Shown one piece after another: positions 1-64,000 of a stretch of DNA of 64,000 bases; the first letter of the stretch is position 1, and the number at the start of each line of letters is the position of its first letter. The DNA is from a virus. The notes under the pieces are model-generated. The model saw only the letters and a program-made list of their open reading frames with translations. It was not told where the DNA came from and searched no databases. Both the position numbers and the translations under genes were made by a program. The stretch lies in IMG/VR virus record IMGVR_UViG_3300048854_000126, positions 41,120 through 105,119 of that record. The stretch is one strand, 5' to 3'.

Positions 1-846
1 AAAACCGCGATGCGCATGCTGGACAACGTGATCGACATCAACTTCTACCCAAGCGATCGGGCGAAGACCGCGAACATGCGGCACCGCCCGGTCGGGCTGG
101 GGCTGATGGGCCTGTCGGATCTGCTCGCTCAGCGCGGCATCGACTGGGAGTCGGACGAATGCGTTGAACTGAACGACACCCTGCTGGAGCACCTGTCGTT
201 TGAGGCGATCAATGCTTCGGTGGACCTGGCCATCGAGCGCGGCGCCTACAGCACGTTTGAAGGCTCGAAGTGGTCGCAGGGCATTTTGCCGATCGACACG
301 GCCCGCGACCAGTCGTCGAGCCTTGACTGGAGCGAAACCCGCGAGCGCGTCATGCAGTTCGGCATGCGCAACAGCAACACGATGGCGATTGCTCCGACCG
401 CGACGATCAGCAACATCATCGGGGTGTCGCCGTGTGTCGAGCCGAACTTCGAGCTCTTCCACTCGAAGAAGAACATGGGTGGCAAGTTCCTGGTCATCGC
501 ACCTGCGCTGCGCTACGCCAAACCGGGTCAGAAGGTGAAGACCGCCTTCGAAATCGACCCGATGTGGATCATCAAGGCCGCAGAGCGACGGCAGAAGTGG
601 ATCGACCAGGCCCAGTCCACCAACATCTGGATCAAGGCCGGCACGAAGGGCAAGGTGCTCTCGCAGATTTACATCGAGGCATGGAAGCGCGGTCTGAAAA
701 CGACCTACTACCTGCGCACCGAGTCGGTCACCTCCACGACTGAGGAAGCGCCCGTGACGACGGAAGCGGCTCCGGCGGGTGACGTGATGGAGGCGGAAGT
801 GAACATGTGCTCCATCGACAACCCCGAATGCGAGTCGTGCCAGTAA
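1..846 (+). CDS. nrdA: Class I ribonucleotide reductase alpha subunit, C-terminal part (frame open at window edge)
   Basis: RPVGLGLMGL, MRNS..MAIAPTATIS, GLKTTYY and C-terminal CxxC (CESCQ) motifs. Confidence 0.95.
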   Translation, partial: KTAMRMLDNVIDINFYPSDRAKTANMRHRPVGLGLMGLSDLLAQRGIDWESDECVELNDTLLEHLSFEAINASVDLAIERGAYSTFEGSKWSQGILPIDTARDQSSSLDWSETRERVMQFGMRNSNTMAIAPTATISNIIGVSPCVEPNFELFHSKKNMGGKFLVIAPALRYAKPGQKVKTAFEIDPMWIIKAAERRQKWIDQAQSTNIWIKAGTKGKVLSQIYIEAWKRGLKTTYYLRTESVTSTTEEAPVTTEAAPAGDVMEAEVNMCSIDNPECESCQ

Positions 847-857
847 CCAACTAGGAG

Positions 858-879
858 GGGCCGGGCAACCGGCCCTTTT
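858..879 (+). terminator. Intrinsic terminator-like hairpin after nrdA
   Basis: GGGCCGG-gcaa-CCGGCCC-TTTT. Confidence 0.6.
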
Positions 880-886
880 AACCCTT

Positions 887-1132
887 ATGACCATCATTGA
901 TCTTGCAGCACGCCGCGCCGCGAAGAAGGCTGCGCCCGAACCCTTGCCCGAAGTGCCTGCCGCAACACAGGCCGCGATTGAGCAGAGCGTCGCGCAGTTC
1001 GGCTTTGCCCACTCGCTAGTCGGTCAGACCTTGCGGTTCTATGCCAATCAGGGCTTCGACCACGGGCAGCGCGCACACGAGGCGCTCACCGCCATGAACC
1101 AAACACTCGCATTGACACCCGAGGCATCGTAA
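887..1132 (+). CDS. Hypothetical protein
   Basis: 81-aa ORF; stop overlaps nrdB start (TAATG). Confidence 0.75.
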   Translation: MTIIDLAARRAAKKAAPEPLPEVPAATQAAIEQSVAQFGFAHSLVGQTLRFYANQGFDHGQRAHEALTAMNQTLALTPEAS

Positions 1133-2124
1133 TGACGAACTACGCGCAGATTATCAACGACCGCCGACTCGCGTTCGGCCCACGCAGCGACCTGATGGCG
1201 ATCTCTCCCGCGAAGCACAAGTGGGCGCGCGACATGTGGAAGCGCATGAAGAGCAACAACTGGGACTTGCACGAGACGGACCTGACCGAAGACGGCCCGT
1301 GCTACCGCACCCGCCTGACGGACGGCGAGCGCTTCGCCTACGACAGCGCGCTCTCGTTCGCATCGAACCTCGACGGCATTCAGCTGCACAGCCTGTCCAA
1401 TATCGAGGCGTGCATTACCTCGCCGGAAGTCGAGATGTGCATTAAGCGCCAGATGTATGAGGAGGCGCTGCACGTCGATGCCTATAGCGAAATGGTCGAG
1501 ACAGTATCCGCGGACCCGATGGCCGTCTACATGCGGTTCGAGCAAGACGGAATGCTCGCAGCAAAGAACGAGCACATCCTTGCCCAGTCGCGCATTCTTG
1601 CGGGTGACAAGACGCCCGCGCAGTTCGCCCGCTCGATCGTCGCCAACATCGCCCTTGAGGGCATCTATTTCTACAGCGCGTTCCTGGTGTTCTATGCGCT
1701 TGCGCGCAACGGGAAGATGACCGGCTCGGCCGACAGCGTGAAGCTGATCCATCGCGACGAGCGCACGCATCTGGACCTGTTCAAGAAGATGCACGAGACG
1801 AACAAGGCAGAGCGCCCGGAGCTCTACGACGCGCAGTTCTATCGCGACGCCGAATTCCTGCTGCGCGATGCGGTGGACCTCGAGTCGAAGTGGGGTGGCT
1901 ACATCGTCAGCAAGGGCATGCTGGGGCTCACAGCGCCGATCGTCACGGGATTCCTGCAGGCGACTGCGAACGAACGCGCCGTCGAGATCGGGTTGCCGGT
2001 GCTTTACCCGGGCGTGAAGTCGCCGGTGCCGTGGTTCAAACCGTTCTCGGAAGGGGAGGAGGCTAACTTCTTCGAAGCCAAGGTCGGTGACTACGCGGTG
2101 GGCACGCTCGACGACTGGGATTAA
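1132..2124 (+). CDS. nrdB: Ribonucleotide reductase beta subunit (di-metal, tyrosyl radical)
   Basis: EALHVDAY, EGIYFYSAF, DERTH and NFFE..V.DY motifs. Confidence 0.95.
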   Translation: MTNYAQIINDRRLAFGPRSDLMAISPAKHKWARDMWKRMKSNNWDLHETDLTEDGPCYRTRLTDGERFAYDSALSFASNLDGIQLHSLSNIEACITSPEVEMCIKRQMYEEALHVDAYSEMVETVSADPMAVYMRFEQDGMLAAKNEHILAQSRILAGDKTPAQFARSIVANIALEGIYFYSAFLVFYALARNGKMTGSADSVKLIHRDERTHLDLFKKMHETNKAERPELYDAQFYRDAEFLLRDAVDLESKWGGYIVSKGMLGLTAPIVTGFLQATANERAVEIGLPVLYPGVKSPVPWFKPFSEGEEANFFEAKVGDYAVGTLDDWD

Positions 2125-2138
2125 TTGGACGTTAAGTA

Positions 2139-2156
2139 ATAGTAACGAGTGACTAT
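2139..2156. promoter_or_regulatory. Operator copy
   Basis: ATAGTAA-cgag-TGACTAT, overlapping TATACT. Confidence 0.8.
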
Positions 2157-2207
2157 ACTATGACTTAACCGCCCGATTTCGACCGGGCGTTATCTGAGGG
2201 AGCAACG

Positions 2208-2399
2208 ATGAAGAGGAACCTGCTGTGCCTTTTGGGCGTGGCCGTGCTGACGGTGTTCGCCACGGTGGTGACCGGCTCATACCGGAATGACGCCGTAGCA
2301 GCGTCGGTCGTGATCCCGCCGCACGTGCCCGTCACGCAGTCGGCACCGATGGTCCCGGTGCCGCGCGCCAACACATACGTGTATCGACCAGCGCATTAG
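2208..2399 (+). CDS. Small protein with signal or TM segment
   Basis: GAGGG RBS; hydrophobic N-terminus. Confidence 0.65.
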   Translation: MKRNLLCLLGVAVLTVFATVVTGSYRNDAVAASVVIPPHVPVTQSAPMVPVPRANTYVYRPAH

Positions 2400-2460
2400 T
2401 CGCGCCATGAGTCGGTGTTGAGATTTGAGGTCGGGCATCGCGCCCGACTGAATCAGAGAA

Positions 2461-2668
2461 GTCATTGAAGCCGCGCCGCAAGCAAATCCCCGGTAGTGCC
2501 CGCGTGACCGGATAAACGCGCACAAATGAAAGGGTAGTAGCTGGGCGGGCCTAGCAAACGCAGACGGTGAACACGTAGAAGCTGAACCTACGCTCTCCCG
2601 CGGTCCTTGTGACCGGCATCGTATATCTGCGATGGCGCCGGATCGTTCCCGGCAGCGGCCTCAATGAC
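2461..2668 (+). ncRNA. Candidate structured non-coding RNA (~210 nt)
   Basis: 2461-2474 pairs with 2655-2668 (13/14 bp) and encloses at least five hairpins; T-run follows; strand inferred. Confidence 0.55.
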
Positions 2669-2689
2669 GTCTTTTTACGAGGAGAACCC

Positions 2690-3751
2690 ATGATCGAACT
2701 GAACGGAAAGGGCTGTCGCGTGCGCGTGATCGCCGACAGCATCGCAAATTTGCCCAATAACAAGGCGCGGATTAGCACGTTGGAGCTGCGCTACTGGCGT
2801 GCGATCCATGCCGAAGCAAAAACCCACCGCATCATCTCGCTGGGTGGCGAGGAATACGCGCTCACACAGGACGAGAGCATCATGAGTGCCACCGAGCTCT
2901 CGCGCAACGCCAGCTCGTCCCGGGCTATCCCGGTTGCCAAGATGATCGAGCAGGTCCGGAATGACCCGGCCGGCCCGATTCATTGGGGCGCAAACCAGCC
3001 TGGCATGCAGGCACAGGCAGAAGCTTCCGAGCGCGTCGTGCTGGAAGAGTATGAGCAGTTCGACAACCCATCGGACCAGCCGCTGCATCTGCTCGGCGCG
3101 GTTGAATACACCCCGCAAGAGGCGTGGCGTCAAGCTGCGTATCGCGCGGCCGACGTCGCTGAAGCCTACATGAAGGCCGGCTACCACAAGCAGGTGGTTA
3201 ATCGGTTGCTCGAGCCGTTCCAATACATCAGCGTGATCGTCACAGCAACGGAATGGGACAACTTCTTCGCGCTTCGCGATCACGCCGACGCCCAGCCTGA
3301 GATCGCGGACCTCGCACGGACCATGAAGGCGGCGTTGGCCAAGTCCACGCCGATCAAGCGCAATAACGACCGGGGCGACCCCAACAGCTGGCACTTGCCG
3401 TATGTGCTCGACAGCGAGCGCAAGCGCTATCGCGTGGACGTGTTGCAGGCCCTCTCGACGGCCCGTAACGCCCGCGTGTCGTATCTCACCCATGACGGGG
3501 CAGAGCCGCGTCCGGAGAAGGACCTGGAGCTCTACGAACGTCTGGTCGGCGCAGAGCCGCTGCACGCGAGCCCGACCGAACACATCGCGGCACCGCTCGC
3601 GCGCGGCGACGAGCAGCACAAGAACTTCAAGGGCTGGCACCAGTATCGCGGTGACGTGGAGATTCGCATCGCCCGCGCAAAGAAGTCCGCGCCGACGTTC
3701 TACTTCGACACCTATCGGCCTGAAGAAGCGCCGTTCGCAGTTCGCGCGTAA
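2690..3751 (+). CDS. thyX: ThyX-like flavin-dependent thymidylate synthase (phage type)
   Basis: HAE..THR...SRNASSSRAIP, HKQVVNRLLEPF, NFFALR..DAQPEI, HASPTEH motifs; GAGGAG RBS before ATG 2690. Confidence 0.85.
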   Translation: MIELNGKGCRVRVIADSIANLPNNKARISTLELRYWRAIHAEAKTHRIISLGGEEYALTQDESIMSATELSRNASSSRAIPVAKMIEQVRNDPAGPIHWGANQPGMQAQAEASERVVLEEYEQFDNPSDQPLHLLGAVEYTPQEAWRQAAYRAADVAEAYMKAGYHKQVVNRLLEPFQYISVIVTATEWDNFFALRDHADAQPEIADLARTMKAALAKSTPIKRNNDRGDPNSWHLPYVLDSERKRYRVDVLQALSTARNARVSYLTHDGAEPRPEKDLELYERLVGAEPLHASPTEHIAAPLARGDEQHKNFKGWHQYRGDVEIRIARAKKSAPTFYFDTYRPEEAPFAVRA

Positions 3752-3776
3752 CAAGCAAGCTGCCTGACTATAATAA

Positions 3777-3794
3777 ATAGTAAGCAGTGACCTA
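3777..3794. promoter_or_regulatory. Operator copy
   Basis: ATAGTAA-gcag-TGACCTA, just after TATAAT at 3769. Confidence 0.75.
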
Positions 3795-3822
3795 TATACA
3801 GCAGTCTTAACGAGGAGTTTTC

Positions 3823-4500
3823 ATGACGAAAGTAGCAAACACGATGGATTCAACGACCTACGCTCGCGCGGTTCTCGAAACGGAATCGAAACCGAAATCG
3901 ATCAACTTCGGACCCATGACGCTCGCGCTGGCGTTGCAGCTGGCGATCGAGACGAGCAAGGTGCTGGATCAGGTCAAGCGGGCGATCTACTACGGCAAGG
4001 ATATCGACCAGAAAATCGCCATGGGCGCACTGGAAACGATCGCCAAGCTCTCGAATGACATCGCGTTCCCGGTCGGCAGCGGTCGCTATCGCGACCCGCG
4101 CGATGCCGACTTCTACCCGAATGTGGCGCAGGAGAGCCGTCAAAACATTTCCCTGGATGCGCTGAACGTTCGCCTGTTGCACGCGGCCCTCGGCTTGCAG
4201 ACCGAATCGGGCGAGTTCATCGAAGCGCTGATGCCGACGCTGTTCGGCGGCCCGCTCGACAAGGTGAACCTGCTGGAAGAACTGGGCGATGGCCCGGGCT
4301 GGTATGCGGAAGTGGCGCTCGATGAGCTCGGCTTCACCCGCGAGCAGTGCAACTTCACGAATATCAAGAAGCTGCAGGACAAGAGGAACGGCCGCTACAA
4401 GAAGGGTGCATTCGATCCGAACGCTGCCGTCCAGCGTGACACGGCCGCCGAGCGTGGTCTGTTGGAAGACGGCGCGTCCAGCGAGCGCAAGGCTGCCTGA
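3823..4500 (+). CDS. MazG-like NTP pyrophosphohydrolase
   Basis: LHAALGLQTESGE...EELGD..WY and N..KL..RY motifs. Confidence 0.8.
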   Translation: MTKVANTMDSTTYARAVLETESKPKSINFGPMTLALALQLAIETSKVLDQVKRAIYYGKDIDQKIAMGALETIAKLSNDIAFPVGSGRYRDPRDADFYPNVAQESRQNISLDALNVRLLHAALGLQTESGEFIEALMPTLFGGPLDKVNLLEELGDGPGWYAEVALDELGFTREQCNFTNIKKLQDKRNGRYKKGAFDPNAAVQRDTAAERGLLEDGASSERKAA

Positions 4501-5126
4501 TGCTTGGCCTCTGCGGACCCCACCGAACGGGAAAGAGCACGCTCGCAAAGGCGTTCGCAGAAGCTACCGGCACACGGTATGTGCAAACCGGGGCTTCCGC
4601 AACGTTCGCGCGACTCGGTTTCGACCCGAAGAAGGACTACGACTTCGCGACGCGGCTCAAGATCCAGCGCGAGATTCTGCGTGACTGCAATGCGCTCTAC
4701 GAGAAGGCAGGGGTGCGGTTCATTACTGATCGCACGCCGATCGACTTGCTGGGCTATACGCTCGCTGACGTGACGCGCGAAAACGTCCCGCTTGCGCTCG
4801 CGGCCGGTCTGGATAGCTACATCGCCGAGTGCTACGCGTGTGTGAACCAGCATTTCACCACGCTGGTCCTGGTCCAGCCCGGTATTCCGCTGGTCGAGGC
4901 GGAAGGGAAGGCTCCGGCCAACCCTGCCTACATCGAGCACTTGAACGCCCTGATGCTGGGCTTGATGGCAGCCGAGCCGCTCGAGTGCGACCACTACAAG
5001 ATTCCTCGTGCCTGCATTGACCTGGATCTTCGAGTGGCGGCGGTCGGGCAAGCGGCGAGCCGGTCTGCGTCACGCCATGTGGCGTCGATGGCAGCGGCGC
5101 ACGAAGCAGGGCTTGTGCTGCATTAA
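4500..5126 (+). CDS. P-loop nucleotide kinase-like ATPase
   Basis: N-terminal GPHRTGKST Walker A; DRTPID motif. Confidence 0.75.
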   Translation: MLGLCGPHRTGKSTLAKAFAEATGTRYVQTGASATFARLGFDPKKDYDFATRLKIQREILRDCNALYEKAGVRFITDRTPIDLLGYTLADVTRENVPLALAAGLDSYIAECYACVNQHFTTLVLVQPGIPLVEAEGKAPANPAYIEHLNALMLGLMAAEPLECDHYKIPRACIDLDLRVAAVGQAASRSASRHVASMAAAHEAGLVLH

Positions 5127-5141
5127 ATCCGTAGGATAAAA

Positions 5142-5159
5142 TAAGTCATCGCTGACTAT
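5142..5159. promoter_or_regulatory. Operator copy
   Basis: TAAGTCA-tcgc-TGACTAT. Confidence 0.75.
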
Positions 5160-5231
5160 TGCCGATAAGAGAGAACTACACTTCAAGGTGTCGGTTCTCT
5201 CTTTAAATTCAATTACATACAGGACGTCACC

Positions 5232-5852
5232 ATGACGACAAACGTAAAGCTGAGCAATCATGCCCGCGACCGTATCATCGAAAACGCCTTGCGTGGCGCA
5301 TTCGATAAGGAAACGCAGGCGCACAAGAAGCGCATGGTCAAACTCGCCGACCAGTGCTACCGCTTCGTCGTAACCGCGGCACAGGAAAAGCAAGCGCGCT
5401 TGGCGCCGGACGATTTCCTGAACCTGTCCAACGTAACGAAGATTTACTTTAAAGACCCCGTGACCGGTTATAACCGCGACACCGTATATGAGACGGACCT
5501 TTCACGCGCGGTGCCTTTTCCAGGGCGCGGCAACTATCTGAACGTCAATGACGATGCATTGCACGCGGAATACCGGGCAATCATGGAAGCGAAATCCAAC
5601 CTGGACAACAAACTCGGCGAGCTGAAGACGAGCCTCAAGCGCACGGTCTATTCGACGACATCGCTCAAGAAGCTGATCGAGATGTGGCCCGAGGTCGAAG
5701 CGTTCCTGCCGGCTGACCTTACCGCGCCGAAGGCAATGCTGCCCGCTCTGCCAGTCGGTGACCTGAACGCAGCACTTCGTAACGCCGGCATCAAGGTCGG
5801 CGTTATAAAGCCCGCGAAAGCAACGGGCGGCTTAGTTCTCGTCGCAGCATGA
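5232..5852 (+). CDS. Nmad5-like (nucleotide modification associated domain 5) protein
   Basis: L....RD.I N-terminus; TSLKKLIEMWPE...LP...LPAL C-terminal signature. Confidence 0.6.
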   Translation: MTTNVKLSNHARDRIIENALRGAFDKETQAHKKRMVKLADQCYRFVVTAAQEKQARLAPDDFLNLSNVTKIYFKDPVTGYNRDTVYETDLSRAVPFPGRGNYLNVNDDALHAEYRAIMEAKSNLDNKLGELKTSLKRTVYSTTSLKKLIEMWPEVEAFLPADLTAPKAMLPALPVGDLNAALRNAGIKVGVIKPAKATGGLVLVAA

Positions 5853-6313
5853 CACCCGAACAACTCGACGCGCTTCAGGCGCTGGAAAGCGAACCCCCGA
5901 GCATGCGTGAGGAGCTCGAGCGCAAGGTCGCCGAAGAGATCGAGCGTGTCTATCTGGCCGCACGCGCCGGGAAGATCACCTCGTATGGCTACCACCAGGC
6001 TTTGCAAGGGCTCTGGGGCGGCGTAGCGGGGCTCGTGAGCCGGGAGTCGATGGAGATCATCACCGCGTCCCAGAAAGAGTTTCCGGGTGGCCTCACGGAG
6101 AAACGACGCGCCGCGTTCATTCTCGGCGAAGTCACCGCTGTGGTGTCGTGGGAAGTGGGCACCACCACGATCGAGACGGCACTCAAAAAGCCGGGTTCGC
6201 CCGCAGTTGTCCAGAAGACAAAGATGGAAGACGACTCGGCCGCGTCCGCGCTCGTTCACTTCCTCAAAACCACGAAACGTTTCCGCGACATGCCGGGTGC
6301 GCAAGAAGTGTGA
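5849..6313 (+). CDS. Hypothetical protein
   Basis: ATGA overlap with upstream gene; phage-like codon use. Confidence 0.8.
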   Translation: MTPEQLDALQALESEPPSMREELERKVAEEIERVYLAARAGKITSYGYHQALQGLWGGVAGLVSRESMEIITASQKEFPGGLTEKRRAAFILGEVTAVVSWEVGTTTIETALKKPGSPAVVQKTKMEDDSAASALVHFLKTTKRFRDMPGAQEV

Positions 6314-6341
6314 TTCCGAGCTTTTTGCGTGACTATACTAA

Positions 6342-6359
6342 ATAGTAACCCGTGACTTA
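6342..6359. promoter_or_regulatory. Operator copy
   Basis: ATAGTAA-cccg-TGACTTA, preceded by a half-site with TATACT. Confidence 0.8.
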
Positions 6360-6379
6360 TTAACAACATTTGAGGGACC

Positions 6380-6844
6380 ATGAGCACCATTTCAGCCATT
6401 CGACTCGACGTCGCCAATCTCGTGAAACGCGCAAACGAAATCCAGATCGTGCGCGATGAAGACTTGCTCTACACGATCCTGGGCGAGTTGCAGAACAAGA
6501 GCGACGACCAGAAACAGGCGATCTTCGCGCAGTCCCGCAAGGGCGGTGGGGTAGTCCTCTTCGAGAGCGCGAACTTCCCCGGCAACATCGTTGAATACAT
6601 TCCCGGCGTGCTGGAAACGGACAGCATCTCGTGTCTGTTCAAGCCGCACGCGGCGCTGGCGAGCGCCGGCACGCTGCTGAAGCTGCGCGAAGAGCTCGTT
6701 TCCGAGATTGAGCGTGTGAACGACGCTGCACCCGGCAACCTGCGCAAGCAAGACCCGGCCCGCAACCGCGCCGTGCTGCTCATCGAGATGTCCACGCTGC
6801 AGCTGGCTGACACGCTCGCCGAAACCGGCCGCGTGAAGCTGTAA
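6380..6844 (+). CDS. Hypothetical protein
   Basis: GAGGG RBS; 154-aa ORF. Confidence 0.8.
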   Translation: MSTISAIRLDVANLVKRANEIQIVRDEDLLYTILGELQNKSDDQKQAIFAQSRKGGGVVLFESANFPGNIVEYIPGVLETDSISCLFKPHAALASAGTLLKLREELVSEIERVNDAAPGNLRKQDPARNRAVLLIEMSTLQLADTLAETGRVKL

Positions 6845-6913
6845 AGCCTCAAAACCTAAAGATCCCCGCCAGCGGGGAACCCCTTTTTCGTTACCTATAA
6901 GGATCTACCACTC

Positions 6914-7216
6914 ATGACCGCCGCACTGAAGCGCATCGTTGTCGCCTCCTACCAGACCACCGATGGCAAAACCTTCGACAAGAAGGAAGACGCCACCAAG
7001 CACCAGGCGGCGCTGGCCCGTCAAGCCAAGATCGAAGAGCTCGTTGCTGGTCAGTTCCAGCACAGCCCGGACTCGCAGCGCTATCTCGACGCGGCCACGG
7101 TCGGCGACGTCGCGCTCTTCATCATCGAAAACGCGGACGCACTGCGCGAGATCCTCCCGAAGCGCGCGAAGTCGGCCGAGCCGGCGGAGGCAGTCGCATC
7201 GCTCGCTGCCGCGTAA
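6914..7216 (+). CDS. Hypothetical phage protein
   Basis: YQTTDGKTF....A..H motif common in phage early proteins. Confidence 0.8.
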   Translation: MTAALKRIVVASYQTTDGKTFDKKEDATKHQAALARQAKIEELVAGQFQHSPDSQRYLDAATVGDVALFIIENADALREILPKRAKSAEPAEAVASLAAA

Positions 7217-7226
7217 CACCCGATGT

Positions 7227-7260
7227 ATCCACCCGACCGCCGATGCGCGGTCGGGAGAAT
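7227..7260 (+). promoter_or_regulatory. Hairpin-spacer element A
   Basis: ATCC-N24-GAGAAT; stem CCCGACCGC/GCGGTCGGG. Confidence 0.65.
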
Positions 7261-7301
7261 GACTCAATCGGTTGCACGACAACCATCATCGCGAGCACAT
7301 C

Positions 7302-7712
7302 ATGCCGACACCAAATTTTGAATTGCTTAAAGACGCCTACGCGATCATCGACGGCATCCCGGACGAGAACGTCAACCTTAATAGCTGGCGCAGAACCGAT
7401 CGCGGTGCCACATGCGGGACGATTGCCTGCGCCGCCGGTTGGCTCTCGCTGCACCCGCAGTTCAAGGCGCTCGGCCTGAGATACGACAAGGGTGGGGAAA
7501 ACATCGTTTTGGACCAAAGTGTTCACTCCGGCTGGGACGCACTCGCACAAGTGTTTTCGCTAACAAATAGCGATGCGCAACACCTCTTCAAAGGTGCTTA
7601 CCTTGAACCTGTCCACACACATCGTGAGATATTCCTCGAGCGCGTGCGGACCTTTCTGTCCGATCATGGTCAGTTGAAAGAGCAACTCGCCGAGGTGCAG
7701 CATGCGTCCTAA
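7302..7712 (+). CDS. Hypothetical protein, paralog 1 (CGTIACAAGW family)
   Basis: N-terminal half similar to the next gene. Confidence 0.85.
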   Translation: MPTPNFELLKDAYAIIDGIPDENVNLNSWRRTDRGATCGTIACAAGWLSLHPQFKALGLRYDKGGENIVLDQSVHSGWDALAQVFSLTNSDAQHLFKGAYLEPVHTHREIFLERVRTFLSDHGQLKEQLAEVQHAS

Positions 7713-8148
7713 TTTCGAGCGTCTGCGCGACGCGTTCGCCATCATCGACGGGATTCCGAAGAAGGCATTCGATCTCGATATGTGGGTGTCACAACGCGGC
7801 AAAAACAAATCGTGCGGCACGATTGCATGTGCTGCGGGTTGGCTCGCAATGCACCCAAAGATGAATGGATTCGGGCTGACGAACAGCATGGGTGGCGCAC
7901 CAGAATTCAAGGGATTAACCAGCTTCGCCGCACTGCGAGAGTTTTTCCACCTCAATTACCGTGAGGGTGATTTGTTCGAGGCGGCCGGGTCCGGCTATGC
8001 GGACAACGAGCTCCCGAAACACGTCCGTGTTGCGCTGTCTGACAAACAGTTGTGGAAGCGCCGCGTGCTACGTTTGTTCCAGGCATACAACGAGCCGTTC
8101 GACCCAAAGGTTGGCGAGGGCCTGCTGCTGGACGTCAGGGGCGCCTGA
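7702..8148 (+). CDS. Hypothetical protein, paralog 2 (CGTIACAAGW family)
   Basis: Shares PNFE.L.DA.AIIDGIP...CGTIACAAGWL..HP with the previous gene. Confidence 0.85.
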   Translation: MRPNFERLRDAFAIIDGIPKKAFDLDMWVSQRGKNKSCGTIACAAGWLAMHPKMNGFGLTNSMGGAPEFKGLTSFAALREFFHLNYREGDLFEAAGSGYADNELPKHVRVALSDKQLWKRRVLRLFQAYNEPFDPKVGEGLLLDVRGA

Positions 8149-8149
8149 T

Positions 8150-8611
8150 ATGACAGCGCTCCACATTCCCCACCTTGGCGCCGCGCTGACTCTTGCGGAG
8201 GATTGGACGTTCCGGCTGTTCGAAGAGCACCGGAATTCCCCGCTGATCGAGGCGGTCGGCATTACGCACGCATACCGGCTGCTGCCGGACTTCTGGAGCG
8301 GGCCGAGCGCCACGCGTCAAGAGGCAATAGCAAAGTCAAAGTGGCGCCTGGCTGATGGCTCGATACCGACATTTGCTGATCGGTATCTGAGCGGCGACCT
8401 TCAGCATCCTTTGACGCTGCCCGCCGGCGCGCTCCTCACAATCGATCGCATCTTCATTCGCAAGGGCGCCGCCCACTTCGATAGCGTGACGTTCTGGCTG
8501 AAAGCGAAGCAGGTGCCCATCACGATCAACGGCCGGCTGGTGAAGAAGAGCGCGCGCTTCTGGGCGAAGCTGGATGACGTGAACACGATCCAGTTCGTGG
8601 AGGGCGAATGA
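8150..8611 (+). CDS. Hypothetical phage protein
   Basis: ATG 8150 directly after upstream stop; LTIDRIFIRKG..FDSVTF...RFWAKL motif. Confidence 0.8.
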   Translation: MTALHIPHLGAALTLAEDWTFRLFEEHRNSPLIEAVGITHAYRLLPDFWSGPSATRQEAIAKSKWRLADGSIPTFADRYLSGDLQHPLTLPAGALLTIDRIFIRKGAAHFDSVTFWLKAKQVPITINGRLVKKSARFWAKLDDVNTIQFVEGE

Positions 8612-8835
8612 ACACCAAGCCCACAATAGGGCAGCGCGTCTGCCTGAACAACACAGGATACGACCGCTTGTGGCTACGCTCTAGGGAAGCCATCAAGCAA
8701 TCACAAAACATGAGGATCACGGACGTCGAGAACATCAACGCCGGAACGGGTTCCGAGCCGATCTGGATGATCGAGGTCGATCAGCCGCTGATCGACTTCT
8801 TCCTGCTCGATTCCTCAATGGTCGATCCGATTTAG
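8608..8835 (+). CDS. Hypothetical protein
   Basis: ATGA overlap; GGAG RBS. Confidence 0.7.
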   Translation: MNTKPTIGQRVCLNNTGYDRLWLRSREAIKQSQNMRITDVENINAGTGSEPIWMIEVDQPLIDFFLLDSSMVDPI

Positions 8836-9326
8836 CGCAGTTTGTCGAGCACGTCACCCGCTTCACACGCGGCCTCGTCCACGTCAACGGTGAAGCGCGT
8901 GATCTCGTCGACGGGCCACTTCATATCGCTGATGGGTTTTGGTTTGTCTTCGACAACGGGTCTTGTTGTGCGCCCTTGATAGTTCAGGATCTGATCGCCG
9001 TTTGTGTCAGTAGAGGGGTGAGCGTGGATCAGGGCGTTTCGCTGCTCGACGAGAGCCGTGAAGGACGCGTGGACCGCAGTCAGTTCGTCTTTCGAGACAA
9101 ATTGGAAACTCGTCTGCTGGTCGTTAATAACGCTCTCCAGACGCTCGGCAACTTTGCCCGACGTGATCGGCTTGCCCCGCGAATAGGTCGATACAAAACC
9201 GGGCTGCAGGTAGTCGATGATGTAGATGATGGTCCACTCGTAATAGGCGAATAGATAGATAGCTGTCCCGAGACGGGCTGTGTAGCCCGGATCGAAGGGC
9301 ACGCGGAGTTGTAGGTCTTGTGCCAT
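8832..9326 (-). CDS. Opposite-strand moron, HEPN-like protein
   Basis: GAGG RBS; helical protein with E (AYYEW) and RNALIH (Rx4H) motif. Confidence 0.6.
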   Translation of the reverse strand: MAQDLQLRVPFDPGYTARLGTAIYLFAYYEWTIIYIIDYLQPGFVSTYSRGKPITSGKVAERLESVINDQQTSFQFVSKDELTAVHASFTALVEQRNALIHAHPSTDTNGDQILNYQGRTTRPVVEDKPKPISDMKWPVDEITRFTVDVDEAACEAGDVLDKLR

Positions 9327-9417
9327 GTGGCACCTCATTGCAGTTAAAGAGCGGCAATCCTAGCTGGTTGCTTCGCGAGACACAAACAACAGTATGTAAA
9401 CCCGGTCCATGTTGCGG

Positions 9418-9444
9418 TGACTATAATTAGTAACAGATTAGTAA
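9418..9444 (+). promoter_or_regulatory. Degenerate operator(s) overlapping TATAAT
   Basis: TGACTATAAT followed by TTAGTAA-caga-TTAGTAA. Confidence 0.55.
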
Positions 9445-9459
9445 TCATTCGAGGGAAGC

Positions 9460-10035
9460 ATGACCATTATCAGCGGCGTGGACATAGAGACGACCGGGCT
9501 CGACCAGACGGCAGGGCATCGCATCATCGAAGTCGGTGCGCTCCTGTTCGAGCTCGAGTCCGCAAAGTTCCTGGGCAAATACGTCCAGCGCATCAATCCC
9601 CAGCGTCCGATCGACCCGGCGGCGCAAGCGGTGCACGGGATCACGTTCGACATGCTCGCGCACGAGCCGACGTGGGAACAGGTCGCGCCGAACGTTCACC
9701 GTGTGCTGACCGCTGCCCGGTTCATGGCGGGGCACAACGTGCGCGGCTTCGACTGGCCATTCCTCGCGGGCGAGTTCCAGCGCATTGGTATGTCGGTGCC
9801 GGAGATCGAGCTCATCGACACGATGGAGGAGGGCCGCTGGGCCACGCCGCTGGGCAAGCTGCCCAATCTTGGCGAGTTGTGTTTTGCGTGCGGAATCGAC
9901 TACGACCCATCCAAAGCGCACGGCGCCGAATACGACATTGACGTGAACATGAAAGCCTACTTCGCTGCCCGCGCGCAAGGGTTCTTCGGACCCGCGATCG
10001 TGCAGCCTGTTCCCCTCATTCTGGAGGCAGCATGA
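9460..10035 (+). CDS. DEDDh 3'-5' exonuclease (DNA pol III epsilon-like)
   Basis: DIETTG, HN..FD and H.A.YD motifs. Confidence 0.92.
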   Translation: MTIISGVDIETTGLDQTAGHRIIEVGALLFELESAKFLGKYVQRINPQRPIDPAAQAVHGITFDMLAHEPTWEQVAPNVHRVLTAARFMAGHNVRGFDWPFLAGEFQRIGMSVPEIELIDTMEEGRWATPLGKLPNLGELCFACGIDYDPSKAHGAEYDIDVNMKAYFAARAQGFFGPAIVQPVPLILEAA

Positions 10036-10403
10036 GCGACTTCAACTTCGATCTGGAATTCGCGCGCTCCGGCGCACCTGATGCCTGCCGACCGTGGCCG
10101 CACAGCGGTAAGGAGTTCATCGCGTTCTTCGCGGTGCTGCCCGAGGACGCGGGCGACGACGGCCAACGCGTGTGGTGGCTCAACCCGCCCGACTGCGTTC
10201 AGGAGGTCATGTCTGACTACGGGACGATTGGCGTTGTGTCTGATGAGCTTTTTCGCGTCTCCGAGTGCATTGAGCTCCAGACCGCCGGGCTCTACCGCGC
10301 AAAGCTCGCCTTCTTCACCGAGTGCAGCACCGATTACGAAAGCGGCCACGAAGAGTGCGATTACGGCTTCTCCATCATCACCACTGAAAAGGTGCCGACA
10401 TGA
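10032..10403 (+). CDS. Hypothetical acidic protein
   Basis: ATGA overlap; GGAGG RBS. Confidence 0.75.
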   Translation: MSDFNFDLEFARSGAPDACRPWPHSGKEFIAFFAVLPEDAGDDGQRVWWLNPPDCVQEVMSDYGTIGVVSDELFRVSECIELQTAGLYRAKLAFFTECSTDYESGHEECDYGFSIITTEKVPT

Positions 10404-10804
10404 GCGCGATCAAGGTGGACCACCCGGCGTTCGATCGAACGATAGACATTCTCGTGCCGGGCAAACACATCGTTTGCTTCAAAGTGCCGAAGGTAGTCCC
10501 TACCGACGCCGCGAAAGCGTTCGTCGAAGCCTATTCCGCGCTTGTCGACAAGTTCGCAGCGGACCTCGCAGCAATTCCCGGCGCGTCAGCCGCGCGGGAG
10601 TTTGGCGGGCATGTTACTCGGCCAAGCAAGACGTGGCTCTATGCGAAGCCGGCTGCGGAGCAATTCAACGATGACGAAATCGCTGAGATGAAGGCAGCAA
10701 CGCTCGCGGCTTTCCCTGATGGTCGGATTGCCGGCGAATGGCACAACCAATCGAGCGGGTGGCCGGGCTACTCGATTCAAATCGCTCACGGAGATACGGC
10801 ATGA
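10400..10804 (+). CDS. Hypothetical protein
   Basis: ATGA overlap. Confidence 0.75.
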   Translation: MSAIKVDHPAFDRTIDILVPGKHIVCFKVPKVVPTDAAKAFVEAYSALVDKFAADLAAIPGASAAREFGGHVTRPSKTWLYAKPAAEQFNDDEIAEMKAATLAAFPDGRIAGEWHNQSSGWPGYSIQIAHGDTA

Positions 10805-11412
10805 AGCGCCACGAAATCAAGCAACTCCTACTCGACCTGAACCCGCAGACAGTCGCCGAGCATTCGTGCTTCGACCACCACGTTGTCGGCATGGACTACT
10901 TGTGCCTGCACCGCTCGGACAAGCTCACGGTCAAGCTGTATTTCATCGACCCGAAGCACATCAACGCGCCCGCTGGCGACGATCTCGTCATCCCGCATAC
11001 GCACCGCTATGCATTCGAGAGCACGGTCCTCGCTGGCAAGCTCGGGCACATGCAGTTCGAAGAGTGCGGCGCGACTGACCACAACGCCGAAGAGGTCGAG
11101 CGCTTCACCTATGTGCCGGAGGCGAAGACGCGCATTGGCGGGCTGCAGGCGCACATTCGTTTGATCCAGTCGGTCGATCACCGTAGCCACCTCAACCCGT
11201 CCTACTGGTGCGACACAAAGACGATCCACACCCTGGCCGTGCCGCGCGAGCAAGTGCTGCTTGGACTCGTGCAGTTCGCCGATACCGTGCCGACGTCCCA
11301 TGTTTATCTTGAGAAGGGCGGGGAGATGCGTTTTACCGAGCCCCGAACCATGAAGCCAATCGACGCATGGAACATGCGCAACAAGGCGCTCGAAATGATG
11401 GAGCAAGGATGA
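10801..11412 (+). CDS. Cupin-fold-like protein
   Basis: PHTHRYAFESTVLAG and distal IHTL metal-binding cupin pattern. Confidence 0.6.
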   Translation: MKRHEIKQLLLDLNPQTVAEHSCFDHHVVGMDYLCLHRSDKLTVKLYFIDPKHINAPAGDDLVIPHTHRYAFESTVLAGKLGHMQFEECGATDHNAEEVERFTYVPEAKTRIGGLQAHIRLIQSVDHRSHLNPSYWCDTKTIHTLAVPREQVLLGLVQFADTVPTSHVYLEKGGEMRFTEPRTMKPIDAWNMRNKALEMMEQG

Positions 11413-11888
11413 GCAAAGCAAAAGTGAAGGTGATCGTGGAGGGTAAGGCGGGGTCGGGCGCACACAGCGTCGCGCGCCTCATTGCAAATGCTTTGATCGC
11501 TCAAAACGCCGAAGTCCAGGTCAATGAGGATGAGGCCGATCTGTTCTCGAAGGCGCCGATCCGGACGATGGAAGGGCTTACGGTTGACCTGAAGCACAAG
11601 CAACTGCCGCGTGTGAAATCCGACTTGCTGAAGGTCAAGTTATCTCAGGAGGAATGGACTGCGGTGCAGATCATCCGTGGTCGCCGGATGACGGGCCTCG
11701 TCGATCACAAGACTCAGGACGGGCTCTATTACTTCTGGTGCTGGGGCAGTCAACCCACGGGTGCCGACCGCGTGACGGGCAAGACGCCGCTCGAGGCTGC
11801 TGAAGCGCACATGAAGGTCTACGAGCGGTGGGAAGGTGGCACACAGCAAATGTCGATCACCCCAATACGAAAAGCGAGGGCAGCATGA
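11409..11888 (+). CDS. Hypothetical protein
   Basis: ATGA overlap; degenerate P-loop-like GKAGSG at N-terminus. Confidence 0.7.
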   Translation: MSKAKVKVIVEGKAGSGAHSVARLIANALIAQNAEVQVNEDEADLFSKAPIRTMEGLTVDLKHKQLPRVKSDLLKVKLSQEEWTAVQIIRGRRMTGLVDHKTQDGLYYFWCWGSQPTGADRVTGKTPLEAAEAHMKVYERWEGGTQQMSITPIRKARAA

Positions 11889-12058
11889 CTCAGGACGAAA
11901 TCGTTGTAACGATGCTTCACGGTGTAATCGCCCAGATGGAACCCGAACAGCAAAAGCAGATCCGTGACTACGCCGCCGAGCTGCGCGCGAAGGTTGCCGA
12001 CAATCCGACCCTGGCAGTCGCCATCGGTCTGGTCTGCGCAGAGATAGCTGCGCAATAG
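11885..12058 (+). CDS. Small hypothetical protein
   Basis: ATGA overlap; GAGG RBS. Confidence 0.65.
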   Translation: MTQDEIVVTMLHGVIAQMEPEQQKQIRDYAAELRAKVADNPTLAVAIGLVCAEIAAQ

Positions 12059-12066
12059 GAGGACCG

Positions 12067-12273
12067 ATGCGCCGTTACTTCCTCTGTTACACCTACTGGC
12101 GTGCGGACGGGCAGAGCACGCAGGGCGTCGCCTGCACCGAGATCGAGCGGGAGAAGCCGATTTACGGCTTCGAGGACGTCCGGGAGATCATCGCGCTGCT
12201 CAAAGAGCGCGGGAACTTCGAAAACGTGGTGGTCCACAGCTGGCAGCTTTTCGAGGGTCAGCCATGCTCGTGA
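12067..12273 (+). CDS. Small hypothetical protein
   Basis: AGGAGG RBS. Confidence 0.7.
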   Translation: MRRYFLCYTYWRADGQSTQGVACTEIEREKPIYGFEDVREIIALLKERGNFENVVVHSWQLFEGQPCS

Positions 12274-12977
12274 CCGTGATCGCTGACGCATCGTATGACC
12301 ACGGCACGCGCGCCGGCGGGTTCGGTTACTGGGCAGTGTCACAACGCAAGCGCCAGAGCGGTGGTGGCCCGTTTAAATCGCTCTCGCGCAACAACAACGT
12401 CGCCGAGATGATGGCGCTGATGAACGGCGTGCACATGGCGTTCGTTCACGGTGTCGCTTTCCCGGGCGACGCAATCCTCGCGCAAACCGACTGCACCGCG
12501 GCGATCCTGGCATTCGAGGGTAAGCGTGTCCTGATGAACGACGAGAAAATTCTGGTCGAAGGGCTGCAAACGCTTTTAAAGCTTAAGGGCGCGACGATCC
12601 GGTTCAAGCACGTCAAGGGCCATACGAACGGGGCCGAGCCCCGCCTATGGGTCAATAACGCGTGTGATGCGGTCGCAAAACGGGGAATGCACGCCGCGCG
12701 GGACCGGGCGCGCACTGAGCGCATGCCTTTGCTTAGTGAGGTGCCAACGCCGCCGAAGCCAGTCAAGTCGCCCGAGCAGCGCGCCGAAAAGCGTGCGCAG
12801 AAGCAGGTGATCCGCAAGCAGGATCAACAAAACCGGCGCACTTTCGCCTTCAATCAAAAGGAGTGGGAATCGTATGTCCTGGACCCCGAGCTTTCATCAA
12901 TTCCGCCTTGGGCGGAACAAGAGCTACCTGAACAGCGTGTGGCTGGGAACGATCTGGTCGGCGCTCACGCTGCCTGA
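12264..12977 (+). CDS. Ribonuclease HI-like protein with disordered C-terminal tail
   Basis: DAS, AEM.A, TDC, HVKGH and N..CD..AK RNase H motifs. Confidence 0.88.
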   Translation: MLVTVIADASYDHGTRAGGFGYWAVSQRKRQSGGGPFKSLSRNNNVAEMMALMNGVHMAFVHGVAFPGDAILAQTDCTAAILAFEGKRVLMNDEKILVEGLQTLLKLKGATIRFKHVKGHTNGAEPRLWVNNACDAVAKRGMHAARDRARTERMPLLSEVPTPPKPVKSPEQRAEKRAQKQVIRKQDQQNRRTFAFNQKEWESYVLDPELSSIPPWAEQELPEQRVAGNDLVGAHAA

Positions 12978-13143
12978 GATCCTGCTGTTCAGCTTCATCG
13001 TGCCCAGTTGCTACCGCCCGCGCACGGCCCTCGTGCGTGTGTGGGCAACGCTCGTGCTCGTCGTGAAGTTGCCCGTCTTCGGGTTGCTCGGTGGTGTGAA
13101 GAGCGAGGACGTGTCGGTCGACGAAATGATGTCGCAGACTGGT

Positions 13144-13476
13144 CTAGGTCGGGCTGCGGAAGGAGGGACGTGCGAGTAAAGACTTCGAGGCAATGATGGA
13201 GCTTGCCTCCATCTCAGGCCTTTCCCCATCAATCCTTCTATTGGCGTCAAGCAATCGGTCAATCGTGCGGCGAGCCTGCTTAAGTGCTTGCTCGATCACT
13301 CGCTCCGCGGTTGCGCAGTCGACAGATCTCAAGGCATCGGGCGGGATCGGTGTCTGTCTGTTTTGCCCTTTTATACCGATCGTCAATCGCATGACCATCG
13401 GGGGTTCACCGTCCGTATCTGCGACATCGACGTTAATATCGAATGCTCGATAAGTCTCACTATGCGTTTGCGCCAT
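13144..13476 (-). CDS. Opposite-strand moron, hypothetical protein
   Basis: 110-aa ORF in a lower-GC island. Confidence 0.6.
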   Translation of the reverse strand: MAQTHSETYRAFDINVDVADTDGEPPMVMRLTIGIKGQNRQTPIPPDALRSVDCATAERVIEQALKQARRTIDRLLDANRRIDGERPEMEASSIIASKSLLARPSFRSPT

Positions 13477-13562
13477 CGATGTCGTCTCGGTTATTGCAAT
13501 AATCCTACCATGGCGCAGCGCGTAAATGTGTTGTAAACGCAGACATTAGGGTTCCTCTTAGT

Positions 13563-13772
13563 TTAATGACTATCGCACCATTTCTCGGCCCAAAAGCGCG
13601 CGAATCCGAGAGCAAGCGCTTCTGTATCAAAAGAACGAAGGTAGCCCGACTTGGTTCCGCTCGCTTCCAGGCCAACAGATGCGGGCCGCGAGATTGTCGC
13701 TTGTCCTAAAAAGCCACCGGCAGTTTGGGATACGCAGCACTCGACGTTGAACGAGTCGTATTTAAAATGCAT
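13563..13772 (-). CDS. Opposite-strand moron, small hypothetical protein
   Basis: AGGAGG RBS; 69 aa. Confidence 0.65.
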   Translation of the reverse strand: MHFKYDSFNVECCVSQTAGGFLGQATISRPASVGLEASGTKSGYLRSFDTEALALGFARFWAEKWCDSH

Positions 13773-13981
13773 GAATCCTCCTATTTAAGGAAATTTCAGT
13801 ATGCGCCTATTAAATTGCGGCGGCAGAGCCTTTGAGAGAATCGCGTCAAGGCGTTCGAATCTTGAGGGGTTCATCGCTGTTAGTCGCGAGACGCATGTCA
13901 TCCACGGTGCGGAAATCGTTGAACAGGCAAATGAGACAGGAGTGGCATTAACATTCGCCACCAGACTCTAAAGGCTGTGAC

Positions 13982-14167
13982 ATGAACAAGGCTTACGCGT
14001 CGGTGGTAGTTCTCGTCTGGTTCGGAGCATCCGCCGTTATCTACGATTTTTTGGATGGGGCCGGCGACTACGATGTCGTGATGTCGCTCCTATTAGGAGC
14101 GGGGGCGACTTGGCTTCCCATCACTGTCTATGAAATTTGCTCCAACCGGGACGGTCCTGGTAAATGA
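13982..14167 (+). CDS. Small two-TM membrane protein
   Basis: Two hydrophobic segments. Confidence 0.55.
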   Translation: MNKAYASVVVLVWFGASAVIYDFLDGAGDYDVVMSLLLGAGATWLPITVYEICSNRDGPGK

Positions 14168-14228
14168 CAACCGGGAAGATCCCGGACACTGCGGGAAGTT
14201 TGCCGCGCCTCGAAAAAAGGAGTTGAAC

Positions 14229-14702
14229 ATGCAATTCGTCAACCGCAATGGCGTGACCATTCCGGGCCCCACTTGGGAAGAGCTCCAGGCAAATCACGAA
14301 TATCGATATTTCCGGCAGTTCGAGAACGAGAAGATCCACGCGTCGTGTGAGTGGCTGGGCCTCGCCAAGAACGTTAAGACCATTCCCCGCAAGCACTGGA
14401 AGCTCTACCGGTTGAACGTGGAGAACATCGTCACCACTGACGGCGAGGGGCGGCCGCTTGGTGCATCGCGCCGCTCGATTGATCCGCAAGTCACGCGTGA
14501 GTTTCGCACCGAGCAGGAGTGCATCGACGCCTACGAGGACTTGCTCGTGCGTTACGCCGGCTGCGAATGGCTGCCGTCCAGCACGGGCGAGACCGGTCGC
14601 CAGTTTGTCGAGAAGGGCAACGTGCTCGTTCCTCCGTCGCCCGATGTGCCCGACACGCGCGGTATGGATAAGGACATCGCGGACCTGGCAGGGAGTTGGT
14701 GA
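14229..14702 (+). CDS. Hypothetical protein ending in LAGSW
   Basis: AGGAG RBS before ATG 14229. Confidence 0.8.
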   Translation: MQFVNRNGVTIPGPTWEELQANHEYRYFRQFENEKIHASCEWLGLAKNVKTIPRKHWKLYRLNVENIVTTDGEGRPLGASRRSIDPQVTREFRTEQECIDAYEDLLVRYAGCEWLPSSTGETGRQFVEKGNVLVPPSPDVPDTRGMDKDIADLAGSW

Positions 14703-14932
14703 TGAAGAAGTTCCTGCTATTTGTTGGTATGGACGTCACCGCGTTAGGCGGGTGGCACGACCTGTCGGACTCGTTCGATCAGTGTGATGATGCGGTCCGG
14801 CGGGGCGTAATGCTTTGCGATGGCACGAACCACAGCGACGATCCGCTATCTGACTTCTTCCACGTCTATGACTGGTGGCATGTTGTCGACGTAAGCAGAG
14901 GGGAAATTGTCAAACAGGGCAGTGCCAACTGA
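14702..14932 (+). CDS. Small hypothetical protein
   Basis: TGATG overlap; GGW.D..DSFD...DWWHVVD pattern. Confidence 0.7.
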   Translation: MKKFLLFVGMDVTALGGWHDLSDSFDQCDDAVRRGVMLCDGTNHSDDPLSDFFHVYDWWHVVDVSRGEIVKQGSAN

Positions 14933-14949
14933 TGACCTAATGCGACGAA

Positions 14950-15189
14950 GTGGCCAGGGCGATGATCGACGGCTACATCGAATGGCTGGACCGCCAGGCG
15001 CGTATCAGGTCGTCCTCATCGGTCAATGCCTACGTGCGTCTGCAAATGCCGGATGAGAGCGAGACGGTGCGATCCAATGTCGGCGATGCCCTTTACGAAA
15101 GAGCGAAGGCGCGGGCACGTGGCGAGAGCAAAGCCAATGCGCCAAGCGATGATAGCGATAGTTCGGACCCGCTGGCGGGAAGCTGGTAG
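14950..15189 (+). CDS. Small hypothetical protein ending in LAGSW
   Basis: C-terminus shared with the 14229 gene; start uncertain. Confidence 0.5.
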   Translation: MARAMIDGYIEWLDRQARIRSSSSVNAYVRLQMPDESETVRSNVGDALYERAKARARGESKANAPSDDSDSSDPLAGSW

Positions 15190-15225
15190 GATGAATTGCC
15201 GTTTCTCAGAACGGCACAGCGTGGT

Positions 15226-15258
15226 AAAAATTGGGGCACCTTCGGGTGCCCATTTTTT
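15226..15258. terminator. Bidirectional intrinsic terminator
   Basis: A-run, GGGCACC-ttcg-GGTGCCC, T-run, between convergent genes. Confidence 0.75.
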
Positions 15259-15514
15259 ATTCTATCGCCGCGCCTCTGTCCGTGAGAATGAAGTTTTTTG
15301 GTATCGAATCTTGCTGGACTGTGAATAAATCGTTTGCTTCCGCGTATTTCAAGGCTGCATCGAACTCCTCATCGCCGAATTCTCCATCAGCGTCATGCCA
15401 CTGCGACAAGACGCTGTTTGCTGCAAGGCGCATGCCGGCCACCCAGTTAAACTTCGACTTGCAACGACGGATCATCTCTTCGGCGCATTCTTGCGGGGTG
15501 TGCTTCAGTGCCAT
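15257..15514 (-). CDS. Opposite-strand moron, small protein (possible winged helix)
   Basis: AGGAG RBS; C-terminal FILTDRG wing-like motif. Confidence 0.65.
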   Translation of the reverse strand: MALKHTPQECAEEMIRRCKSKFNWVAGMRLAANSVLSQWHDADGEFGDEEFDAALKYAEANDLFTVQQDSIPKNFILTDRGAAIE

Positions 15515-15796
15515 TTTTTGTCTCCTGTTAAAAGGTGCTCAATATATCGCTTTCCCCTCCAGAATAATTTAATCAATCGCATGCGCGCGCACTCCCATAT
15601 AGCGAGAAAGCATCCAAGAGCGCAGGCTCAGCGCCACTAAGTGGTCAATAGAATTTCAATTGTCGATGCAACGCAACGACGCAGCAGGGAAGGGTCAGAA
15701 AGCATCCTGACCCACGCGATACGCGCCTCATCCCTGTCTGCAAAATTGATTCTGACGCGAACGAACGCGTTACCACTCACTCAGGGAGAACCCGAA

Positions 15797-16834
15797 ATGC
15801 AAGTCACGAACAAGCCCCGCCGCGCCTCGAAGAAAGTCATCGCCGCAACGGTCGAAGTGAACATGTTGGGCGCGGGCACTGCCGCTGCAGCACCGATGGA
15901 CCCGGAGCTCGCTGCACTGCTGAACGTTCTCAACGATCCGAGCGAAGAGTCCGCCGGGCTGGAGCTGGTCGAGCAAACGAACGCTGCGCCGAGCGATGAC
16001 ATCATCGAGCAGTCCGTTGTCGAATCGCTCGACGTCAGCGCCGCGCCGGTGGTCGTGATCGAACAGCACGCCGAGCCTCAGACGCATGAAGTCGAAGCCG
16101 CGGTTGCTGGCCTCGAAGTCGCCGAAGCATATGCACTGACGCCCGCTGACGCAGCGCCGCTCGAAGGTGCCAGCGCCCATGAACTCGAAGCTGAGCGCCT
16201 GCTTGCTGAAGAAGCGCTGATCCAGTCGAGCACGGTCGAGAATGCGGAACCCGCTGCGGGCGATGAAGCAGGCACCGCGCCGAAGAAGGAACGCACGCCG
16301 CGTGTGCACTACGCCAACAAGACCGACCGCATCAAGGCGCGTCTGGGTGCGCAGTTGGGAGACTACCTCGTGCTGGAGCTCGATGACGCCGCACTCGAGG
16401 GCGATGCGCTGAAGGCCAAGCAAGATGAAACGCTCGCCGTGATCGACGGTATGGCAGAGAAGGTCAAGAACCGCGCGTCGCTCCTCATCGACTGGTTGTC
16501 GGGCAAGACCGGGAAGCCGAACGAAATCCTTAAGCGCGCGCTTGATGTGCTCGCCGCAGACGGGAAGATCCAGACGGGCGACAATGGCAATCTTCACAAG
16601 AATTTGCTGTCGAAGCCGTATTCCCCGAGCGCAGCGCGTGCGATGGGCCGCAACACCGTGACTGTCATGGAGAAGACGAAGATGATCGTCCAGTCGGGCA
16701 AGGGCGAGTTCGTGCCGAACCCTAGCTCGCTGTTCCTGGCGATGGCGAACGAAATGGTGAAGCCGGCAGCCGGTCCGGCTGCGACAACCGTCGTCGAGGA
16801 AACGAAGGTCGAAGAAACGTCGGCGGCCGAATGA
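15797..16834 (+). CDS. Protein with acidic disordered N-terminus and conserved C-terminal (putative DNA-binding) domain
   Basis: GGGAG RBS; Glu/Ala-rich linker; basic C-terminal domain. Confidence 0.85.
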   Translation: MQVTNKPRRASKKVIAATVEVNMLGAGTAAAAPMDPELAALLNVLNDPSEESAGLELVEQTNAAPSDDIIEQSVVESLDVSAAPVVVIEQHAEPQTHEVEAAVAGLEVAEAYALTPADAAPLEGASAHELEAERLLAEEALIQSSTVENAEPAAGDEAGTAPKKERTPRVHYANKTDRIKARLGAQLGDYLVLELDDAALEGDALKAKQDETLAVIDGMAEKVKNRASLLIDWLSGKTGKPNEILKRALDVLAADGKIQTGDNGNLHKNLLSKPYSPSAARAMGRNTVTVMEKTKMIVQSGKGEFVPNPSSLFLAMANEMVKPAAGPAATTVVEETKVEETSAAE

Positions 16835-16843
16835 AGGCGGGCA

Positions 16844-16866
16844 GGGCGGGCTTCGGCCCGCTTTGT
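16844..16866 (+). terminator. Intrinsic terminator
   Basis: GCGGGC-ttcg-GCCCGC-TTTGTT. Confidence 0.65.
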
Positions 16867-17048
16867 TGCCCACGGTGCAACGCCGTGGCAGGTATCAGCG
16901 TGCCACCCCTCCCGTATTACCCCTTCCCATAACGTCAATCGTCTATCTACGAGTAGGCCCGGGTGCGGCAGTTCGGTAAAAAGTTGCACCGTTCGCGCAA
17001 CTTCTTGCAGAAACCCAGAGGGCCAGGGTTCGGCGTGCCTATACTGGA

Positions 17049-17066
17049 ATAGTAAGCAATGACTAA
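17049..17066. promoter_or_regulatory. Operator copy
   Basis: ATAGTAA-gcaa-TGACTAA, after TATACT. Confidence 0.8.
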
Positions 17067-17113
17067 TCATTGCCTCGCTTTCATAGCGACAATTTAGTCA
17101 CCGAAACGACCCA

Positions 17114-17770
17114 ATGAGCACCGCAATGATCGTCCGAACGCTTACCTGTGCCGAACACAAAGACTATGGATTCATGGGCTGGCGCCCGAACTGGATTCCG
17201 CACTTCGACCCTTCATCCGGGCTGGGTGTCGCGCATGACGTCCTTGAACACGCACGCCGTGATCCGGGAACGATCGAGTCCGAATTCCAAGCGTTCGGCG
17301 CGATCGTCTGGTTGCGCGGCGAGAGCGGCTGGTTCTACGAGCACCGCCCGCACGCGTCCGATATCGCCTGGCAGATGGCGAGCGACTTCATGCAGCAAGC
17401 CGAGTATCTCGACGGCGAAGGTCGAAAGCTGCATCGCGCGCCGAAGACCCGGCCGCTTGCCTACGACGGTGCGGAAGACATGGTGCAGCGCTGCGTCACG
17501 AAAGGCTTGGCGTTGATCCGCTCCGAGCATGAGGACGGCTACCTGCATGGGCTGATCGACCGCGAGTCGGCAGTGAGTTACATGCGCATGGGTTATCGCG
17601 CCGCCGAGCGCCGGCTTGGCGACAGTTGCGGGGCGGCCAGTCTGTTCGACCGCATCTCGGAGGGCGCTGATCGCCACCTGAAGAACGCGGAGCCCGGCAT
17701 GGAGCTCACGTTGCGCGTCGATACGCGTGCCTTCCGGGTGCAGATGGACGTCGATTACCCGAACGACTAA
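17114..17770 (+). CDS. Hypothetical phage protein with HDxxEH motif
   Basis: GLGVAHDVLEH...EFQAFGA. Confidence 0.8.
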   Translation: MSTAMIVRTLTCAEHKDYGFMGWRPNWIPHFDPSSGLGVAHDVLEHARRDPGTIESEFQAFGAIVWLRGESGWFYEHRPHASDIAWQMASDFMQQAEYLDGEGRKLHRAPKTRPLAYDGAEDMVQRCVTKGLALIRSEHEDGYLHGLIDRESAVSYMRMGYRAAERRLGDSCGAASLFDRISEGADRHLKNAEPGMELTLRVDTRAFRVQMDVDYPND

Positions 17771-17813
17771 TCCGACCGGGCGCCATGCGCCCGTTTCGAG
17801 AATAACCACATCG
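17770..17813 (+). promoter_or_regulatory. Hairpin-spacer element B
   Basis: ATCC-N24-GAGAAT-aacc-ACATCG; stem CGGGCGC/GCGCCCG. Confidence 0.7.
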
Positions 17814-17833
17814 CAATCATCACGGGACCAACC

Positions 17834-18454
17834 ATGTCCAACCTGAATTATCAGCAGCGCGCTGAAGAAATCGCCGCGCTCATGAAGGGTCGCATTGAGC
17901 ATCAATCCCCCGAATCTCCGCAGCCCAATCGCCTCCGCTTGCTTCTGCCCGAGACGGGTGTGCCCAATGCCAAGTTGTCGCTCGCATTCTCGCCTTACAA
18001 CGCGAAGGGCCGCTTGGTCGTGACCTGCCTGTTTCCGAACTGCCCGGACTATGGGCCTGTGAACGCCAACACATTTGTGAGTGCACGTGACCTCGAGGCG
18101 GTCAACTACACCTCCTCGATCTCGATGGCCGAAAGCAAGTCGGCTGAACAAATGGTCCGCGACATCGAGCGCCGCTTGCTGCGTGGTTACCTGCAAGCGC
18201 TTGCGGCCACGAACAAAGGCATCGCCGAACGCGTGAAGGAGATCCACAAGAAGTCGCAGCTCATTAAGCGGCTCGCCGACATCGCCGGTCAGCACTTAAC
18301 GGAAGAGCAAGTGAAGCGCGAGCGCATCCACGTTTATGACGGCTCGCGCTCGATGGACATCGATCTGTCCGGCGAAAAGGTCCGCGTCGAAATGCGCTGG
18401 ATATCGCCTGAGTTGGCCGAGAAAGTGATCCTGCTTTTCAACGAGAACGCGTAA
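17834..18454 (+). CDS. Hypothetical protein
   Basis: 206-aa ORF with phage-like codon use. Confidence 0.8.
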   Translation: MSNLNYQQRAEEIAALMKGRIEHQSPESPQPNRLRLLLPETGVPNAKLSLAFSPYNAKGRLVVTCLFPNCPDYGPVNANTFVSARDLEAVNYTSSISMAESKSAEQMVRDIERRLLRGYLQALAATNKGIAERVKEIHKKSQLIKRLADIAGQHLTEEQVKRERIHVYDGSRSMDIDLSGEKVRVEMRWISPELAEKVILLFNENA

Positions 18455-18458
18455 TCGC

Positions 18459-18502
18459 ATCCGCATGAGCGCCTACGGGCGCTCGGGAAAATCAATACAT
18501 CG
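18459..18502 (+). promoter_or_regulatory. Hairpin-spacer element C
   Basis: ATCC-N24-GAAAAT-caat-ACATCG; stem GAGCGCC/GGCGCTC. Confidence 0.7.
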
Positions 18503-18525
18503 ACAACAAACGCGAGAGCGAAACG

Positions 18526-19071
18526 ATGAACACCGTGCCTACCCTGCAAAACGATGCGCCGTATGCCTACGCCTTTGCGCGCGCCGAGCATGACTTTGCC
18601 GAAATCAAGATCGCGCTGCGCCGCATTGTGACGGGCTCCTTCAGCTATCTGTTTTCGTCGGAGCTGGTGATGCGCTGCTATGTGAGCCGCGAGTTCGACA
18701 CGCCTTATGGCGTGAAATTGGTGCTCGACGGCGGTCATCAGATGGAGATGGCCGAGCTCACCGCCGCAATGAAGGTGATGACGTCGATCGCCAAGAAGCT
18801 CAAGAAGATGGAGGACGAGCTCGGTTACACGAACGACCGTGATCTGCCTGAGTTCGCGCGCCGCGTGCTGGTCGCATCGGGCATCCGGACGGTGTTCTAC
18901 GAGCGGAAGTTCAATCAGGGCGCCGTCGATCGCAACGGGCTGACACTCAAGGATGGGATTTTCGGGCTGCCGAGCGTCGATCCGCGCGATGGGAAGGACT
19001 TCCTCTTTGCGATTCGCGGGCTCACCGACGACACCCTGGAGAAGCGGGGCATGAAGAAGGAGCCGGCATGA
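18526..19071 (+). CDS. Hypothetical protein
   Basis: 181-aa ORF. Confidence 0.8.
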   Translation: MNTVPTLQNDAPYAYAFARAEHDFAEIKIALRRIVTGSFSYLFSSELVMRCYVSREFDTPYGVKLVLDGGHQMEMAELTAAMKVMTSIAKKLKKMEDELGYTNDRDLPEFARRVLVASGIRTVFYERKFNQGAVDRNGLTLKDGIFGLPSVDPRDGKDFLFAIRGLTDDTLEKRGMKKEPA

Positions 19072-19508
19072 GCACGGCCGCACAGCAGGTCCAGATGTTC
19101 TACGACGCGGTGAGCCGCGCGGGCGAAGTCAACGTGACCTTCCTCGATCTGGTGAAGGACGGGATGACACGCGAGGAGCTCGCCAAGAACATCGCGCGCC
19201 GACCGAGCCTCTGGCAGCGGTTCGAGCATTGGTTGCCGCTGCTGCCTAGCATCCCGCCGGCTATCCACGATCGCCCGCTCGCTGCGGAAGGGCTACTCAG
19301 CTACCGATGCAAGGGCCGCTACGGCTGGATCATGATCGGCGCAAAAGATCATGACGACGCCATGCGTGAAGCTCGCCGCAGTAGCAACGACGTCACGGAA
19401 GCGGCCCTCGAAATCTGGGACGGCGAGCGTTACGTCCCGGTAGCCCGTGCGAGCCGAGAACCATTCCCAGCGGTCCTCGAGCGTGCCATCGCATGCTCGG
19501 GAAAATGA
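19068..19508 (+). CDS. Hypothetical protein, apparently two small fused domains
   Basis: ATGA overlap; AGGAG RBS. Confidence 0.75.
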   Translation: MSTAAQQVQMFYDAVSRAGEVNVTFLDLVKDGMTREELAKNIARRPSLWQRFEHWLPLLPSIPPAIHDRPLAAEGLLSYRCKGRYGWIMIGAKDHDDAMREARRSSNDVTEAALEIWDGERYVPVARASREPFPAVLERAIACSGK

Positions 19509-19516
19509 AGACATCG
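19473..19516 (+). promoter_or_regulatory. Hairpin-spacer element D
   Basis: GTCC-N24-GAAAAT-gaag-ACATCG; stem CGAGCGTGC/GCATGCTCG with one G-T pair. Confidence 0.7.
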
Positions 19517-19540
19517 ATAACGCACACAGGGAGTGCAGAC

Positions 19541-19861
19541 ATGGCAAAAGCTAAGACCCCGCTCTATCTCATCAACCTCGAAGGGGGCGGCGACACGGAT
19601 ATCACCGTGGTGAACAAGGATGTGTTCGATTGGATCGGGAGCGACTTTAGTTGCAACGCCGGGGAATACAGCCGGGACGAAACCATTCCCGGCACCGACG
19701 TCGTGGTGAATGTGACCTGCGGCAGCTTCGACAACGATCGTGCGCTGGCCGCCTCCGCGCACTTCACCGAGCAGGGATTCAGCACGATCAAAGCGGCACT
19801 CGCCTACATCAAGGAACAACGTGGCGAGTTGGCTGACGAGTATCACGGCTGCATCTATTGA
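19541..19861 (+). CDS. Hypothetical protein
   Basis: GGGAG RBS before ATG 19541. Confidence 0.8.
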   Translation: MAKAKTPLYLINLEGGGDTDITVVNKDVFDWIGSDFSCNAGEYSRDETIPGTDVVVNVTCGSFDNDRALAASAHFTEQGFSTIKAALAYIKEQRGELADEYHGCIY

Positions 19862-19870
19862 ACAGCACGC

Positions 19871-19914
19871 ATCCTCCCGAGCTCCACAGCGTGCTCGGGA
19901 GAATGAACACATCG
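19871..19914 (+). promoter_or_regulatory. Hairpin-spacer element E
   Basis: ATCC-N24-GAGAAT-gaac-ACATCG; stem TCCCGAGC/GCTCGGGA. Confidence 0.7.
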
Positions 19915-19947
19915 AAACAAAGCGCATAAGCGCGAGAGAGAAGAGCG

Positions 19948-20280
19948 ATGGAATGGATCATTACGAAGGACTTGATCGCCGAGCCCGGTGAGAAGACGCG
20001 CGTTGGATACGGCGCGTTGATGAGCGCCACCGTGCTGATGCTTCCGCCCAAGGGTGCACCAGACCGCCGTGCTGCGAAAGAAGCGTATGTCGCCACGCTG
20101 CCGTATGAGTTCCGCCTGTATGACGACGATAACGTCCTCTACTACGAGGGCCGTTGCGGGGATATCACCAACGTGGGCGAGGAAGAGGCGTTCGCTCCGC
20201 AAGACTGGGCGATGAACGATGCCGGCTGCACCTCCACACAGTATCGCAAGGTCGGCGCGAGCAAATGGGAGGATCTGTAA
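19948..20280 (+). CDS. Hypothetical phage protein
   Basis: FRLYDDD..LYYEG...P.DWAM.DAGCT pattern. Confidence 0.8.
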   Translation: MEWIITKDLIAEPGEKTRVGYGALMSATVLMLPPKGAPDRRAAKEAYVATLPYEFRLYDDDNVLYYEGRCGDITNVGEEEAFAPQDWAMNDAGCTSTQYRKVGASKWEDL

Positions 20281-20621
20281 TGGCTATCAAGATCATCGAA
20301 GCCGTGCGCAACATGATCGTCGCCGCCCGCGCTCACGACGCGACGCTGAACGATCCGCTTGGTGACGGGTCGGGCTCCGAGTCGCAGGCGCCCGAAGGCT
20401 GCGACTACAACATCCTGCTCGGCGAGATCGAGAAGGTGGCGCTGGAACTTGCCGAGATGACTTTCGCCACGCCCGAGCAGTTGACCGCTGCACGCGCCGC
20501 GTATGCACTGCGCAGCGACGACAACCTGGAGATCGACGAAGAGGCGCTCGTCTCGGAAGGCGAGGGCGGCGTCTGGGTCCAAGCCTGGGTGTGGATGTCG
20601 GACGAGGAGATGCCGCAATGA
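20280..20621 (+). CDS. Hypothetical acidic protein
   Basis: TAATG overlap; EIDE.A.VS....G.WVQAWVW pattern. Confidence 0.8.
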   Translation: MAIKIIEAVRNMIVAARAHDATLNDPLGDGSGSESQAPEGCDYNILLGEIEKVALELAEMTFATPEQLTAARAAYALRSDDNLEIDEEALVSEGEGGVWVQAWVWMSDEEMPQ

Positions 20622-20920
20622 AGCCAGAAAAACGGGAAAAGATGACGACGGCGCTGCTTGCGAAGATCGACGCAGCAATGCTGACCGATGCTGATATGCG
20701 CCGCGAGGCGATCGTCGAGGGCCGGATTGGCTTGAAAGAAATGAGCGACGAGGAGTTCGAGGACTTCGCGCTCGATAGCTACAACCTGGACGAGCAGAAT
20801 AACTTCTGCGACCAGTGCGGCGCTGCCAGCGATGACGGGGAAGGCGAGAACGGGCTGTGCGGCAATTGTGCCGACAAGCTCTACAACGACGATGGCGAAT
20901 TGATCGGAGAGAAGAAGTAA
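20618..20920 (+). CDS. Hypothetical protein with CxxC...CxxC zinc ribbon
   Basis: ATGA overlap; CDQC and CGNC. Confidence 0.75.
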   Translation: MKPEKREKMTTALLAKIDAAMLTDADMRREAIVEGRIGLKEMSDEEFEDFALDSYNLDEQNNFCDQCGAASDDGEGENGLCGNCADKLYNDDGELIGEKK

Positions 20921-21282
20921 TGCACCTCACGAAAAAAGAACGCGCTCTGCAGAAGGTCCGCATGACACCGCTTCAGCGAATCAGCATCAATCGCCCGCTT
21001 CGTCGGAGCGCATCCGTGCCGCGCAGCGACCTGTATCCGGAGATTGACCAGACCGCCAAGGGTGAACTGCACGGTAAATGCAACGTCACGGCATGCGCTG
21101 AGCGGGGCGAGGACGTCAAGTGGTGGAACCGCCCAATGCGGGCGCACTACTGCTCCTATTGCAAGCGCGAGATCAGCCGGTTCGATGACTACCTCGGCAC
21201 AGACCAAGCGATCTTCGAAACGAGTCCGCGCGAGAAGCTGTCGGGCCACGAAATCACGTCGATCATCATTGACGAAGCGTAA
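20920..21282 (+). CDS. Hypothetical Cys-containing protein
   Basis: TAATG overlap; KG..G.CNVTAC...YC.YC. Confidence 0.75.
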   Translation: MHLTKKERALQKVRMTPLQRISINRPLRRSASVPRSDLYPEIDQTAKGELHGKCNVTACAERGEDVKWWNRPMRAHYCSYCKREISRFDDYLGTDQAIFETSPREKLSGHEITSIIIDEA

Positions 21283-21335
21283 CTAACCGAGCGCGCATGA
21301 GGGCGCATCGATAACACATTCAATGAGGAGCACTG

Positions 21336-21557
21336 ATGGCTGGCTACGACTGCGTGGAGCGCGCGATTGCGCACGGGGATGACCCGTCCAACAACGGGAA
21401 TGGCTACGCACTGCGCGTCACGCTGAATAGCGGCGTTCAGTTCGAAGGTCCGGTTGGGGATCTGATCAGTGAGACGGAGACGTTGAAGCTCCAGATCCTG
21501 TCGCTCGACATCTTCATCAACTGCGCCGAGGTGGCGGCCGCCGAGGTCGTCTGGTGA
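21336..21557 (+). CDS. Small beta-rich (Sm/LSm-like?) protein
   Basis: GAGGAG RBS; RVTL.SG..F.G.V...IFIN..EV pattern. Confidence 0.7.
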   Translation: MAGYDCVERAIAHGDDPSNNGNGYALRVTLNSGVQFEGPVGDLISETETLKLQILSLDIFINCAEVAAAEVVW

Positions 21558-21844
21558 GTAAAAGTCCATTCGACGCGCAGCCGCCGCGTTATCTCGCCTA
21601 CTGCCATGCGCAGGGCACGACGCCCGAAGCACAACGAATCGCCGACGCGAAGCGTTACGGCGGCTCTTGGAGCATGCCATACGTCTATTGGGTGCGGCAT
21701 GAGATGGCGGAGTGGTGCAAGTTGAACGGGCGTTTTCGCCTTGAGATGGATTGGAATGACCACACCGTGTTCAGCGAGTGGCTGTCCAAGAAGTATCCGC
21801 CGCCGGCGCGCGAGCGATACATCCGACATTGGGCCGCGCGCTGA
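21554..21844 (+). CDS. Hypothetical protein
   Basis: GTGA overlap; PRYLAYC.A.G.TPE. Confidence 0.75.
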   Translation: MSKSPFDAQPPRYLAYCHAQGTTPEAQRIADAKRYGGSWSMPYVYWVRHEMAEWCKLNGRFRLEMDWNDHTVFSEWLSKKYPPPARERYIRHWAAR

Positions 21845-21907
21845 CGGTGATGCCGCCGCATATTGCGACACCAACTTCGAGTCGATACCTCCTGCTAAGG
21901 GCCACCC

Positions 21908-22228
21908 ATGAAACTCATTCTCCGCAACGGATATCCGTTCCCGTTTCCAACGAACATCAGCGAGCGCGCAAGCGACGAAATCGCTGACGCAGCGAATGGC
22001 GTTCACCTGGACATCGACGGCGTGACGCACTTCGAATGGGTGCATACCGTGACCATCGAATTCGAATCGCGTGAGGCATGCGAGCGCGCCATCGAGCTCA
22101 CGGGCTGGAACTACTGGGATGAGGAGCGCATGGTGCTCGAAGCCATGACGTCAGCGGGAGACGGCTACGGCCACCCGGCGATCGTCGTGCGCGACAAAGC
22201 GTATTGCGGATTCACGGTGCTGAGCTAA
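21908..22228 (+). CDS. Hypothetical protein
   Basis: AAGGG RBS; 106 aa. Confidence 0.75.
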   Translation: MKLILRNGYPFPFPTNISERASDEIADAANGVHLDIDGVTHFEWVHTVTIEFESREACERAIELTGWNYWDEERMVLEAMTSAGDGYGHPAIVVRDKAYCGFTVLS

Positions 22229-22230
22229 GC

Positions 22231-22264
22231 ATCCACGCGGGCGCCGAGCCTGCGTCGGGATACT
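22231..22264 (+). promoter_or_regulatory. Hairpin-spacer element F
   Basis: ATCC-N24-GATACT; stem ACGCGGGC/GCCTGCGT. Confidence 0.65.
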
Positions 22265-22293
22265 TAAATCTCTCCCACCGAACGAGACATATC

Positions 22294-22593
22294 ATGCGCA
22301 TCAAAGACGCCACGCCCGAACAAGCCGAAAACGCATTGCGGGCCTACTGCGAGAAGCTCGCGCCCGACGCCATCATTGATGACGAGTTCGGGCGCCGTCT
22401 GGGTGATGCGGATCTGATCGCTTACCTGATCGAACAGGAAGTCGGACACTCCACGTGTCCGCTCCTTGCTGACCTCTACCCAAGCGGGCCGATCAGTCTC
22501 GAACAAGCCAAAGCAAATTGGGATGCGAAGTCGGATATCGAAAAGCGCATGGAGCAGGTCTCGTTCGTCGCGCCGCCACACTGTTACTTCTGA
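22294..22593 (+). CDS. Hypothetical protein
   Basis: ATG 22294 downstream of element F. Confidence 0.7.
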   Translation: MRIKDATPEQAENALRAYCEKLAPDAIIDDEFGRRLGDADLIAYLIEQEVGHSTCPLLADLYPSGPISLEQAKANWDAKSDIEKRMEQVSFVAPPHCYF

Positions 22594-22601
22594 ACCGGTC
22601 C

Positions 22602-22865
22602 TCACTTCCTCAGCCGCCCGATATCGCCCACGCGCTGCCTCTCCCGAATGAGGAGGTAGTGCATCTGTTCCAAGGCAGCGAGACGCCCAAGCTTCGCTTC
22701 GCCAAATGCCCGCCGTGCGACGTCGCAGAATTCATGGAGCACGTCCTGCGTGTGACGCATCCGATGGACCTCCAATAGCAAGCGTCTGACCATAGGGTCG
22801 CGGTTGGTTTTCCACAGATGCCGCATCTCACCAATGGTGACCGGATCGAAGTCGTCAATGTCCAT
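22602..22865 (-). CDS. Small helical protein, predicted SOS-inducible
   Basis: 87-aa ORF with a LexA box ~15 bp upstream. Confidence 0.75.
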   Translation of the reverse strand: MDIDDFDPVTIGEMRHLWKTNRDPMVRRLLLEVHRMRHTQDVLHEFCDVARRAFGEAKLGRLAALEQMHYLLIRERQRVGDIGRLRK

Positions 22866-22879
22866 GATCGGGTGCCTAA

Positions 22880-22899
22880 TACTGTATGGATGAACAGTA
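22880..22899. promoter_or_regulatory. LexA (SOS) box
   Basis: TACTGTATGGATGAACAGTA fits CTGT-N8-ACAG; overlaps minus-strand TATACT -10 at 22896-22901. Confidence 0.85.
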
Positions 22900-23374
22900 T
22901 AAGCGTGCTTCCCGAGTCGGAAATAACCGCCGTTATTTCATGGTCGGAGCAGGGTAGGGCGAGCCCGAACATAAGCCATTGAATACAAACGTCTTTCGCC
23001 TGATTCGGTGTGACCGTCGGTTTCGGGCCAATTGCAGAGCCATTTCGTAACGTGGAACGAATGGTCTGTCGCGCTAAAAGCCCGTGCCAAGCCCGCCTCA
23101 TTCTTCCCGGTAAGCGAATGAGCTAAACCTCAAACGGGCCCGATGCCGACCCGTTCAAGAGCCCGCAGACTGATAGCTAATACAGCCCCGTTCGCTCGAT
23201 TCATTTTCCCGGTATGAGAAAGAGGACAAAGCGAACAGTTGGCAAGAACGCCGACACCGACAAAGCCGACCCAATCGCGGACGAGAACACCGCCGACATA
23301 GAGAACGATCCACCATAGATAGATCATCCGGGTGTAGAGACTCGACACTCCACATACACAGCTATACGCATTGC

Positions 23375-23949
23375 TCCACGTATAAGAACACCAATCCGCT
23401 CTATAAGGTCTCCGGGCTTTGGGTCCACGTATAAGAACTCCAGCGATTGGGGGCCGATCGTTGTCTTTCAATCGACGCTTGCCAGGATTTTCTTATACCT
23501 AGCGCGGGCCGGTGCCGAGGGCATGACCGTTGCTGAATGGAGGCAGCACCCCTCCAAGGCATGCCATGAAAGCAACAATAACCTCCTTCTACTTTGCGGC
23601 AGTCCACGGCTTTACTGACCCGCATCCGTTCTTCGGCTTCGACCTCGAAGAACACGGGGCGGTCATTCGCTCGGACATCATCTCTCTTCGCACAGCGCGC
23701 ATTCTGGCGCAGGAGCTGGGCCGCGGAGCAGCGTTCGTCAAGATGCTCAAAGCCATTATGGAATGCCCGCCAAGTGATTACGGGCTGTTGGTCGGCCAGG
23801 TGTTCGAAGATTGAGAGCGACAAAATCCAATCAGGTCCGTGGCTGAAATTCCGAGGACGCGCGGCCCGGTAGGAGCGCCTTGGCTCCCTATAAGGTTCGC
23901 CCGGCCCTATAAGGTTTGGCCCGTCTCCCTATAAGAATGCCCTATAAGG
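23375..23949 (+). repeat. TATAAG-core direct repeats
   Basis: TCCACGTATAAGAAC at 23375 and 23424; CTATAAGG at 23401; CCCTATAAGR at 23886, 23905, 23927, 23940. Confidence 0.85.
23566..23814 (+). CDS. Hypothetical protein
   Basis: ORF between the two repeat clusters. Confidence 0.55.
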   Translation: MKATITSFYFAAVHGFTDPHPFFGFDLEEHGAVIRSDIISLRTARILAQELGRGAAFVKMLKAIMECPPSDYGLLVGQVFED

Positions 23950-24013
23950 TTCGGGGATCTCTGCATTAGAGATTTGGGCAGTAGAATGAATGCCCCTTTC
24001 CGAGGAGACCAAA

Positions 24014-24352
24014 ATGAAGAAGTGGCATGTGTATGAAACCAGCTATATCGACTGGGCGTGGAGCGCACTGCGATCGGTCGATGAAACGCGGGCTGTTCTC
24101 GCGGACAACGTGAATGAAGAATGGAGCGATCTTAGCCAGCACCCGGTCGATGAATTCGATGCGGACTTTGGCGAGGCAAAGCGCCTCGCTTCTGAGGAAG
24201 GCTGGGAAGGGGACTATCGACAAGGCCCCGTCGTCTTTTGGCTGCCTGACCCGAACTACAACTCTTTCGTATATGGCTTCTTCTGGAAGCAGGACAATAA
24301 TGGCACCTGCTACACCGTGTCGCCTCATCCGCTGCCTTGGTTGGAGGATTGA
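24014..24352 (+). CDS. Hypothetical protein, paralog 1 (ends SP.PLPWLED)
   Basis: GAGGAG RBS; similar to next gene. Confidence 0.8.
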   Translation: MKKWHVYETSYIDWAWSALRSVDETRAVLADNVNEEWSDLSQHPVDEFDADFGEAKRLASEEGWEGDYRQGPVVFWLPDPNYNSFVYGFFWKQDNNGTCYTVSPHPLPWLED

Positions 24353-24354
24353 TC

Positions 24355-24666
24355 ATGGATTGGATCATTTATCGAATTGAGCGCCCCGCAAACGAACTGA
24401 ACTGGATGCGCACTTCCACCGAGATCGTCGAGCGCGCCGCTGCGGACGACGACACCATGGTCGCCGCCATTGTGGAAGCCGAACTCGATGCGGCTTTCGA
24501 GGCAGCGCGCCAAGCGGGCTGGGACGGCGAGATGGACGAGGAGCCGCATGCCTTCGTGCTGCCGGCGAAGGACGAGTTCCGGTTCGGGTTCGTCTGGACG
24601 TGCCCTGACCCGGACAAACCAGTCGTCATTGCATCGCCGTTGCCACTGCCTTGGCTTGAAGACTAA
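24355..24666 (+). CDS. Hypothetical protein, paralog 2 (ends SP.PLPWLED)
   Basis: GGAGG RBS; shared GW.G...P..F.LP...GF.W motif. Confidence 0.8.
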   Translation: MDWIIYRIERPANELNWMRTSTEIVERAAADDDTMVAAIVEAELDAAFEAARQAGWDGEMDEEPHAFVLPAKDEFRFGFVWTCPDPDKPVVIASPLPLPWLED

Positions 24667-24735
24667 AAAGAGATCGTCAGTGGGGCATCCAAGGCCCTGC
24701 TGGCGGTTGTGATATCTGTTTGGACGCGTAACAGC

Positions 24736-24778
24736 GTCCGCCCGGGTTTCTCATCCCGATCCCGGACATTAAGCTCAC
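24736..24778 (+). promoter_or_regulatory. Hairpin-spacer element H (variant)
   Basis: GTCC-N25-GACATT-AAGCTCAC; stem CCGGG/CCCGG. Confidence 0.45.
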
Positions 24779-24973
24779 TTGCAAACGAGCTCCACACATG
24801 CCCGCTAGATCGGGTCATGAGCCGCTTGTCCCGTCGTTCATCTCACGGGCCACGGCGGTCCAGGCGAAAAAGAGCCGACACGAATGCCGGCCGGGGAATC
24901 ACCTGGCATCGGAATACCGGGCGACAAAAACAGCCACTTGGGCTACTCAGCATCTCCTGTGCCCGCTGATCAT

Positions 24974-25003
24974 AAAAAAGGGCCGGCACGCTGGTGCCGG
25001 CCC
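24974..25003 (-). terminator. Minus-strand intrinsic terminator
   Basis: 10-bp stem GGGCCGGCAC/GTGCCGGCCC preceded by AAAAAA on the + strand. Confidence 0.65.
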
Positions 25004-25056
25004 GTCGAATCGCCTAGCACCCGGGGAAAGCGCTAGGCGAGTAACCACATGCATAC

Positions 25057-25100
25057 ATCCGAGCATCAGCCGTTCCCGAGTCTCGAAAATAAAAGCTCAC
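25057..25100 (+). promoter_or_regulatory. Hairpin-spacer element G (weak stem)
   Basis: ATCC-N24-GAAAAT-aa-AAGCTCAC. Confidence 0.55.
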
Positions 25101-25120
25101 GAACAACACCGAGACTCACC

Positions 25121-25270
25121 ATGAAATTTCACCTCGCCCTGCCCATGCTCTCGCGCCGCTTCGGCTTTCTCTACAAGGTCTGGGACGGTCAGGAAGGACT
25201 CTTCACCACCGACGATCACGGGAATCTGATCCGGGTGTCGCCCTACGCTGCAGCCGCATCGCTAGTCTAA
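25121..25270 (+). CDS. Small hypothetical protein (49 aa)
   Basis: ATG downstream of element G. Confidence 0.55.
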   Translation: MKFHLALPMLSRRFGFLYKVWDGQEGLFTTDDHGNLIRVSPYAAAASLV

Positions 25271-25285
25271 GGGGAAGAGGGCGCC

Positions 25286-25453
25286 ATGCTTGAAAACCTC
25301 CAATGGTTCTGCGCGGTGCTCCTCGTGATCGGGGGAGCGGTGGTGATCGGCGGGATCATCTTTCTCGCCATCGATTTGCTCACGGGCGGGCTTAAGCGGA
25401 CGGTTCGACGCCATCGCAACAAGATGCCCAGCCGGATCGCTCGTTATAGGTAA
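25286..25453 (+). CDS. Small single-TM protein with basic tail (55 aa, below ORF-track cutoff)
   Basis: GAGGG RBS; MLENLQWFCAVLLVIGGAVVIGGIIFLAIDLLTGGLKRTVRRHRNKMPSRIARYR. Confidence 0.65.
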   Translation: MLENLQWFCAVLLVIGGAVVIGGIIFLAIDLLTGGLKRTVRRHRNKMPSRIARYR

Positions 25454-25777
25454 TTCGGTCATGTTATCTAGCTATCTAGCTAGATAGCAACGCACACAAC
25501 GGGCGCCTCGGAAACGACGAAAACTCAGGTGAATTAGCCGTTGTTCGGACGATACATTTTGTAACAAAAGCTGGACAAAAATAACCCAACCAAGTGGCCG
25601 GTTATCGTTTTAAGCCTTGTGCGGCAAGGGACCGGAAGAGATTACGTAAAGTCTACTTGCAGTAAGAGTTGCACACTGTCTGTCCAAATCGGACACAATT
25701 ATGTCCGCCGCACAATGCGACGAAAGGTGCTACCCAATAGCGAAAATTAAAAGGCAACACGAGGACTTCTGAACAAC

Positions 25778-26167
25778 ATGGCAAAGATCACGTTTGAATG
25801 TATGGACCAAGGCGGTGAAGCATTTTCAATAGTCATGACCTCGGATTCGGAGAGCATGAAGGAGCTGGTAGGGGCGACCGTTGCTGCCTATCGGGAGCGC
25901 GGGATCGAGGTCATCTCGGCCGCCCGCATCGAGGAGATTGAGGTTGATATGGAGCTCTTCGCACGCCCGGCAGAGAAGCTCGCGCCGGCCAAGGGTTTCG
26001 CTGCGTGGCTGCGGGCCAAGCCGATGCAGATCGTAGGGCACCTCTCGGGCATTGGCGGTTTCGTGCTCGCGATCGTCGGCTTTGATAACGGGTTTTCCGT
26101 GGCGAATCTTATGCGCCATGTGTCGGCGATTGTCCCGGCCATTAGCCATCTTGCCCATCTGGCTTAG
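25778..26167 (+). CDS. Hypothetical protein with C-terminal TM segment
   Basis: 129 aa; AT-rich upstream region. Confidence 0.75.
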   Translation: MAKITFECMDQGGEAFSIVMTSDSESMKELVGATVAAYRERGIEVISAARIEEIEVDMELFARPAEKLAPAKGFAAWLRAKPMQIVGHLSGIGGFVLAIVGFDNGFSVANLMRHVSAIVPAISHLAHLA

Positions 26168-26243
26168 TTTGATCCTGGCGCCCGAGTCCGAGATTCGGGC
26201 GCTACAGTGGTAGCTCGCTTTACACCACTGCAAAGGGACCGCC

Positions 26244-26408
26244 ATGAAGTTGCTTTACGAAGGCGGGCTGTTGATGACGCTGGGCTACGCCGCGCTGATA
26301 CTTCTCGTTTTCGCCCTCGTCGTTATTGCTGATCCGCTCATGTGCTGGTTCAGCCAGCGCAAGCACCGCCAGTCGATCATACGGGCGCACCGCCGACGAT
26401 CGTTCTAG
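26244..26408 (+). CDS. Small single-TM protein with basic tail (54 aa)
   Basis: AGGGA RBS; MKLLYEGGLLMTLGYAALILLVFALVVIADPLMCWFSQRKHRQSIIRAHRRRSF. Confidence 0.65.
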   Translation: MKLLYEGGLLMTLGYAALILLVFALVVIADPLMCWFSQRKHRQSIIRAHRRRSF

Positions 26409-26564
26409 CCCTGCCAAGCGACGCGTCCCTGCGTCGCTCTCTATGCCCGCCGCGGCACCGCTCAGAAGAGCCTGCAGAACACACTCAAAGCTCCAAGGGA
26501 AAGTGGTCAGAATTACTTCTGTCAACGCGCACCACAGCGCGCACCACTTTCTAAGGAGCACCAC

Positions 26565-26735
26565 ATGCAAGTCCGTCGTATCCATGTCGAAACCCTCTGT
26601 GCCAACACCGATGAGCTGGACGCGGACATGACGGATCTCGAGCTGCTGCAAGAGCATGAGGAGCAGCGGGCGCTCCGCACACTGACCACGCGCCGCCGCC
26701 GGCCATTTGTTGAAGAGCGCGCACGCCGGGACTGA
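26565..26735 (+). CDS. Small hypothetical protein (56 aa)
   Basis: TAAGGAG RBS; MQVRRIHVETLCANTDELDAD... Confidence 0.7.
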   Translation: MQVRRIHVETLCANTDELDADMTDLELLQEHEEQRALRTLTTRRRRPFVEERARRD

Positions 26736-27236
26736 CCCACCTGCATTTGCCGTTTGTTCTGCTTTACCTGAGTGAGTCCTACCGTGAGACGTATGACTTT
26801 TGGCTGGTGACCTTCGGGTGCCCGCCTCTTTTTCGTGGCGTATTGCCGTGGCTCGTCGGCCCGTATAAGCGAATCGGCAAAGCCCGGCGTTGCAAGCGGG
26901 CAGGGCTCGAAATCCGTTCATATCCTCCTTGGAAATTGGGAGGACGCGCGGCCCGTATAGGCACCTTGGCAGGCCACGGCTAAAACGCGCACCCGGGCGC
27001 TGCCAAGAACCCGCCCTCTGCGTGCCCCTGCCGAGCACCGCGGTCGCCGATCGTTCGGGCCGCTAAGCATCACCCGCGCTACCAGGGCGCGCGCACCTGG
27101 GCGAACGAGTGACACCCGCCGGGCGCTCTCTATCAGAAGTGCGCGCGCATGCGAATAGCACGACGAAAACGGGTTTACAAGAGGTCCTCTGAAATACCAC
27201 ACACAAAAGTTATGTGAATTTTTTCACGCATACCTA

Positions 27237-27265
27237 TTGCACTCGCAATAGCTAGCGGTTACTAT
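27237..27265 (+). promoter_or_regulatory. Strong sigma70-type promoter overlapped by an operator
   Basis: TTGCAC-N17-TACTAT with AT-rich upstream DNA; operator ATAGCTA-gcgg-TTACTAT at 27248-27265. Confidence 0.75.
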
Positions 27266-27339
27266 TTCTATACCGACTCGCACAAAGCAAGCGGTTAGCG
27301 AAAAACGCTAAATCTCACACTCTCTCAAAGGTAATCAAA

Positions 27340-28014
27340 ATGAACGCACAAGTTAAAGAAACGGTCTTCACGCTCGAAAACGTCATGCTGTCGATTCGTC
27401 GCGCAAATGACCGTTGGGCAGCAAAAACGGGTGAAGTGGGCGAGTGCGAAGACTTGAAAACCGCGCGCAAGTTTTGGGATGACGCGCTCTGTGTTTTCGC
27501 TGTGTCGATGCTTAAGCGTGCGCGTATCGATGAACTGACGTTCTTGTCTACCATCGCTGACAAAATGGGCGTGAAAGCGGTTAAGCGCGTCTCTGAATTC
27601 TTCGCTTGCTTGCATGCGAAAGACTATACGAAGCTTGACGGTGTTACCGCGCTTTCCCTGCTGAGCGCGATTCATGCGGGCGCAACGTCACGCAGTGCAC
27701 TGGTTTTCGCTAGCACGGGTAAGGGCGATGAATCGACGTCTGAGAATGTCGCGAATGTCGAGCTTGTGCGCAAGCTTCAAAAGACACTTAAGAAAGTGGG
27801 CACCACTACAGAAGCGACGCAGAATTCCCGCTCGTTTGGTGCGAATGGTTTTTGTGTCTATCTGAGCATGGGCGCAATGGTTAAGGTAGCGGGTAAGACT
27901 GAAAAGCAATTAGAGGTTAATGCAAAGTCACCTTTCATCGCTGCTATTGCGAAGATGGTCGAACAAGCTTCACCTGAAACCCTCGCACTGGTTAAGGGAG
28001 CAAAGAAAGACTAA
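27340..28014 (+). CDS. Putative immediate-early protein with atypical codon usage
   Basis: AAGG RBS; many A/T-ending codons; operators on both sides. Confidence 0.85.
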   Translation: MNAQVKETVFTLENVMLSIRRANDRWAAKTGEVGECEDLKTARKFWDDALCVFAVSMLKRARIDELTFLSTIADKMGVKAVKRVSEFFACLHAKDYTKLDGVTALSLLSAIHAGATSRSALVFASTGKGDESTSENVANVELVRKLQKTLKKVGTTTEATQNSRSFGANGFCVYLSMGAMVKVAGKTEKQLEVNAKSPFIAAIAKMVEQASPETLALVKGAKKD

Positions 28015-28032
28015 ATAGTAACGTGTGACTAA
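28015..28032. promoter_or_regulatory. Operator copy
   Basis: ATAGTAA-cgtg-TGACTAA. Confidence 0.8.
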
Positions 28033-28089
28033 TACCGGGCGCATAGCGCGCCCGGTTCGTTCCCCTGCTACCTGAACCCATACCAGACC

Positions 28090-28278
28090 ATGAAAACCGC
28101 TCAAACCCGCTCTATCGCTCGCACCGTTCGCCCCCTCCCTGCTTTCGATGATATGCACGAAGACTATGCAAGCGACTATGAGCCCGGGCGATTCGACGCG
28201 CGCACGCTTGACGATAGCGAACGCAGCGCGCACGCATTCGATGCGTTCTCAATTGGGATTGACTCGCTAGCATTTTGA
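28090..28278 (+). CDS. Small acidic hypothetical protein
   Basis: 62 aa; same atypical codon style as the 27340 gene. Confidence 0.6.
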   Translation: MKTAQTRSIARTVRPLPAFDDMHEDYASDYEPGRFDARTLDDSERSAHAFDAFSIGIDSLAF

Positions 28279-28484
28279 CATCGCTCTTTAGTCGCATGCA
28301 CTACTGACCATCGCGGGCAGTCGGACCCACCCGCGATTGTGACCACCAGCAGACGTCGGTGGTCTTAGACGGCAACGCTATCTTGGTGGGGCCTCGCGCC
28401 TAATTTTTTTGCCAGGACGAACCCGATCCTTATACAGCCAGGCGGGCCGTGGGAAACACGATCCTTATAGGGCCAAGGCACAGT

Positions 28485-28544
28485 GGGGCTAGGGGTTTGG
28501 GGCGTGGGATAGGGGAGCAGGGGCCGTGGGGAAGGGGATTTGGG
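28485..28544 (+). repeat. G-tract array (predicted G-quadruplex)
   Basis: Nine G3-G4 runs with 2-4 nt spacers. Confidence 0.8.
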
Positions 28545-28657
28545 TTTTGAGCGGCCCCACATGGTCAATCCCAGTCTCGCGGCCCTGCGGGGCCAGGCAG
28601 ACGGCGCTGGCGGGCGCTGGCGCGCCCACAGCTACCGTCGATGCCTCGTAGCTGCGA

Positions 28658-29065
28658 TCAGTGCTCGGGACTGCACGCCTGTGGGTCATTAATCGCGCCG
28701 AGAACCTCATCTGCGCGCTTATGCCATCCAGAATTATCGTGATAGGTGAAGCTCTTGAGCGTCGCGCCGCTGTCGTCAGCGTTGATATCGACGACCATGT
28801 AAATCGTGTCGCGCGCCATCTCAAGCGCCGTGCGCGTGATGGTGATTCGCTTCGCCCCGGACGGATCGACCTTCACCGACTCAAACGCCCTGCAGTTTGC
28901 CTCATAGTCGAAGATCGCCTGCCGAATCTCCGGCACCGACTTGTCGAGGTGGACCGTCTTGTAGGCGTATTCCGGTTTGCGCAGATCGGACGCCGTGATC
29001 GTCGGATAGCTCAGGCACCCAGACAGCGCGAGCGCGCCGCCCGCGGCAAGCATCATTCTTTTCAT
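28658..29065 (-). CDS. Lipoprotein
   Basis: MKR + hydrophobic stretch + LSGC lipobox. Confidence 0.8.
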   Translation of the reverse strand: MKRMMLAAGGALALSGCLSYPTITASDLRKPEYAYKTVHLDKSVPEIRQAIFDYEANCRAFESVKVDPSGAKRITITRTALEMARDTIYMVVDINADDSGATLKSFTYHDNSGWHKRADEVLGAINDPQACSPEH

Positions 29066-29126
29066 TGATTCCCCGTATTTGTAAGCTATTGAAAGGAACG
29101 CTTTTTACCATGCGCTCCGTTTTTCG

Positions 29127-29603
29127 TCACCACGCACCCCAAGCCTCGTCTTCGAGGGGCGCCTCTTCAAACAGCCTGTCGATCACCGCATCGAGCGCCT
29201 GGTCGGGTCGCTCGATAGCCTCCGCGGCTGGCTCGGCCGCCAGCGGCAATAAGGGAACCAGCCTTTCGGGCTCTTCTTCACTCGTGAACACCGGCGGTGG
29301 CGGTGCCGCGATGCCTTTCGCGGCCGCTGCCCGGCACTCGAGCTCGTGGCGTATCGAGTCGAGTTCATCCATGTTCATGTCGTTCGCGACAACCTTGTAA
29401 CTTCTGAGAGCCTCTTTCGGATCGGTCGCCGCGCGCCACCACTGCATGATCCGCGGTGTGCGCCTGGGCTGGTAGTTGATCCGGCGCATCAGCTCGGCGA
29501 CGCCGTTGATCGCGCCGCCCTTGCCCTCACATTCGATGTCGCCGGCGAGATCCGGGTGCTCGCGCTTCGCATACTCCATCAGGGACTTGAACGCGCTGCT
29601 CAT
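29127..29603 (-). CDS. Hypothetical protein with acidic tail
   Basis: ATGA overlap with the RHH gene. Confidence 0.7.
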   Translation of the reverse strand: MSSAFKSLMEYAKREHPDLAGDIECEGKGGAINGVAELMRRINYQPRRTPRIMQWWRAATDPKEALRSYKVVANDMNMDELDSIRHELECRAAAAKGIAAPPPPVFTSEEEPERLVPLLPLAAEPAAEAIERPDQALDAVIDRLFEEAPLEDEAWGAW

Positions 29604-29893
29604 GGCGCCCCCGGCTCGTCCTTTCGAAGCCGCGCGATGAGCTCGTCCTGCTGGAGCGGCGTCAGGTTACTCATGCGTTCGATTGCCTCGCGGCGTGCCG
29701 TCAGACGGGCGCCTTTCGCGTCCGCGAGCATCTTCTTACCTTCCTCCAGGATCGGCAGCGCCGCGGCGTCGGTGATCGCTACCAGAAGTGCTTCGACGAC
29801 TGCGTTCTGCGACATGCCCAAACGCTCACTCAGCGCTTCGAGGCGCGCTCGAGCACGATCCTCGAGCGCGAAACCCAGTCTTACCCTTGCCAT
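29600..29893 (-). CDS. Ribbon-helix-helix DNA-binding protein
   Basis: RVRLGFAL..RARARLEALSERLGMSQNAVVEALL; TATAAT upstream. Confidence 0.7.
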   Translation of the reverse strand: MARVRLGFALEDRARARLEALSERLGMSQNAVVEALLVAITDAAALPILEEGKKMLADAKGARLTARREAIERMSNLTPLQQDELIARLRKDEPGAP

Positions 29894-29981
29894 GTTATGC
29901 GACCCTTTTGTTATGTCATATTTATCATTATAGGGACGCACGGACCTGACGTAACGATTTTCACTCCCTGGGAACGACTGC

Positions 29982-30584
29982 CTAGGAAATTCCCGTCCTA
30001 AACCGAGGCAGGAACCCGTCCAACATCTGGCTGATCTCGGCCCCGCTACCAATGAAAGAGATAGGGCCGTCAAAATCGATTGCGTTTTGCTGCATGCCGA
30101 CCGGCTTTTCCTTGGGGTCTAGCACCATCGTCAGGCCCCCAACATGATGGATTGCTGCGAGTCCGCGCGAGCCATCGTCAAGCGATCCCGATAAGACGAT
30201 CCCGACCGATCGCTTTCCGATGTTTTCCGCAATCGATTCGAACAGGGCATCGACCGTGCGATTTCTTAGGCGGTTGTTCGACCCGTCGATCAAGAACGCG
30301 GACCCGTCATCCAAGAGCGTCAGCGGGCGGTCAGGCAAACCGATATAACAAATTCCCGGCGTCAGCACTTGCCCGTCCCGAGCGATGTTCACTTGAACCG
30401 CAGGACAGTGGGTCGCAAGGACTTCTCTCAAGTTGGTCGGCGCCTCACTTGCCCGATGCAGCACAACCAACAATACGGCATAAGCGGCATTGGGCCATCT
30501 GTTGAGCAGTTCAATAATGTCCGAAAGCCCCTCACTTCCGGAAGCGCCAATTGCAACGCAAAAGGGGTGATTCTCTTGATTCAT
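29982..30584 (-). CDS. Stand-alone CheB-type methylesterase domain
   Basis: IGAS.SEG, VLHR, VDALFES, GIVLSGSLDDGSRGL..I...GG; S-H-D triad present. Confidence 0.85.
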   Translation of the reverse strand: MNQENHPFCVAIGASGSEGLSDIIELLNRWPNAAYAVLLVVLHRASEAPTNLREVLATHCPAVQVNIARDGQVLTPGICYIGLPDRPLTLLDDGSAFLIDGSNNRLRNRTVDALFESIAENIGKRSVGIVLSGSLDDGSRGLAAIHHVGGLTMVLDPKEKPVGMQQNAIDFDGPISFIGSGAEISQMLDGFLPRFRTGIS

Positions 30585-31279
30585 GGTTTCACCTGTGGGC
30601 TTTGTTCAAGTTCACCGATTGGGTCATTGAACGACGGATCGTTGTTGGTCGCCTTGTTGACTTCCCTGCTCACCGGGAACCAACGGAACGCCTCGACCGG
30701 CGTGCCGAGGTCGGTGGCCAGGTGCAGCGCATCCTCGAACGTCGTGCTCGGCTCGAGCCACTGGCGCGCGTCCTGCGCGGACAGGACCAGCGGGCGCCGG
30801 TCGTGAACGTCGAGCATGCCGGCCTCTGCCGCGTCGGTGACGATGACAAAGCCGTCGCCTTCCTGCGGGGTCGGCGAGCCCGGGCGCACGCTGCTGAGGC
30901 CCGCGAAGTAGAGCGGCTCGCCGTCGATCGGCACGATGAAGTAGGGTTGTTTGCCGGCCTCGGTTGCGATCCACTCATACCAGCCGTCCGCGGGCACGAT
31001 CACGCGGCCCGTCTTCCAGAGCCCCTTCCAGGTCGATGAGCTCGCCTTGTCGATCCGAGCATTTATCATCAGCGGGATTTTGCGCGCCACCGCCCAGGCG
31101 GGCCGATGGCCCCACTTTTCGAGATGCACGCCCTCCGCTCGGAGCACCGGCTGCAGCTGGCTGGGCGCGACGTTCCAGCTCGGCCGGAAGGGGTCGCCCG
31201 CCTCCGGATAGATCGCATCAGGGAAGAGGGGCACCACGTAGTCGAGGCCCTGCCTCGCGCGAGAGAAACGGCCACACAT
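30581..31279 (-). CDS. SRAP (SOS response-associated peptidase / abasic-site protecting, YedK/HMCES family)
   Basis: GGAGG RBS; starts MCGRF; WNVAP, INAR, ADGWYEW, KQPYF, HDRRP motifs. Confidence 0.92.
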   Translation of the reverse strand: MCGRFSRARQGLDYVVPLFPDAIYPEAGDPFRPSWNVAPSQLQPVLRAEGVHLEKWGHRPAWAVARKIPLMINARIDKASSSTWKGLWKTGRVIVPADGWYEWIATEAGKQPYFIVPIDGEPLYFAGLSSVRPGSPTPQEGDGFVIVTDAAEAGMLDVHDRRPLVLSAQDARQWLEPSTTFEDALHLATDLGTPVEAFRWFPVSREVNKATNNDPSFNDPIGELEQSPQVKP

Positions 31280-31324
31280 TCGACACCTCCGTCGTCGGTT
31301 TGACCTTATCTTAGCCGCCAATGC

Positions 31325-31351
31325 AAAACGCCCGGGGTCGCCGGGCGTTTT
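31325..31351. terminator. Bidirectional-type intrinsic terminator
   Basis: AAAACGCCCGG-ggtcg-CCGGGCGTTTT. Confidence 0.7.
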
Positions 31352-31389
31352 ACTGTCTCTGGGCTAGAAATCCCAGCCTTCGCTGCGCA

Positions 31390-31620
31390 TCACATGAATC
31401 CGACGCGTTGGCCACTGCCGCCGTCCGCGTCGTCGAGCTCGCGCTCGATTGCTCCGATGCGGGCGACTTGCTCTGGATCTTGCAACAGGGGCACTTCGGG
31501 AAGGAAGTTAAGCGCCAGGATAACCAGCGGGTTTTGGGTGAGAAACGCGACCAGCGCGATGATGCCTACTACTGCGGCGATGTGAAACATATACAGCCAC
31601 GGCAGGCGGGAAGGAAACAT
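31390..31620 (-). CDS. Small membrane protein
   Basis: AGGAG RBS; hydrophobic N-terminal half. Confidence 0.7.
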   Translation of the reverse strand: MFPSRLPWLYMFHIAAVVGIIALVAFLTQNPLVILALNFLPEVPLLQDPEQVARIGAIERELDDADGGSGQRVGFM

Positions 31621-31680
31621 AGCTTCTCCTATAAAAAGTAAGCTGCAACTTACTTTATCAGGGCTATGACCTTGCGGCAA

Positions 31681-31959
31681 TTATTTGTCGTCATAGTGAA
31701 AGCGACACTGCGCGACTTCAACGTATCCATCCGGGCCGCCGCGGCCACAATAGACGAGTCTGTGCTCGCCGGAGATACGGCGCGACCACCAACCTCTCAA
31801 GTTGCCCCTCAACAGTTCTGGTTTCCCAGTTCCCTTGAAGGGATCACGCTGGCATTCCTTGAGCATAATCACGATCTTTTCGTGATTGCCGTCATTTTGC
31901 TCGAGCCAATACAGATATTGGTCCCACGCCTTCGGTGAAAACAGAATTCCTCGAGCCAT
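31681..31959 (-). CDS. yoeB: Txe/YoeB family toxin
   Basis: AWDQYLYW...PFKGTGKPE.L...L.G.WSRRI..EHRLVY...CRFHY. Confidence 0.92.
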   Translation of the reverse strand: MARGILFSPKAWDQYLYWLEQNDGNHEKIVIMLKECQRDPFKGTGKPELLRGNLRGWWSRRISGEHRLVYCGRGGPDGYVEVAQCRFHYDDK

Positions 31960-31970
31960 TCGCTATTCTT

Positions 31971-32498
31971 TTAGATTTGGACGCTTTGGATTACTTCTAC
32001 GAGCGTGCGGGCCTGCTCCGCGGGCTCCCCTTTGACCGAAAGCGCAACCGCATCAAGTTCGGCCCAGGCGGACTCTTGACTAGTTGAGGGCACGTCTTTA
32101 AGTCCCGGGTTGAGCTTTTGCGAAGCGTCGTAAACCAACTGCTCGAAATCATCTTCCGACAGCTTTCCATTAGCCCGTGCCGCGTATGCCATCTCCAGGA
32201 TCGTCGTGTAAATGCGTGTGACCTTCGGAGTTACGCCTCTATACACGTATTCCTGCTGCACGGACTCGTAACCTTCGGGCATATCCATGTCCGCCCCACG
32301 AGCGGCTTTGTTCAGCCACTCGATGCTGTCGCGCAGATCGGTCGCATTCTCCTGCGTGCTCAAGAGGTGGGCCGTCTCGCGCATACCGGGGTAGTCTTCC
32401 AAGGGGATCATGACGAATTGACGCCCACCGCGTTCGATGATATCCACCGTTTCGTCTCCGATCTGCATCGGGACCGTCTCAAGAAAGGAAATAGCCAT
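31971..32498 (-). CDS. YefM/Phd-like antitoxin with extra C-terminal domain
   Basis: VMIPLEDY..MRETAHLLS..ENA..L..SI matches the YefM C-terminal half; directly upstream of the toxin. Confidence 0.75.
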   Translation of the reverse strand: MAISFLETVPMQIGDETVDIIERGGRQFVMIPLEDYPGMRETAHLLSTQENATDLRDSIEWLNKAARGADMDMPEGYESVQQEYVYRGVTPKVTRIYTTILEMAYAARANGKLSEDDFEQLVYDASQKLNPGLKDVPSTSQESAWAELDAVALSVKGEPAEQARTLVEVIQSVQI

Positions 32499-32522
32499 GT
32501 TTATCTCTCCAATCGCCTGATT

Positions 32523-34253
32523 TTACGCGGCTTTCTTGAAAATTGAATAGTCGAAGTCGGCGACGATATTTTCAGCGAATCCGGGGGTGCCGCGCACGAT
32601 CGCCAAGCGTTCGTTCTGATGGTCGCGCAAAGTGGTGTTCGCCGCTTCGATGAAATCGACCACAAACGCGACATTTGGCCCGAATTTCTTCGCCCGCAAT
32701 CCCCGTCCAACACGCTGACGGGTCGCAACCTCCGCTTTGCCGCCGCCAGCGAGCACGATAAGCCCGACCGCCGGCACGTCCACGCCCACATCAAGGATGG
32801 TCGAGCCGATGAGCGCATCGATATCACCCCGGCCCAGCGCCTCGAGTGCGGCCTTACGCTCGTCCTGCTCGTGCTCCCCGAAGATGAACCGGCACCGCAC
32901 GCCCGCAGCTTTGAGCATGTCCTCGAGCTTCTTGCCGTGGTCCTTGCGACCCACCAGGATCATCGCGGGCAGGCCGTAGTGCTTCGCGCGTGTGACCTCG
33001 TAGACGATCGCGCGATTGCGTTCCTCGTTGTGCACGATGCCTACCTCGAGGCATTTGGGCCACGGGGTCGAGCGGAAGAGCTTGTGCGTGACCACCTTTG
33101 GCACATCCCGCACCATTACCGTCTCCTGATAGGACGGTGATGGCTCGCGCAGCTGGACGTATTTGAAGTAGGGCGTGGCCAGCACGCCGAGATCGATTAG
33201 TTGCTTTTCCGTCACAGTGATCGCAACCGGACCACTGCACGCCTCGAGGCGCATGTTCGCCTCTTGGCTGTCTTTCATGAACGGGGTCGCGGTAAGCGCG
33301 AGGCGGTAATGCGCGCTCGTGCAATGGCGCATGACTTCGTAGAAGCCCGTGCCCGATGCCTCATGCGCTTCTTCGAGGATCACGAACTCGATCGTCGCGA
33401 GAAACCGGATCATTTCGTCGCGCTTCATGTTGTGCTCACGCACTTTCGCCTGGATCTCCGCGACAACCCGCGCATCGGCCGGACGCGCTGCTTCCAGCTT
33501 TTTGCGCAGCGCCGTCGTCGCGTCCGCGATCTGGTCGGTCGGCAGTTTCTTTTTCTTGAGCGACGTCTGGAGCTTCATCACCTCGCGGTCTTCGGCGGCG
33601 TCGCGGTTCTTGATGTAGGCGAGCATTTCGCCGTCGTCTGCCCAGAGCTCAATCGCCTGACTGATGGTCTGCACCATGCCGAGCGTGAACTTGCACGAAA
33701 AGTCGCGCTTGCTGTCGCCCACGACGCCCACACGCTCGCCGAGATTGTCTTCGACGGCTTCGCCCATCTGATACATCAGGATGCCCCGTGTGGTCAGAAA
33801 GAGCGTCGGGCGGTTGATGCGCTTGTAGCAGATGCGCGCGATGCGGGACTTGCCGCCGCCGGTCGCCACGCGGGCAATGATCTGGCGGTGCTTTATCAGC
33901 TTGTCAGCGACTTCGGGCTGATACGCGTAGCGCGGGTCGTAGCCGAAGCTGTCAACGACCGGCCGCGCGTCGCCGAGCGGTTCGGGCGCGGGCTTGCGCA
34001 CCAGATTCACGCGGTAGCCCGCCTTGAGCAGCGTTGAGTAGACCTTATAGACGAATCCGGCCGGAAACATGTCGGTCGCGAAGTCGTAGAAGCTCGAGGA
34101 GCCGTCCCACGACGTGCCCTTGAACGCCTGGGAGTAGCTCGCGCCATCGACCATGTAGGAGAGCTTTTCGCGCACGAGCAGCTTTGCCTCGCGCGACGCG
34201 CCGATCAGTTTTGCGTTCACCGCGCCTGCGGCGAGGGTCAGTGTCGTTGCCAT
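32523..34253 (-). CDS. Superfamily 2 helicase
   Basis: ATGGGKS, EEAH, LTATP, ILDVGVDVP and QRVGRGLR motifs. Confidence 0.92.
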   Translation of the reverse strand: MATTLTLAAGAVNAKLIGASREAKLLVREKLSYMVDGASYSQAFKGTSWDGSSSFYDFATDMFPAGFVYKVYSTLLKAGYRVNLVRKPAPEPLGDARPVVDSFGYDPRYAYQPEVADKLIKHRQIIARVATGGGKSRIARICYKRINRPTLFLTTRGILMYQMGEAVEDNLGERVGVVGDSKRDFSCKFTLGMVQTISQAIELWADDGEMLAYIKNRDAAEDREVMKLQTSLKKKKLPTDQIADATTALRKKLEAARPADARVVAEIQAKVREHNMKRDEMIRFLATIEFVILEEAHEASGTGFYEVMRHCTSAHYRLALTATPFMKDSQEANMRLEACSGPVAITVTEKQLIDLGVLATPYFKYVQLREPSPSYQETVMVRDVPKVVTHKLFRSTPWPKCLEVGIVHNEERNRAIVYEVTRAKHYGLPAMILVGRKDHGKKLEDMLKAAGVRCRFIFGEHEQDERKAALEALGRGDIDALIGSTILDVGVDVPAVGLIVLAGGGKAEVATRQRVGRGLRAKKFGPNVAFVVDFIEAANTTLRDHQNERLAIVRGTPGFAENIVADFDYSIFKKAA

Positions 34254-34280
34254 TTCTTGCCTTATAGGAAGCCCGCTTGT

Positions 34281-34298
34281 ATAGTAAGCGGTGACTTA
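34281..34298. promoter_or_regulatory. Operator copy in divergent promoter region
   Basis: ATAGTAA-gcgg-TGACTTA. Confidence 0.8.
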
Positions 34299-34314
34299 TT
34301 TATGTGAGCGCATT

Positions 34315-34977
34315 ATGGCACTTTCGCCAACCTCGATCCACCCCGAACAGAGCACGGTTCAGATAGACAGTCTGCGACCGAATCCCTGGAACACCAACCA
34401 GATGACGATCGAAAACGAGGCGAAGCTCGATGAGAGCATCAAACGTTTCGGCGTCTACAAACCGGTGGTCGTGCGCCCGAGCCCGGACGGCGACGGCTTC
34501 GAGATCCTGGGCGGTCAACACCGCTGGGAATCGGCCCAACGTCTCGGCTACACCGAGATTCCCATCGTCAACGTCGGACCGGTCAGCGACACGATCGCGA
34601 AAGAGATTGGCCTCGTTGATAACGGCCGCTACGGCGAAGACGACACCCTCGCGCTGTCGCGCTTGCTCAAAGAGCTCGGCGCTGAAGACGTCGGCGCATT
34701 CCTGCCCTACACGGACAGTGAGCTCGAAACGATTCTCGCAGCGTCAAGTATAGACATCGACGACCTGGACAAACTCGATGACATGGAGATGCCTGATCTC
34801 TCCGGCGCGGGTGTTGGCGCCACGCATCAGGTGATGCGTTTCAAGGTGCCAGTCGATGACGTTGCGTGGGTCACCTCCGCGATCGAGCGCCGCCAGCGCG
34901 AACAAGGCTTTACCTCCGAAGACTCCATGACGAACGCGGGTAACGCCTTCGTCGATCTCATGAAGGCATACAAATGA
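34315..34977 (+). CDS. ParB/Srx-domain protein 1
   Basis: PNPWN.N, L.ESI..FG..KP.VVR, ILGGQHRW motifs. Confidence 0.88.
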   Translation: MALSPTSIHPEQSTVQIDSLRPNPWNTNQMTIENEAKLDESIKRFGVYKPVVVRPSPDGDGFEILGGQHRWESAQRLGYTEIPIVNVGPVSDTIAKEIGLVDNGRYGEDDTLALSRLLKELGAEDVGAFLPYTDSELETILAASSIDIDDLDKLDDMEMPDLSGAGVGATHQVMRFKVPVDDVAWVTSAIERRQREQGFTSEDSMTNAGNAFVDLMKAYK

Positions 34978-35465
34978 AAAGCTACATCGGAACAAAAGTC
35001 ATTAACGCCAAGCCGATGACGCGTGGCGAATACAACATTCTGCGCGGCTGGGACTTGCCAGCGGGCGAGAACGGCGCCGACGAAGGCTACCTGGTCGAAT
35101 ACCTGGATGGCGGCAAGGTGAACGTTCCCGGATTCGCCAACTACGTGAGCTGGTCGCCGAAGGACGTGTTCGAGCGGTCCTACATTGAGCACCCAACTTC
35201 AGGTTTTAGCTTCGGCTACGCCATCACGCTGATGAAAGCCGGGCTAAAAGTGGCGCGCGTTGGCTGGAATGGCAAGGGCATGTTCGTCTATTACGTTCCC
35301 CCGGCGTCCTATCCGGTTCAGACAGGGGCCGCAAAGTCACACTTCGGCGATGGATCGCTGATTCCCTACAACGCCTATATGGCGATCAAGAACGTCGACG
35401 AGACGGTGAGCACCTGGGTTCCGAGTGCGAACGACTGCCTGGCTGTCGATTGGATGGTGGTATGA
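34974..35465 (+). CDS. DUF2829 / Tad2-like protein with extra N-terminal domain
   Basis: C-terminal FG.AI..MK.G.KVAR.GWNGKGMFV...W.PS..D.LA.DW signature. Confidence 0.8.
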   Translation: MKSYIGTKVINAKPMTRGEYNILRGWDLPAGENGADEGYLVEYLDGGKVNVPGFANYVSWSPKDVFERSYIEHPTSGFSFGYAITLMKAGLKVARVGWNGKGMFVYYVPPASYPVQTGAAKSHFGDGSLIPYNAYMAIKNVDETVSTWVPSANDCLAVDWMVV

Positions 35466-35704
35466 GCAAGCCGACTGGTTTCGCCCGCATCCCGCGTGCT
35501 GAGTTCCTCTACCCGGAATGCCAGCACTGCTATTTCCACAATCGTGAGCCTGCAATCTGCGAAGGCTGCGAGAACGGCGACGAGTATGAGCCGGCCGACG
35601 ACCTGGATGACAAGCTCTCCGAGCGAAAGGCCGCGATCGTGCGGTTCTTCCGGGTCAATAGTCCGGTGGTCCAGCTCGAAGACGAGCATCTGGAGGCCGC
35701 ATGA
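35462..35704 (+). CDS. Small Zn-binding protein
   Basis: CQHC...CEGC; ATGA overlap. Confidence 0.75.
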   Translation: MSKPTGFARIPRAEFLYPECQHCYFHNREPAICEGCENGDEYEPADDLDDKLSERKAAIVRFFRVNSPVVQLEDEHLEAA

Positions 35705-36345
35705 TTACCCGCAAAGAGACGATGTGGGCCGTTGACAAGCTCATTCCCTACGCGAAGAACGTCAAGAAGCATGACGCCGCGCAGGTGAACAAGATCGTTG
35801 AGTCGATCCAGCAGTTCAAGTGGACCCAGCCAGTGCTACTCGAGCCCGATGGCACGATCATCGCCGGCCACGGCCGCCGGCTCGCTGCCATTCAGCTCGG
35901 GCTGAAGGAAGTGCCGGCGGTCGTGATTTCGGGCCTCACTCCCGAGCAGGCCCGGGCGCTCCGGCTGGCCGACAACCGCACGAACGAGGGCGGCATCGAC
36001 ACGCTCCTGTTCCGCGACGAGATTGAGGGCCTGGAAGGGCTGCTTACCGGCATTTTCGACGTGAAGGAGCTGGAGTTCTCCGCCGCGGATCTCGGCGAGC
36101 TCAACGACGCGGCATTCGTGCCCGATGTTGCCGAAGCGGTCGAGTTCCAAGAGCAGGTGGCGCACGCGAAAGCCGACGAAGTGAGCGCGCGCCGTGTGCC
36201 GCTCTCGAAGGTGTTCGGGTTCAAGGACGTGCCGGGCTCGGGCGAACTGGTCATCAACCGCTTCCTCGCGAAATCCCAAGCGGTGACGGGCCTGCAGGGT
36301 GCCGACGCAATGATTGCATTTCTTGAAATAGTAACAGGTGACTAA
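35701..36345 (+). CDS. ParB/Srx-domain protein 2
   Basis: LIPYAKN.KKH, IIAGHGRRLAA, LRLADNR motifs. Confidence 0.9.
   Translation: MITRKETMWAVDKLIPYAKNVKKHDAAQVNKIVESIQQFKWTQPVLLEPDGTIIAGHGRRLAAIQLGLKEVPAVVISGLTPEQARALRLADNRTNEGGIDTLLFRDEIEGLEGLLTGIFDVKELEFSAADLGELNDAAFVPDVAEAVEFQEQVAHAKADEVSARRVPLSKVFGFKDVPGSGELVINRFLAKSQAVTGLQGADAMIAFLEIVTGD
36328..36345. promoter_or_regulatory. Operator copy inside the 3' end of ParB gene 2
   Basis: ATAGTAA-cagg-TGACTAA, including the stop codon. Confidence 0.8.
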
Positions 36346-37062
36346 TTGAGCCATTACACGATCGACAAGCGTTTCCATACCCGTGTGGCACGCAGCCAGC
36401 GCGTGGTGGAGGTCGCTGAAGCGTTCGGCCTCGGGCTGGACGATAAGGAATTCGTGATCTTCGACAAGCTGGATCTCGAAGTGAATCAGGGCGACGTCCT
36501 CTACATCACCGGGCAGTCGGGTTCCGGCAAGTCGCTGCTGCTGCGCGAGCTGGCGCACCAGATGGCCGCGGAAGGGCAGAAGGTCGCGAACCTGGACGAA
36601 GTGGCGCTCGACCCGGATCTGCCGCTCATCGACCAGATCGGCACGTCCACCAACGATGCGATCCGGCTGCTGTCGATCGCGGGCCTGAACGACGCCTACC
36701 TCTTCATTCGCAAGCCCGGCGAGCTCTCTGACGGCCAGCGCTACCGCTTCAAGCTCGCCAAGGCCATCGAGAGCCAGGCCGACGTCTGGGTCGCCGACGA
36801 GTTCATGGCGGTGCTCGATCGCACGGCCGCCAAGGTGATCGCGTTCGCGCTGCAAAAGACCGCGCGCAAGGTCAACGCGACGGTGATCGTTGCGACGACC
36901 CACCTCGACCTCGTGGAAGACCTGCAGCCGTCCCTCTACATCGAGAAGCGCTACCGGGAGAAGCTGCGCGTCGAAGCGCTCACAGCGCTTTCTGACGCGT
37001 CTGAGGGGCATCGCGCGATGACGCGTGACGAAGCATTCGAACTTTTGAAAAGGATGGCGTGA
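36346..37062 (+). CDS. Soluble ABC-family ATPase
   Basis: GQSGSGKS, LSDGQ, DEF and TTH motifs; TTG start; no permease nearby. Confidence 0.9.
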   Translation: MSHYTIDKRFHTRVARSQRVVEVAEAFGLGLDDKEFVIFDKLDLEVNQGDVLYITGQSGSGKSLLLRELAHQMAAEGQKVANLDEVALDPDLPLIDQIGTSTNDAIRLLSIAGLNDAYLFIRKPGELSDGQRYRFKLAKAIESQADVWVADEFMAVLDRTAAKVIAFALQKTARKVNATVIVATTHLDLVEDLQPSLYIEKRYREKLRVEALTALSDASEGHRAMTRDEAFELLKRMA

Positions 37063-37391
37063 TGAACAAGCAATACGACGCCGCGGTCGCGGCTTCCACG
37101 ACCCGACCACAGGTCGTTTATTTCAGCGCGGTCTGGTGCGGCCCCTGCAAGATGCTCAAGCCCGCAATGCACGCGCTCAAGGCTGACTACGGCTTCGATT
37201 ACGTCGAGCTGGACGTCGCAGATTTCACGCCCGCGGAGCTGCAAACGCTCGGCGTGCGGAACCTGCCGAACGTGCGCGTGCTGTCGAACACGGTGGTCAA
37301 AAGCCAGTTCGTCGGCGCGCGCACCAAGGGCCAGGTCAAGGACTGGCTCACCGCGAACATGGTCATTGCTGACGGGCTAGACTTCGAATGA
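37059..37391 (+). CDS. Thioredoxin
   Basis: WCGPC active site. Confidence 0.9.
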   Translation: MMNKQYDAAVAASTTRPQVVYFSAVWCGPCKMLKPAMHALKADYGFDYVELDVADFTPAELQTLGVRNLPNVRVLSNTVVKSQFVGARTKGQVKDWLTANMVIADGLDFE

Positions 37392-38368
37392 CTTGCCCCG
37401 CCACCGCGGTCGCGCTCGACCTCGTGCCGCCCGAGCAGAACGACCTGAACAACGCTATCTTCGCCTGGCGCGACCCCGCGGCGGGCACGCGGCCGCTGTC
37501 GCTGCTCAAGCACATGTATGTGGAGCGCGGAACGCTCGAAGACTGGCAACTGCTGCACGAATTGCATTACAAGGCGAGCCAGAACGGCATCGGGCCGCGC
37601 TACGTGCGCCTGGTGATCGATGACGGCGTGGACGCGCCGCTCACCATCGGCGTGATGGTGTTCACCGTGCCCAAGCCGCTCGATTCGGGCCGCAATCAGG
37701 TGTTCCCGCACATGCGGCCGAACCAGAACGGGCGCGACACCAAGCTCATGAACGTGCAGCGCATGGCGTGGATCAACAAAAACCTGATCCTGTCCTCGCG
37801 CACAGTGCTCGACACGATGTATCGCGGCGGCGGAATTGCCTACCGCTTCAAGAACATTGGCTACCGGCTGATGGGCTTCAGGTATGTGGAAAGCCGCAGC
37901 TCGATGAGCCGCTACAACCCGTTCTCGATCAAGGCCGGCATGCGCTTCGTGAAGCCGAAGTCGGCGCCTGCGTTCGAGTCGGGCCTGGCGTTCTTTGCGC
38001 GGCACTTCAAGAGCCCGGCCTACGACTATGTGGCGATCAAACAGGAGATCGAGGCGATGCCCGATTACCTGCGCGAGCACACGTTGAAGGAGCTGCGCGC
38101 CTTCTACTACCGCAACAGTTCGATGGAGAAGTCGGGCGACAACCGGCTGAACGGCACGAGCCGCGTCGAGACGATGGAGCTCGGCTACCTCCTCAAGCAA
38201 ACCCAGCAGCTTGTCTTCGGCGCGACCGTCTACGCCGCCTGGAGCAATCCCGACTGGGACGCGACAACCGAGTCGATGCGGCCGCTGCCGGCGCGCATCC
38301 CGCTTTCCGCTTTCGATAACCAAGGCGTTGACGAGCCGTTGCGCCTTGACCTTTTGGAGACAGCATGA
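37388..38368 (+). CDS. GNAT-fold (Mom-like?) acyltransferase
   Basis: LHY motif; SRTVLD.MYRGGGIA matches the GNAT acetyl-CoA motif A. Confidence 0.7.
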   Translation: MTCPATAVALDLVPPEQNDLNNAIFAWRDPAAGTRPLSLLKHMYVERGTLEDWQLLHELHYKASQNGIGPRYVRLVIDDGVDAPLTIGVMVFTVPKPLDSGRNQVFPHMRPNQNGRDTKLMNVQRMAWINKNLILSSRTVLDTMYRGGGIAYRFKNIGYRLMGFRYVESRSSMSRYNPFSIKAGMRFVKPKSAPAFESGLAFFARHFKSPAYDYVAIKQEIEAMPDYLREHTLKELRAFYYRNSSMEKSGDNRLNGTSRVETMELGYLLKQTQQLVFGATVYAAWSNPDWDATTESMRPLPARIPLSAFDNQGVDEPLRLDLLETA

Positions 38369-38586
38369 AAACGAACGCCAAAACCCTTTGCATCGTCGGC
38401 ACCAAAGGCACGCTCTCGCCCTGGACGATGGAGTGCCTCGAATCAGCAGAGTCCGCCCGCGGCATGTCCTACGACTTCGTGATCTGGTGCCGCACGCCGA
38501 CCGAGAGCGAATACCGCACGGTGGCGAACACGCTCAAGACGTCCGAGGTGGGCGAGCAGTTCTGGGTCTGCCGGAAGCCGAAATGA
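38365..38586 (+). CDS. Small hypothetical protein
   Basis: ATGA overlaps at both ends. Confidence 0.7.
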   Translation: MKTNAKTLCIVGTKGTLSPWTMECLESAESARGMSYDFVIWCRTPTESEYRTVANTLKTSEVGEQFWVCRKPK

Positions 38587-39035
38587 ATCTGACGATCAAG
38601 CAGATCGAGATCATGAAAGTGGTCGTGGCGGGGGTGGGCGCCGCCACGGTTGACCTCGATCAGCTCCTCGAGCGCTTGCCCTACAAGACCACGAAGGAAA
38701 GCCTGCAGTTCTCGCTGCGCGCGATCGAGCGGCACGGGCTGATTGACCGCAGCTTCGCCGAGCATCGGCGCGGGCGAGTGCGCCGGCTGATCCGGGCCAC
38801 CGAGCTCGGCAAAGCGGTGGTTGGCGGGACCGGCAGGCCGGCGCCAGGGCCTGGCGCCGCGGTCGCGGCAACGGAACCGATCTTCACTCCCGAGGCGTCA
38901 ACGATGCCCGAGCCGGAGACCGCCTCCCTACCGGAAGAGATAAGCGCGAACTTACCCGAGCCGGAGATTCTTTCTCTCCCGGAGCTTCTCTTTCCCGAGC
39001 CGGTCGATGTTTTCGAAGAAGAGTTGATTGAGTGA
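38583..39035 (+). CDS. Winged-helix DNA-binding protein with acidic Pro/Glu tail
   Basis: LT.KQ.EI...DLDQLLERL..TTKESLQFSLR.IE..GLI...RR.I..TELG. Confidence 0.75.
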   Translation: MNLTIKQIEIMKVVVAGVGAATVDLDQLLERLPYKTTKESLQFSLRAIERHGLIDRSFAEHRRGRVRRLIRATELGKAVVGGTGRPAPGPGAAVAATEPIFTPEASTMPEPETASLPEEISANLPEPEILSLPELLFPEPVDVFEEELIE

Positions 39036-39055
39036 AATTTCGGTAAGTTTTGCAG

Positions 39056-39157
39056 CTTGTCACTTTTTGGGGTTTCCCTCTTATATATACCTTTTTCTTT
39101 TAAAACCTCTTTGTTTACAGCTTTTAAAAATTAAGGGAACCCCCAAAAAGTGACAAG
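39056..39157. repeat. 24-bp inverted repeat (23/24) flanking a 54-bp AT-rich core
   Basis: CTTGTCACTTTTTGGGGTTTCCCT ... AGGGAACCCCCAAAAAGTGACAAG. Confidence 0.9.
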
Positions 39158-39252
39158 TAAGTAAGGACCTTTGAAGATCATCCCGGTTCGGGAACAAGGA
39201 CACGAGAAGCGATGAAAGGAAGGCTGCGGGTGGGAAAGTCCGCTCAAAAAAA

Positions 39253-39295
39253 TAAGTCACGGCTTATTTACTTTTTGTCCGGCACCGGATATAGT
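39253..39295 (+). promoter_or_regulatory. Operator-overlapped promoter for the packaging operon
   Basis: TAAGTCA-cggc-TTATTTA; TTTACT-N17-TATAGT. Confidence 0.6.
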
Positions 39296-39319
39296 TTGCT
39301 CCTAACGCAATACCTCCAA

Positions 39320-39352
39320 GGGGCAGACCGACATGGCTGCCCCATTTTTTTT
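39320..39352 (+). terminator. Terminator in the terS leader
   Basis: GGGGCAG-N10-CTGCCCC-A-T8. Confidence 0.7.
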
Positions 39353-39366
39353 GTGGGAACTGAATC

Positions 39367-40026
39367 GTGACCGACCAGACGACAGCGCCCCAGAAGAAAG
39401 GCGGGGGCCGCACTACCGGAAGCCGATCGCTGACAGAGGCGCAAAAGGCCGAGGCCATTGCGCTCTATCAGTCGGGCGAACTGACGCTTGAGCAGCTCTC
39501 CAAGCGGTTCAACCGCACCCCGCGTGCGCTGAGCAGCATGTTCGCGAAGGCGGAGGTGAAGAAGGGCGAGAAGCGCGATGAAGTGCGTGCCGCGGTTCAA
39601 CAGCAGGTGCAGCAGCAGATGATGGGCGACGTCGGTGTCGTGGCCGCCCGCATTCGCGAGACGAAAGAGTCGCACTACAACGCCGCGAAGGTGATCGCCG
39701 GGCTGATCCAGAAGCAGTTGCTCAACGCGCAGCAGAAGGGCCAGCCGTTCGCCACCGTCCAGAACGAGATCAAGACGCTCAAGCTCGCCGCCGAGGCACT
39801 TGCCACGGTGCGTCAGGAGCGCTTCGTGATCCTGGGCATCGCCGATGGTGAGAAAGACGACAACGACGATCTGCCGGATCTCGGCGTGCATGAGATGACC
39901 GCGGAACAGATCCTTGAGATGCAGCAGCGCCAGGACGAAAGCGGGCTCGACATGGGCGACGATGACGTCATGACGGTTATGCCGCTGCCGGCGCCGGGCG
40001 AGGAAGACAGCGATGAAGCTGCGTGA
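39367..40026 (+). CDS. Terminase small subunit (probable)
   Basis: N-terminal HTH; helical core; directly upstream of terL. Confidence 0.75.
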   Translation: MTDQTTAPQKKGGGRTTGSRSLTEAQKAEAIALYQSGELTLEQLSKRFNRTPRALSSMFAKAEVKKGEKRDEVRAAVQQQVQQQMMGDVGVVAARIRETKESHYNAAKVIAGLIQKQLLNAQQKGQPFATVQNEIKTLKLAAEALATVRQERFVILGIADGEKDDNDDLPDLGVHEMTAEQILEMQQRQDESGLDMGDDDVMTVMPLPAPGEEDSDEAA

Positions 40027-41299
40027 GCCCGGACTGCCGTCGATCACAGCGATCGCCGGCGAGATGCAGACGATTTTCCTCCATCCGAAGCAGATGGAGG
40101 TCTTTCGCTCGCCGCATCGCTTTCGAGTAGTCGTCGCGGGCCGCAGGTGGGGAAAAACTCAGCTCGCCAAGGTTTCGCTCATCAAATACGCGAAGGTCAA
40201 GAACCGGCTGGTCTGGTATGTGGCGCCGTCGTATCGGATGGCAAAGCAGATCATGTGGCCGGACCTGATCGCGGCGCTGCCCAAGCGCTGGGTCAAGAAG
40301 ATCAATGAGACGACGCTCACCGTCATCCTGGTCAACGGCACGCGCATCGAGCTCAAGGGCGCCGATAACCCCGACTCGCTGCGTGGCGTCGGGGTGCACT
40401 TTCTCGTCATGGACGAGGTGCAGGACATCAACCCGGAAGCCTGGAAGAAGGTGCTGCGCCCGACGCTCGCATCGACGGGCGGCCACGCGCTGTTCATCGG
40501 CACGCCGAAGTCCTACAACTTCCTCTACGACCTGTATGCGCTCGGCCAGGAGCCAAAGAACCAGCTGATGGGCCGCTGGAAGAGCTGGCAGTTCCCGACG
40601 ATCACGTCGCCGTTCATCCCGGCGTCCGAAATTGAGGCCGCGCGCGCCGACATGGACGAGAAGTCGTTCAAGCAGGAGTTCGAGGCGAGCTTCGAGACGA
40701 TGAGCGGCCGGGTCTATTACCCGTTCGATCGCAAGATCCACGTCGGCAACTATCCGTTCAACCCATCGCTGCCGATCTGGGTCGGGCAGGACTTCAACAT
40801 CGACCCGATGAGCTCCTGCATCTTGCAACCGCAGGAAAACGGCGAGCTCTGGGTGATCCACGAGTTGTCGCTGAAGTCGTCGAACACTGAAGAGGTCTGC
40901 GACGAGCTGGAGCGGCTCTACTGGAAGCTGATGAAGCGCACGACGATCTTCCCTGACCCGGCGGGCGGCTATCGACAGCACGCTCGCGGCGAGTCGGACC
41001 TGGACATCTTCAAAGAGAAGGGGTTCAAGCACATCGTCTATCACAAGAAGCACCCGCCCGTGGCCGACCGGATCAACTCGGTCAACCGGATGCTGCGCTC
41101 GGCCGATGGGAAGGTAAAGCTCAAAGTGGATAAGAAGTGCAAGGAAGTGATCCGCGCGCTCGAGCAGACGATCTACAAGGAAGGCGGGCGCGAGGTCGAT
41201 AAGGACAAGGGCGTCGATCACATGGGTGATGCGTTGGGCTATCCGGTCCAATACATGTATCCGGTGCGCGAAGTAACGATTGCAGGCGTATCCATTTGA
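40013..41299 (+). CDS. Terminase large subunit
   Basis: HPKQ, AGRRWGKT, LRG...VMDE, GTPK, GQDFN, DH..DALGY; start could be 40064. Confidence 0.95.
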   Translation: MKLREPGLPSITAIAGEMQTIFLHPKQMEVFRSPHRFRVVVAGRRWGKTQLAKVSLIKYAKVKNRLVWYVAPSYRMAKQIMWPDLIAALPKRWVKKINETTLTVILVNGTRIELKGADNPDSLRGVGVHFLVMDEVQDINPEAWKKVLRPTLASTGGHALFIGTPKSYNFLYDLYALGQEPKNQLMGRWKSWQFPTITSPFIPASEIEAARADMDEKSFKQEFEASFETMSGRVYYPFDRKIHVGNYPFNPSLPIWVGQDFNIDPMSSCILQPQENGELWVIHELSLKSSNTEEVCDELERLYWKLMKRTTIFPDPAGGYRQHARGESDLDIFKEKGFKHIVYHKKHPPVADRINSVNRMLRSADGKVKLKVDKKCKEVIRALEQTIYKEGGREVDKDKGVDHMGDALGYPVQYMYPVREVTIAGVSI

Positions 41300-41307
41300 T
41301 GGTTAAA

Positions 41308-41325
41308 ATAGTAACGGGTGACTAT
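41308..41325. promoter_or_regulatory. Operator copy
   Basis: ATAGTAA-cggg-TGACTAT. Confidence 0.85.
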
Positions 41326-41347
41326 TTAGTCATCAAAGGCACAGGAC

Positions 41348-42913
41348 ATGGCACTTAGTCAGAAAAAGCTCCAGACGTTTATCGCGCGCCGCCACCCGCT
41401 CTACGAGAGCCTGGTTGCGCACTGGGATTTTCTCGAAGCGACCTATGAGGGTGGCAGGGAGTGGTTCGCGACGAACCTTCACAAGTATGTGAAGGAGGGC
41501 GATAAGGAATATGCCAATCGCCTCGAGCGCGCGTATCGCTTTAACCACACCCGCGAGGTCGTAGACCTGCTGGACAAATACGTCTTCAAGATCGACATCA
41601 AGCGCAACGACGATGCGCCTGACTTCATCAAGGAGTTCTGGAAGCGCTCGACGCTGAATGGTTCGCCAATCGGCGACTACATGAAGCGCATCAGTAACCG
41701 CACTTCGACCTATGGCCGTGTCTGGGTGGTGGTTGATTCGACGCGCACCGATGACGTGAAAAGCGTGGCTGACGCGAAGGCCGCCGACGCGCGCGTCTAC
41801 TCCTACCTGGTCAAACCCCAGCACGCCTTGGACATGAGCACCGACGAGCTCGGCAAGCTCAACTGGATTCTGCTCTTCGAGACGGCGCGCGATGACGAAG
41901 ACCCGCTGAATTCCAGCGGTGCGCTGGTCGATCGCTACCGCCTGTGGACGCGCCAGAGCTCGCAGCTTTTCACGGTCAACGTGGATGCGAAAGGTAAGCC
42001 GACCATCGTCGTCGATGAGCCGGTCGAGCACGGCCTGGGCGTCGTGCCAGTGTTTGCGGCCGACAACGTGATCTCCGACGAGCCCTACGCGTCGCCGGCA
42101 CTGATCGCCGACGTCGCTTACCTGGACCGCGCGGTCGCGAACTACCTCTCGAACCTTGACGCGATCATCCAGGACCAGACCTTCAGCCAGCTCGTCATCC
42201 CCGCGCAGGCGGTAGTGGCAGGTGACGAGGGCACCCACAACCAGCTGGTGGAGATGGGCACGAAGCGCATTTTCACGTATGACGCGTCGGGCGGCACCGG
42301 GCCGCAGTTCATCAGCCCGGACGTGAAACAGGCCACGCTGATCCTGCAGGTGATCGCCAAGATCATCAACGAGATTTACCACTCGACGGGACTCGCGGGC
42401 GAGCGCACGAAAGAGGACAACTCGCAGGGCATCGACAACAGCTCCGGCGTTGCGAAAGCGTATGACTTCGAGCGCGTGAACTCGCTGCTCGCGGCCAAGG
42501 CTGATTCGCTCGAGCAGGTCGAACGAAAGCTGTGCGAGCTGGTGGCCGCCTATCACGACAAGACGCTGGATACGGCCCCGGACTCGACCACGACGCCCGA
42601 AGAAACGCAGATGGTTTCCTACCCGGACAACTTCGATGTCCGCGGGCTTTACGACGAATTTGACATTGCCGCGCGACTTGCGCTGATCGAGGCACCCGAC
42701 GCGGTGCGCCGTCAGCAAATGAACTCGGTGATCGACAAGCTCTTCCCGATGATTAAGAAGTCACTCATCGAGACGATGAAAGGCGAGTTGGAAAACTGGC
42801 CGCCGGAGGACGCTCTGACGGCACCTGGAGCGGGACAGTCGCCTATGTCCAACTCCGAGATTCAGCGCATGGGCGGTAAGACCCTCGCGAATCAGATGTT
42901 GAAGGCAGCGTAA
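41348..42913 (+). CDS. Portal protein
   Basis: 521 aa after terL; HP.Y, Y..RL.RA, HGLG.VP, SG.AK..DF patterns. Confidence 0.9.
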   Translation: MALSQKKLQTFIARRHPLYESLVAHWDFLEATYEGGREWFATNLHKYVKEGDKEYANRLERAYRFNHTREVVDLLDKYVFKIDIKRNDDAPDFIKEFWKRSTLNGSPIGDYMKRISNRTSTYGRVWVVVDSTRTDDVKSVADAKAADARVYSYLVKPQHALDMSTDELGKLNWILLFETARDDEDPLNSSGALVDRYRLWTRQSSQLFTVNVDAKGKPTIVVDEPVEHGLGVVPVFAADNVISDEPYASPALIADVAYLDRAVANYLSNLDAIIQDQTFSQLVIPAQAVVAGDEGTHNQLVEMGTKRIFTYDASGGTGPQFISPDVKQATLILQVIAKIINEIYHSTGLAGERTKEDNSQGIDNSSGVAKAYDFERVNSLLAAKADSLEQVERKLCELVAAYHDKTLDTAPDSTTTPEETQMVSYPDNFDVRGLYDEFDIAARLALIEAPDAVRRQQMNSVIDKLFPMIKKSLIETMKGELENWPPEDALTAPGAGQSPMSNSEIQRMGGKTLANQMLKAA

Positions 42914-42991
42914 GACGATTGGGCCGAGTGACCGGCCTAACTTTCACACACCAGACCAAGAGAACGGTCGACACGAAAAGGTAGCAACGAG

Positions 42992-43891
42992 ATGCACAAG
43001 ATCCTGATGAAGATGATGGCCTGCGGTGGTTACATGGCGCCCGAAGGTGAACACGTCGAGGGCGGCGGTGGCAATGGCGGCGGCGCAGGCACCGGCGGTA
43101 GCGGTGCTGGTGGCGAAGGCGGTGGCGGTGCCGGTGGTGACGGCAAGGGCAACCCCGGCGGCGAAGGTGGTCAGGGTGGTCAGGGCGACCCGAGCAAGAA
43201 GCCGTCTGACGCCGAAGCTGCGCTGCTGCGCGAGGTCATGGACAAAAAGGACAAGCTCAAGACCGCGAACGATCAGTTGACGCAAGCGAATGCGCGCCTG
43301 AAGGAGTTCGATGGTCTGGACCCGAAAGAACTGCGTGCGCTGGTGCAGGCCAAGAAGGATGCCGAAACCGCGCAACTCGAAGCGAAGGGCCAATGGGACT
43401 CGTTGAAAGCCCAGATGGTCGAGCAACACGGACGCGAACTGCAGGTTGAACGTGATGGCCGCACGGCCGCCGAGCAGCACGCAGTGGAGCTCGCTTCGCA
43501 GATCGCAGAACTGACGGTGGGCAACGCCTTTGGGCAGTCCAAATTCATCGCTGACGAACTGACGCTCTCCGTTGCTAAGGCTCGTCGCGTCTATGGCGCG
43601 CACTTTGAATTCGTTGATGGCGCCGTCGTTGCATACGACAAGCCGGCCGGCTCGAAAGACCGGAACGTGCTGGTCGATAGCAAGGGCGAACCGCTCGCGT
43701 TCGAAGCCGCGTTGGCCAAGCTCGTCGATGCCGACCCGGACAAGGACACGCTGCTGAAATCGAAGCTCAAAACCGGTGCGGGATCGCACACCAACACGTC
43801 TGTAGCACCTGGCCGTCAGCCGGGCGCAAGCGTGCCGGTAACCGGTCGGGCAAAGATAGCGGCAGGACTGGCGAAAGCCGGGTTGAAGTAA
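42992..43891 (+). CDS. Head scaffolding protein
   Basis: Gly-rich N-terminus, coiled coil, GAGS tail; precedes capsid gene. Confidence 0.8.
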   Translation: MHKILMKMMACGGYMAPEGEHVEGGGGNGGGAGTGGSGAGGEGGGGAGGDGKGNPGGEGGQGGQGDPSKKPSDAEAALLREVMDKKDKLKTANDQLTQANARLKEFDGLDPKELRALVQAKKDAETAQLEAKGQWDSLKAQMVEQHGRELQVERDGRTAAEQHAVELASQIAELTVGNAFGQSKFIADELTLSVAKARRVYGAHFEFVDGAVVAYDKPAGSKDRNVLVDSKGEPLAFEAALAKLVDADPDKDTLLKSKLKTGAGSHTNTSVAPGRQPGASVPVTGRAKIAAGLAKAGLK

Positions 43892-43932
43892 GCCGCTTTT
43901 ATTGTTGTAAACCCGTGGACTTCCTGATAAAG

Positions 43933-43950
43933 TAAGTCACGGGTTACTAT
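43933..43950. promoter_or_regulatory. Operator copy upstream of capsid gene
   Basis: TAAGTCA-cggg-TTACTAT; TTGTAA-N17-TAAAGT upstream. Confidence 0.8.
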
Positions 43951-43979
43951 ATCCCGATTCTTTTCGAAAAGGAAACGCT

Positions 43980-44882
43980 ATGCCATTGCTGCAAGTCGAA
44001 GCCGACAAGCTGAGTAACAACCAGCTGGTCGCCGGTGTGATCGAGGAAATCATCGAGAAGGATGAGCTCTTCGCGCTGTTGCCGTTTATCGGTATCAACG
44101 GCAAAGCCTACGTGTATGACCGCGAAAACACGCTGGGTGATGCCGACTTCCTGTCGCCGAACGATGAAGTGAACGAATCGGCTGCCACGTTCACGGAAGT
44201 CGTGTCGAAGCTGCGCATCCTCGCGGGTGACGTGGACGTCGACAAGTTCCTGCAAGAAACCGAGTCGGACACGAACGACCAGCGCGCAACGCAGATCGGT
44301 CTGAAGGCAAAGGCCGTGGCGCGCAAGTTCAAGAAGACCATCGCACAGGGCAACGCCACTGTGAACACGAAGGAATTCGACGGCTTGCCGCAGCTGGTGT
44401 CGGTCGCGCAAACGCTGGACGCTGATGAAAACGGTGCTGCACTGACGCTGAACATGCTCGACGAGCTGTCGGACGCTGTGATCAACGGCGCCGACGCGTT
44501 CGTGATGCGTGCAGGCACCATCCGCGCATATCGCTCGCTGTTGTATGCAACCGGCGGTATCCAGCCGGCGATGGTCGAGATTCCGAACTTCGGCCAGGCT
44601 GTTCTCGGCCACAACGGCATTCCGATCCTGCGCAACGACTGGCTGAGCGCGGACGAGAAGATGGGCACGGCAGACGCAACGTGCTCGATCTACGCGGTGC
44701 GCCTGAACGAGCTCGACGGCTTTCACGGCCTGTGGGGCGGCAAGGAAGCAGGTATCCGCGTGGAAGACATCGGCACGGTGCAGAACAAGGACGCAGACCG
44801 TATCCGCGTGAAGTGGTATTGCGGTTCGGCACTGAAGTCCACGCGGTCGCTGGCTCGTCTGCGGGGCATCAAAAACGTCTAA
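43980..44882 (+). CDS. Major capsid protein (HK97 fold)
   Basis: 300 aa; ILAGDVDVDKF, EFDGL, NGIPI, RVKWY..ARL patterns; followed by terminator. Confidence 0.9.
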   Translation: MPLLQVEADKLSNNQLVAGVIEEIIEKDELFALLPFIGINGKAYVYDRENTLGDADFLSPNDEVNESAATFTEVVSKLRILAGDVDVDKFLQETESDTNDQRATQIGLKAKAVARKFKKTIAQGNATVNTKEFDGLPQLVSVAQTLDADENGAALTLNMLDELSDAVINGADAFVMRAGTIRAYRSLLYATGGIQPAMVEIPNFGQAVLGHNGIPILRNDWLSADEKMGTADATCSIYAVRLNELDGFHGLWGGKEAGIRVEDIGTVQNKDADRIRVKWYCGSALKSTRSLARLRGIKNV

Positions 44883-44891
44883 GCCTTTGAA

Positions 44892-44909
44892 ATAGTAACC
44901 TGTTACTAT
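44892..44909. promoter_or_regulatory. Operator copy (perfect palindrome)
   Basis: GAAATAGTAA-cctg-TTACTATTTC. Confidence 0.85.
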
Positions 44910-44926
44910 TTCGGCCTAGCATCGAA

Positions 44927-44955
44927 GGGCACGGGCTAACCCCCGTGCCCTTTTT
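44927..44955 (+). terminator. Intrinsic terminator after capsid gene
   Basis: GGGCACGGG-loop-CCCGTGCCC-TTTTT. Confidence 0.8.
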
Positions 44956-44971
44956 ACATAGCAGAGGACAT

Positions 44972-45415
44972 ATGAAAGTTCGTTTGATTCAGGCAGCTTG
45001 GGAAACCTTCACGGGCAACTTTGGTGGCATTCCGTTCGAGAATGGCGTGTCGGTGAATACCGTCACGAAGCAGGAAGCCTCGCGAGTGGCAAACATCGTC
45101 AAATGCGAGCTGCTCGATGGCAGCAATCCGAGCTCGTCTCAGGCCGCTATCGACAGCAAGTGCACGCCGATGACGATCGAGCGTGGCCCCGCGCCGCCGC
45201 CGAAGCCGGTGACCTACACCCGCGACATGCTGGAGCAGATCGCGGGCGAGAAGGGCATCAAGGGCTTGCGCGCAGTCGGCGACGGGCTAGGGGTGAAGGC
45301 GTCCGGGATCGCGGATCTGATCACCGCGATCCTGAAGGCGCAGGCACCGGCGCCGGCCGAAACTGAGCCGGTCAAGTCGGAAGCGCCGGCTGAAACCGCG
45401 GCGGCTGCGGAGTAA
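44972..45415 (+). CDS. Virion-associated hypothetical protein
   Basis: GAGGA RBS; position after capsid gene. Confidence 0.75.
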   Translation: MKVRLIQAAWETFTGNFGGIPFENGVSVNTVTKQEASRVANIVKCELLDGSNPSSSQAAIDSKCTPMTIERGPAPPPKPVTYTRDMLEQIAGEKGIKGLRAVGDGLGVKASGIADLITAILKAQAPAPAETEPVKSEAPAETAAAAE

Positions 45416-45418
45416 GCG

Positions 45419-46213
45419 ATGAATACGTATCCCGCTGCCTACGACGTAAATGTGTCGTTCTCGCTCGCCGATGTCGTCGGGTTGCCGAAGGTCGTGAACG
45501 CCCACTATGAGGTGCTCGACGAGGACGGCACGGCTGTCGTCGCCGATACGAGGCTCCCTCTGGTGAGTGGAGAGGAAAGCGAGATCGTCATCAAGGTGCC
45601 CGCTGCGGGGAACATGCTCGCAGCGGGCGTTCGCCGCGCCTATCGCCGTGTTGTCCTGAACCTTGAAACCAGCTCCGGATGGGTGGCACTCGAGCAGGAA
45701 TATCTGATTCAGGTGAGCCAGGCGACGCTCCTCATTCCCGGGACCAACTCGTTCCAGACGATTCTGAAGGCGGAGCTCGTGGCGCTCGATATCCCGAACC
45801 TGCCGGGCTGGCGGGACGCCCCGCGTGAAGAGCGCATCGCCGCGATGATTCAGGCCCGCGAGAACATCGGGAAGATGAGCTATCGCTACAACTTCTGGGC
45901 CGACAACTGGCAAAAATACGTCATCCCAGAGTTCGGCGTCTATTCGATCACGCTGCTATCGCAGGACGAGTATATGCAGCTTCCGCCAGCGTTTCGCACC
46001 GCTTGCGAGCGCGCACAGGTGATCGAGGCGGACGACCTCCTGGCAGGTGATCTGGCGACCGAAAAGCGGCGCGCTGGGATCACTTCGGAGACGGTGGGCG
46101 ACGCCACGACGATGTTCACGCAGGTGCGCCCGGTGCGGCAGCTGCTGTGCGATCGGGCCATGCGTGAGCTCAGCCGTTTTGTTGTGAAACACACCCGACT
46201 CACACGCGTATGA
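45419..46213 (+). CDS. Head-tail adaptor-like protein
   Basis: Position; GITSETVG motif near C-terminus. Confidence 0.65.
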   Translation: MNTYPAAYDVNVSFSLADVVGLPKVVNAHYEVLDEDGTAVVADTRLPLVSGEESEIVIKVPAAGNMLAAGVRRAYRRVVLNLETSSGWVALEQEYLIQVSQATLLIPGTNSFQTILKAELVALDIPNLPGWRDAPREERIAAMIQARENIGKMSYRYNFWADNWQKYVIPEFGVYSITLLSQDEYMQLPPAFRTACERAQVIEADDLLAGDLATEKRRAGITSETVGDATTMFTQVRPVRQLLCDRAMRELSRFVVKHTRLTRV

Positions 46214-46974
46214 AAAATCACATGATCGGCACCGCCGGGCTGGCGGTCGAGCAACACTACCGGGGTTTTCACCTGGCGCTCGTGGGCGTCACTCACGAAG
46301 CGATGCAGGCTCACGCGCCCACGATCCCGCGCGTGCGCGCGATTCACCAGTCCGACGCCTATCTGCTGCAGAGCAACGCCCTCTCGGCCATCGCGAATGT
46401 GTTCGACATCGCGCTGTCGGACGTGATCGAGCACGCGGTTCATAGCGCGCACCCGGGCGCCGACGACGCGCTGCGCGCCCAGATTGCTGATGAGATCGCT
46501 GGCAACCGCTCAGCGGCCCTCGCAACGCTCAGCATGGCGATGCAGAAGGATTGCATGGTCGCGGTGAAGCGCCTGCGTGACTTCAACCTACGCGTGGATC
46601 TGAGCGTTCAGGGCGGCTCCCGCAGCTACCAGTCAGCCGTGATCTCTGCGCGGATCGCCGAGCAGGCCAAGCCGGTGCGCTTTATCCAGACCGACACGCT
46701 CGGCCGGCAGTGGAAGCCGTCTACATTCGCGAGCACGACCGTGAAGGGCGTTTTGCAGGGTGCGTATGCCGACGCCTTCGTGCGTGCCGCGGCCGCGCAG
46801 GGCGTCAGCACGCTCACGGTCCAATACGACGATCCTGAGCATGACGGCCACGGGCAGCGCATCTCGCTTACCGACGACACCTACCCGGCCTATCTGTCCC
46901 TGCGCGATAGCGTGTTCCATCCGAATTCGAGCGCGACGCTCGCGCTACTGGAGTCGAGCGATGTTCAGCCCTAA
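46210..46974 (+). CDS. Minor head / morphogenesis protein (putative)
   Basis: F..D..GR.W and C-terminal FHPN patterns. Confidence 0.55.
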   Translation: MKNHMIGTAGLAVEQHYRGFHLALVGVTHEAMQAHAPTIPRVRAIHQSDAYLLQSNALSAIANVFDIALSDVIEHAVHSAHPGADDALRAQIADEIAGNRSAALATLSMAMQKDCMVAVKRLRDFNLRVDLSVQGGSRSYQSAVISARIAEQAKPVRFIQTDTLGRQWKPSTFASTTVKGVLQGAYADAFVRAAAAQGVSTLTVQYDDPEHDGHGQRISLTDDTYPAYLSLRDSVFHPNSSATLALLESSDVQP

Positions 46975-47302
46975 CAACCGATGCACGATCGCGCCCATCA
47001 CCGGACACAACATCTACGGCGAGAGCATTGAAGGCAAGCCTTTGCCTGAGCGATGCTCAGTGATCGAGCTCAAGATGGCCGCGGTCGTGACCAACTCCCG
47101 TGCGCTGGAATCCGGTTCGCAGACTCATGCGGAGGATCTGACCATCACGGGCAAGATCATGCTGTCTCCGAAGACCGCGGCCACGCTCGGCGCGCGGCTG
47201 ACCGTGGCTGGGCAGGTGCTTCGGGTCGTTGCACTGACGCCACAGTATTCGACCTCCGGCGCACTCGACCATTACGTCGCGGGGTGCACGCCGTGGGCCT
47301 AG
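46961..47302 (+). CDS. Head closure-like protein
   Basis: GGAG RBS; size and position. Confidence 0.6.
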   Translation: MFSPNNRCTIAPITGHNIYGESIEGKPLPERCSVIELKMAAVVTNSRALESGSQTHAEDLTITGKIMLSPKTAATLGARLTVAGQVLRVVALTPQYSTSGALDHYVAGCTPWA

Positions 47303-47751
47303 TCAAAACGAACTTCAACCCGGAACTGCTGGCCGTGAAGCTTAACCGGCTGGGCAGTGAAGCGAGCCGCAAGATCCTGGCCGCCATGCGGGAAGAGGGC
47401 GACAACATCGCCGCCGAAGCGCGTGCGAACGCGCCTCACAAGGACGGCGACCTCGAGGACGCGATCCAGGTGGTCGAAGATCGCGGCGGCGCCAACGGAC
47501 GGGTGCAGGTCACGGTCCAGGTCGATCCGAGCGCCGCGGGCACTGACGGCCGGCCGGTCATTCAATACGCCCGGATCATGCACGAGGCGCTCGCGCCCTA
47601 CGGCACCGGCGCCTATCAGCTCGACGCGGGCTCGCTTGCCAAGGACGCAGGCTCGGGCAGGGTCGGCGGGAAGTTCATGGAGCGCGCGATGCGTTCCCGA
47701 ATCGGCCCGCTGGGTAAGAAGGTGAAGAAAATCGTTAAGGACGCTGAGTAA
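47293..47751 (+). CDS. Neck protein (HK97 gp10-like)
   Basis: AP..DGDL..I, YA..MHE, GGKFMERA motifs. Confidence 0.75.
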   Translation: MGLVKTNFNPELLAVKLNRLGSEASRKILAAMREEGDNIAAEARANAPHKDGDLEDAIQVVEDRGGANGRVQVTVQVDPSAAGTDGRPVIQYARIMHEALAPYGTGAYQLDAGSLAKDAGSGRVGGKFMERAMRSRIGPLGKKVKKIVKDAE

Positions 47752-48140
47752 TGGACCTCGAACCGATTGCCGCGCTGCTCGAGCAGACGCAGTGCGGCGT
47801 GCAAGCCAAGACCATCTTCATCAACGAAATGAAGGTGGGAGACGCCGGGATTTTGCTCAAGGCGAGCTATAAGGGCGCGGCTATCAACCCGGAATTGCCG
47901 GGCTTCTTCAAGGGCGAGTTCGCCCTCGTAGCGCGCGGCGCGACCTACGCCGCAACACGGGCGCTGATTAAGAAGGCGATGTCGGCGCTGACCATCGAGC
48001 AGGAAACGCAGGTAGGCGAGTGGCTAGTGAAGTATTGCCGGCCCCGCACGCTGCCGATTAGCTACCCGATTCCGGCGAGCGGCCTGGTGGAGTTCGTGAC
48101 GAACATTGACTGTTGTTTCGTCGTGCCTTATGATAAGTAA
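47751..48140 (+). CDS. Tail terminator-like protein
   Basis: Position before tail tube gene; 129 aa. Confidence 0.6.
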   Translation: MDLEPIAALLEQTQCGVQAKTIFINEMKVGDAGILLKASYKGAAINPELPGFFKGEFALVARGATYAATRALIKKAMSALTIEQETQVGEWLVKYCRPRTLPISYPIPASGLVEFVTNIDCCFVVPYDK

Positions 48141-48151
48141 GCGGTGACTAT
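48134..48151. promoter_or_regulatory. Operator copy
   Basis: TAAGTAA-gcgg-TGACTAT. Confidence 0.8.
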
Positions 48152-48184
48152 TCATCGACAGACCTCTTTGCAAAGGAGTTACAG

Positions 48185-48706
48185 GTGGCGAGTGATACAA
48201 AAAACGTAAAGCTTGGCGTTTGCCAGGCGTTTTACAAGAACGAGGACCTGGGCTACACCCAGGGAGGCGTTCAGGTGACCGTGACCACGGAAACCCACAA
48301 GGTGAACGTTGACCAGTTCGGCAAGACCACGGTCAACGAGATCATCATGAGCCGCGACGTGTCGGTGAAGCTGCCGTTGGCAGAAACGACGCTGGAAAAC
48401 CTCGTCACGACCATGCCGGGCGCGACGCTCTCGGGCACGGGCACGGACCAGGTGGCGATTGTGACCACGGGCGTCGGCATTGACTTGCTGTCGCAGGCGG
48501 GCGAGTTGCGTCTGCACCCGATCAACAAGCCGGCGAACGATTTCTCGGAAGACTTCGTGATCCCCTTGGCAGCGACCTCGGGCGGCCTGACGTTCTCGTA
48601 TGACGTTGAGAAGGAACGGATCTTCGACGTGACGTTTACGGGCTACCCCGACCCGGACACGAAGACGCTGTTTAAGCTCGGCGGCAAGCCGGTCACAGCA
48701 CCGTAA
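48185..48706 (+). CDS. Major tail (tube) protein
   Basis: AAGGAG RBS; DLGYT.GGV...VDQFG...PLAET...F.VTF.GY. Confidence 0.85.
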   Translation: MASDTKNVKLGVCQAFYKNEDLGYTQGGVQVTVTTETHKVNVDQFGKTTVNEIIMSRDVSVKLPLAETTLENLVTTMPGATLSGTGTDQVAIVTTGVGIDLLSQAGELRLHPINKPANDFSEDFVIPLAATSGGLTFSYDVEKERIFDVTFTGYPDPDTKTLFKLGGKPVTAP

Positions 48707-48722
48707 AGCGCGCCCGCTAGAA

Positions 48723-48740
48723 ATAGTAACAGGTGACTAT
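48723..48740. promoter_or_regulatory. Operator copy
   Basis: ATAGTAA-cagg-TGACTAT. Confidence 0.85.
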
Positions 48741-48784
48741 TAAAGGCCGGCTACCACGCCGGCCTGCCTACATCGGAAACGATC

Positions 48785-49135
48785 ATGACCAAGAACATCG
48801 GCAACATCAAAATCCTCAACCTCGACACGCTCCCGACGAAGGCGCCGAAGCGTTCTATCACCGTGGGCGGTGTCAATTACCCCGTGCGTGACATGAGCGT
48901 CGAGGACTTCATCGAGACGAACGCTGCGGCTGATCGGCTGAAAGACAGCGTGGACGTCGGCGTGCAGCTGGACGAAACCATCGCCTCGATCAAACGCTCG
49001 GCTGATATCCCCGACGAAGTGCTCAGCAAGCTGCCGCTGGAGAAGCTTGGCGTGCTGGCGGCATTCATTCGCGGCATGTTCGATCCGGACGCAGCCGACA
49101 TCGAAGAAGGCACGGGTGAAGAGCCAAAAAAGTAA
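48785..49135 (+). CDS. Tail assembly chaperone (gpG-like)
   Basis: Between tube and tape measure genes; ends at a slippery site. Confidence 0.8.
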   Translation: MTKNIGNIKILNLDTLPTKAPKRSITVGGVNYPVRDMSVEDFIETNAAADRLKDSVDVGVQLDETIASIKRSADIPDEVLSKLPLEKLGVLAAFIRGMFDPDAADIEEGTGEEPKK

Positions 49136-49461
49136 GGCGAGCGGGTGAGCCCGAGGAGCCGGAGCTCGACTTCGGCCTCGTCTTTACCCGCGTCATGCGG
49201 CACTACGACCTGAGCTACTGGGAAGTCATGGAACTTCCCATTCGTGCCTTCTGGACCCTCAACCGCAACATCAACCGGCTGCTGGCGGAAGAAGACCTCC
49301 GCACCCTGATGTTGCACGTATCCCGGCAAAGCGCTGAAGGCTGCCAGGCATACGAAGCAAAGCTCCGGGCTGAAGTATTCCCCGTAGATGAAGTCTTCGA
49401 TCCGCTCAATGAGAAGCGGGACGAAAAGGGATTCGCCGAGCTGAAGGCAATGACGCTGTAG
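49126..49461 (+). CDS. Tail assembly chaperone -1 frameshift extension (gpT-like)
   Basis: A AAA AAG at 49126-49132; the -1 frame is open from there to 49461. Confidence 0.8.
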   Translation, partial: KKVRRAGEPEEPELDFGLVFTRVMRHYDLSYWEVMELPIRAFWTLNRNINRLLAEEDLRTLMLHVSRQSAEGCQAYEAKLRAEVFPVDEVFDPLNEKRDEKGFAELKAMTL

Positions 49462-49497
49462 GCCGTGTAAACAGAACGCGTGACTATTAGGACGAAG

Positions 49498-52400
49498 ATG
49501 AGTAACAGTCTCGAAAACATTGGCTACAACCTGATTCTGGACGACAGTGGCTTTCGGGTCACCGCTCAGTCCACCGCCGCGCAGCTGAAGGCGTTGGAGG
49601 CGCAGTTCGCGTCAACCGGGCAGGGCGTCAAGGCGATCGAGGCGAAGATCAACTCGGCCGGCGTTACCTTCCACCAGTGGGTGACGTCGATCGGGGCGGT
49701 CAAGTTCGCGCTGATGGACCTGGACAGCGTGTTCCTCACGTTGCCCAAGGCGGTGCTCGAAACCGCTGGCGAGATCGAGAAGCTCCAGACCGTCCTGAAG
49801 GGATTGTCGACAGCCGCCACCGACGCCGGGCGTCAGGCCGACGCGGCGATCGGCAAGAACTTCATCCTGAACCTGGAGCAGAACGTTCCGTTCAAGCTTC
49901 AGGCGCTCACCGACACGTTCGTCAAGCTGAAGACCGTTGGCATCGACCCGCTCAAGGGGTCGATGGAGTCCATTCTGAATGAGGTTGCGAAATACGGCGG
50001 CGGCACCGAACAGCTCAAGAGCGCATCGCTCGCCATCCAGCAGATGGCCGGCAAGGGCGTCGTCTCGCTCCAGGAACTGCGCATGCAGCTCTCGCAGGCG
50101 GTGCCGGGCGCTGCGCAGGCGATGGCTGTCGGCATGGGCATGTCGATGGGCGAGCTCACCAAGGCGATCTCGAAGGGCACCGTCTCGTCTGAGATGGCAA
50201 TCCGCAAGATGCTCGCCGTGTTCGCGAACGATTCGCTGGGCGCGGCCAACGAGCAGATGAAGACGTGGCAGGGCTCGCTTGAAAAGCTGAACACGCGCTG
50301 GGACTTGTTCAAGATGGACGTCGCTGACGCCGGCATGTTCAAGGCGGCCAAGGACGAGCTCAACGACATCATGAACCTGTTCGGCACGCCGCAGGCGCAT
50401 CAGTGGGCGCGCGGCCTGAGCGACCAGTTCGTCTCGCTGATCGGCTTGTTCCACGACGGGCGTGAAGCGATCACCGAATACCTGCCGGAGCTCATTACGC
50501 TCGGCAAGGTGCTGCTCGCCGCGTTTAGCGTGACGATGCTCTCGAATTTCATCAGCGGCACGCGTAACGCCCTGACTGGCGTTGTTTCGTCGTATCGCGA
50601 CTACGCAGCGAATGCTATCGCCGCTGAGGGCGCGGTCGCCGCCAAGAAGATTTCGGTCACCGAGCAGATCCTCGCCGCTGATGCCAAGCGCCGCGAGTCG
50701 ATCGCGATGGAAAGCGAGCTTCGTCAGGAAGCGCTCGCCCGCGAGATCGCGAACAACCAGAAGCTCATTGTTGAGAACGACCGGCGCAACGCCGCGATCG
50801 ATGCTGCGCGCGCCGCTGAATACGCGAAGGAAATCGAGAACAACCAGCAGTTGCTGGCCGCAAAGCTCGCTCTGTTCGAAGAGTTGAGCGCGGCCGAGCG
50901 CACGTATAGCGCCACATTGCTGGCTGAGCAATACAAGCGCGCCCAGATGGGTATGGCGAACAACAGCGCGACGGCCGCTCAGTATGCCGCGCAGGCTCGC
51001 TATACCGAAGGGCTTGAGCGTGGCCTCGTGTCCATGCAGGCAGAGATCGCGCTGCTCGAAAAGGAATCGGTCGCGCTGATGGAGCGCACGAACCTGCTTC
51101 GGGCCGTGACCGCAGCTGAAGCCGAGGCAACGGCCGCGCAGAACACGCTTAACGCCGCCACCAGCGCCCAGAACGCGACGCTCGTGCAGAAGAACGCGGC
51201 GCTCGCCACGAGCATCAAGGCCGAGCGTGAAGCGGTCGCCAACATGAGCGCGATGACCACGGGCGCAGCGGTGCTCAAGACCGGCATCATGGGGCTGCAG
51301 TTCGCCTTCAATGCGCTTGGCGGCTGGATCGGGCTCGTCTCGGTCGCGGTCATCGGCGGCATCGCACTGTGGGACCGATATAAGGAGCACGCGCAGCAAG
51401 CCGCGCGCGCCGCCATCGTTGCCTCCACGGTTGATAAGGCGATCAAGCAGAACAGCGTCACCCAAGGCCAGATCGACGACGCCAAGTCCGGTATCAAGGA
51501 CAAGAACGCCCAAATCGACATCCTGAACACGCAGATCGGGATGCGCAAGGCGGGAAGCGACGAGCAGGGTAACTGGATCGGCCGCAAGGGCGATGACGAT
51601 CCGGAAATTAAGGCGATGCGCGAGAAGATCGCGGCGCTCAAGGTCGAGGTCAAGAACCTGGACAACGTGCGCGCGGCCGCGCAGGACTCGTTTGATAAGT
51701 CGCAGTCGAAGATCGAAAGCCACAAGTATGCGCAGGGGCTCGAGGACGCCGATAACCAGGCGCTCTCGAACATCTCGGCTACCCGCGCCAAACGCGTCGC
51801 TGACATTCAGTCGGACTTCAAGGATCGCATTGCCCAGGCAAAGGGCAACGCCAAGCAGGAAGAAGCCGTTCAGAAAGAACTGAGCGCCCGATTGCATCAG
51901 GTCGAGGTTGATACGACCAACGACCGCGTGAAGGTGCTCGAGCAGCGCCGCGACGCGATCAACGACCAGATCAAGAAGGGTTTCACCGGCAAAGACGCAG
52001 CAGCGCAGGCAGAAGCGGCCGCGCAAGCTCAGGAGCGTCTGAACCAGCAGATCGACAACGCGCGCAACCAGAACCAGGCCCTCGTCGCGCCGAATGACTT
52101 CCTGAGCCCGAAGGGTCCAGGCAAGGCCACCGCGCCGCCGACTGACCTGTTGGCGAAGGCACTCGCACGCACCAAGACTCAGCTCGATGACGCCAAGGGC
52201 GAACTGCGGGCGATCGTCACGGGTGCCACCGAGTATGCCCAGTTGCGCATGGACGCCGAAGCGAAGGTTCGCGACCTGTGGGAAAACGGCCAGCTCAACA
52301 CCCGCACCCACGGCAAGGGCGCGACCTCTGTGCGGCCCGACTTCAACGGCGCGGGCGTGCAGGGTCTGATCGACAACGAGACGCAACTCAAGATCGTTCA

Positions 52401-53997
52401 AAACGCCAAGCAGCAGATGGATCAGCTGAAGGGCCGCCTCGCGCCGCTGGAGAAAGAATACTCCGAAGGCATGGCGAAGCTGATGAACGGCGACACCACG
52501 ACCGACGCGGGTGAGGAAGACAACTCGGCGCTCAAGTTCCTCGAAAAGCTCTCGTCAAAGTCGCTCCAGGCGGCCAACGACCTGGCGCCCGTGATCGAGA
52601 ACATGAAGCGCATGAAGCTGGTCGCCGACCAGATCGACCTGCTCAACTTCACCCGCGACATCGTGAAGGCAGACCAGGACGGTCAAGTCGCGCTCATCGA
52701 CAACACCCGCGACCGCCTTGCTGCCCAGCAAGCGCTTGAGAACGCAGCTTGGGATCGGCAAGCGGCAGAGCGGCTCGGCAAGGTGCGTGCGCTCGGCGGC
52801 AACGTTGAAAAGGAAGAGGCGCTCATCGAGTCCGCGCGCGCAACGCGGCAAGCGCAACAGGCGCGCGACCTCGAGACGCCGATGCAAAAGCTCGTGCGCG
52901 AGTGGCAGGACTCGACCGCTGAGATGGAAAAGGCGTCCACCAGCTGGGCGAACTCCACGATCGACATGATCGTGAACGCATCGAAGACGGGCAAGTTCGA
53001 GTTTTCGGACCTCGTGCAGTCGATTTTGCTCGACTTCGAAAAGATCCAACTGCAGAAAGCGTTCGGCCCGGGGCTGCAGGCTGGCTTTGACAGCCTCACG
53101 AACTACGTGTCGGGCGCGCTCGGCTGGAAGTCCAGCACGGCCCCGGTGACCGAAGCCGGTTCGCAGAACGCGGGCCTGGGGATGGGCAACGCTGCCGCCG
53201 AAGCGAGCGCGGCCGCGATGAAGCTTTTCACCGGCACCGACGATCTCGGCGAGAAGTTCGCGAAGCTCGCCGGCGGCACGGACAAGTTCAACTTCACGCT
53301 GGGCGACAGCATCGCGAAGACGGCGACCGGCATCACGGTCCAGGACGCAACGAAGACGTCGATGGTGACGCTCGCCGATGCAGCACTCGCAGCCGCGCAT
53401 GCGCTCATGTCGATCAGCGGCGGCTCGAGCGGCGGCAGCGGGATTCTGGGCGCGATCGGCGGCGTCGCGAGCGCGGCACTCGGTTCCTATTTCGGTGGCG
53501 GCACGGTTTCGGGCGCACTGGCAGGCACAGGGAGCATGGATACGGGCGCAGGTAGCGGGGCGCTCTTCGGACCCAGCGCTGGCACGAACACCCTCGGCAA
53601 CTGGGCATACGGCGGCGGAAAGATGTCGAACCAGTATGGCTTCGCCACGGGCGGAATCATGACCCAGTTCGGCCCGGCTGAGCTTCGCAAGTATGCCCAA
53701 GGCGGCATCGCAAACAGCCCGCAGGTCGCCGTCTACGGCGAAGGCTCGATGAACGAGGCGTTCGTCCCGCTTCCTGACGGAAAAACCATCCCCGTAACGA
53801 TTTCCGGTGGCGGCGGCTCGAGCTCGGCACCGCCCGCCGTCACGGTGAATTTGATTAACCAGACCGGCACGCAGGTGAACGCACAGCAGCAGGGTTCGCC
53901 TCGCTTTGACGGCAAACAACTGATCCTCGACATGGTTCTGAGCGCGGCGCAGTCGCCGGGCACGTTCCGTGACGGGTTAAGGCAGGCCACACGATGA
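49498..53997 (+). CDS. Tape measure protein
   Basis: ~1500 aa Ala-rich helical protein; QMAGKGVVS..ELR.QL domain; FA.GG..GE.EA.VPL C-terminus. Confidence 0.95.
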   Translation: MSNSLENIGYNLILDDSGFRVTAQSTAAQLKALEAQFASTGQGVKAIEAKINSAGVTFHQWVTSIGAVKFALMDLDSVFLTLPKAVLETAGEIEKLQTVLKGLSTAATDAGRQADAAIGKNFILNLEQNVPFKLQALTDTFVKLKTVGIDPLKGSMESILNEVAKYGGGTEQLKSASLAIQQMAGKGVVSLQELRMQLSQAVPGAAQAMAVGMGMSMGELTKAISKGTVSSEMAIRKMLAVFANDSLGAANEQMKTWQGSLEKLNTRWDLFKMDVADAGMFKAAKDELNDIMNLFGTPQAHQWARGLSDQFVSLIGLFHDGREAITEYLPELITLGKVLLAAFSVTMLSNFISGTRNALTGVVSSYRDYAANAIAAEGAVAAKKISVTEQILAADAKRRESIAMESELRQEALAREIANNQKLIVENDRRNAAIDAARAAEYAKEIENNQQLLAAKLALFEELSAAERTYSATLLAEQYKRAQMGMANNSATAAQYAAQARYTEGLERGLVSMQAEIALLEKESVALMERTNLLRAVTAAEAEATAAQNTLNAATSAQNATLVQKNAALATSIKAEREAVANMSAMTTGAAVLKTGIMGLQFAFNALGGWIGLVSVAVIGGIALWDRYKEHAQQAARAAIVASTVDKAIKQNSVTQGQIDDAKSGIKDKNAQIDILNTQIGMRKAGSDEQGNWIGRKGDDDPEIKAMREKIAALKVEVKNLDNVRAAAQDSFDKSQSKIESHKYAQGLEDADNQALSNISATRAKRVADIQSDFKDRIAQAKGNAKQEEAVQKELSARLHQVEVDTTNDRVKVLEQRRDAINDQIKKGFTGKDAAAQAEAAAQAQERLNQQIDNARNQNQALVAPNDFLSPKGPGKATAPPTDLLAKALARTKTQLDDAKGELRAIVTGATEYAQLRMDAEAKVRDLWENGQLNTRTHGKGATSVRPDFNGAGVQGLIDNETQLKIVQNAKQQMDQLKGRLAPLEKEYSEGMAKLMNGDTTTDAGEEDNSALKFLEKLSSKSLQAANDLAPVIENMKRMKLVADQIDLLNFTRDIVKADQDGQVALIDNTRDRLAAQQALENAAWDRQAAERLGKVRALGGNVEKEEALIESARATRQAQQARDLETPMQKLVREWQDSTAEMEKASTSWANSTIDMIVNASKTGKFEFSDLVQSILLDFEKIQLQKAFGPGLQAGFDSLTNYVSGALGWKSSTAPVTEAGSQNAGLGMGNAAAEASAAAMKLFTGTDDLGEKFAKLAGGTDKFNFTLGDSIAKTATGITVQDATKTSMVTLADAALAAAHALMSISGGSSGGSGILGAIGGVASAALGSYFGGGTVSGALAGTGSMDTGAGSGALFGPSAGTNTLGNWAYGGGKMSNQYGFATGGIMTQFGPAELRKYAQGGIANSPQVAVYGEGSMNEAFVPLPDGKTIPVTISGGGGSSSAPPAVTVNLINQTGTQVNAQQQGSPRFDGKQLILDMVLSAAQSPGTFRDGLRQATR

Positions 53998-54359
53998 GCA
54001 ATCCAGTTATGCCCTTGGCCGATCTGCAGGACTCGGCCAAATACGACGTCCAACAAGAGAACCCCGCCCTCGGAGGAAAGATGGAGGGCGGGTATGTGGC
54101 GACTCGCCCACGTCACACCCGGCGACCACGCAAGACGTGGACATCCGGGTTCACGTCGCTGAGCCAGGCGCAGATGACCCAGATGCAGGATTTCTTCGAC
54201 TCGGTGCGTGGTGGGTCGGTGATTTTCGACTGGACCAACCCGGCGACCGGCGCAGTGGTCGCCGTGCGCTTTACGACCGATACGACCATGCAGTTCACCT
54301 ACACAGGCGTCGGCTTCAACCGACGCTATGACGCCACGTTCAAGGTCCAGGAGGCATAA
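53994..54359 (+). CDS. Distal tail protein (lambda gpM-like)
   Basis: Follows tape measure gene; FF....GG...FDWTNP. Confidence 0.75.
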   Translation: MSNPVMPLADLQDSAKYDVQQENPALGGKMEGGYVATRPRHTRRPRKTWTSGFTSLSQAQMTQMQDFFDSVRGGSVIFDWTNPATGAVVAVRFTTDTTMQFTYTGVGFNRRYDATFKVQEA

Positions 54360-54995
54360 ATGGCAAACCGTCTTTCAGTGGCGAGCGTCATCGAGAAGAA
54401 CAAGATTTCGAGCGACGTCGCCTATATCGCACTGCTCGACATCGAAGTGCCCGATCCGGTCACGGGCGATGTGCTGGAAACGCTGCGCTATGCGAACAAC
54501 ACCGAAGACGTGGTGCGCAAGGGCGTCACGTATCGCGCCGTGCAGTTTTCGCTCGAGCTCAACTCCTCGTCGGGTCAGACGCCGCAGATCAATCTCGGCT
54601 TCTTTGACTATACGCAGGAAGTGCTCTCGAAGATGAAGCAGTTCGCGGGCGGGGTGGGGTTCAACGCGAACATCCAGATCATTTCGTCCGATAACTTCGA
54701 TGGCGATGCAGAGGTCACTGAGTATTTCGAGGTGATCGCAGCCTCCGCGGCCAACTACCAAGTGAACTTCACGCTGGGCGCCGAGAACGCGCTCACCAAG
54801 CAGTTTCCCAAGCGCATCCAGCGCCGCGACTTCTGCCCGTGGGTCTACAAGGACGGCAACACCTGTCGCTACGCCGGCTCGATGACCGTGTGCGATCACA
54901 CGCTCGAGGGTCGCCTTGGCTGCCGCGCGCACCAGAACGTCGTGAACTTCGGCGGCCAGCCGAATCTTGTTCCGGGCGGCAATGTGTTCATGTAA
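54360..54995 (+). CDS. Tail tip protein (lambda gpL-like)
   Basis: C.WVY...C.Y.G...CD.T...C...FGG four-Cys motif. Confidence 0.8.
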   Translation: MANRLSVASVIEKNKISSDVAYIALLDIEVPDPVTGDVLETLRYANNTEDVVRKGVTYRAVQFSLELNSSSGQTPQINLGFFDYTQEVLSKMKQFAGGVGFNANIQIISSDNFDGDAEVTEYFEVIAASAANYQVNFTLGAENALTKQFPKRIQRRDFCPWVYKDGNTCRYAGSMTVCDHTLEGRLGCRAHQNVVNFGGQPNLVPGGNVFM

Positions 54996-55000
54996 AATAA

Positions 55001-55018
55001 ATAGTAACCGGTGACTAT
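55001..55018. promoter_or_regulatory. Operator copy
   Basis: ATAGTAA-ccgg-TGACTAT. Confidence 0.85.
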
Positions 55019-55023
55019 ATATT

Positions 55024-55419
55024 ATGACGAACGCAGAGCTGATCGGCATTCCCTTTGAAACCGGCGGCCGCGGGCCGGACACCTTCGATTGTTACGGGCT
55101 GTGCATGCACGTAGTCGAGCGCGATACCGGGGTGCGGCCGCCCGACTACGGCGCACCCGAAGACTTCGCCCGCATCCAGGCGCTGATGGTCAGCTCGGCG
55201 GTCTTCTGGAAGCGCATTCCCTATGCCAAGCCCGGATCAGTCGTCTTGCTGCGCGTGGGTCGGTTCATCGCTCACTGCGGCGTCGTCATCAACGACTCCG
55301 AATTCATCCACACCTGGGAGAAATCAGGCGGGGTGGTGAGGGAGCGGCTTCAACTTTGGACAGATCGGATCTTCGGATTTTATGAATACAGCGACACTGG
55401 CAAGCCCGAAGCAGCGTAA
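55024..55419 (+). CDS. NlpC/P60 tail protein (gpK C-terminal-like)
   Basis: GIPF..GGR...FDCYGL, HCGV, FIH. Confidence 0.85.
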   Translation: MTNAELIGIPFETGGRGPDTFDCYGLCMHVVERDTGVRPPDYGAPEDFARIQALMVSSAVFWKRIPYAKPGSVVLLRVGRFIAHCGVVINDSEFIHTWEKSGGVVRERLQLWTDRIFGFYEYSDTGKPEAA

Positions 55420-58400
55420 GGCAAAAACCACTCCGAAACTCATCACCGTTCGGCGGATCACGAATCCGTTCGAACCATTGCGCGCGGTCGAGGTCGAGCA
55501 CTGGGTCTGGAAGAAGCGCAAGGTGCTCGCGACCTATCTGCCAGCGGGCCTCGCTGCAGACCACGTGGTATCGCGCAACGGCGCGGTGGTGGACCCGAAA
55601 GACCTTAAAAAGACGTTCCTCGATCCCGACGACTACGTGGTGCTCTGCCCAATCCCGCGCGGTGGCAGCGGTGGCAAGGGCATCTTCCGGATCGTCGCGA
55701 TGGTGGCCGTTGCAGTCGCGTCCGCTTATACGGGCGGTGCAGCCGCGGCCGCCTACGGTTCGGCGATGGGCGTCTCTGCAACCTCGGGCGCAGCGCTCGC
55801 AGCCGGGGCCATTGCGGCAACGGCGGTGACGGTTGCCGGCTCCATGCTGGTGAACGCGATCTTGCCGCCTGTCACTGCGACCAACCGCGGCAGCAGCCTG
55901 AGCAACAGCTCTTCCTATGGTGCCGATGGCGCGAAGAACACGAGCACGGAAGGCATCGCCGTGCCGGTCAGTTACGGTGACTACCGGATGGCCGGCAACA
56001 TCATCGGCCTCTACACCGAACAGAACGTAAGCGGCACCGACGCATCGAACAACGGCAACAACCAGATCCTCTACATGCTCATCAATGCCGGGGAGGGGCC
56101 GATCGCGTCCATCTCCGACATTCTGATTAACGATCGGCCGGCCGAAGAGTTCCTCGACGTCACGACGCAAACCCGCCTGGGATACGGCGTGCAGTCGCCA
56201 ATCGACTGGTTCTCGAAGGTCATCACGCCGGTCAACAAGAACGTCAAGCTGCCCGCCAAGGGTGACTTCATCACCGTCTCGACGGTCGAAGAGTGCGAGC
56301 AATTCCGCCTGGACTTCACCTGTCCCTCTGGCCTGTATTCGCTTAACACGAAAGACGGCTCGTTCAACGCCAACTCGGTGGCGCTCGATATCGAGTATCG
56401 CGTGCTCGGCTCGAATGCGCCCTGGACGCAGATGCAGTCGACGAAGACGGCGTATTCCACGCTGCTGGTGAAGCCGTCGCTGAATTTGGGCGTGGTCACC
56501 GCGCTCATCGTCTCGAATGAAGACGGCAGTGCCGCATCTGATGCCGATCGTGCTGCCGCGATGGACAAATACGGCATCTACATCGGCAAAGCGTGGCCGT
56601 TCGACTCGGTGAACGACTACGGCAGCAGCATCGCGACCACCGTCACGATGACCGCTTCGCGACAAGTGCCATCCGGCGATCTGGTCATCACGGATAACCT
56701 GCGCGCGACCGTGCGCCGCAGCTTCACGTCGCCGCAAATAGCGATGGCAAAGTATGAGATTCGCGTGCGGCGAAACCCCAACTATTCGGTTCAGACAGTC
56801 AACAACCAGACGAATCAGATTCGCAACGTGTTTCCGACCGACTCGTCGGACAATGCCCAGAGCGACACCTACCTCACCGATCTGAACGAAATCAAGTTCG
56901 ACGGCGTTGCCTACAACCATACGGCGCTGCTCGCACTGCGCATCCAGATGGATGACCAGCTTTCGGGCGTGCCGAGCGTGTCGTTCATGCGCGGTGGCAA
57001 TCTGGTGAAGGTCATGACGCGCACCAACGGCGTCGTCATGACGTCCGTGCTGCCGTCGAAGAACCCAGCCTGGATCTGGTATGACATGGCGACCAACCCG
57101 ATTTACGGGGCGGGCCTTGCCGAAGCGCGTATCGACCTCGACTCGGTGTTTGCATGGGCCGCATTCTGCGACGCTCAAGGGCTCACCTGGAATGGTCCGC
57201 TCGATCAGATTCAGAACTTCTGGGACGCCTCGGCGCTGGTGCTGCGTGTCGGGCACGCGCAGGTGATCCAGGTTGGCACGCGTTACTACGTCGCGACCGA
57301 AGCCGAAGCCGAGCCCGTCATGATGTTCGGTATGGGCAACATCATCGCCGACTCGTTCAAAATGAACTGGCTCGGGATGAAGGATCGCGCGACCGAAATC
57401 GACATTACCTACTTCGACAAGACGGACAACAACCGGTCGAAGACGGTAAAGGTCACCGACTCGTCGCTCGCGCTCACCGGCGCCAGCCAAAACGTCTCGG
57501 CCATCACGCTCTTTGGGGTCGATGACATGCAGACGGCCTATAAAGAGGGCGCGTTCCAGCTGAACCTGAACCGGCTGCTTACTCAGTCGGTCGAGTTCGA
57601 CGCGCCGCTCGAAGCCATCGCATGCACGCCGGGCGACGTGGTGCTCGTGCAGCACAACATGCCGAACTGGGCCTACTCCGGCCGGCTCGAGGCGGGCTCG
57701 ACGACCGATACGTTGGTGCTCGATCAAGCCGTCACGATGGAGGCGGGCAAGCAATACAAGGCGCTCTTGCTCACGAACTTCGTGGAGCGCGCCCGCGCCC
57801 GAATCGCGTCGATCTCTGGCAACTTCGTCCAGCTGGTGGGCGGTGTCAACATTAAGAACCGCATCAACCGCATCAGGGGCACAAACGGCGTCGAAACCGG
57901 CATCACCGCGATGGTGCCCGATGGCGTCTATGTGGATAACGTCGCCGGCCTCGTGGTGGGCGACGACGCCACGCTCTTTGACACGGACGTCGTGACCGAC
58001 GTTGATGTGAGCGTGCGTGTAGGCGAAACGACTACGCTGTCGCTGGCGACGCCGTTGAACTATGCACCTGCGCAGTTCACGGTCTTCATGTTCGGCGAGT
58101 CTGCAAAGGTGCGCAAGCCCTTCCGCGTCACCGCGATCACGCTCGCGACCGACACCGCAAACCGAAATATCAAGGCGCTCGAATACAACCCGGCGGTCTA
58201 CGACCTGTCGGCTTACTCGGACGTCATCAACTCGCTCATGCCGCCGCTGCTGCCGCCCGAGCAGGCGGCCATTGGCCAGGTCACCGCGCTCTCCGTCTAC
58301 GAAGAGACGTATGTAACCGGCACGCAGATCCTCTCGGACGTGCGCGTCGCCTGGGGAGGCCCGCAGGTGGGCTCGTATGCCGGCGCCGACATCTACGTGT

Positions 58401-60526
58401 CGGTGAACGGCGGCCCGATGAACAAATACGACACCGTGCGCGCGGCGACGAGCTACGTGGTGCCAGGCACGGCAGCGGGTGACGCTCTCGTCGTGCGCGT
58501 GGTCGCCTACGATCTGTGGGGCAAGCGCGCGAGCTATGACAAGGCGCCGACTGCGAGCTACAAGGTCATCGGCCAGGTGGGTGCCATCGACGTGGCTCAC
58601 GTGAGCGGCGCGAATTTCATCTGGGCTGGCCGCGACTGCAAGATTTTCTGGAATTACAACGCCACCACCAGCTCGTTTGAATTCGGCAGCGAGCCGAACG
58701 GCGCGGACGGCGGCGCGCGTGACCCGCACTTTCAGGACTACGAGATCCGGGTCTATGACCACGATCACAAGCCCCTGCGCACGGAGCACACGACCGACAA
58801 CTCGTATGTCTACAGCTTCGAGAAGAACGTCGCGGACGGCACGCATCGTCGCCTGACGTTCGAAATCTCGGTGCGTGACATCTTCAACAACATCGGCAAG
58901 CCCGCGGTGCTGGACGCATACAACCCGCCACCGCAGGTGACGAGCGTAGGGGTCAATCCTGCTTACGACCGGGCGCAGGTGAACTTCCAGCACACCGACG
59001 ACGCCGACTATGCGGGCGCGCAGGTCTATCTGCGCCAGAACGGCGATGTGATTCTGGGCACCGACGTGCCGGTCTACGACGGTCCCGATCTCCAGGTGCT
59101 TCTCACCAACCTGATGTTCAACGCCGATTACAACTTCGTGATCGTGCCGTATGACGCGTTCGGGCTGGATGAGACGATTCCGTCGCAGCAGTTTCACTTC
59201 CGCACGCCGTTTTTGGATGTGGAAGCGATTGCCGATGGCGTGCTGAAAGACTCCAAGCTGACCCCGTTGCTCCAAACGCGTCTTGACTTGATCGACGCGC
59301 CGGCGAGCATCCTCGGTAGCGTGAACGAGCGGCTCTCGACGGCAAAGACCGAGATCACTTCGGTTCAGTCGAGCCAGGCCACCGCTATCAGCGCGCTGTC
59401 CACCAAAGTGGATACGGTCAGCGCCAAGACGGACTCCAATGCCGCGCTCATTACCAGCGAGCAGACCGCCCGCACCGATGCCGACTCCGCGCTCGGCACC
59501 CGGATCGATGTCGTGGCGGCCAGCGTGGGGCCTGGCGTTATTGCTGCAATCCAGACTGAGCAGATCGCGCGCGCCACGGCCGACTCTGCACTCGGTAGTC
59601 GCATCGACACAGTAGAGGTCGGTGTCGGCGACGCGAACGCGCAGGTGCGCGGCGAAGCGACGGCGCGTGCAAGTGCGGATAGCGCGCTCGGAACCCGGAT
59701 CGACACGGTCGTGGCGTCGGTGGGGCAGGCTAACGCGCTGATCCAGCAAGAGACCCAGGCTCGCGCCGATGCCGATGGCGCCGCCGCAAGCCAGATTGGG
59801 TCGCTGCAAACGCAGGTTGGCAACAACTACGCGATGATCCAGAGCGCCTACTCGTCGATCAACGGCCTGAGCGCGCAATACACCGTCAAGATCGATAACA
59901 ACGGCTACGTCTCTGGCTTTGGCTTGGCCTCGTATCCGGTCAACGGCGGCATCGTGAGCGAATTCGCGGTGCGCGCTGACACGTTCTCGGTTCAACTGCC
60001 GGGCTATAGCGGGGTGCGCCCGTTCACGATCGGCGCGGTCTACGGCGTGCCGCAAGTCATCGTGAGCAGCGCGCTGATCGGGGATGCCTCGATCGTGACA
60101 GCGAAGATCGGCGACTTGCAGGTGAACACGTTCAAGCTCGCGGGCAACTCGGTGAGCGTGCCTTCCTATATCGGCGGAAACGGCGGGGCATCTGGCATTT
60201 CGAACGGTCAACTGATCGGGCCGGTTGGATCGATGACCCTCTCGTTCGCAGACGCTGCGAGCATTGTCGCCTTTCTGTCCTGGCAGGCACAAAATTCGAG
60301 CAACGATTCAACCAACTCGCGCGTGCAAATTCGCGTGGACGGCAACCCATTTGTTGACTCGGATAACTCCTGTCAGGCGGGATTTGCGACCTCGTTTGCG
60401 ACCAGCGGTAAGACAAACGTCTCCGCCGGCACGCACACCTTCACAGTCTATGTGGGCAACACATGGCCGCGCGGCAACTGGAACCTAGCTGCGTGGGGTA
60501 TGACGATCCTTGGAGTAATGCGATGA
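55382..60526 (+). CDS. Central tail fibre / host-specificity protein (gpI-gpJ-like fusion)
   Basis: 1714 aa; PV.YG, GEGPI, NPAW..YD; E..AR..ADSALG.RID repeats near 59.5 kb; YTVKID.NGYVSGFGL. Confidence 0.9.
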   Translation: MNTATLASPKQRKAKTTPKLITVRRITNPFEPLRAVEVEHWVWKKRKVLATYLPAGLAADHVVSRNGAVVDPKDLKKTFLDPDDYVVLCPIPRGGSGGKGIFRIVAMVAVAVASAYTGGAAAAAYGSAMGVSATSGAALAAGAIAATAVTVAGSMLVNAILPPVTATNRGSSLSNSSSYGADGAKNTSTEGIAVPVSYGDYRMAGNIIGLYTEQNVSGTDASNNGNNQILYMLINAGEGPIASISDILINDRPAEEFLDVTTQTRLGYGVQSPIDWFSKVITPVNKNVKLPAKGDFITVSTVEECEQFRLDFTCPSGLYSLNTKDGSFNANSVALDIEYRVLGSNAPWTQMQSTKTAYSTLLVKPSLNLGVVTALIVSNEDGSAASDADRAAAMDKYGIYIGKAWPFDSVNDYGSSIATTVTMTASRQVPSGDLVITDNLRATVRRSFTSPQIAMAKYEIRVRRNPNYSVQTVNNQTNQIRNVFPTDSSDNAQSDTYLTDLNEIKFDGVAYNHTALLALRIQMDDQLSGVPSVSFMRGGNLVKVMTRTNGVVMTSVLPSKNPAWIWYDMATNPIYGAGLAEARIDLDSVFAWAAFCDAQGLTWNGPLDQIQNFWDASALVLRVGHAQVIQVGTRYYVATEAEAEPVMMFGMGNIIADSFKMNWLGMKDRATEIDITYFDKTDNNRSKTVKVTDSSLALTGASQNVSAITLFGVDDMQTAYKEGAFQLNLNRLLTQSVEFDAPLEAIACTPGDVVLVQHNMPNWAYSGRLEAGSTTDTLVLDQAVTMEAGKQYKALLLTNFVERARARIASISGNFVQLVGGVNIKNRINRIRGTNGVETGITAMVPDGVYVDNVAGLVVGDDATLFDTDVVTDVDVSVRVGETTTLSLATPLNYAPAQFTVFMFGESAKVRKPFRVTAITLATDTANRNIKALEYNPAVYDLSAYSDVINSLMPPLLPPEQAAIGQVTALSVYEETYVTGTQILSDVRVAWGGPQVGSYAGADIYVSVNGGPMNKYDTVRAATSYVVPGTAAGDALVVRVVAYDLWGKRASYDKAPTASYKVIGQVGAIDVAHVSGANFIWAGRDCKIFWNYNATTSSFEFGSEPNGADGGARDPHFQDYEIRVYDHDHKPLRTEHTTDNSYVYSFEKNVADGTHRRLTFEISVRDIFNNIGKPAVLDAYNPPPQVTSVGVNPAYDRAQVNFQHTDDADYAGAQVYLRQNGDVILGTDVPVYDGPDLQVLLTNLMFNADYNFVIVPYDAFGLDETIPSQQFHFRTPFLDVEAIADGVLKDSKLTPLLQTRLDLIDAPASILGSVNERLSTAKTEITSVQSSQATAISALSTKVDTVSAKTDSNAALITSEQTARTDADSALGTRIDVVAASVGPGVIAAIQTEQIARATADSALGSRIDTVEVGVGDANAQVRGEATARASADSALGTRIDTVVASVGQANALIQQETQARADADGAAASQIGSLQTQVGNNYAMIQSAYSSINGLSAQYTVKIDNNGYVSGFGLASYPVNGGIVSEFAVRADTFSVQLPGYSGVRPFTIGAVYGVPQVIVSSALIGDASIVTAKIGDLQVNTFKLAGNSVSVPSYIGGNGGASGISNGQLIGPVGSMTLSFADAASIVAFLSWQAQNSSNDSTNSRVQIRVDGNPFVDSDNSCQAGFATSFATSGKTNVSAGTHTFTVYVGNTWPRGNWNLAAWGMTILGVMR

Positions 60527-60882
60527 ACTTTCAGACGACGCAGTTTGCCAAACACGATGAGACGGGCCGCATCCTTTTTGTCGGGCAAGTGCCCGGCACG
60601 ATGCTCGAACTCCAGGGCGAGAATGTGGTCGCGGGGAATGCCGACGCGAAGCTCGACTACGTGCTTGACGGGGCGATCACCCGGCGCCCGGCAAACACCG
60701 CTGTGCTCGACGGCATGACGCTCAAGTCGCTGCCCGCGCCCTGTGTAATCACGGTTGAAGGGGTTGAGCACTCATGTAGCGACGACACCGCGGAGCTATC
60801 TTTCAGCCACGCGGGAACCTACACGGTGACCGTGACGGCGTTTCCGATGCTCGACGCCACGTTTGAGGTAACGCAAGCATGA
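60523..60882 (+). CDS. Tail-associated hypothetical protein
   Basis: ATGA overlap with the J-like gene. Confidence 0.75.
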   Translation: MNFQTTQFAKHDETGRILFVGQVPGTMLELQGENVVAGNADAKLDYVLDGAITRRPANTAVLDGMTLKSLPAPCVITVEGVEHSCSDDTAELSFSHAGTYTVTVTAFPMLDATFEVTQA

Positions 60883-61064
60883 AGATCCATCACAAGGTTG
60901 ATCCAGATCCACTGCGCCGCGCGGCCTACATGCCGCTTGGCGACCAGCTTGACGCGCTGATGAAAGGATTCGCAGCGCTGAAAGAGCAGGGCGTGAAACT
61001 GCCCGACGAAACGGTGGCATGGATAGAGCACTGCCACGAGGTGAAAGCCAGCATCGCTAAGTGA
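60879..61064 (+). CDS. Small tail-associated protein
   Basis: RRAAY.P.GDQLDAL.K...VK pattern. Confidence 0.7.
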   Translation: MKIHHKVDPDPLRRAAYMPLGDQLDALMKGFAALKEQGVKLPDETVAWIEHCHEVKASIAK

Positions 61065-61077
61065 CTTTCCCGCATCC

Positions 61078-61106
61078 TTGCGAAATAGTCACCGCTTACT
61101 TATAAT
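61078..61106 (+). promoter_or_regulatory. Sigma70 promoter with an operator in the spacer
   Basis: TTGCGA-N17-TATAAT; ATAGTCA-ccgc-TTACTTA at 61085-61102. Confidence 0.8.
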
Positions 61107-61140
61107 CGGCGGCAACAGTCTTTCGGACAAGGGTCACTGC

Positions 61141-64000
61141 ATGGCACAACTCAAGCAAGTCTGCACCGTCACCAACGGCGGGCAGACCGTCACGGTAATC
61201 GGCGTCAACGTCGCTTACCGAATCCGTGCGAACAACATCTTCATGGTGGTCAACGAGTTGGTGCCATACACCGTCGCGGCTGACGCGGTGTTTGACGGCG
61301 TGAATACGGTGGTCCAGCTCACGGGCGCGTATCAGGGCGATTCGAACGCGATGGCGCCGAGCACGTTTGTGACGGACTTCACCGCACCTGACAACCTGCC
61401 GCTGATCTCTCAAGGCGACGTCGGCACAGCGGCGGTCTGGACGGCCGCGATGTATCGGCTGCAGGAGATGATCGGCTCGGTGACGCCGGCGGGCCTCACA
61501 GCCTTTATCGCGGAGATCAACGCTACTCAGGCCGCCGCGCACGCTTCCGAAGCCGCGGCAAAGACCAGCGAGACGAATTCGAAGGCGAGCGAGGTGCATG
61601 CCGCGCAGAGCGAATCGGCAGCCTACGACAGTTCCGCCGCCGCGTTCGCCTCGCAGAGCGCCGCCAAGACGAGCGAGATCAACTCCAAGACGAGCGAAAC
61701 GAACGCATCGAACTCGGCGGGGCAGGCGCGCACGTCAGCCACCCAAAGCGGCAGCTCGGCTGATGCCTCGGCCGCCTCGGCCCTGGCCGCTTCCCAGAGC
61801 CAGGCAGACGCCAGCGGGTCGGCGGCCAGTGCGCTCGCGTCCAAGAATGCGGCGAAGACCAGCGAAACGAACAGCGCGGCGTCCGCCGCTGCTGCGAAGA
61901 CGAGCGAAACCAATGCGGGCGCCTCCGAAAAGAACGCGGGCGACAGCCAGGTAGCGGCCGCCGGGTCCGCCGCGGCAGCCCTCGCGTCGCAAGACGCTGC
62001 AAAGACCAGCGAAACGAAATCCAAGACCTCTGAGACGAATGCCGCGGCTTCGGCATCGAGCGCCGCGGCTGACCGTGCGACCGTTCAGGGCATCGTCAAG
62101 TCGCTCAATGAGTTGTATCTCGGTGAGTTGGCGGCAGACCCGACTACGGATAACAACGGCGCGCCGCTCAAGATCGGCGCTGAATACTTCAACAAGACGC
62201 GCAACATCATGCGCGTCTACACCAGCACCGGCTGGGAAGACATCGATGCTGATGCGCAGACGCAGGCGGCGAATGCCACCGCGAGCGCGTCGGCTGCCGC
62301 AGGCTCGGCCGCAGGTGCAGCGGCGTCAGCCGGCGCCGCACACACAAGCGAGCAGAACGCCAAGACCAGCGAAACGAACTCCAAAACGTCTGAGACCAAC
62401 GCTGCAGCCAGCAAGGATGCCGCTGCGGGTTCGGCCGCGAACGCGAAAGCCAGCGAGACAAACTCCAAGACGAGCGAGACAAACGCCGCTGCAAGCCGTG
62501 ACGCCGCGGCCGCGAGTGCCGCGCACGCCGACGACGTAGCAATCAAGATCGGCAATCCCGTCGCCAAGGGTGGCGACACGATGACGGGCGACCTGTATCT
62601 GGAGGCTGCCAAGGCGACTTCAACCCGCTACGGCACTGGGGGCGCTTTGGTTTTGCGAGCGGCGTCCGGCACGCAAGACGCTCCGGCAGCGCTCACCGTG
62701 GGGTCGCAAGCGGGCACGCTCACCTACCGTGGTTACGACGGCGCGAACTTCCAGGACATGGCTTCTATCGACGCCTGGGCAGACGCCGCCGTATCGAGCA
62801 CAAGCTCCGCGGGCTACCTGATCTTCGCCACCACGCCGAGCGGTTCGACCGCGAAAGCAGAACGCATGCGCCTGACGAGCGCCGGCAGCTTGCTGCTGGG
62901 CTCGACGGTTGACAACGGCACGAGCAAGCTTCAGGTCGCCGGCGACGTGCGTGTCATCGGTGGCGTGCAAAGCGCCGCGACAGATGCGGGCGGGCAGTTC
63001 CGTGCAGTCGCAGGCAGCTACGGCGCTTTGCTGCGCAACGATGGCACTAACGTCTTCCTGATGCAAACGGCCAGCGGCGACCAATACGGGACGTTCAATA
63101 GTTCGCGCCCGTTCTCCTGGGCACTGGCTTCCGGCGCGGTGAGCATTGACGCGACAGGTGCGGGCACAACCTTCGGCGGCTCAGTCGTGCATAACGGCGC
63201 AACGGTGCTGCGTGGCGCGGCGGCGACCCAGCGCGTGTTGCAGTTCCAATCGGGTCAGTCTGCCCGCTGGCAATTGATCACTGACGCATCGGCCGAAACT
63301 GGCACGAACGCCGGTTCCGACTTCTACATTCAGTCGATGAGCGATAGCGGAGCCTGGCTTGCAAACGCTCTTCGGATCACGCGCAGCACCGGGCGAGTGT
63401 GGCTCGGAAACGGGCTGGACGTGCAGGGAACGCTCAGCACCAGTGGTGCGGCGACCATCGCTGGCAGTCTCACGGCGCAGTCGGGGTTCACCAACTCGAA
63501 CGGCACCATCTATAACTACGGATGGGGCGGCTCGGCAAACAAGGCCGTCTACGTCTTTTCGCAAGACGGCTCGAAATACCTGCTGTATGACGGTTCCTTC
63601 ACGCTGGCTGGCGGCGCATTGAACGTCAACGGCCCGGTGAGTGCCGGCGGCGCCGTCACAAGCTCGACCGGTCAGATGGTCGTGACGGGCTGGAATGGCA
63701 GCGACGCCAAGGGCGTCGTCTATTTCGGCGCTGCCGCCTACAACAAATACCTCTATTACGACGGCGCGAACTTCAACTTCAGCGGCGGCCAGTTGTATAT
63801 CGGTGGCGGCCAAGCTTGGCACACCGGCAACCTGCCGGCCCCCGCGCAGACTACGGGCACAACCTTTTCGGGTCAGGTGGACCATAACGCCAATTCTCGA
63901 CAACTCGTCGGCAGTCAGCTTTGGTTTTACCGCAGCGATAACGCTATCGCGGCATCGATCGGATACGGCGGAGGCTCGACGTTCGTCGGTTTCCTAAACA
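61141..64000 (+). CDS. Side tail fibre (Stf-like), runs off the window and is missing from the ORF track
   Basis: Frame appears open from ATG 61141 to the window end; KTSETN Ala/Ser repeats; KGGDTMTGDL and ERMRL fibre motifs. Confidence 0.88.
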   Translation, partial: MAQLKQVCTVTNGGQTVTVIGVNVAYRIRANNIFMVVNELVPYTVAADAVFDGVNTVVQLTGAYQGDSNAMAPSTFVTDFTAPDNLPLISQGDVGTAAVWTAAMYRLQEMIGSVTPAGLTAFIAEINATQAAAHASEAAAKTSETNSKASEVHAAQSESAAYDSSAAAFASQSAAKTSEINSKTSETNASNSAGQARTSATQSGSSADASAASALAASQSQADASGSAASALASKNAAKTSETNSAASAAAAKTSETNAGASEKNAGDSQVAAAGSAAAALASQDAAKTSETKSKTSETNAAASASSAAADRATVQGIVKSLNELYLGELAADPTTDNNGAPLKIGAEYFNKTRNIMRVYTSTGWEDIDADAQTQAANATASASAAAGSAAGAAASAGAAHTSEQNAKTSETNSKTSETNAAASKDAAAGSAANAKASETNSKTSETNAAASRDAAAASAAHADDVAIKIGNPVAKGGDTMTGDLYLEAAKATSTRYGTGGALVLRAASGTQDAPAALTVGSQAGTLTYRGYDGANFQDMASIDAWADAAVSSTSSAGYLIFATTPSGSTAKAERMRLTSAGSLLLGSTVDNGTSKLQVAGDVRVIGGVQSAATDAGGQFRAVAGSYGALLRNDGTNVFLMQTASGDQYGTFNSSRPFSWALASGAVSIDATGAGTTFGGSVVHNGATVLRGAAATQRVLQFQSGQSARWQLITDASAETGTNAGSDFYIQSMSDSGAWLANALRITRSTGRVWLGNGLDVQGTLSTSGAATIAGSLTAQSGFTNSNGTIYNYGWGGSANKAVYVFSQDGSKYLLYDGSFTLAGGALNVNGPVSAGGAVTSSTGQMVVTGWNGSDAKGVVYFGAAAYNKYLYYDGANFNFSGGQLYIGGGQAWHTGNLPAPAQTTGTTFSGQVDHNANSRQLVGSQLWFYRSDNAIAASIGYGGGSTFVGFLN

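Follow-up and report, generated by a model that had tools for sequence, protein, structure and literature searches.

Covariation supports a conserved structured RNA, possibly a processing stalk with an optional junction domain, between nucleotide-metabolism genes of Burkholderia-type phages

What occupies the 290-nt gap between the ribonucleotide reductase genes and the ThyX-family gene of this phage genome, and what could it do there? The window, meaning the whole stretch of DNA analysed (64,000 nucleotides), runs from base 41120 to base 105119 of an IMG/VR virus record that is 105,119 bp long and bears direct terminal repeats; the window has a G+C content of 60% and carries nearly every gene on the + strand. 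The C-terminus of the ribonucleotide reductase large subunit (10-846), the small subunit (1132-2124) and a 63-aa signal-peptide-like ORF (2208-2399) are followed, after the gap, by the ThyX-family gene (2690-3751), a MazG-like pyrophosphatase (3823-4500), a P-loop kinase-like gene (4500-5126) and a nucleotide-modification-associated Nmad5 gene (5232-5852), all on the + strand. The RNA element described here lies in the sole sizeable non-coding gap between nrdA/nrdB and the thyX-MazG-kinase-Nmad5 genes. The presence of MazG-like, kinase-like and Nmad5 genes (3823-5852) behind thyX suggests a DNA base-modification module, not plain dTMP synthesis.

The closest ThyX proteins bear Burkholderia names. 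Among the relatives discussed below, L003 encodes a ThyX that shares 98.7% identity with a cluster named Burkholderia sp. 22088, the L276 protein matches a B. vietnamiensis entry at 99.7% identity, and two of the related records are classed as proviruses by IMG/VR. No isolated phage is close, the best ThyX identity being 46%, and a DNA search of INPHARED phages and PLSDB plasmids gave no match to the element. The 3' limit of the gap also bears on gene annotation. The public ThyX gene call (P0001, 380 aa) begins at GTG 2609, inside the RNA element, while the start methionine of MIEL... corresponds to ATG 2690, which is preceded by a Shine-Dalgarno (SD) sequence AGGAG (2680-2684; the whole initiation site spans 2680-2692 on the + strand) and is used by all 16 close ThyX relatives. 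The call is probably 27 codons too long, with the true start at ATG 2690, and the automated ThyX annotation should be shortened accordingly.

The first-pass annotation of this DNA had described the gap as a multibranch RNA, closed by a long-range stem and holding five hairpins, and its quoted sequences, closing stem and hairpins are all found where it had placed them. In the closing stem, GTCATTGAAGCCGC (2461-2474) pairs with GCGGCCTCAATGAC (2655-2668) with one A.C mismatch, and the repeat extends outward to 2457/2672, giving 18 nt with 89% complementarity. Among 500 dinucleotide shuffles of the 290-nt gap, an inverted repeat of 13/14 was obtained once (1/500) and one of 16/18 never. However, the whole 64-kb window holds 125 inverted repeats of at least 14 nt, and therefore the repeat alone is weak evidence. 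Also, the folding of the single sequence exceeds that of shuffles only marginally, with z-scores of -1.95 for the + strand and -2.42 for the - strand. Given this marginal score and the many inverted repeats, the window sequence alone would not make the case for a structured RNA.

Homologues and covariation, the check that had been proposed for this reading, gave a clear outcome, since the element is conserved at the same locus in relatives and compensatory changes are present. By ThyX searches and DNA patterns, it was found at the same position in five further loci, giving six loci with the window, and with one copy per record. Two of them carry a long form like that of the window, with an interior of ~180 nt between the two arms of the closing stem: L002 (=L130=L274, 2556-2771) and L276 (2071-2287). 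The other three are short forms, with an interior of 39 nt in L003 (=L099, 2712-2787) and in the near-identical L094 (- strand), and of 14 nt in L441 (=L520, 1437-1500). Each short form aligns collinearly with the long form, from which it differs by deletion. The nucleotide identity of the element to the window is 72.2% for L002 and 70.7% for L276, compared with 69.7-73% for thyX, so the conservation of this non-coding element equals that of its flanking genes. No alignment between relatives is obtained for other nearby stretches that are non-coding or variable, including the adjacent small-ORF region.

The distribution of the element is narrow. A covariance model (R1) found no further member in ~275 thyX loci or in four whole records, and pattern scans of IMG/VR with each arm, the domain-B core, and the hairpin plus an arm returned only the known loci plus chance matches (e.g., L521 and L522). 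The 16-mer arm patterns gave ~100 scattered IMG/VR matches, with both arms in the expected arrangement only at homologous loci; L239 and L241 carry both arm patterns without resemblance to the element. In L004, with a ThyX 57% identical, there is no gap whatever at this site. Both main clades of the ThyX tree contain long forms, with a short form nested in each, from which the long form is probably ancestral, its interior having been reduced at least twice, although these phages are mosaic and the tree of this gene may not equal the history of the element.

The gene directly after the element also differs between carriers. It is an ORF of 61-64 aa in L002 (2792-2986), L003 (2805-2990) and L276 (~2306-2490), where it lies between the element and thyX, and it is thyX itself only in the window and L441. 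This ORF belongs to no Pfam or PHROG family, and its absence from the window and L441 apparently reflects a deletion between two similar ribosome-binding regions. On the upstream side, the small secreted-protein gene is present in the window, L002, L276 and L441; in L003 (2570-2670), and likewise in L094, an AT-rich stretch of ~100 nt replaces it and only its last codons (..RRR stop) are left.

A consensus fold was obtained with RNAalifold on the three long forms (window, L002 and L276), so that the interior fold rests on only three long sequences. This consensus comprises 62 base pairs with 95.7% of the cells paired, and it contains 15 compensatory pairs, with changes on both sides of the helix; controls in which the columns were slid by 1-3 positions gave 0-3 such pairs, and none of 500 shuffles reached 15. 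The alignment folding z-score is -6.5 on the + strand, relative to column shuffles that keep the conservation and gap patterns. Based on these results, we consider it very likely that the element is a genuine RNA structure under selection. The structure as drawn in the first-pass annotation pairs 83.1% of the cells and has 6 compensatory pairs. Moreover, alignment gaps of 1, 5, 1, 2, 1-2 and 1 nt break every reading frame, which excludes a shared one and bears out the earlier statement that the gap holds no convincing ORF. A leader peptide starting from a TTG inside the closing stem was also considered and dropped: it would have 5-35 codons, no conserved sequence, and an SD that is poor or absent.

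In the predicted architecture, a four-way junction is closed by a stem of ~20 bp, here called P1, with no linkers at the junction, which differs from the five independent hairpins of the earlier drawing. The 5' strand of P1 (AGAAGTCATTGAAGCCGCG, 2457-2475) pairs with its 3' strand (AGCGGCCTCAATGACGTCT, 2654-2672), and the interior enclosed by P1 accounts for 14 of the 15 compensatory pairs. Domain A (2476-2548) consists of an outer helix (2476-2479/2545-2548) with two compensatory pairs, the helices 2482-2483/2540-2541 and 2489-2491/2532-2534, which are weak (78-83% paired), the helix 2496-2497/2526-2527 with one compensatory pair, and an apical hairpin (2501-2504/2517-2520) with three. Domain B (2549-2636) is formed by a basal helix (2549-2551/2634-2636), a long-range helix (2559-2564/2626-2631) paired in 100% of the cells with two compensatory pairs, being CGCAGA/UCUGCG in the window and CGCGCA/UGCGCG in L002, an invariant bulged helix (2565-2570/2596-2600; ACGGTGAAC and CGCTCTCCCG), and two hairpins, 2574-2578/2588-2592 and 2601-2605/2611-2615, with one and two compensatory pairs, respectively. 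Finally, hairpin P8 (GCCGG-loop-CCGGC, 2637-2653), stacked beside the 3' strand of P1, is 100% paired, shows three compensatory pairs (G-C/A-U, G-C/C-G and A-U/U-A), and is retained in the 39-nt short form of L003 and L094.

This architecture keeps some of the helices first drawn and replaces others. The hairpins at 2501-2520, 2574-2592 and 2601-2615 are conserved with covariation. On the other hand, GCTGGG/CCTAGC (2540-2555) and CATCGTA/TGCGATG (2617-2634) are 61% and 70% paired in relatives, and three long-range helices (2476-2479/2545-2548, 2549-2551/2634-2636 and 2559-2564/2626-2631), with 92-100% of the cells paired in each, account better for both; the two hairpins are specific to the window or alternative pairings. 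The inward GCCG/CGGC extension that had been given to the closing stem competes with the covarying hairpin P8. In the same way, GTGACCGG does occur twice in the window, but neither the duplication nor the alternative pairing built on it is conserved in L276, and the pseudoknot or switch suggested from it was rejected.

Around and below the junction lies a core that all six loci share: the blocks TAGTCG..CCA...TTGAGAAT, a GC-rich hairpin, a spacer, both arms of P1, and the RBS. The 5' strand of P1 is invariant save one position across the three long and three short forms. P1 has 19-22 helical positions in all six loci, with a duplex energy of -17.8 to -27.4 kcal/mol (-27.4 for 2457-2475 paired with 2654-2672), one mismatch near its base, and a conserved A.C mismatch or 2x2 internal loop 6-8 bp above. 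Its basal pairs differ by lineage: the window has AGA/UCU, L276 and L003 have UGAAG/CUUCA, and L441 has AGAGGU/AUCUUU, which includes two G.U pairs, as well as a compensatory C-G to U-A change in P1. The base of P1 is placed 8-12 nt upstream of the RBS of the next cistron (8 nt in the window), and in the predicted ensemble the SD remains accessible with P1 formed, with an unpaired probability of 0.55-0.81 and a mean of 0.59 in the window.

The GC-rich hairpin (GGTCGGGC-N5-GCCCGAC(C), 2429-2448 on the + strand) is present in all six loci and is not followed by a U-tract on either strand; it could either protect the 3' end of the upstream message or form the 5' terminus of the downstream one. 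Type I-C CRISPR repeats have a GC hairpin followed by AUUGAAAC at a spacing of ~4 nt. Mimicry of such a repeat was considered and dropped, the spacing here being 12-18 nt and the window having AUUGAAGC. Four nucleotides upstream of the hairpin there is a GAGATT box (2420-2425 on the + strand), which is GAGAAT in all five relatives and may, as a lead only, be a -10-like element. It resembles the hexamer of an ATCC-N24-GAGAAT family found elsewhere in the window, but without the ATCC and ACATCG parts. Cassettes of that family, with the form (A/G)TCC, 24 nt with a GC hairpin, GA(G/A)AAT, N5 and ACATCG, precede small ORFs at 7227, 17770, 18459, 19473, 19871, 22231 and 25057. A scan around the element predicted no sigma-70 promoter, and a scan of 2100-2900 found no intrinsic terminator; the TTTTT that had been pointed out after the element is there, but it is specific to the window. 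Also, of a lambda-type boxA only the 6-mer CGCUCU matches, partly paired and absent from the short forms, and this candidate was rejected.

As the first-pass annotation had indicated, this conserved multibranch RNA matches neither tRNA, tmRNA nor any Rfam family. Searches of Rfam 15 with the window and with four relatives were negative at the gathering score and also at relaxed E values (up to 10 on the window), and none of its curated riboswitch aptamer models was matched. The sole sub-threshold match was to SorX, on the - strand of L441 only, with 27 bits against a gathering score of 46.6, and was driven by the GC hairpin.

The explanation that we prefer, though tentatively and at something short of even confidence, is that the element is a lineage-specific structured RNA in which P1 would serve as an RNase III-type processing or stability stalk within an mRNA, carrying an optional structured RNA. 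Long duplexes in rRNA precursors and in the mRNAs of lambda (including the N leader), T7 and T3 are substrates of RNase III (PMC5371410; PMC4807359), whose minimum duplex is ~22 nt (PMC5371410). Such a stalk is proposed because P1 is a length-conserved, mismatch-bearing, two-turn duplex, probably on the sense strand, located between cistrons and before a free RBS, and enclosing an RNA that can be lost. According to this proposal, an RNase III-like nuclease specific for double strands would cleave P1, and the cut would separate an upstream message, ending in the protective GC hairpin, from a downstream message beginning just before the free RBS. In the long-form phages, cleavage would also release the interior as a discrete folded junction RNA of ~190 nt. 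The discrete ncRNA of the first-pass annotation is possible in this way, with the interior cut out at the stalk, although no terminator of its own was found. Alternatively, were the GAGAAT box a promoter, the GC hairpin would stabilise the 5' end of the transcript and P1 would be processed as part of a leader, an arrangement that would resemble the lambda N leader.

A comparison with described RNase III signals (T7 and T3 R sites, the lambda N leader, and the 16S and 23S stalks) shows that these share with P1 an irregular two-turn duplex with internal mismatches. The phage sites have in common with it a position between cistrons or in a leader and directly upstream of an RBS, together with, if the + strand is the one transcribed, a place on the sense strand, and the rRNA operon stalks a duplex formed from sequences flanking a large folded RNA. 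The lambda pL (N) leader has a small upstream hairpin, a long stalk, and then the SD, a layout that the element may resemble. However, P1 has no sequence similarity to any described site, its cargo is a 180-nt four-way junction that can be lost, and its sequence is conserved far beyond the needs of structure-only recognition.

In favor of the processing stalk, P1, the GC hairpin and the RBS were kept while the interior shrank, and the length of P1 was held though its basal pairs differ between lineages; the free SD, the missing terminator and the + strand orientation of all neighbouring genes also speak for it. Four points weigh against it. First, the near-100% identity of both P1 arms exceeds what RNase III is known to need for recognition, and would fit a sequence-specific protein partner at least as well as RNase III. 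Second, at 19-22 positions, P1 is borderline relative to the duplex of ~20-22 bp or more expected for RNase III, lying at this minimal length and not clearly above it. Third, a better fold is predicted for the - strand, as detailed below. Fourth, the fold of the interior has the support of three long sequences only.

The conservation of P1 leads to a somewhat unlikely alternative, namely a protein-binding translational operator or leader, in which a phage or host protein bound to the P1 stalk with its internal loop would govern how ribosomes load onto the leading gene of the downstream operon, with the interior as an accessory scaffold. Both P1 arms, including the unpaired A.C position, are invariant while the interior drifts, the core is kept where the interior is lost, and the base of P1 lies inside the 30S footprint of the RBS, all of which would be consistent with an operator. 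Nonetheless, no candidate RNA-binding protein was identified, the 61-64-aa ORF having no Pfam or PHROG match and being absent from the window and L441, and no repeat of the operator is found elsewhere in the genome.

If, instead, the junction were the product and P1 only presented it, the element would be a stand-alone or excised trans-acting ncRNA, cloverleaf- or tRNA-like, such as a mimic or a decoy; we regard this as unlikely. The interior helices are under selection in three diverged phages, as their share of the compensatory pairs indicates, and the upstream GAGAAT box could be a promoter. In common with tRNA, the tmRNA tRNA-like domain and YrlA, the paired ends form a conserved stem, the helices meet in a four-way junction, and a hairpin (P8) abuts the 3' strand of the closing stem, as the T arm abuts the acceptor stem. 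However, ARAGORN predicts no tRNA or tmRNA gene in the window, and P8 lacks the 7-nt UUCRANY T loop, its loops being AUCGUUC, GUCGCA, GUCGCA and one of 9 nt. The ~20-bp P1 is not a 7-bp acceptor, and GTCTTTTTACG, not CCA, comes after it. For a Y RNA of the YrlA type, no Rfam model matches, Ro/TROVE (PF05731) is absent from the 105-kb genome while it was found in control genomes, and the phage has no RtcB gene. Moreover, there is no terminator, and the interior is dispensable in L003, L094 and L441. The roles as decoy, sponge or ribozyme that the first-pass annotation had offered for such an RNA found no support.

A further alternative, which we consider quite improbable, places the RNA on the other strand, as an antisense sRNA directed against the operon, with a long hairpin, a C/U-rich linker, and the GC hairpin as a terminator. 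In each of the three long forms the predicted fold is 5-12 kcal/mol more stable on the - strand, which is also the more stable one in L003, its alifold z-score is -8.0 (versus -6.5 for the + strand), the conserved A.C mismatches of P1 would become G.U pairs, and the sub-threshold SorX match in L441 lies on this strand. In contrast, all neighbouring genes are on the + strand, and the GC hairpin has undergone two independent wobble changes (U.G in L002, G.U in L276) for which only the + strand allows pairing. The two G.U pairs at the base of P1 in L441 likewise require the + strand, and of the one-sided changes in the interior consensus, six keep pairing only on the + strand and two only on the - strand. 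Also, the tail behind the GC hairpin is not a U-tract, and the site for a - strand promoter is not homologous between the window, where it would lie in thyX, and the relatives, where it would lie in the small ORF. Taken together, these features suggest that the RNA is probably read on the coding (+) strand.

A metabolite-sensing riboswitch for thyX or the dNTP genes, which includes the cis-switch dedicated to thyX of the first-pass annotation, is very unlikely. As in riboswitch leaders (THF, purine and ZTP), a multi-helix junction-type fold closed by P1 lies beside the RBS, 5' of nucleotide-metabolism genes; the invariant segments of the bulged helix in domain B are flanked by covarying helices, and a CUCUCC segment could pair with the SD. 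However, no known class matches and no generic expression platform is recognizable, the SD being free in the predicted ensemble and a terminator being absent. An aptamer core common to all carriers is also lacking, since the interior, where the putative aptamer would lie, has been cut down to 39 nt in L003 and L094 and to 14 nt in L441, relatives that otherwise seem intact. The free SD, the missing terminator, the change of the downstream gene between carriers and the dispensable interior together make a thyX riboswitch unlikely. Moreover, riboswitches usually show the opposite of what is seen here, where P1 is invariant and the inner helices vary.

Finally, an element acting as DNA (a MITE-like insertion, an invertible segment, or an origin or protein-binding site) is hardly credible: although it has 18-bp terminal inverted repeats around ~180 bp and exists in long and short forms, there is one copy per genome in an orthologous position, the arms are not a dispersed repeat in the window, no target-site duplication or flanking direct repeat is visible, no AT-rich unwinding region is present, all three long forms carry the interior in one orientation, the short forms arose by collinear deletion and do not hold alternative cargo, and internal compensatory changes are not expected for a promoter or a transposon interior. 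The collinear long forms and the 14-39-nt short forms argue in particular against an invertible promoter. Correia and ERIC elements likewise have terminal inverted repeats, ~200 bp, and internally deleted short forms, and transcribed stems of the Correia type can be cut by RNase III; the element differs from them in the copy number, position, lack of target duplication and compensatory selection just described.

Returning to the processing stalk, its consequences would be twofold. If the stalk is an RNase III site, it would let a large Burkholderia-type phage uncouple the expression of ribonucleotide reductase from that of the thymidylate and nucleotide-modification genes, and it would define a place for releasing small stable RNAs from an mRNA. 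A bolder and unlikely extension is that the long form represents a new class of phage stable RNA, a ~190-nt cloverleaf-like junction RNA in a conserved slot, which would be cut by RNase III from a nucleotide-metabolism mRNA via an invariant 20-bp stalk and would act in trans during infection, perhaps as a decoy that engages a host factor binding RNA or targeting tRNA, with the short forms having kept the slot only. Structured RNAs of phages are poorly catalogued, and the present element is a covariation-supported one without an Rfam family, with a modular design of an invariant stalk and an optional junction domain that has been repeatedly lost. The family is small, with six loci seen, and its general importance would be limited unless a trans function is found.

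Two minor observations concern repeats. The L002 copy has four AGTAGC motifs, at 2592, 2631, 2672 and 2713, spaced 39-41 nt; a tandem repeat or iterons were considered and rejected, TRF finding nothing, only the first two positions being conserved in the family, and the motifs not lying uniformly in loops. Elsewhere in the window, a 24-nt inverted repeat at 39056-39157, 96% complementary, surrounds a very AT-rich segment of 54 nt in the 479-nt gap before the gene at 39367; with an RNA fold z-score of -6.2, it may represent a further element of the long-stem type, or else a site of regulatory or origin-like character.

Follow-up and report, generated by a model that had tools for sequence, protein, structure and literature searches.

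We can conclude that the repeated intergenic elements described here are, with a probability of roughly 0.6, promoter-plus-leader modules of about 70 nt, which, as judged from their sequence, would each start the transcript of the small gene behind them and be read by a sigma factor of the phage's own. The elements lie in a window of 64,000 nt, the whole stretch of DNA analysed here, from a 105-kb soil phage of the SSU5/nickie-like lineage, which is probably a phage-plasmid of Burkholderia-like bacteria. Within this window RTCC-N24-GARAAT is matched exactly six times (7227, 17770, 18459, 19473, 19871 and 25057), always on the plus strand, against 0.43 +/- 0.64 matches expected and a maximum of two in 100 shuffles. 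A profile scan of the whole 105-kb genome furthermore returns seven strong copies of 24-41 bits, all on the plus strand and all at window positions 7227-25090, which include the GATACT copy at 22231 (35 bits), as well as one extra match of 16 bits within a coding region outside the window. The existence of a motif family with fixed spacing, as proposed in the initial annotation, is hence borne out by both searches, and the same holds for the N4-ACATCG continuation, which four copies carry, and for the proximity to the next start codon, which had been put at 20-45 nt and is 28-43 nt when counted from the end of the element. The N25 variant at 24736, on the other hand, is doubtful, since it matches a loose regular expression but gives no profile match at all and is followed by an open reading frame that looks non-coding. 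The copies and the features that bear on them are the following, in window coordinates unless stated otherwise.

7227..7275, plus strand: copy 1 (core 7227-7260, then the start of the leader), 35 bits, 9-bp stem; starts 11 nt past the stop of the 6914-7216 gene, next ATG 7302
17770..17818, plus strand: copy 2, 31 bits, 7-bp left-shifted stem, then N4-ACATCG; its first A is the final base of the upstream TAA stop, next ATG 17834
18459..18507, plus strand: copy 3, 35 bits, 7-8-bp stem, then N4-ACATCG; starts 5 nt past the upstream stop, next ATG 18526
19473..19521, plus strand: copy 4, GTCC form, 32 bits, 9-bp stem including one G-T pair; overlaps the final 35 nt of ORF 19068-19508, next ATG 19541
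19871..19919, plus strand: copy 5, 41 bits, 8-bp stem; starts 10 nt past the upstream stop, next ATG 19948 (gene family f28)
22231..22279, plus strand: copy 6, GATACT form with TCTC-type leader, 35 bits, 8-bp stem including one G-T pair; starts 3 nt past the upstream stop, next ATG 22294
25057..25105, plus strand: copy 7, 24 bits, no real hairpin (MFE -4 kcal/mol); about 55 nt past the canonical terminator 24980-25003, next ATG 25121 (gene family f40)
24736..24770, plus strand: doubtful N25 variant, loose regular expression only; downstream ORF of poor coding quality
17058..17109, plus strand: half-element, GCC-N13-GACAAT plus leader, without ATCC
17036..17045, plus strand: class I promoter-like box (canonical, extended -10), TGCCTATACT
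2150, 3765, 6330 and 9418: sister boxes TGACTATAMT (another four lie upstream of the window)
6863-6878 and 15234-15251: canonical U-tract terminators (scan calls)
genome 24299-24955, outside the window: putative, diverged sigma-70-family gene; its operon follows a canonical TGACTATAAT promoter

The same element family is carried by four related phage genomes with 6-9 copies each, giving 37 copies in five phages, all of which are co-oriented with the genes; copy 7 is kept in all five phages, and copy 5 has orthologues in relatives B, C and D with a stem that differs. A diverged form is furthermore found in a 106-kb plasmid of Cupriavidus metallidurans. The pattern CC-N9-CC-N13-GAnAMT-N6-WTC has five matches in the present genome, six in a related one (G005) and three in the Cupriavidus plasmid, on one strand in each case, against none in the reversed control, and there are likewise no matches to it in phages nickie and RHEph10.

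What is kept in the elements is a linear series of blocks, namely an A at position -4, RTCC at 1-4, KCC at 13-15, TCGG at 25-28, GAnAMT at 29-34, a C-A at 40-41 and the conserved CA-rich leader ACATCGMAACCACA, which is the best-conserved part of the element across genera. The 24-nt spacer is thus not the freely variable sequence it had been taken for, since C14-C15 are the same in all copies, K13 and R16 in nearly all, and the run T25-C26-G27-G28 is conserved as well, which makes the 3' arm of the hairpin partly conserved sequence. GAnAMT has the properties of the -10 element of a sigma-70-family promoter, in that A30 and T34 (A-11 and T-7) are invariant in the 37 copies and the C-A falls at the predicted start, 6-7 nt past the hexamer (C40 in 25 of 33 copies, A41 in 22 of 33). 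A -35 block 16-18 nt upstream of the -10 is missing, spacer columns 6-11 being variable, and the blocks that are conserved instead, KCC 13 nt and RTCC 24 nt before the hexamer, fit neither sigma-70 nor ECF spacing and have a period of about 11-12 nt. This is in agreement with the earlier observation that the elements lack a U-tract and a TTGACA-like -35, since a consensus scan calls no copy a sigma-70 promoter or a U-tract terminator. Canonical TGnCTATAMT promoters form a separate class in the same genome and, because these boxes and the U-tract terminators exist apart from the elements, the latter appear to constitute a distinct class of promoters. The notion of a phage-specific promoter class with a -10-like GAnAMT box and an ATCC determinant is supported, at the level of geometry, orientation and distribution, by the co-orientation of the copies, the near-fixed distance from ATCC to the start codon (62-72 nt in 30 of the 37 copies), the invariant A-11 and T-7, the C-A, the separate TGnCTATAMT class and the presence of a sigma-like protein in every carrier; the part of the original proposal that is not supported is the hairpin as a substitute for the -35.

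In the mechanism we favor, GAnAMT would be a sigma-70-family -10 element with G in place of T at -12, transcription would start at about position 41, and KCC (at about -27) and RTCC (at about -39) would be contacts for a phage factor substituting for the -35. The reader would most likely be host core RNA polymerase together with the putative, diverged sigma-70-family protein of the phage, so that a two-step cascade may run from the TGACTATAAT promoter by way of the sigma-like protein to the elements, possibly with a co-activator. This protein is the best candidate reader, going by its sequence relationships and its distribution, although the scores behind its assignment to the sigma factors are weak. 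Its only Pfam family match is Sigma70_r2 (region 2, for core binding and recognition of the -10), at 16-18 bits and below the 24-bit cut-off, and region 4 (PF04545) is unmatched, but the motif FDP..G..FS.Y is retained, and the matches of a PDB profile search are almost all to sigma region 2. The best 50 Foldseek rows are furthermore sigma factors without exception, in alignments of about 230-245 columns that cover roughly the whole protein, at E values that are all above 0.01 (about 0.02) and a TM of 0.25, and some homologs have been named sigma24 by JGI. Each of the five phages encodes the protein, as does the Cupriavidus plasmid, so that it co-occurs with the elements in six of six carriers, and a tblastn search of the whole phage collection with it gave no homolog. 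The activators originally proposed, encoded at 27340 and 15797, have no family assignment, and the sigma-70-family gene is a better candidate than either.

It is nevertheless possible, if rather unlikely, that the promoters are read by the host sigma-70 holoenzyme with a phage activator or appropriator binding the RTCC, KCC and TC blocks at their 11-12-nt spacing, after the models of the T4 MotA/AsiA middle promoters, the direct-repeat boxes of the PhoB type and the Lpa-dependent late promoters of P1, in which case the sigma-like protein would serve another class of genes, for instance late genes. The hexamer indeed retains A-11, A-9, A/C-8 and T-7 of the sigma-70 consensus along with a G at -14, the regular recurrence of the blocks suits such a protein, and the location of KCC approximates that of the MotA box, which in T4 middle promoters lies 11-13 bp before the -10. 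A suitable protein may also be at hand, since the product of the 15797-16834 gene and a 204-aa protein encoded just after the sigma gene have a C-terminal domain in common, the nearest predicted-structure neighbours of which include winged-helix proteins. These neighbours are however weak (TM < 0.55) and, as activator candidates, below reliable thresholds; the G at -12, which is invariant, is unfavourable for sigma-70, and the association of elements and sigma-like gene in all six carriers is in poor agreement with a reader other than the sigma-like protein of the phage.

The hairpin in the spacer is statistically real. The seven copies of the present genome fold to -14.9 kcal/mol as compared to -8.5 +/- 1.0 in column shuffles (0/1000), stability remains significant with one copy per ortholog group (z = -6.8), and the six stems named in the initial annotation are the MFE stems. 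Pairing kept in spite of sequence drift had been proposed as well, and this stands insofar as complementarity exceeds that of column shuffles and orthologous stems differ and yet pair, but there is no fixed register, since i+j of the main helix ranges from 30 to 38 with loops of 3-7 nt and any helix in fixed columns is paired in just 54-55% of cells. The stem-loop is present in about 60% of the 37 copies and weak in about 40%, and it is strong mainly in elements that directly follow a stop codon, the mean MFE being -14.4 kcal/mol next to a stop codon (n = 22) and -7.5 elsewhere (n = 15), as computed over orthologous and hence non-independent copies with our own crude gene calls. The f40 promoter, kept in all five phages, has an MFE of only -2 to -10 kcal/mol, and most Cupriavidus copies keep the blocks without a strong hairpin. 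That the hairpin or a cruciform replaces the -35 is accordingly not supported, since the hairpin is optional, with a register that varies, and weak in the f40 promoter and most Cupriavidus copies, whereas the linear 24-nt spacing is constant. A promoter determined by structure, with the GC-rich inverted repeat extruded as a cruciform or single-strand hairpin as in N4 early promoters, is for the same reasons very improbable, even though most copies of the present genome have an inverted repeat with its centre at about -23 that pairs beyond chance; the geometry after extrusion would vary between copies. Furthermore, no giant virion RNA polymerase was found among the largest ORFs, which are a tail fibre of 1714 aa, a tape measure of 1505 aa and a 1114-aa ORF syntenic with a gene annotated dnaE in the Cupriavidus plasmid, and PF00940 gave no match in a search the control of which was silent too.

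In the favored reading the GC-rich hairpin would instead lie outside promoter recognition, in the non-contacted part of the spacer, and its target would most likely be the transcript arriving from upstream, for which it may be a 3'-end stabiliser, a pause site or a leaky terminator insulating neighbouring cassettes, since it is found in this part of the spacer and is strong mainly after a co-directional stop codon. Sequence and position thus favor a hairpin that belongs to the upstream gene, as its 3' end or as an insulator, and that is embedded in the promoter spacer. The stems are followed by GGGARAAT without a U-tract, and because the U-tract is missing they are not canonical terminators.

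The class I promoter at 17036 precedes the half-element at 17058..17109 by about 40 nt, and the same layout is seen in relatives B, C and E. The conserved leader and such half-elements downstream of class I promoters would fit an RNA-level signal too. It is conceivable, but unlikely, that the elements as a whole are such signals in polycistronic class I transcripts, functioning in processing, stabilisation or translational control with no start at the elements and with an Hfq-like protein or an endoribonuclease as a possible reader. This notion stems from the exceptional conservation of the leader, from the half-elements, which are probably transcribed, and from the hairpins directly 3' of stop codons, and folding slightly favors the sense strand, which is the more stable one in 21 copies, over the antisense strand, which is so in 11 (p = 0.04). 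G-U pair counts are however equal on both strands, and the strands do not differ clearly enough to assign the hairpin to the RNA. The invariant positions are moreover discrete blocks at fixed linear spacing, a -10-like hexamer among them, the register of the stem shifts against the conserved bases from copy to copy, which sets it apart from protein-recognised hairpins, and conserved copies without a hairpin exist. An Rfam covariance-model search likewise leaves the elements unmatched, its sole match being far below threshold and elsewhere, at 15089-15257. The nut-like RNA signals suggested initially find no support.

The gene-order map of the five phages shows that the elements cluster in a hyperplastic region, where the genes are small and variable, and the modules may, since they are repeated in one orientation, serve as recombination substrates by which 'element + gene' units are added or removed. 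One clean indel is indeed bounded by two elements, with the crossover inside the motif, the f83 cassette being present in relatives C and D and absent from B, and it comprises exactly one 'element + gene' unit. Synteny breaks are modestly enriched at element junctions, in 76% of comparisons as opposed to 61% elsewhere, again with non-independent orthologous copies and crude gene calls. The alternative view of the elements as cassette junctions, proposed by analogy with PeSL cassettes, is supported by these two observations, and a check of breakpoints in relatives thus places the limits of the f83 indel at elements. Site-specific recombination sites of the attC kind, which would define mobile gene cassettes, could in principle produce the same junction position, indel and breaks, but such sites can hardly be at work here and this alternative finds no support: the elements span only 34-50 nt, have a stem of 7-9 bp and lack the R''/L''-L'/R' organisation and the GTTRRRY core, the -10-like box, the fixed start-codon distance and the leader would be left unexplained, and homologous recombination between the repeats explains the indel.

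The elements resemble the known promoter/stem-loop cassettes of T4-type phages and are not a new kind of system. The PeSL and PmSL (promoter-early and promoter-middle stem loops) are composite cassettes of these phages (Arbiol et al. 2010, PMC2839356; Comeau et al. 2014, PMC4122927). Like the elements, they are short composites of stem-loop and promoter that recur, all oriented alike, between the small ORFans of a hyperplastic region, with stems that vary and promoter blocks that are kept, single-gene indels bounded by two copies, and degraded or partial copies. The present carrier is however an SSU5-like siphovirus or phage-plasmid and not a T4-like myovirus, the promoter is neither TTGACA-N17-TATAAT nor a Mot box (no copy is called by the consensus scan), the stem-loop lies within the promoter, between RTCC and the -10, instead of preceding it, it lacks a T-run, and the module includes a conserved leader. 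Private promoters of phage sigma factors are known from phiEco32 (gp36, tAATGTAtA) and 7-11 (gp47, GTAAtg-N16-aCTA) (PMC8948821). As in these phages, a putative sigma-70-family gene that has diverged goes together with a few promoters whose consensus is not that of the host, and a small set of host sigma-70 promoters stands apart and would act first in a cascade. The three-block RTCC, KCC and TCGGGAnAMT nonetheless matches neither of the known patterns, single-element or N16 bipartite, small accessory genes take the place of late structural ones as targets, and both sigma activity and promoters are predicted in the present case. The early hairpin promoters of N4 likewise combine a GC-rich inverted repeat ahead of the presumed start with the lack of a -35, but the elements differ from these in the lack of a virion RNA polymerase, in variable stem register and loop size, and in a hairpin that is dispensable in conserved copies. 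The late promoters of P1, also a phage-plasmid, are Lpa-dependent and similar in that their -10 box is accompanied by an inverted repeat near -22 instead of a -35. The sequence of the P1 inverted repeat is however conserved as a protein site, whereas the element stems differ between copies and just KCC is fixed within them.

A joint reading, which we consider quite doubtful, is that the terminator-like hairpin of the upstream gene is deliberately superimposed on the next promoter, such that read-through or supercoiling would fold or extrude the spacer and thereby switch the promoter. If true, such a structure-gated promoter would be read by a private sigma factor of the phage, and its three-block recognition pattern at -39, -27 and -12 would be unprecedented.

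A family of intergenic elements with fixed geometry, as the initial annotation proposed, is borne out by the counts, since RTCC-N24-GARAAT has six exact matches, all on the plus strand, against 0.43 expected, and since genome-wide scanning with a profile of the family yields seven strong hits (24-41 bits), likewise all on the plus strand and located at window positions 7227-25107. An additional copy with a 25-nt spacer at 24736 is doubtful, being matched by a loose regular expression only and not by the profile, while the continuation N4-ACATCG was confirmed in four copies. In keeping with the lack of a U-tract and of a TTGACA-like -35 noted at the outset, the scan called neither a canonical promoter nor a U-tract terminator at any copy, and canonical terminators were called elsewhere in the region. 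Related genomes carry 6-9 copies each, always on the gene strand, and profile collection across the five phages gives 37 copies in total, all of which align without gaps; degraded forms (TTCC, AGCC, GAAGAT and copies without ATCC) occur besides these. With RTCC as columns 1-4, the kept columns of this alignment are A at -4, RTCC, K13-C14-C15-R16, T25-C26-G27-G28, the hexamer G29-A30-n-A32-M33-T34, C40-A41 and A46-A47, after which comes a leader rich in C and A, of the type ACATCGMAACCACA, and the distance from ATCC to the start codon is 62-72 nt in 30 of the 37 copies. Kept columns, leader and start-codon distance together suggest a module of about 70 nt, in which promoter-like blocks are followed by a probable C-A start and then by a leader of 25-30 nt. 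Searches of Pfam and PHROGs with the genes behind the elements found no function. Outside the window, a 16-bit element-like match at genome 9560-9593 lies within a coding region; the stretch is coding sequence in every relative, the next gene is 109 nt on, and the match is probably a chance one fixed by protein constraint.

The phage genome is an IMG/VR virus record of 105,119 nt with about 0.60 GC, of which the window covers bases 41120-105119. Its portal protein shares 47-53% identity with those of SSU5-like phage-plasmids, Pseudomonas phage nickie and Rhizobium phage RHEph10, and the phage is recognisable as a siphovirus by its tape-measure and J-type tail-fibre proteins. The host is probably a member of Burkholderiaceae, since one phage protein has homologs in Paraburkholderia, Burkholderia and Cupriavidus records. 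No near-identical phage records were found and a related-locus search using a 181-aa neighbour gene gave no match; pattern scans of the viral collection, of which a 16-base scan gave mostly chance matches yet the first two relatives, provided four related genomes of 105-108 kb with about 77% nucleotide identity in the element region, namely G001, G005, G006 and the first half of G002. The last of these records (IMGVR_UViG_3300046694_000296, 215,656 nt) is an assembly chimera or mixed concatemer in which two different genomes of the phage group lie end to end: a third phage makes up the first half, and the second half is nearly identical to G001. A DNA search of plasmids returned Cupriavidus relatives only, and a 106-kb plasmid of Cupriavidus metallidurans belongs to the same supergroup as the phage. 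Direct-repeat clusters of CCTATAAG / CGTATAAGAAC type at window 23340-23960 and 26860-26950, which are iteron-like, flank small ORFs and lie upstream of the gene at 27340, mark the probable region of phage-plasmid replication or partition. In addition, a perfect palindrome, TAGTAACCTGTTACTA, is found at window 44893, and a long inverted repeat (TTGTCACTTTTTGGGGTTTCCC ... GGGAACCCCCAAAAAGTGACAA) surrounds an AT-rich stretch at 39058-39152, in the gap before the terminase genes, where it may serve in packaging or late control.

The Cupriavidus metallidurans plasmid carries a diverged form of the element, nGCC-N9-CC-N13-GACACT (or GAACAT, CAAACT)-N4-CCATCGAAACCACAAC, which precedes orthologous genes such as those of family f28. 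Plasmids NZ_CP090528.1 and NZ_CP083720.1 of this species both have the diverged form. The CC at columns 14-15, an nAnAnT hexamer and the leader are kept between the phages and Cupriavidus, whereas ATCC, TCGGGA and the hairpin are not. Furthermore, half-elements of the form GCC-N13-GAnAAT plus leader, without ATCC, are found in four phages, downstream from a class I box (TGACTATAMT, a canonical extended -10) at a distance of about 40 nt, and these show that KCC, hexamer and leader form the core of the element; on their account the leader may also act at the RNA level. Nine class I boxes stand before operons, with TAGTAA-like words on either side, and probably form a repressor-controlled promoter class read by host sigma-70:

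Class I boxes (TGACTATAMT)
window 2150, plus strand
window 3765, plus strand
window 6330, plus strand
window 9418, plus strand
window 17036, plus strand
genome 9159, plus strand
genome 20299, plus strand
genome 29842, plus strand
genome 34397, plus strand

The stems first listed for the spacer are the minimum-free-energy stems, and the hairpin exceeds what column composition yields: the mean folding energy of this phage's seven copies is -14.9 kcal/mol, where column shuffles give -8.5 +/- 1.0, none of 1000 being as stable, and with one copy per ortholog group z is -6.8. The notion that stem sequence drifts while pairing is kept holds in so far as orthologous copies, for example the four before f25 and those before f28, frequently have different stems that still pair, but the hairpin is without fixed structure, since the i+j register of the main helix ranges from 30 to 38. 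When the helix is held at i+j = 35, 54% of cells pair, which does not surpass shuffles (56/500); at i+j = 31 the share is 55%, with modest covariation only. The hairpin is furthermore optional. Copies that overlap a co-directional stop codon or begin at most 25 nt from one have a mean of -14.4 kcal/mol (n = 22) against -7.5 kcal/mol in the remaining ones (n = 15; p = 0.0007, the copies not being independent), the element before f40, which all five phages retain, reaches no more than -2 to -10 kcal/mol, and most Cupriavidus copies fold weakly. That a hairpin or cruciform is itself the recognition determinant is therefore in poor agreement with the data, hairpins being weak in kept copies and the 24-nt linear spacing between RTCC and hexamer being invariant whatever the stem, while extrusion would make this distance differ between copies. 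This argues for recognition of the element as linear DNA, in which the hairpin is likely an accessory that belongs with the end of the gene upstream. The sense strand folds better in 21 copies and the antisense strand in 11, with equal G-U counts, and since both fold about equally, action at the RNA and at the DNA level is not separable from sequence. A pseudoknot between loop and ACATCG leader fits, by reading, the copy at 7227 only.

The initial annotation had also considered the elements as junctions of a cassette array, and this part of it gains some ground. The elements are not attC sites, N4-type hairpin promoters, intrinsic terminators or members of any Rfam family. The gene-order map of the five phages consists of a conserved backbone with many single-gene differences. 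At element junctions 76% of the informative comparisons show a broken adjacency and elsewhere 61%, or 75% against 60% when set against junctions with gaps of at least 40 nt; the gene calls behind these figures are crude and the comparisons non-independent. In one clean case, the order in relatives C and D is f33-[element]-f83-[element]-f65 and that in relative B is f33-[element]-f65, and the element of B matches the first C element in its 5' part and the second in its 3' part and leader. The same pattern is on record for the promoter-early and promoter-middle stem-loop (PeSL/PmSL) cassettes of T4-type phages (PMC2839356, PMC4122927).

A candidate reader of the elements is a sigma-like ORF, listed here with two further genes:

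genome 24299-24955 (L024:1447-2103), 16,164-16,820 nt before the window start: sigma-like ORF, 218 aa
L024:2103-2717: 204-aa gene, after the sigma-like gene
window 15797-16834: 345-aa gene, preceding the element array

The class I box at genome 20299 heads the operon with this ORF and a neighbouring MoxR-type ATPase gene; also adjacent is an ORF run ending in a 1114-aa ORF, whose syntenic counterpart in a Cupriavidus phage-plasmid is annotated dnaE. Sigma70_r2 is the sole Pfam match and falls below cut-off, but the region 2 signature is kept, the matches of a PDB profile search are nearly all sigma factors, sigma factors also fill the best 50 Foldseek rows, in alignments that span about 230-245 columns, close to full length, at weak scores, and some homologs are named sigma24 by JGI. 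All five phages have the gene, as do Cupriavidus plasmids, where its place in the operon is unchanged, and contigs with homologs belong to Paraburkholderia and Burkholderia, among them Paraburkholderia sp. RCC_158 and Burkholderia sp. MSMB1072; tblastn of the whole phage collection, nickie and RHEph10 included, gave no homolog, no homolog was confirmed in GTDB species genomes, and the element geometry is likewise absent from nickie and RHEph10. Canonical class I promoters might thus drive a phage sigma-like factor that in turn reads the elements, a cascade suggested by the co-occurrence of elements and gene and by the precedent of phiEco32 and 7-11 for promoters of phage sigma factors (PMC8948821), though only tentatively, since no known sigma geometry accommodates the block spacing. 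A sigma-54 (-24/-12) reading of GCC-N10-CGG does not, by reading, match TGGCAC-N5-TTGC, and the blocks are unsuited to an ECF reading (AAC / CGTC, 16-17-nt spacer). A possible alternative is reading by host sigma-70 plus an activator, for which two phage proteins offer weak winged-helix leads: the 345-aa and 204-aa genes have a common C-terminal domain (PHROG 3932/3616), and Protein Atlas gives both weak structural neighbours only, winged-helix proteins among them.

The elements resemble PeSLs in being, as far as can be judged, a repeated promoter and stem-loop between ORFan genes that is able to recombine, and they probably resemble private phage-sigma promoters, by analogy, in their mode of reading. 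They are nonetheless outside both families in the strict sense, since they belong to another lineage, have no sigma-70/Mot consensus, nest the stem inside the promoter, lack a T-run and have an unusual three-block spacing. Function being inferred from sequence, they appear on present evidence to be of a well-defined, ordinary kind, namely a phage promoter present in repeated copies and accompanied by an accessory stem-loop. The odd block spacing would be of interest to students of sigma-factor/promoter recognition. If true, this reading would provide SSU5-like phage-plasmids of Burkholderiaceae with their first promoter consensus and regulatory cascade, the latter leading from host-type TGACTATAMT promoters by way of a phage sigma-like factor to the elements, and PeSL-style 'regulatory cassettes' that shuffle accessory genes would extend beyond T4-type phages.
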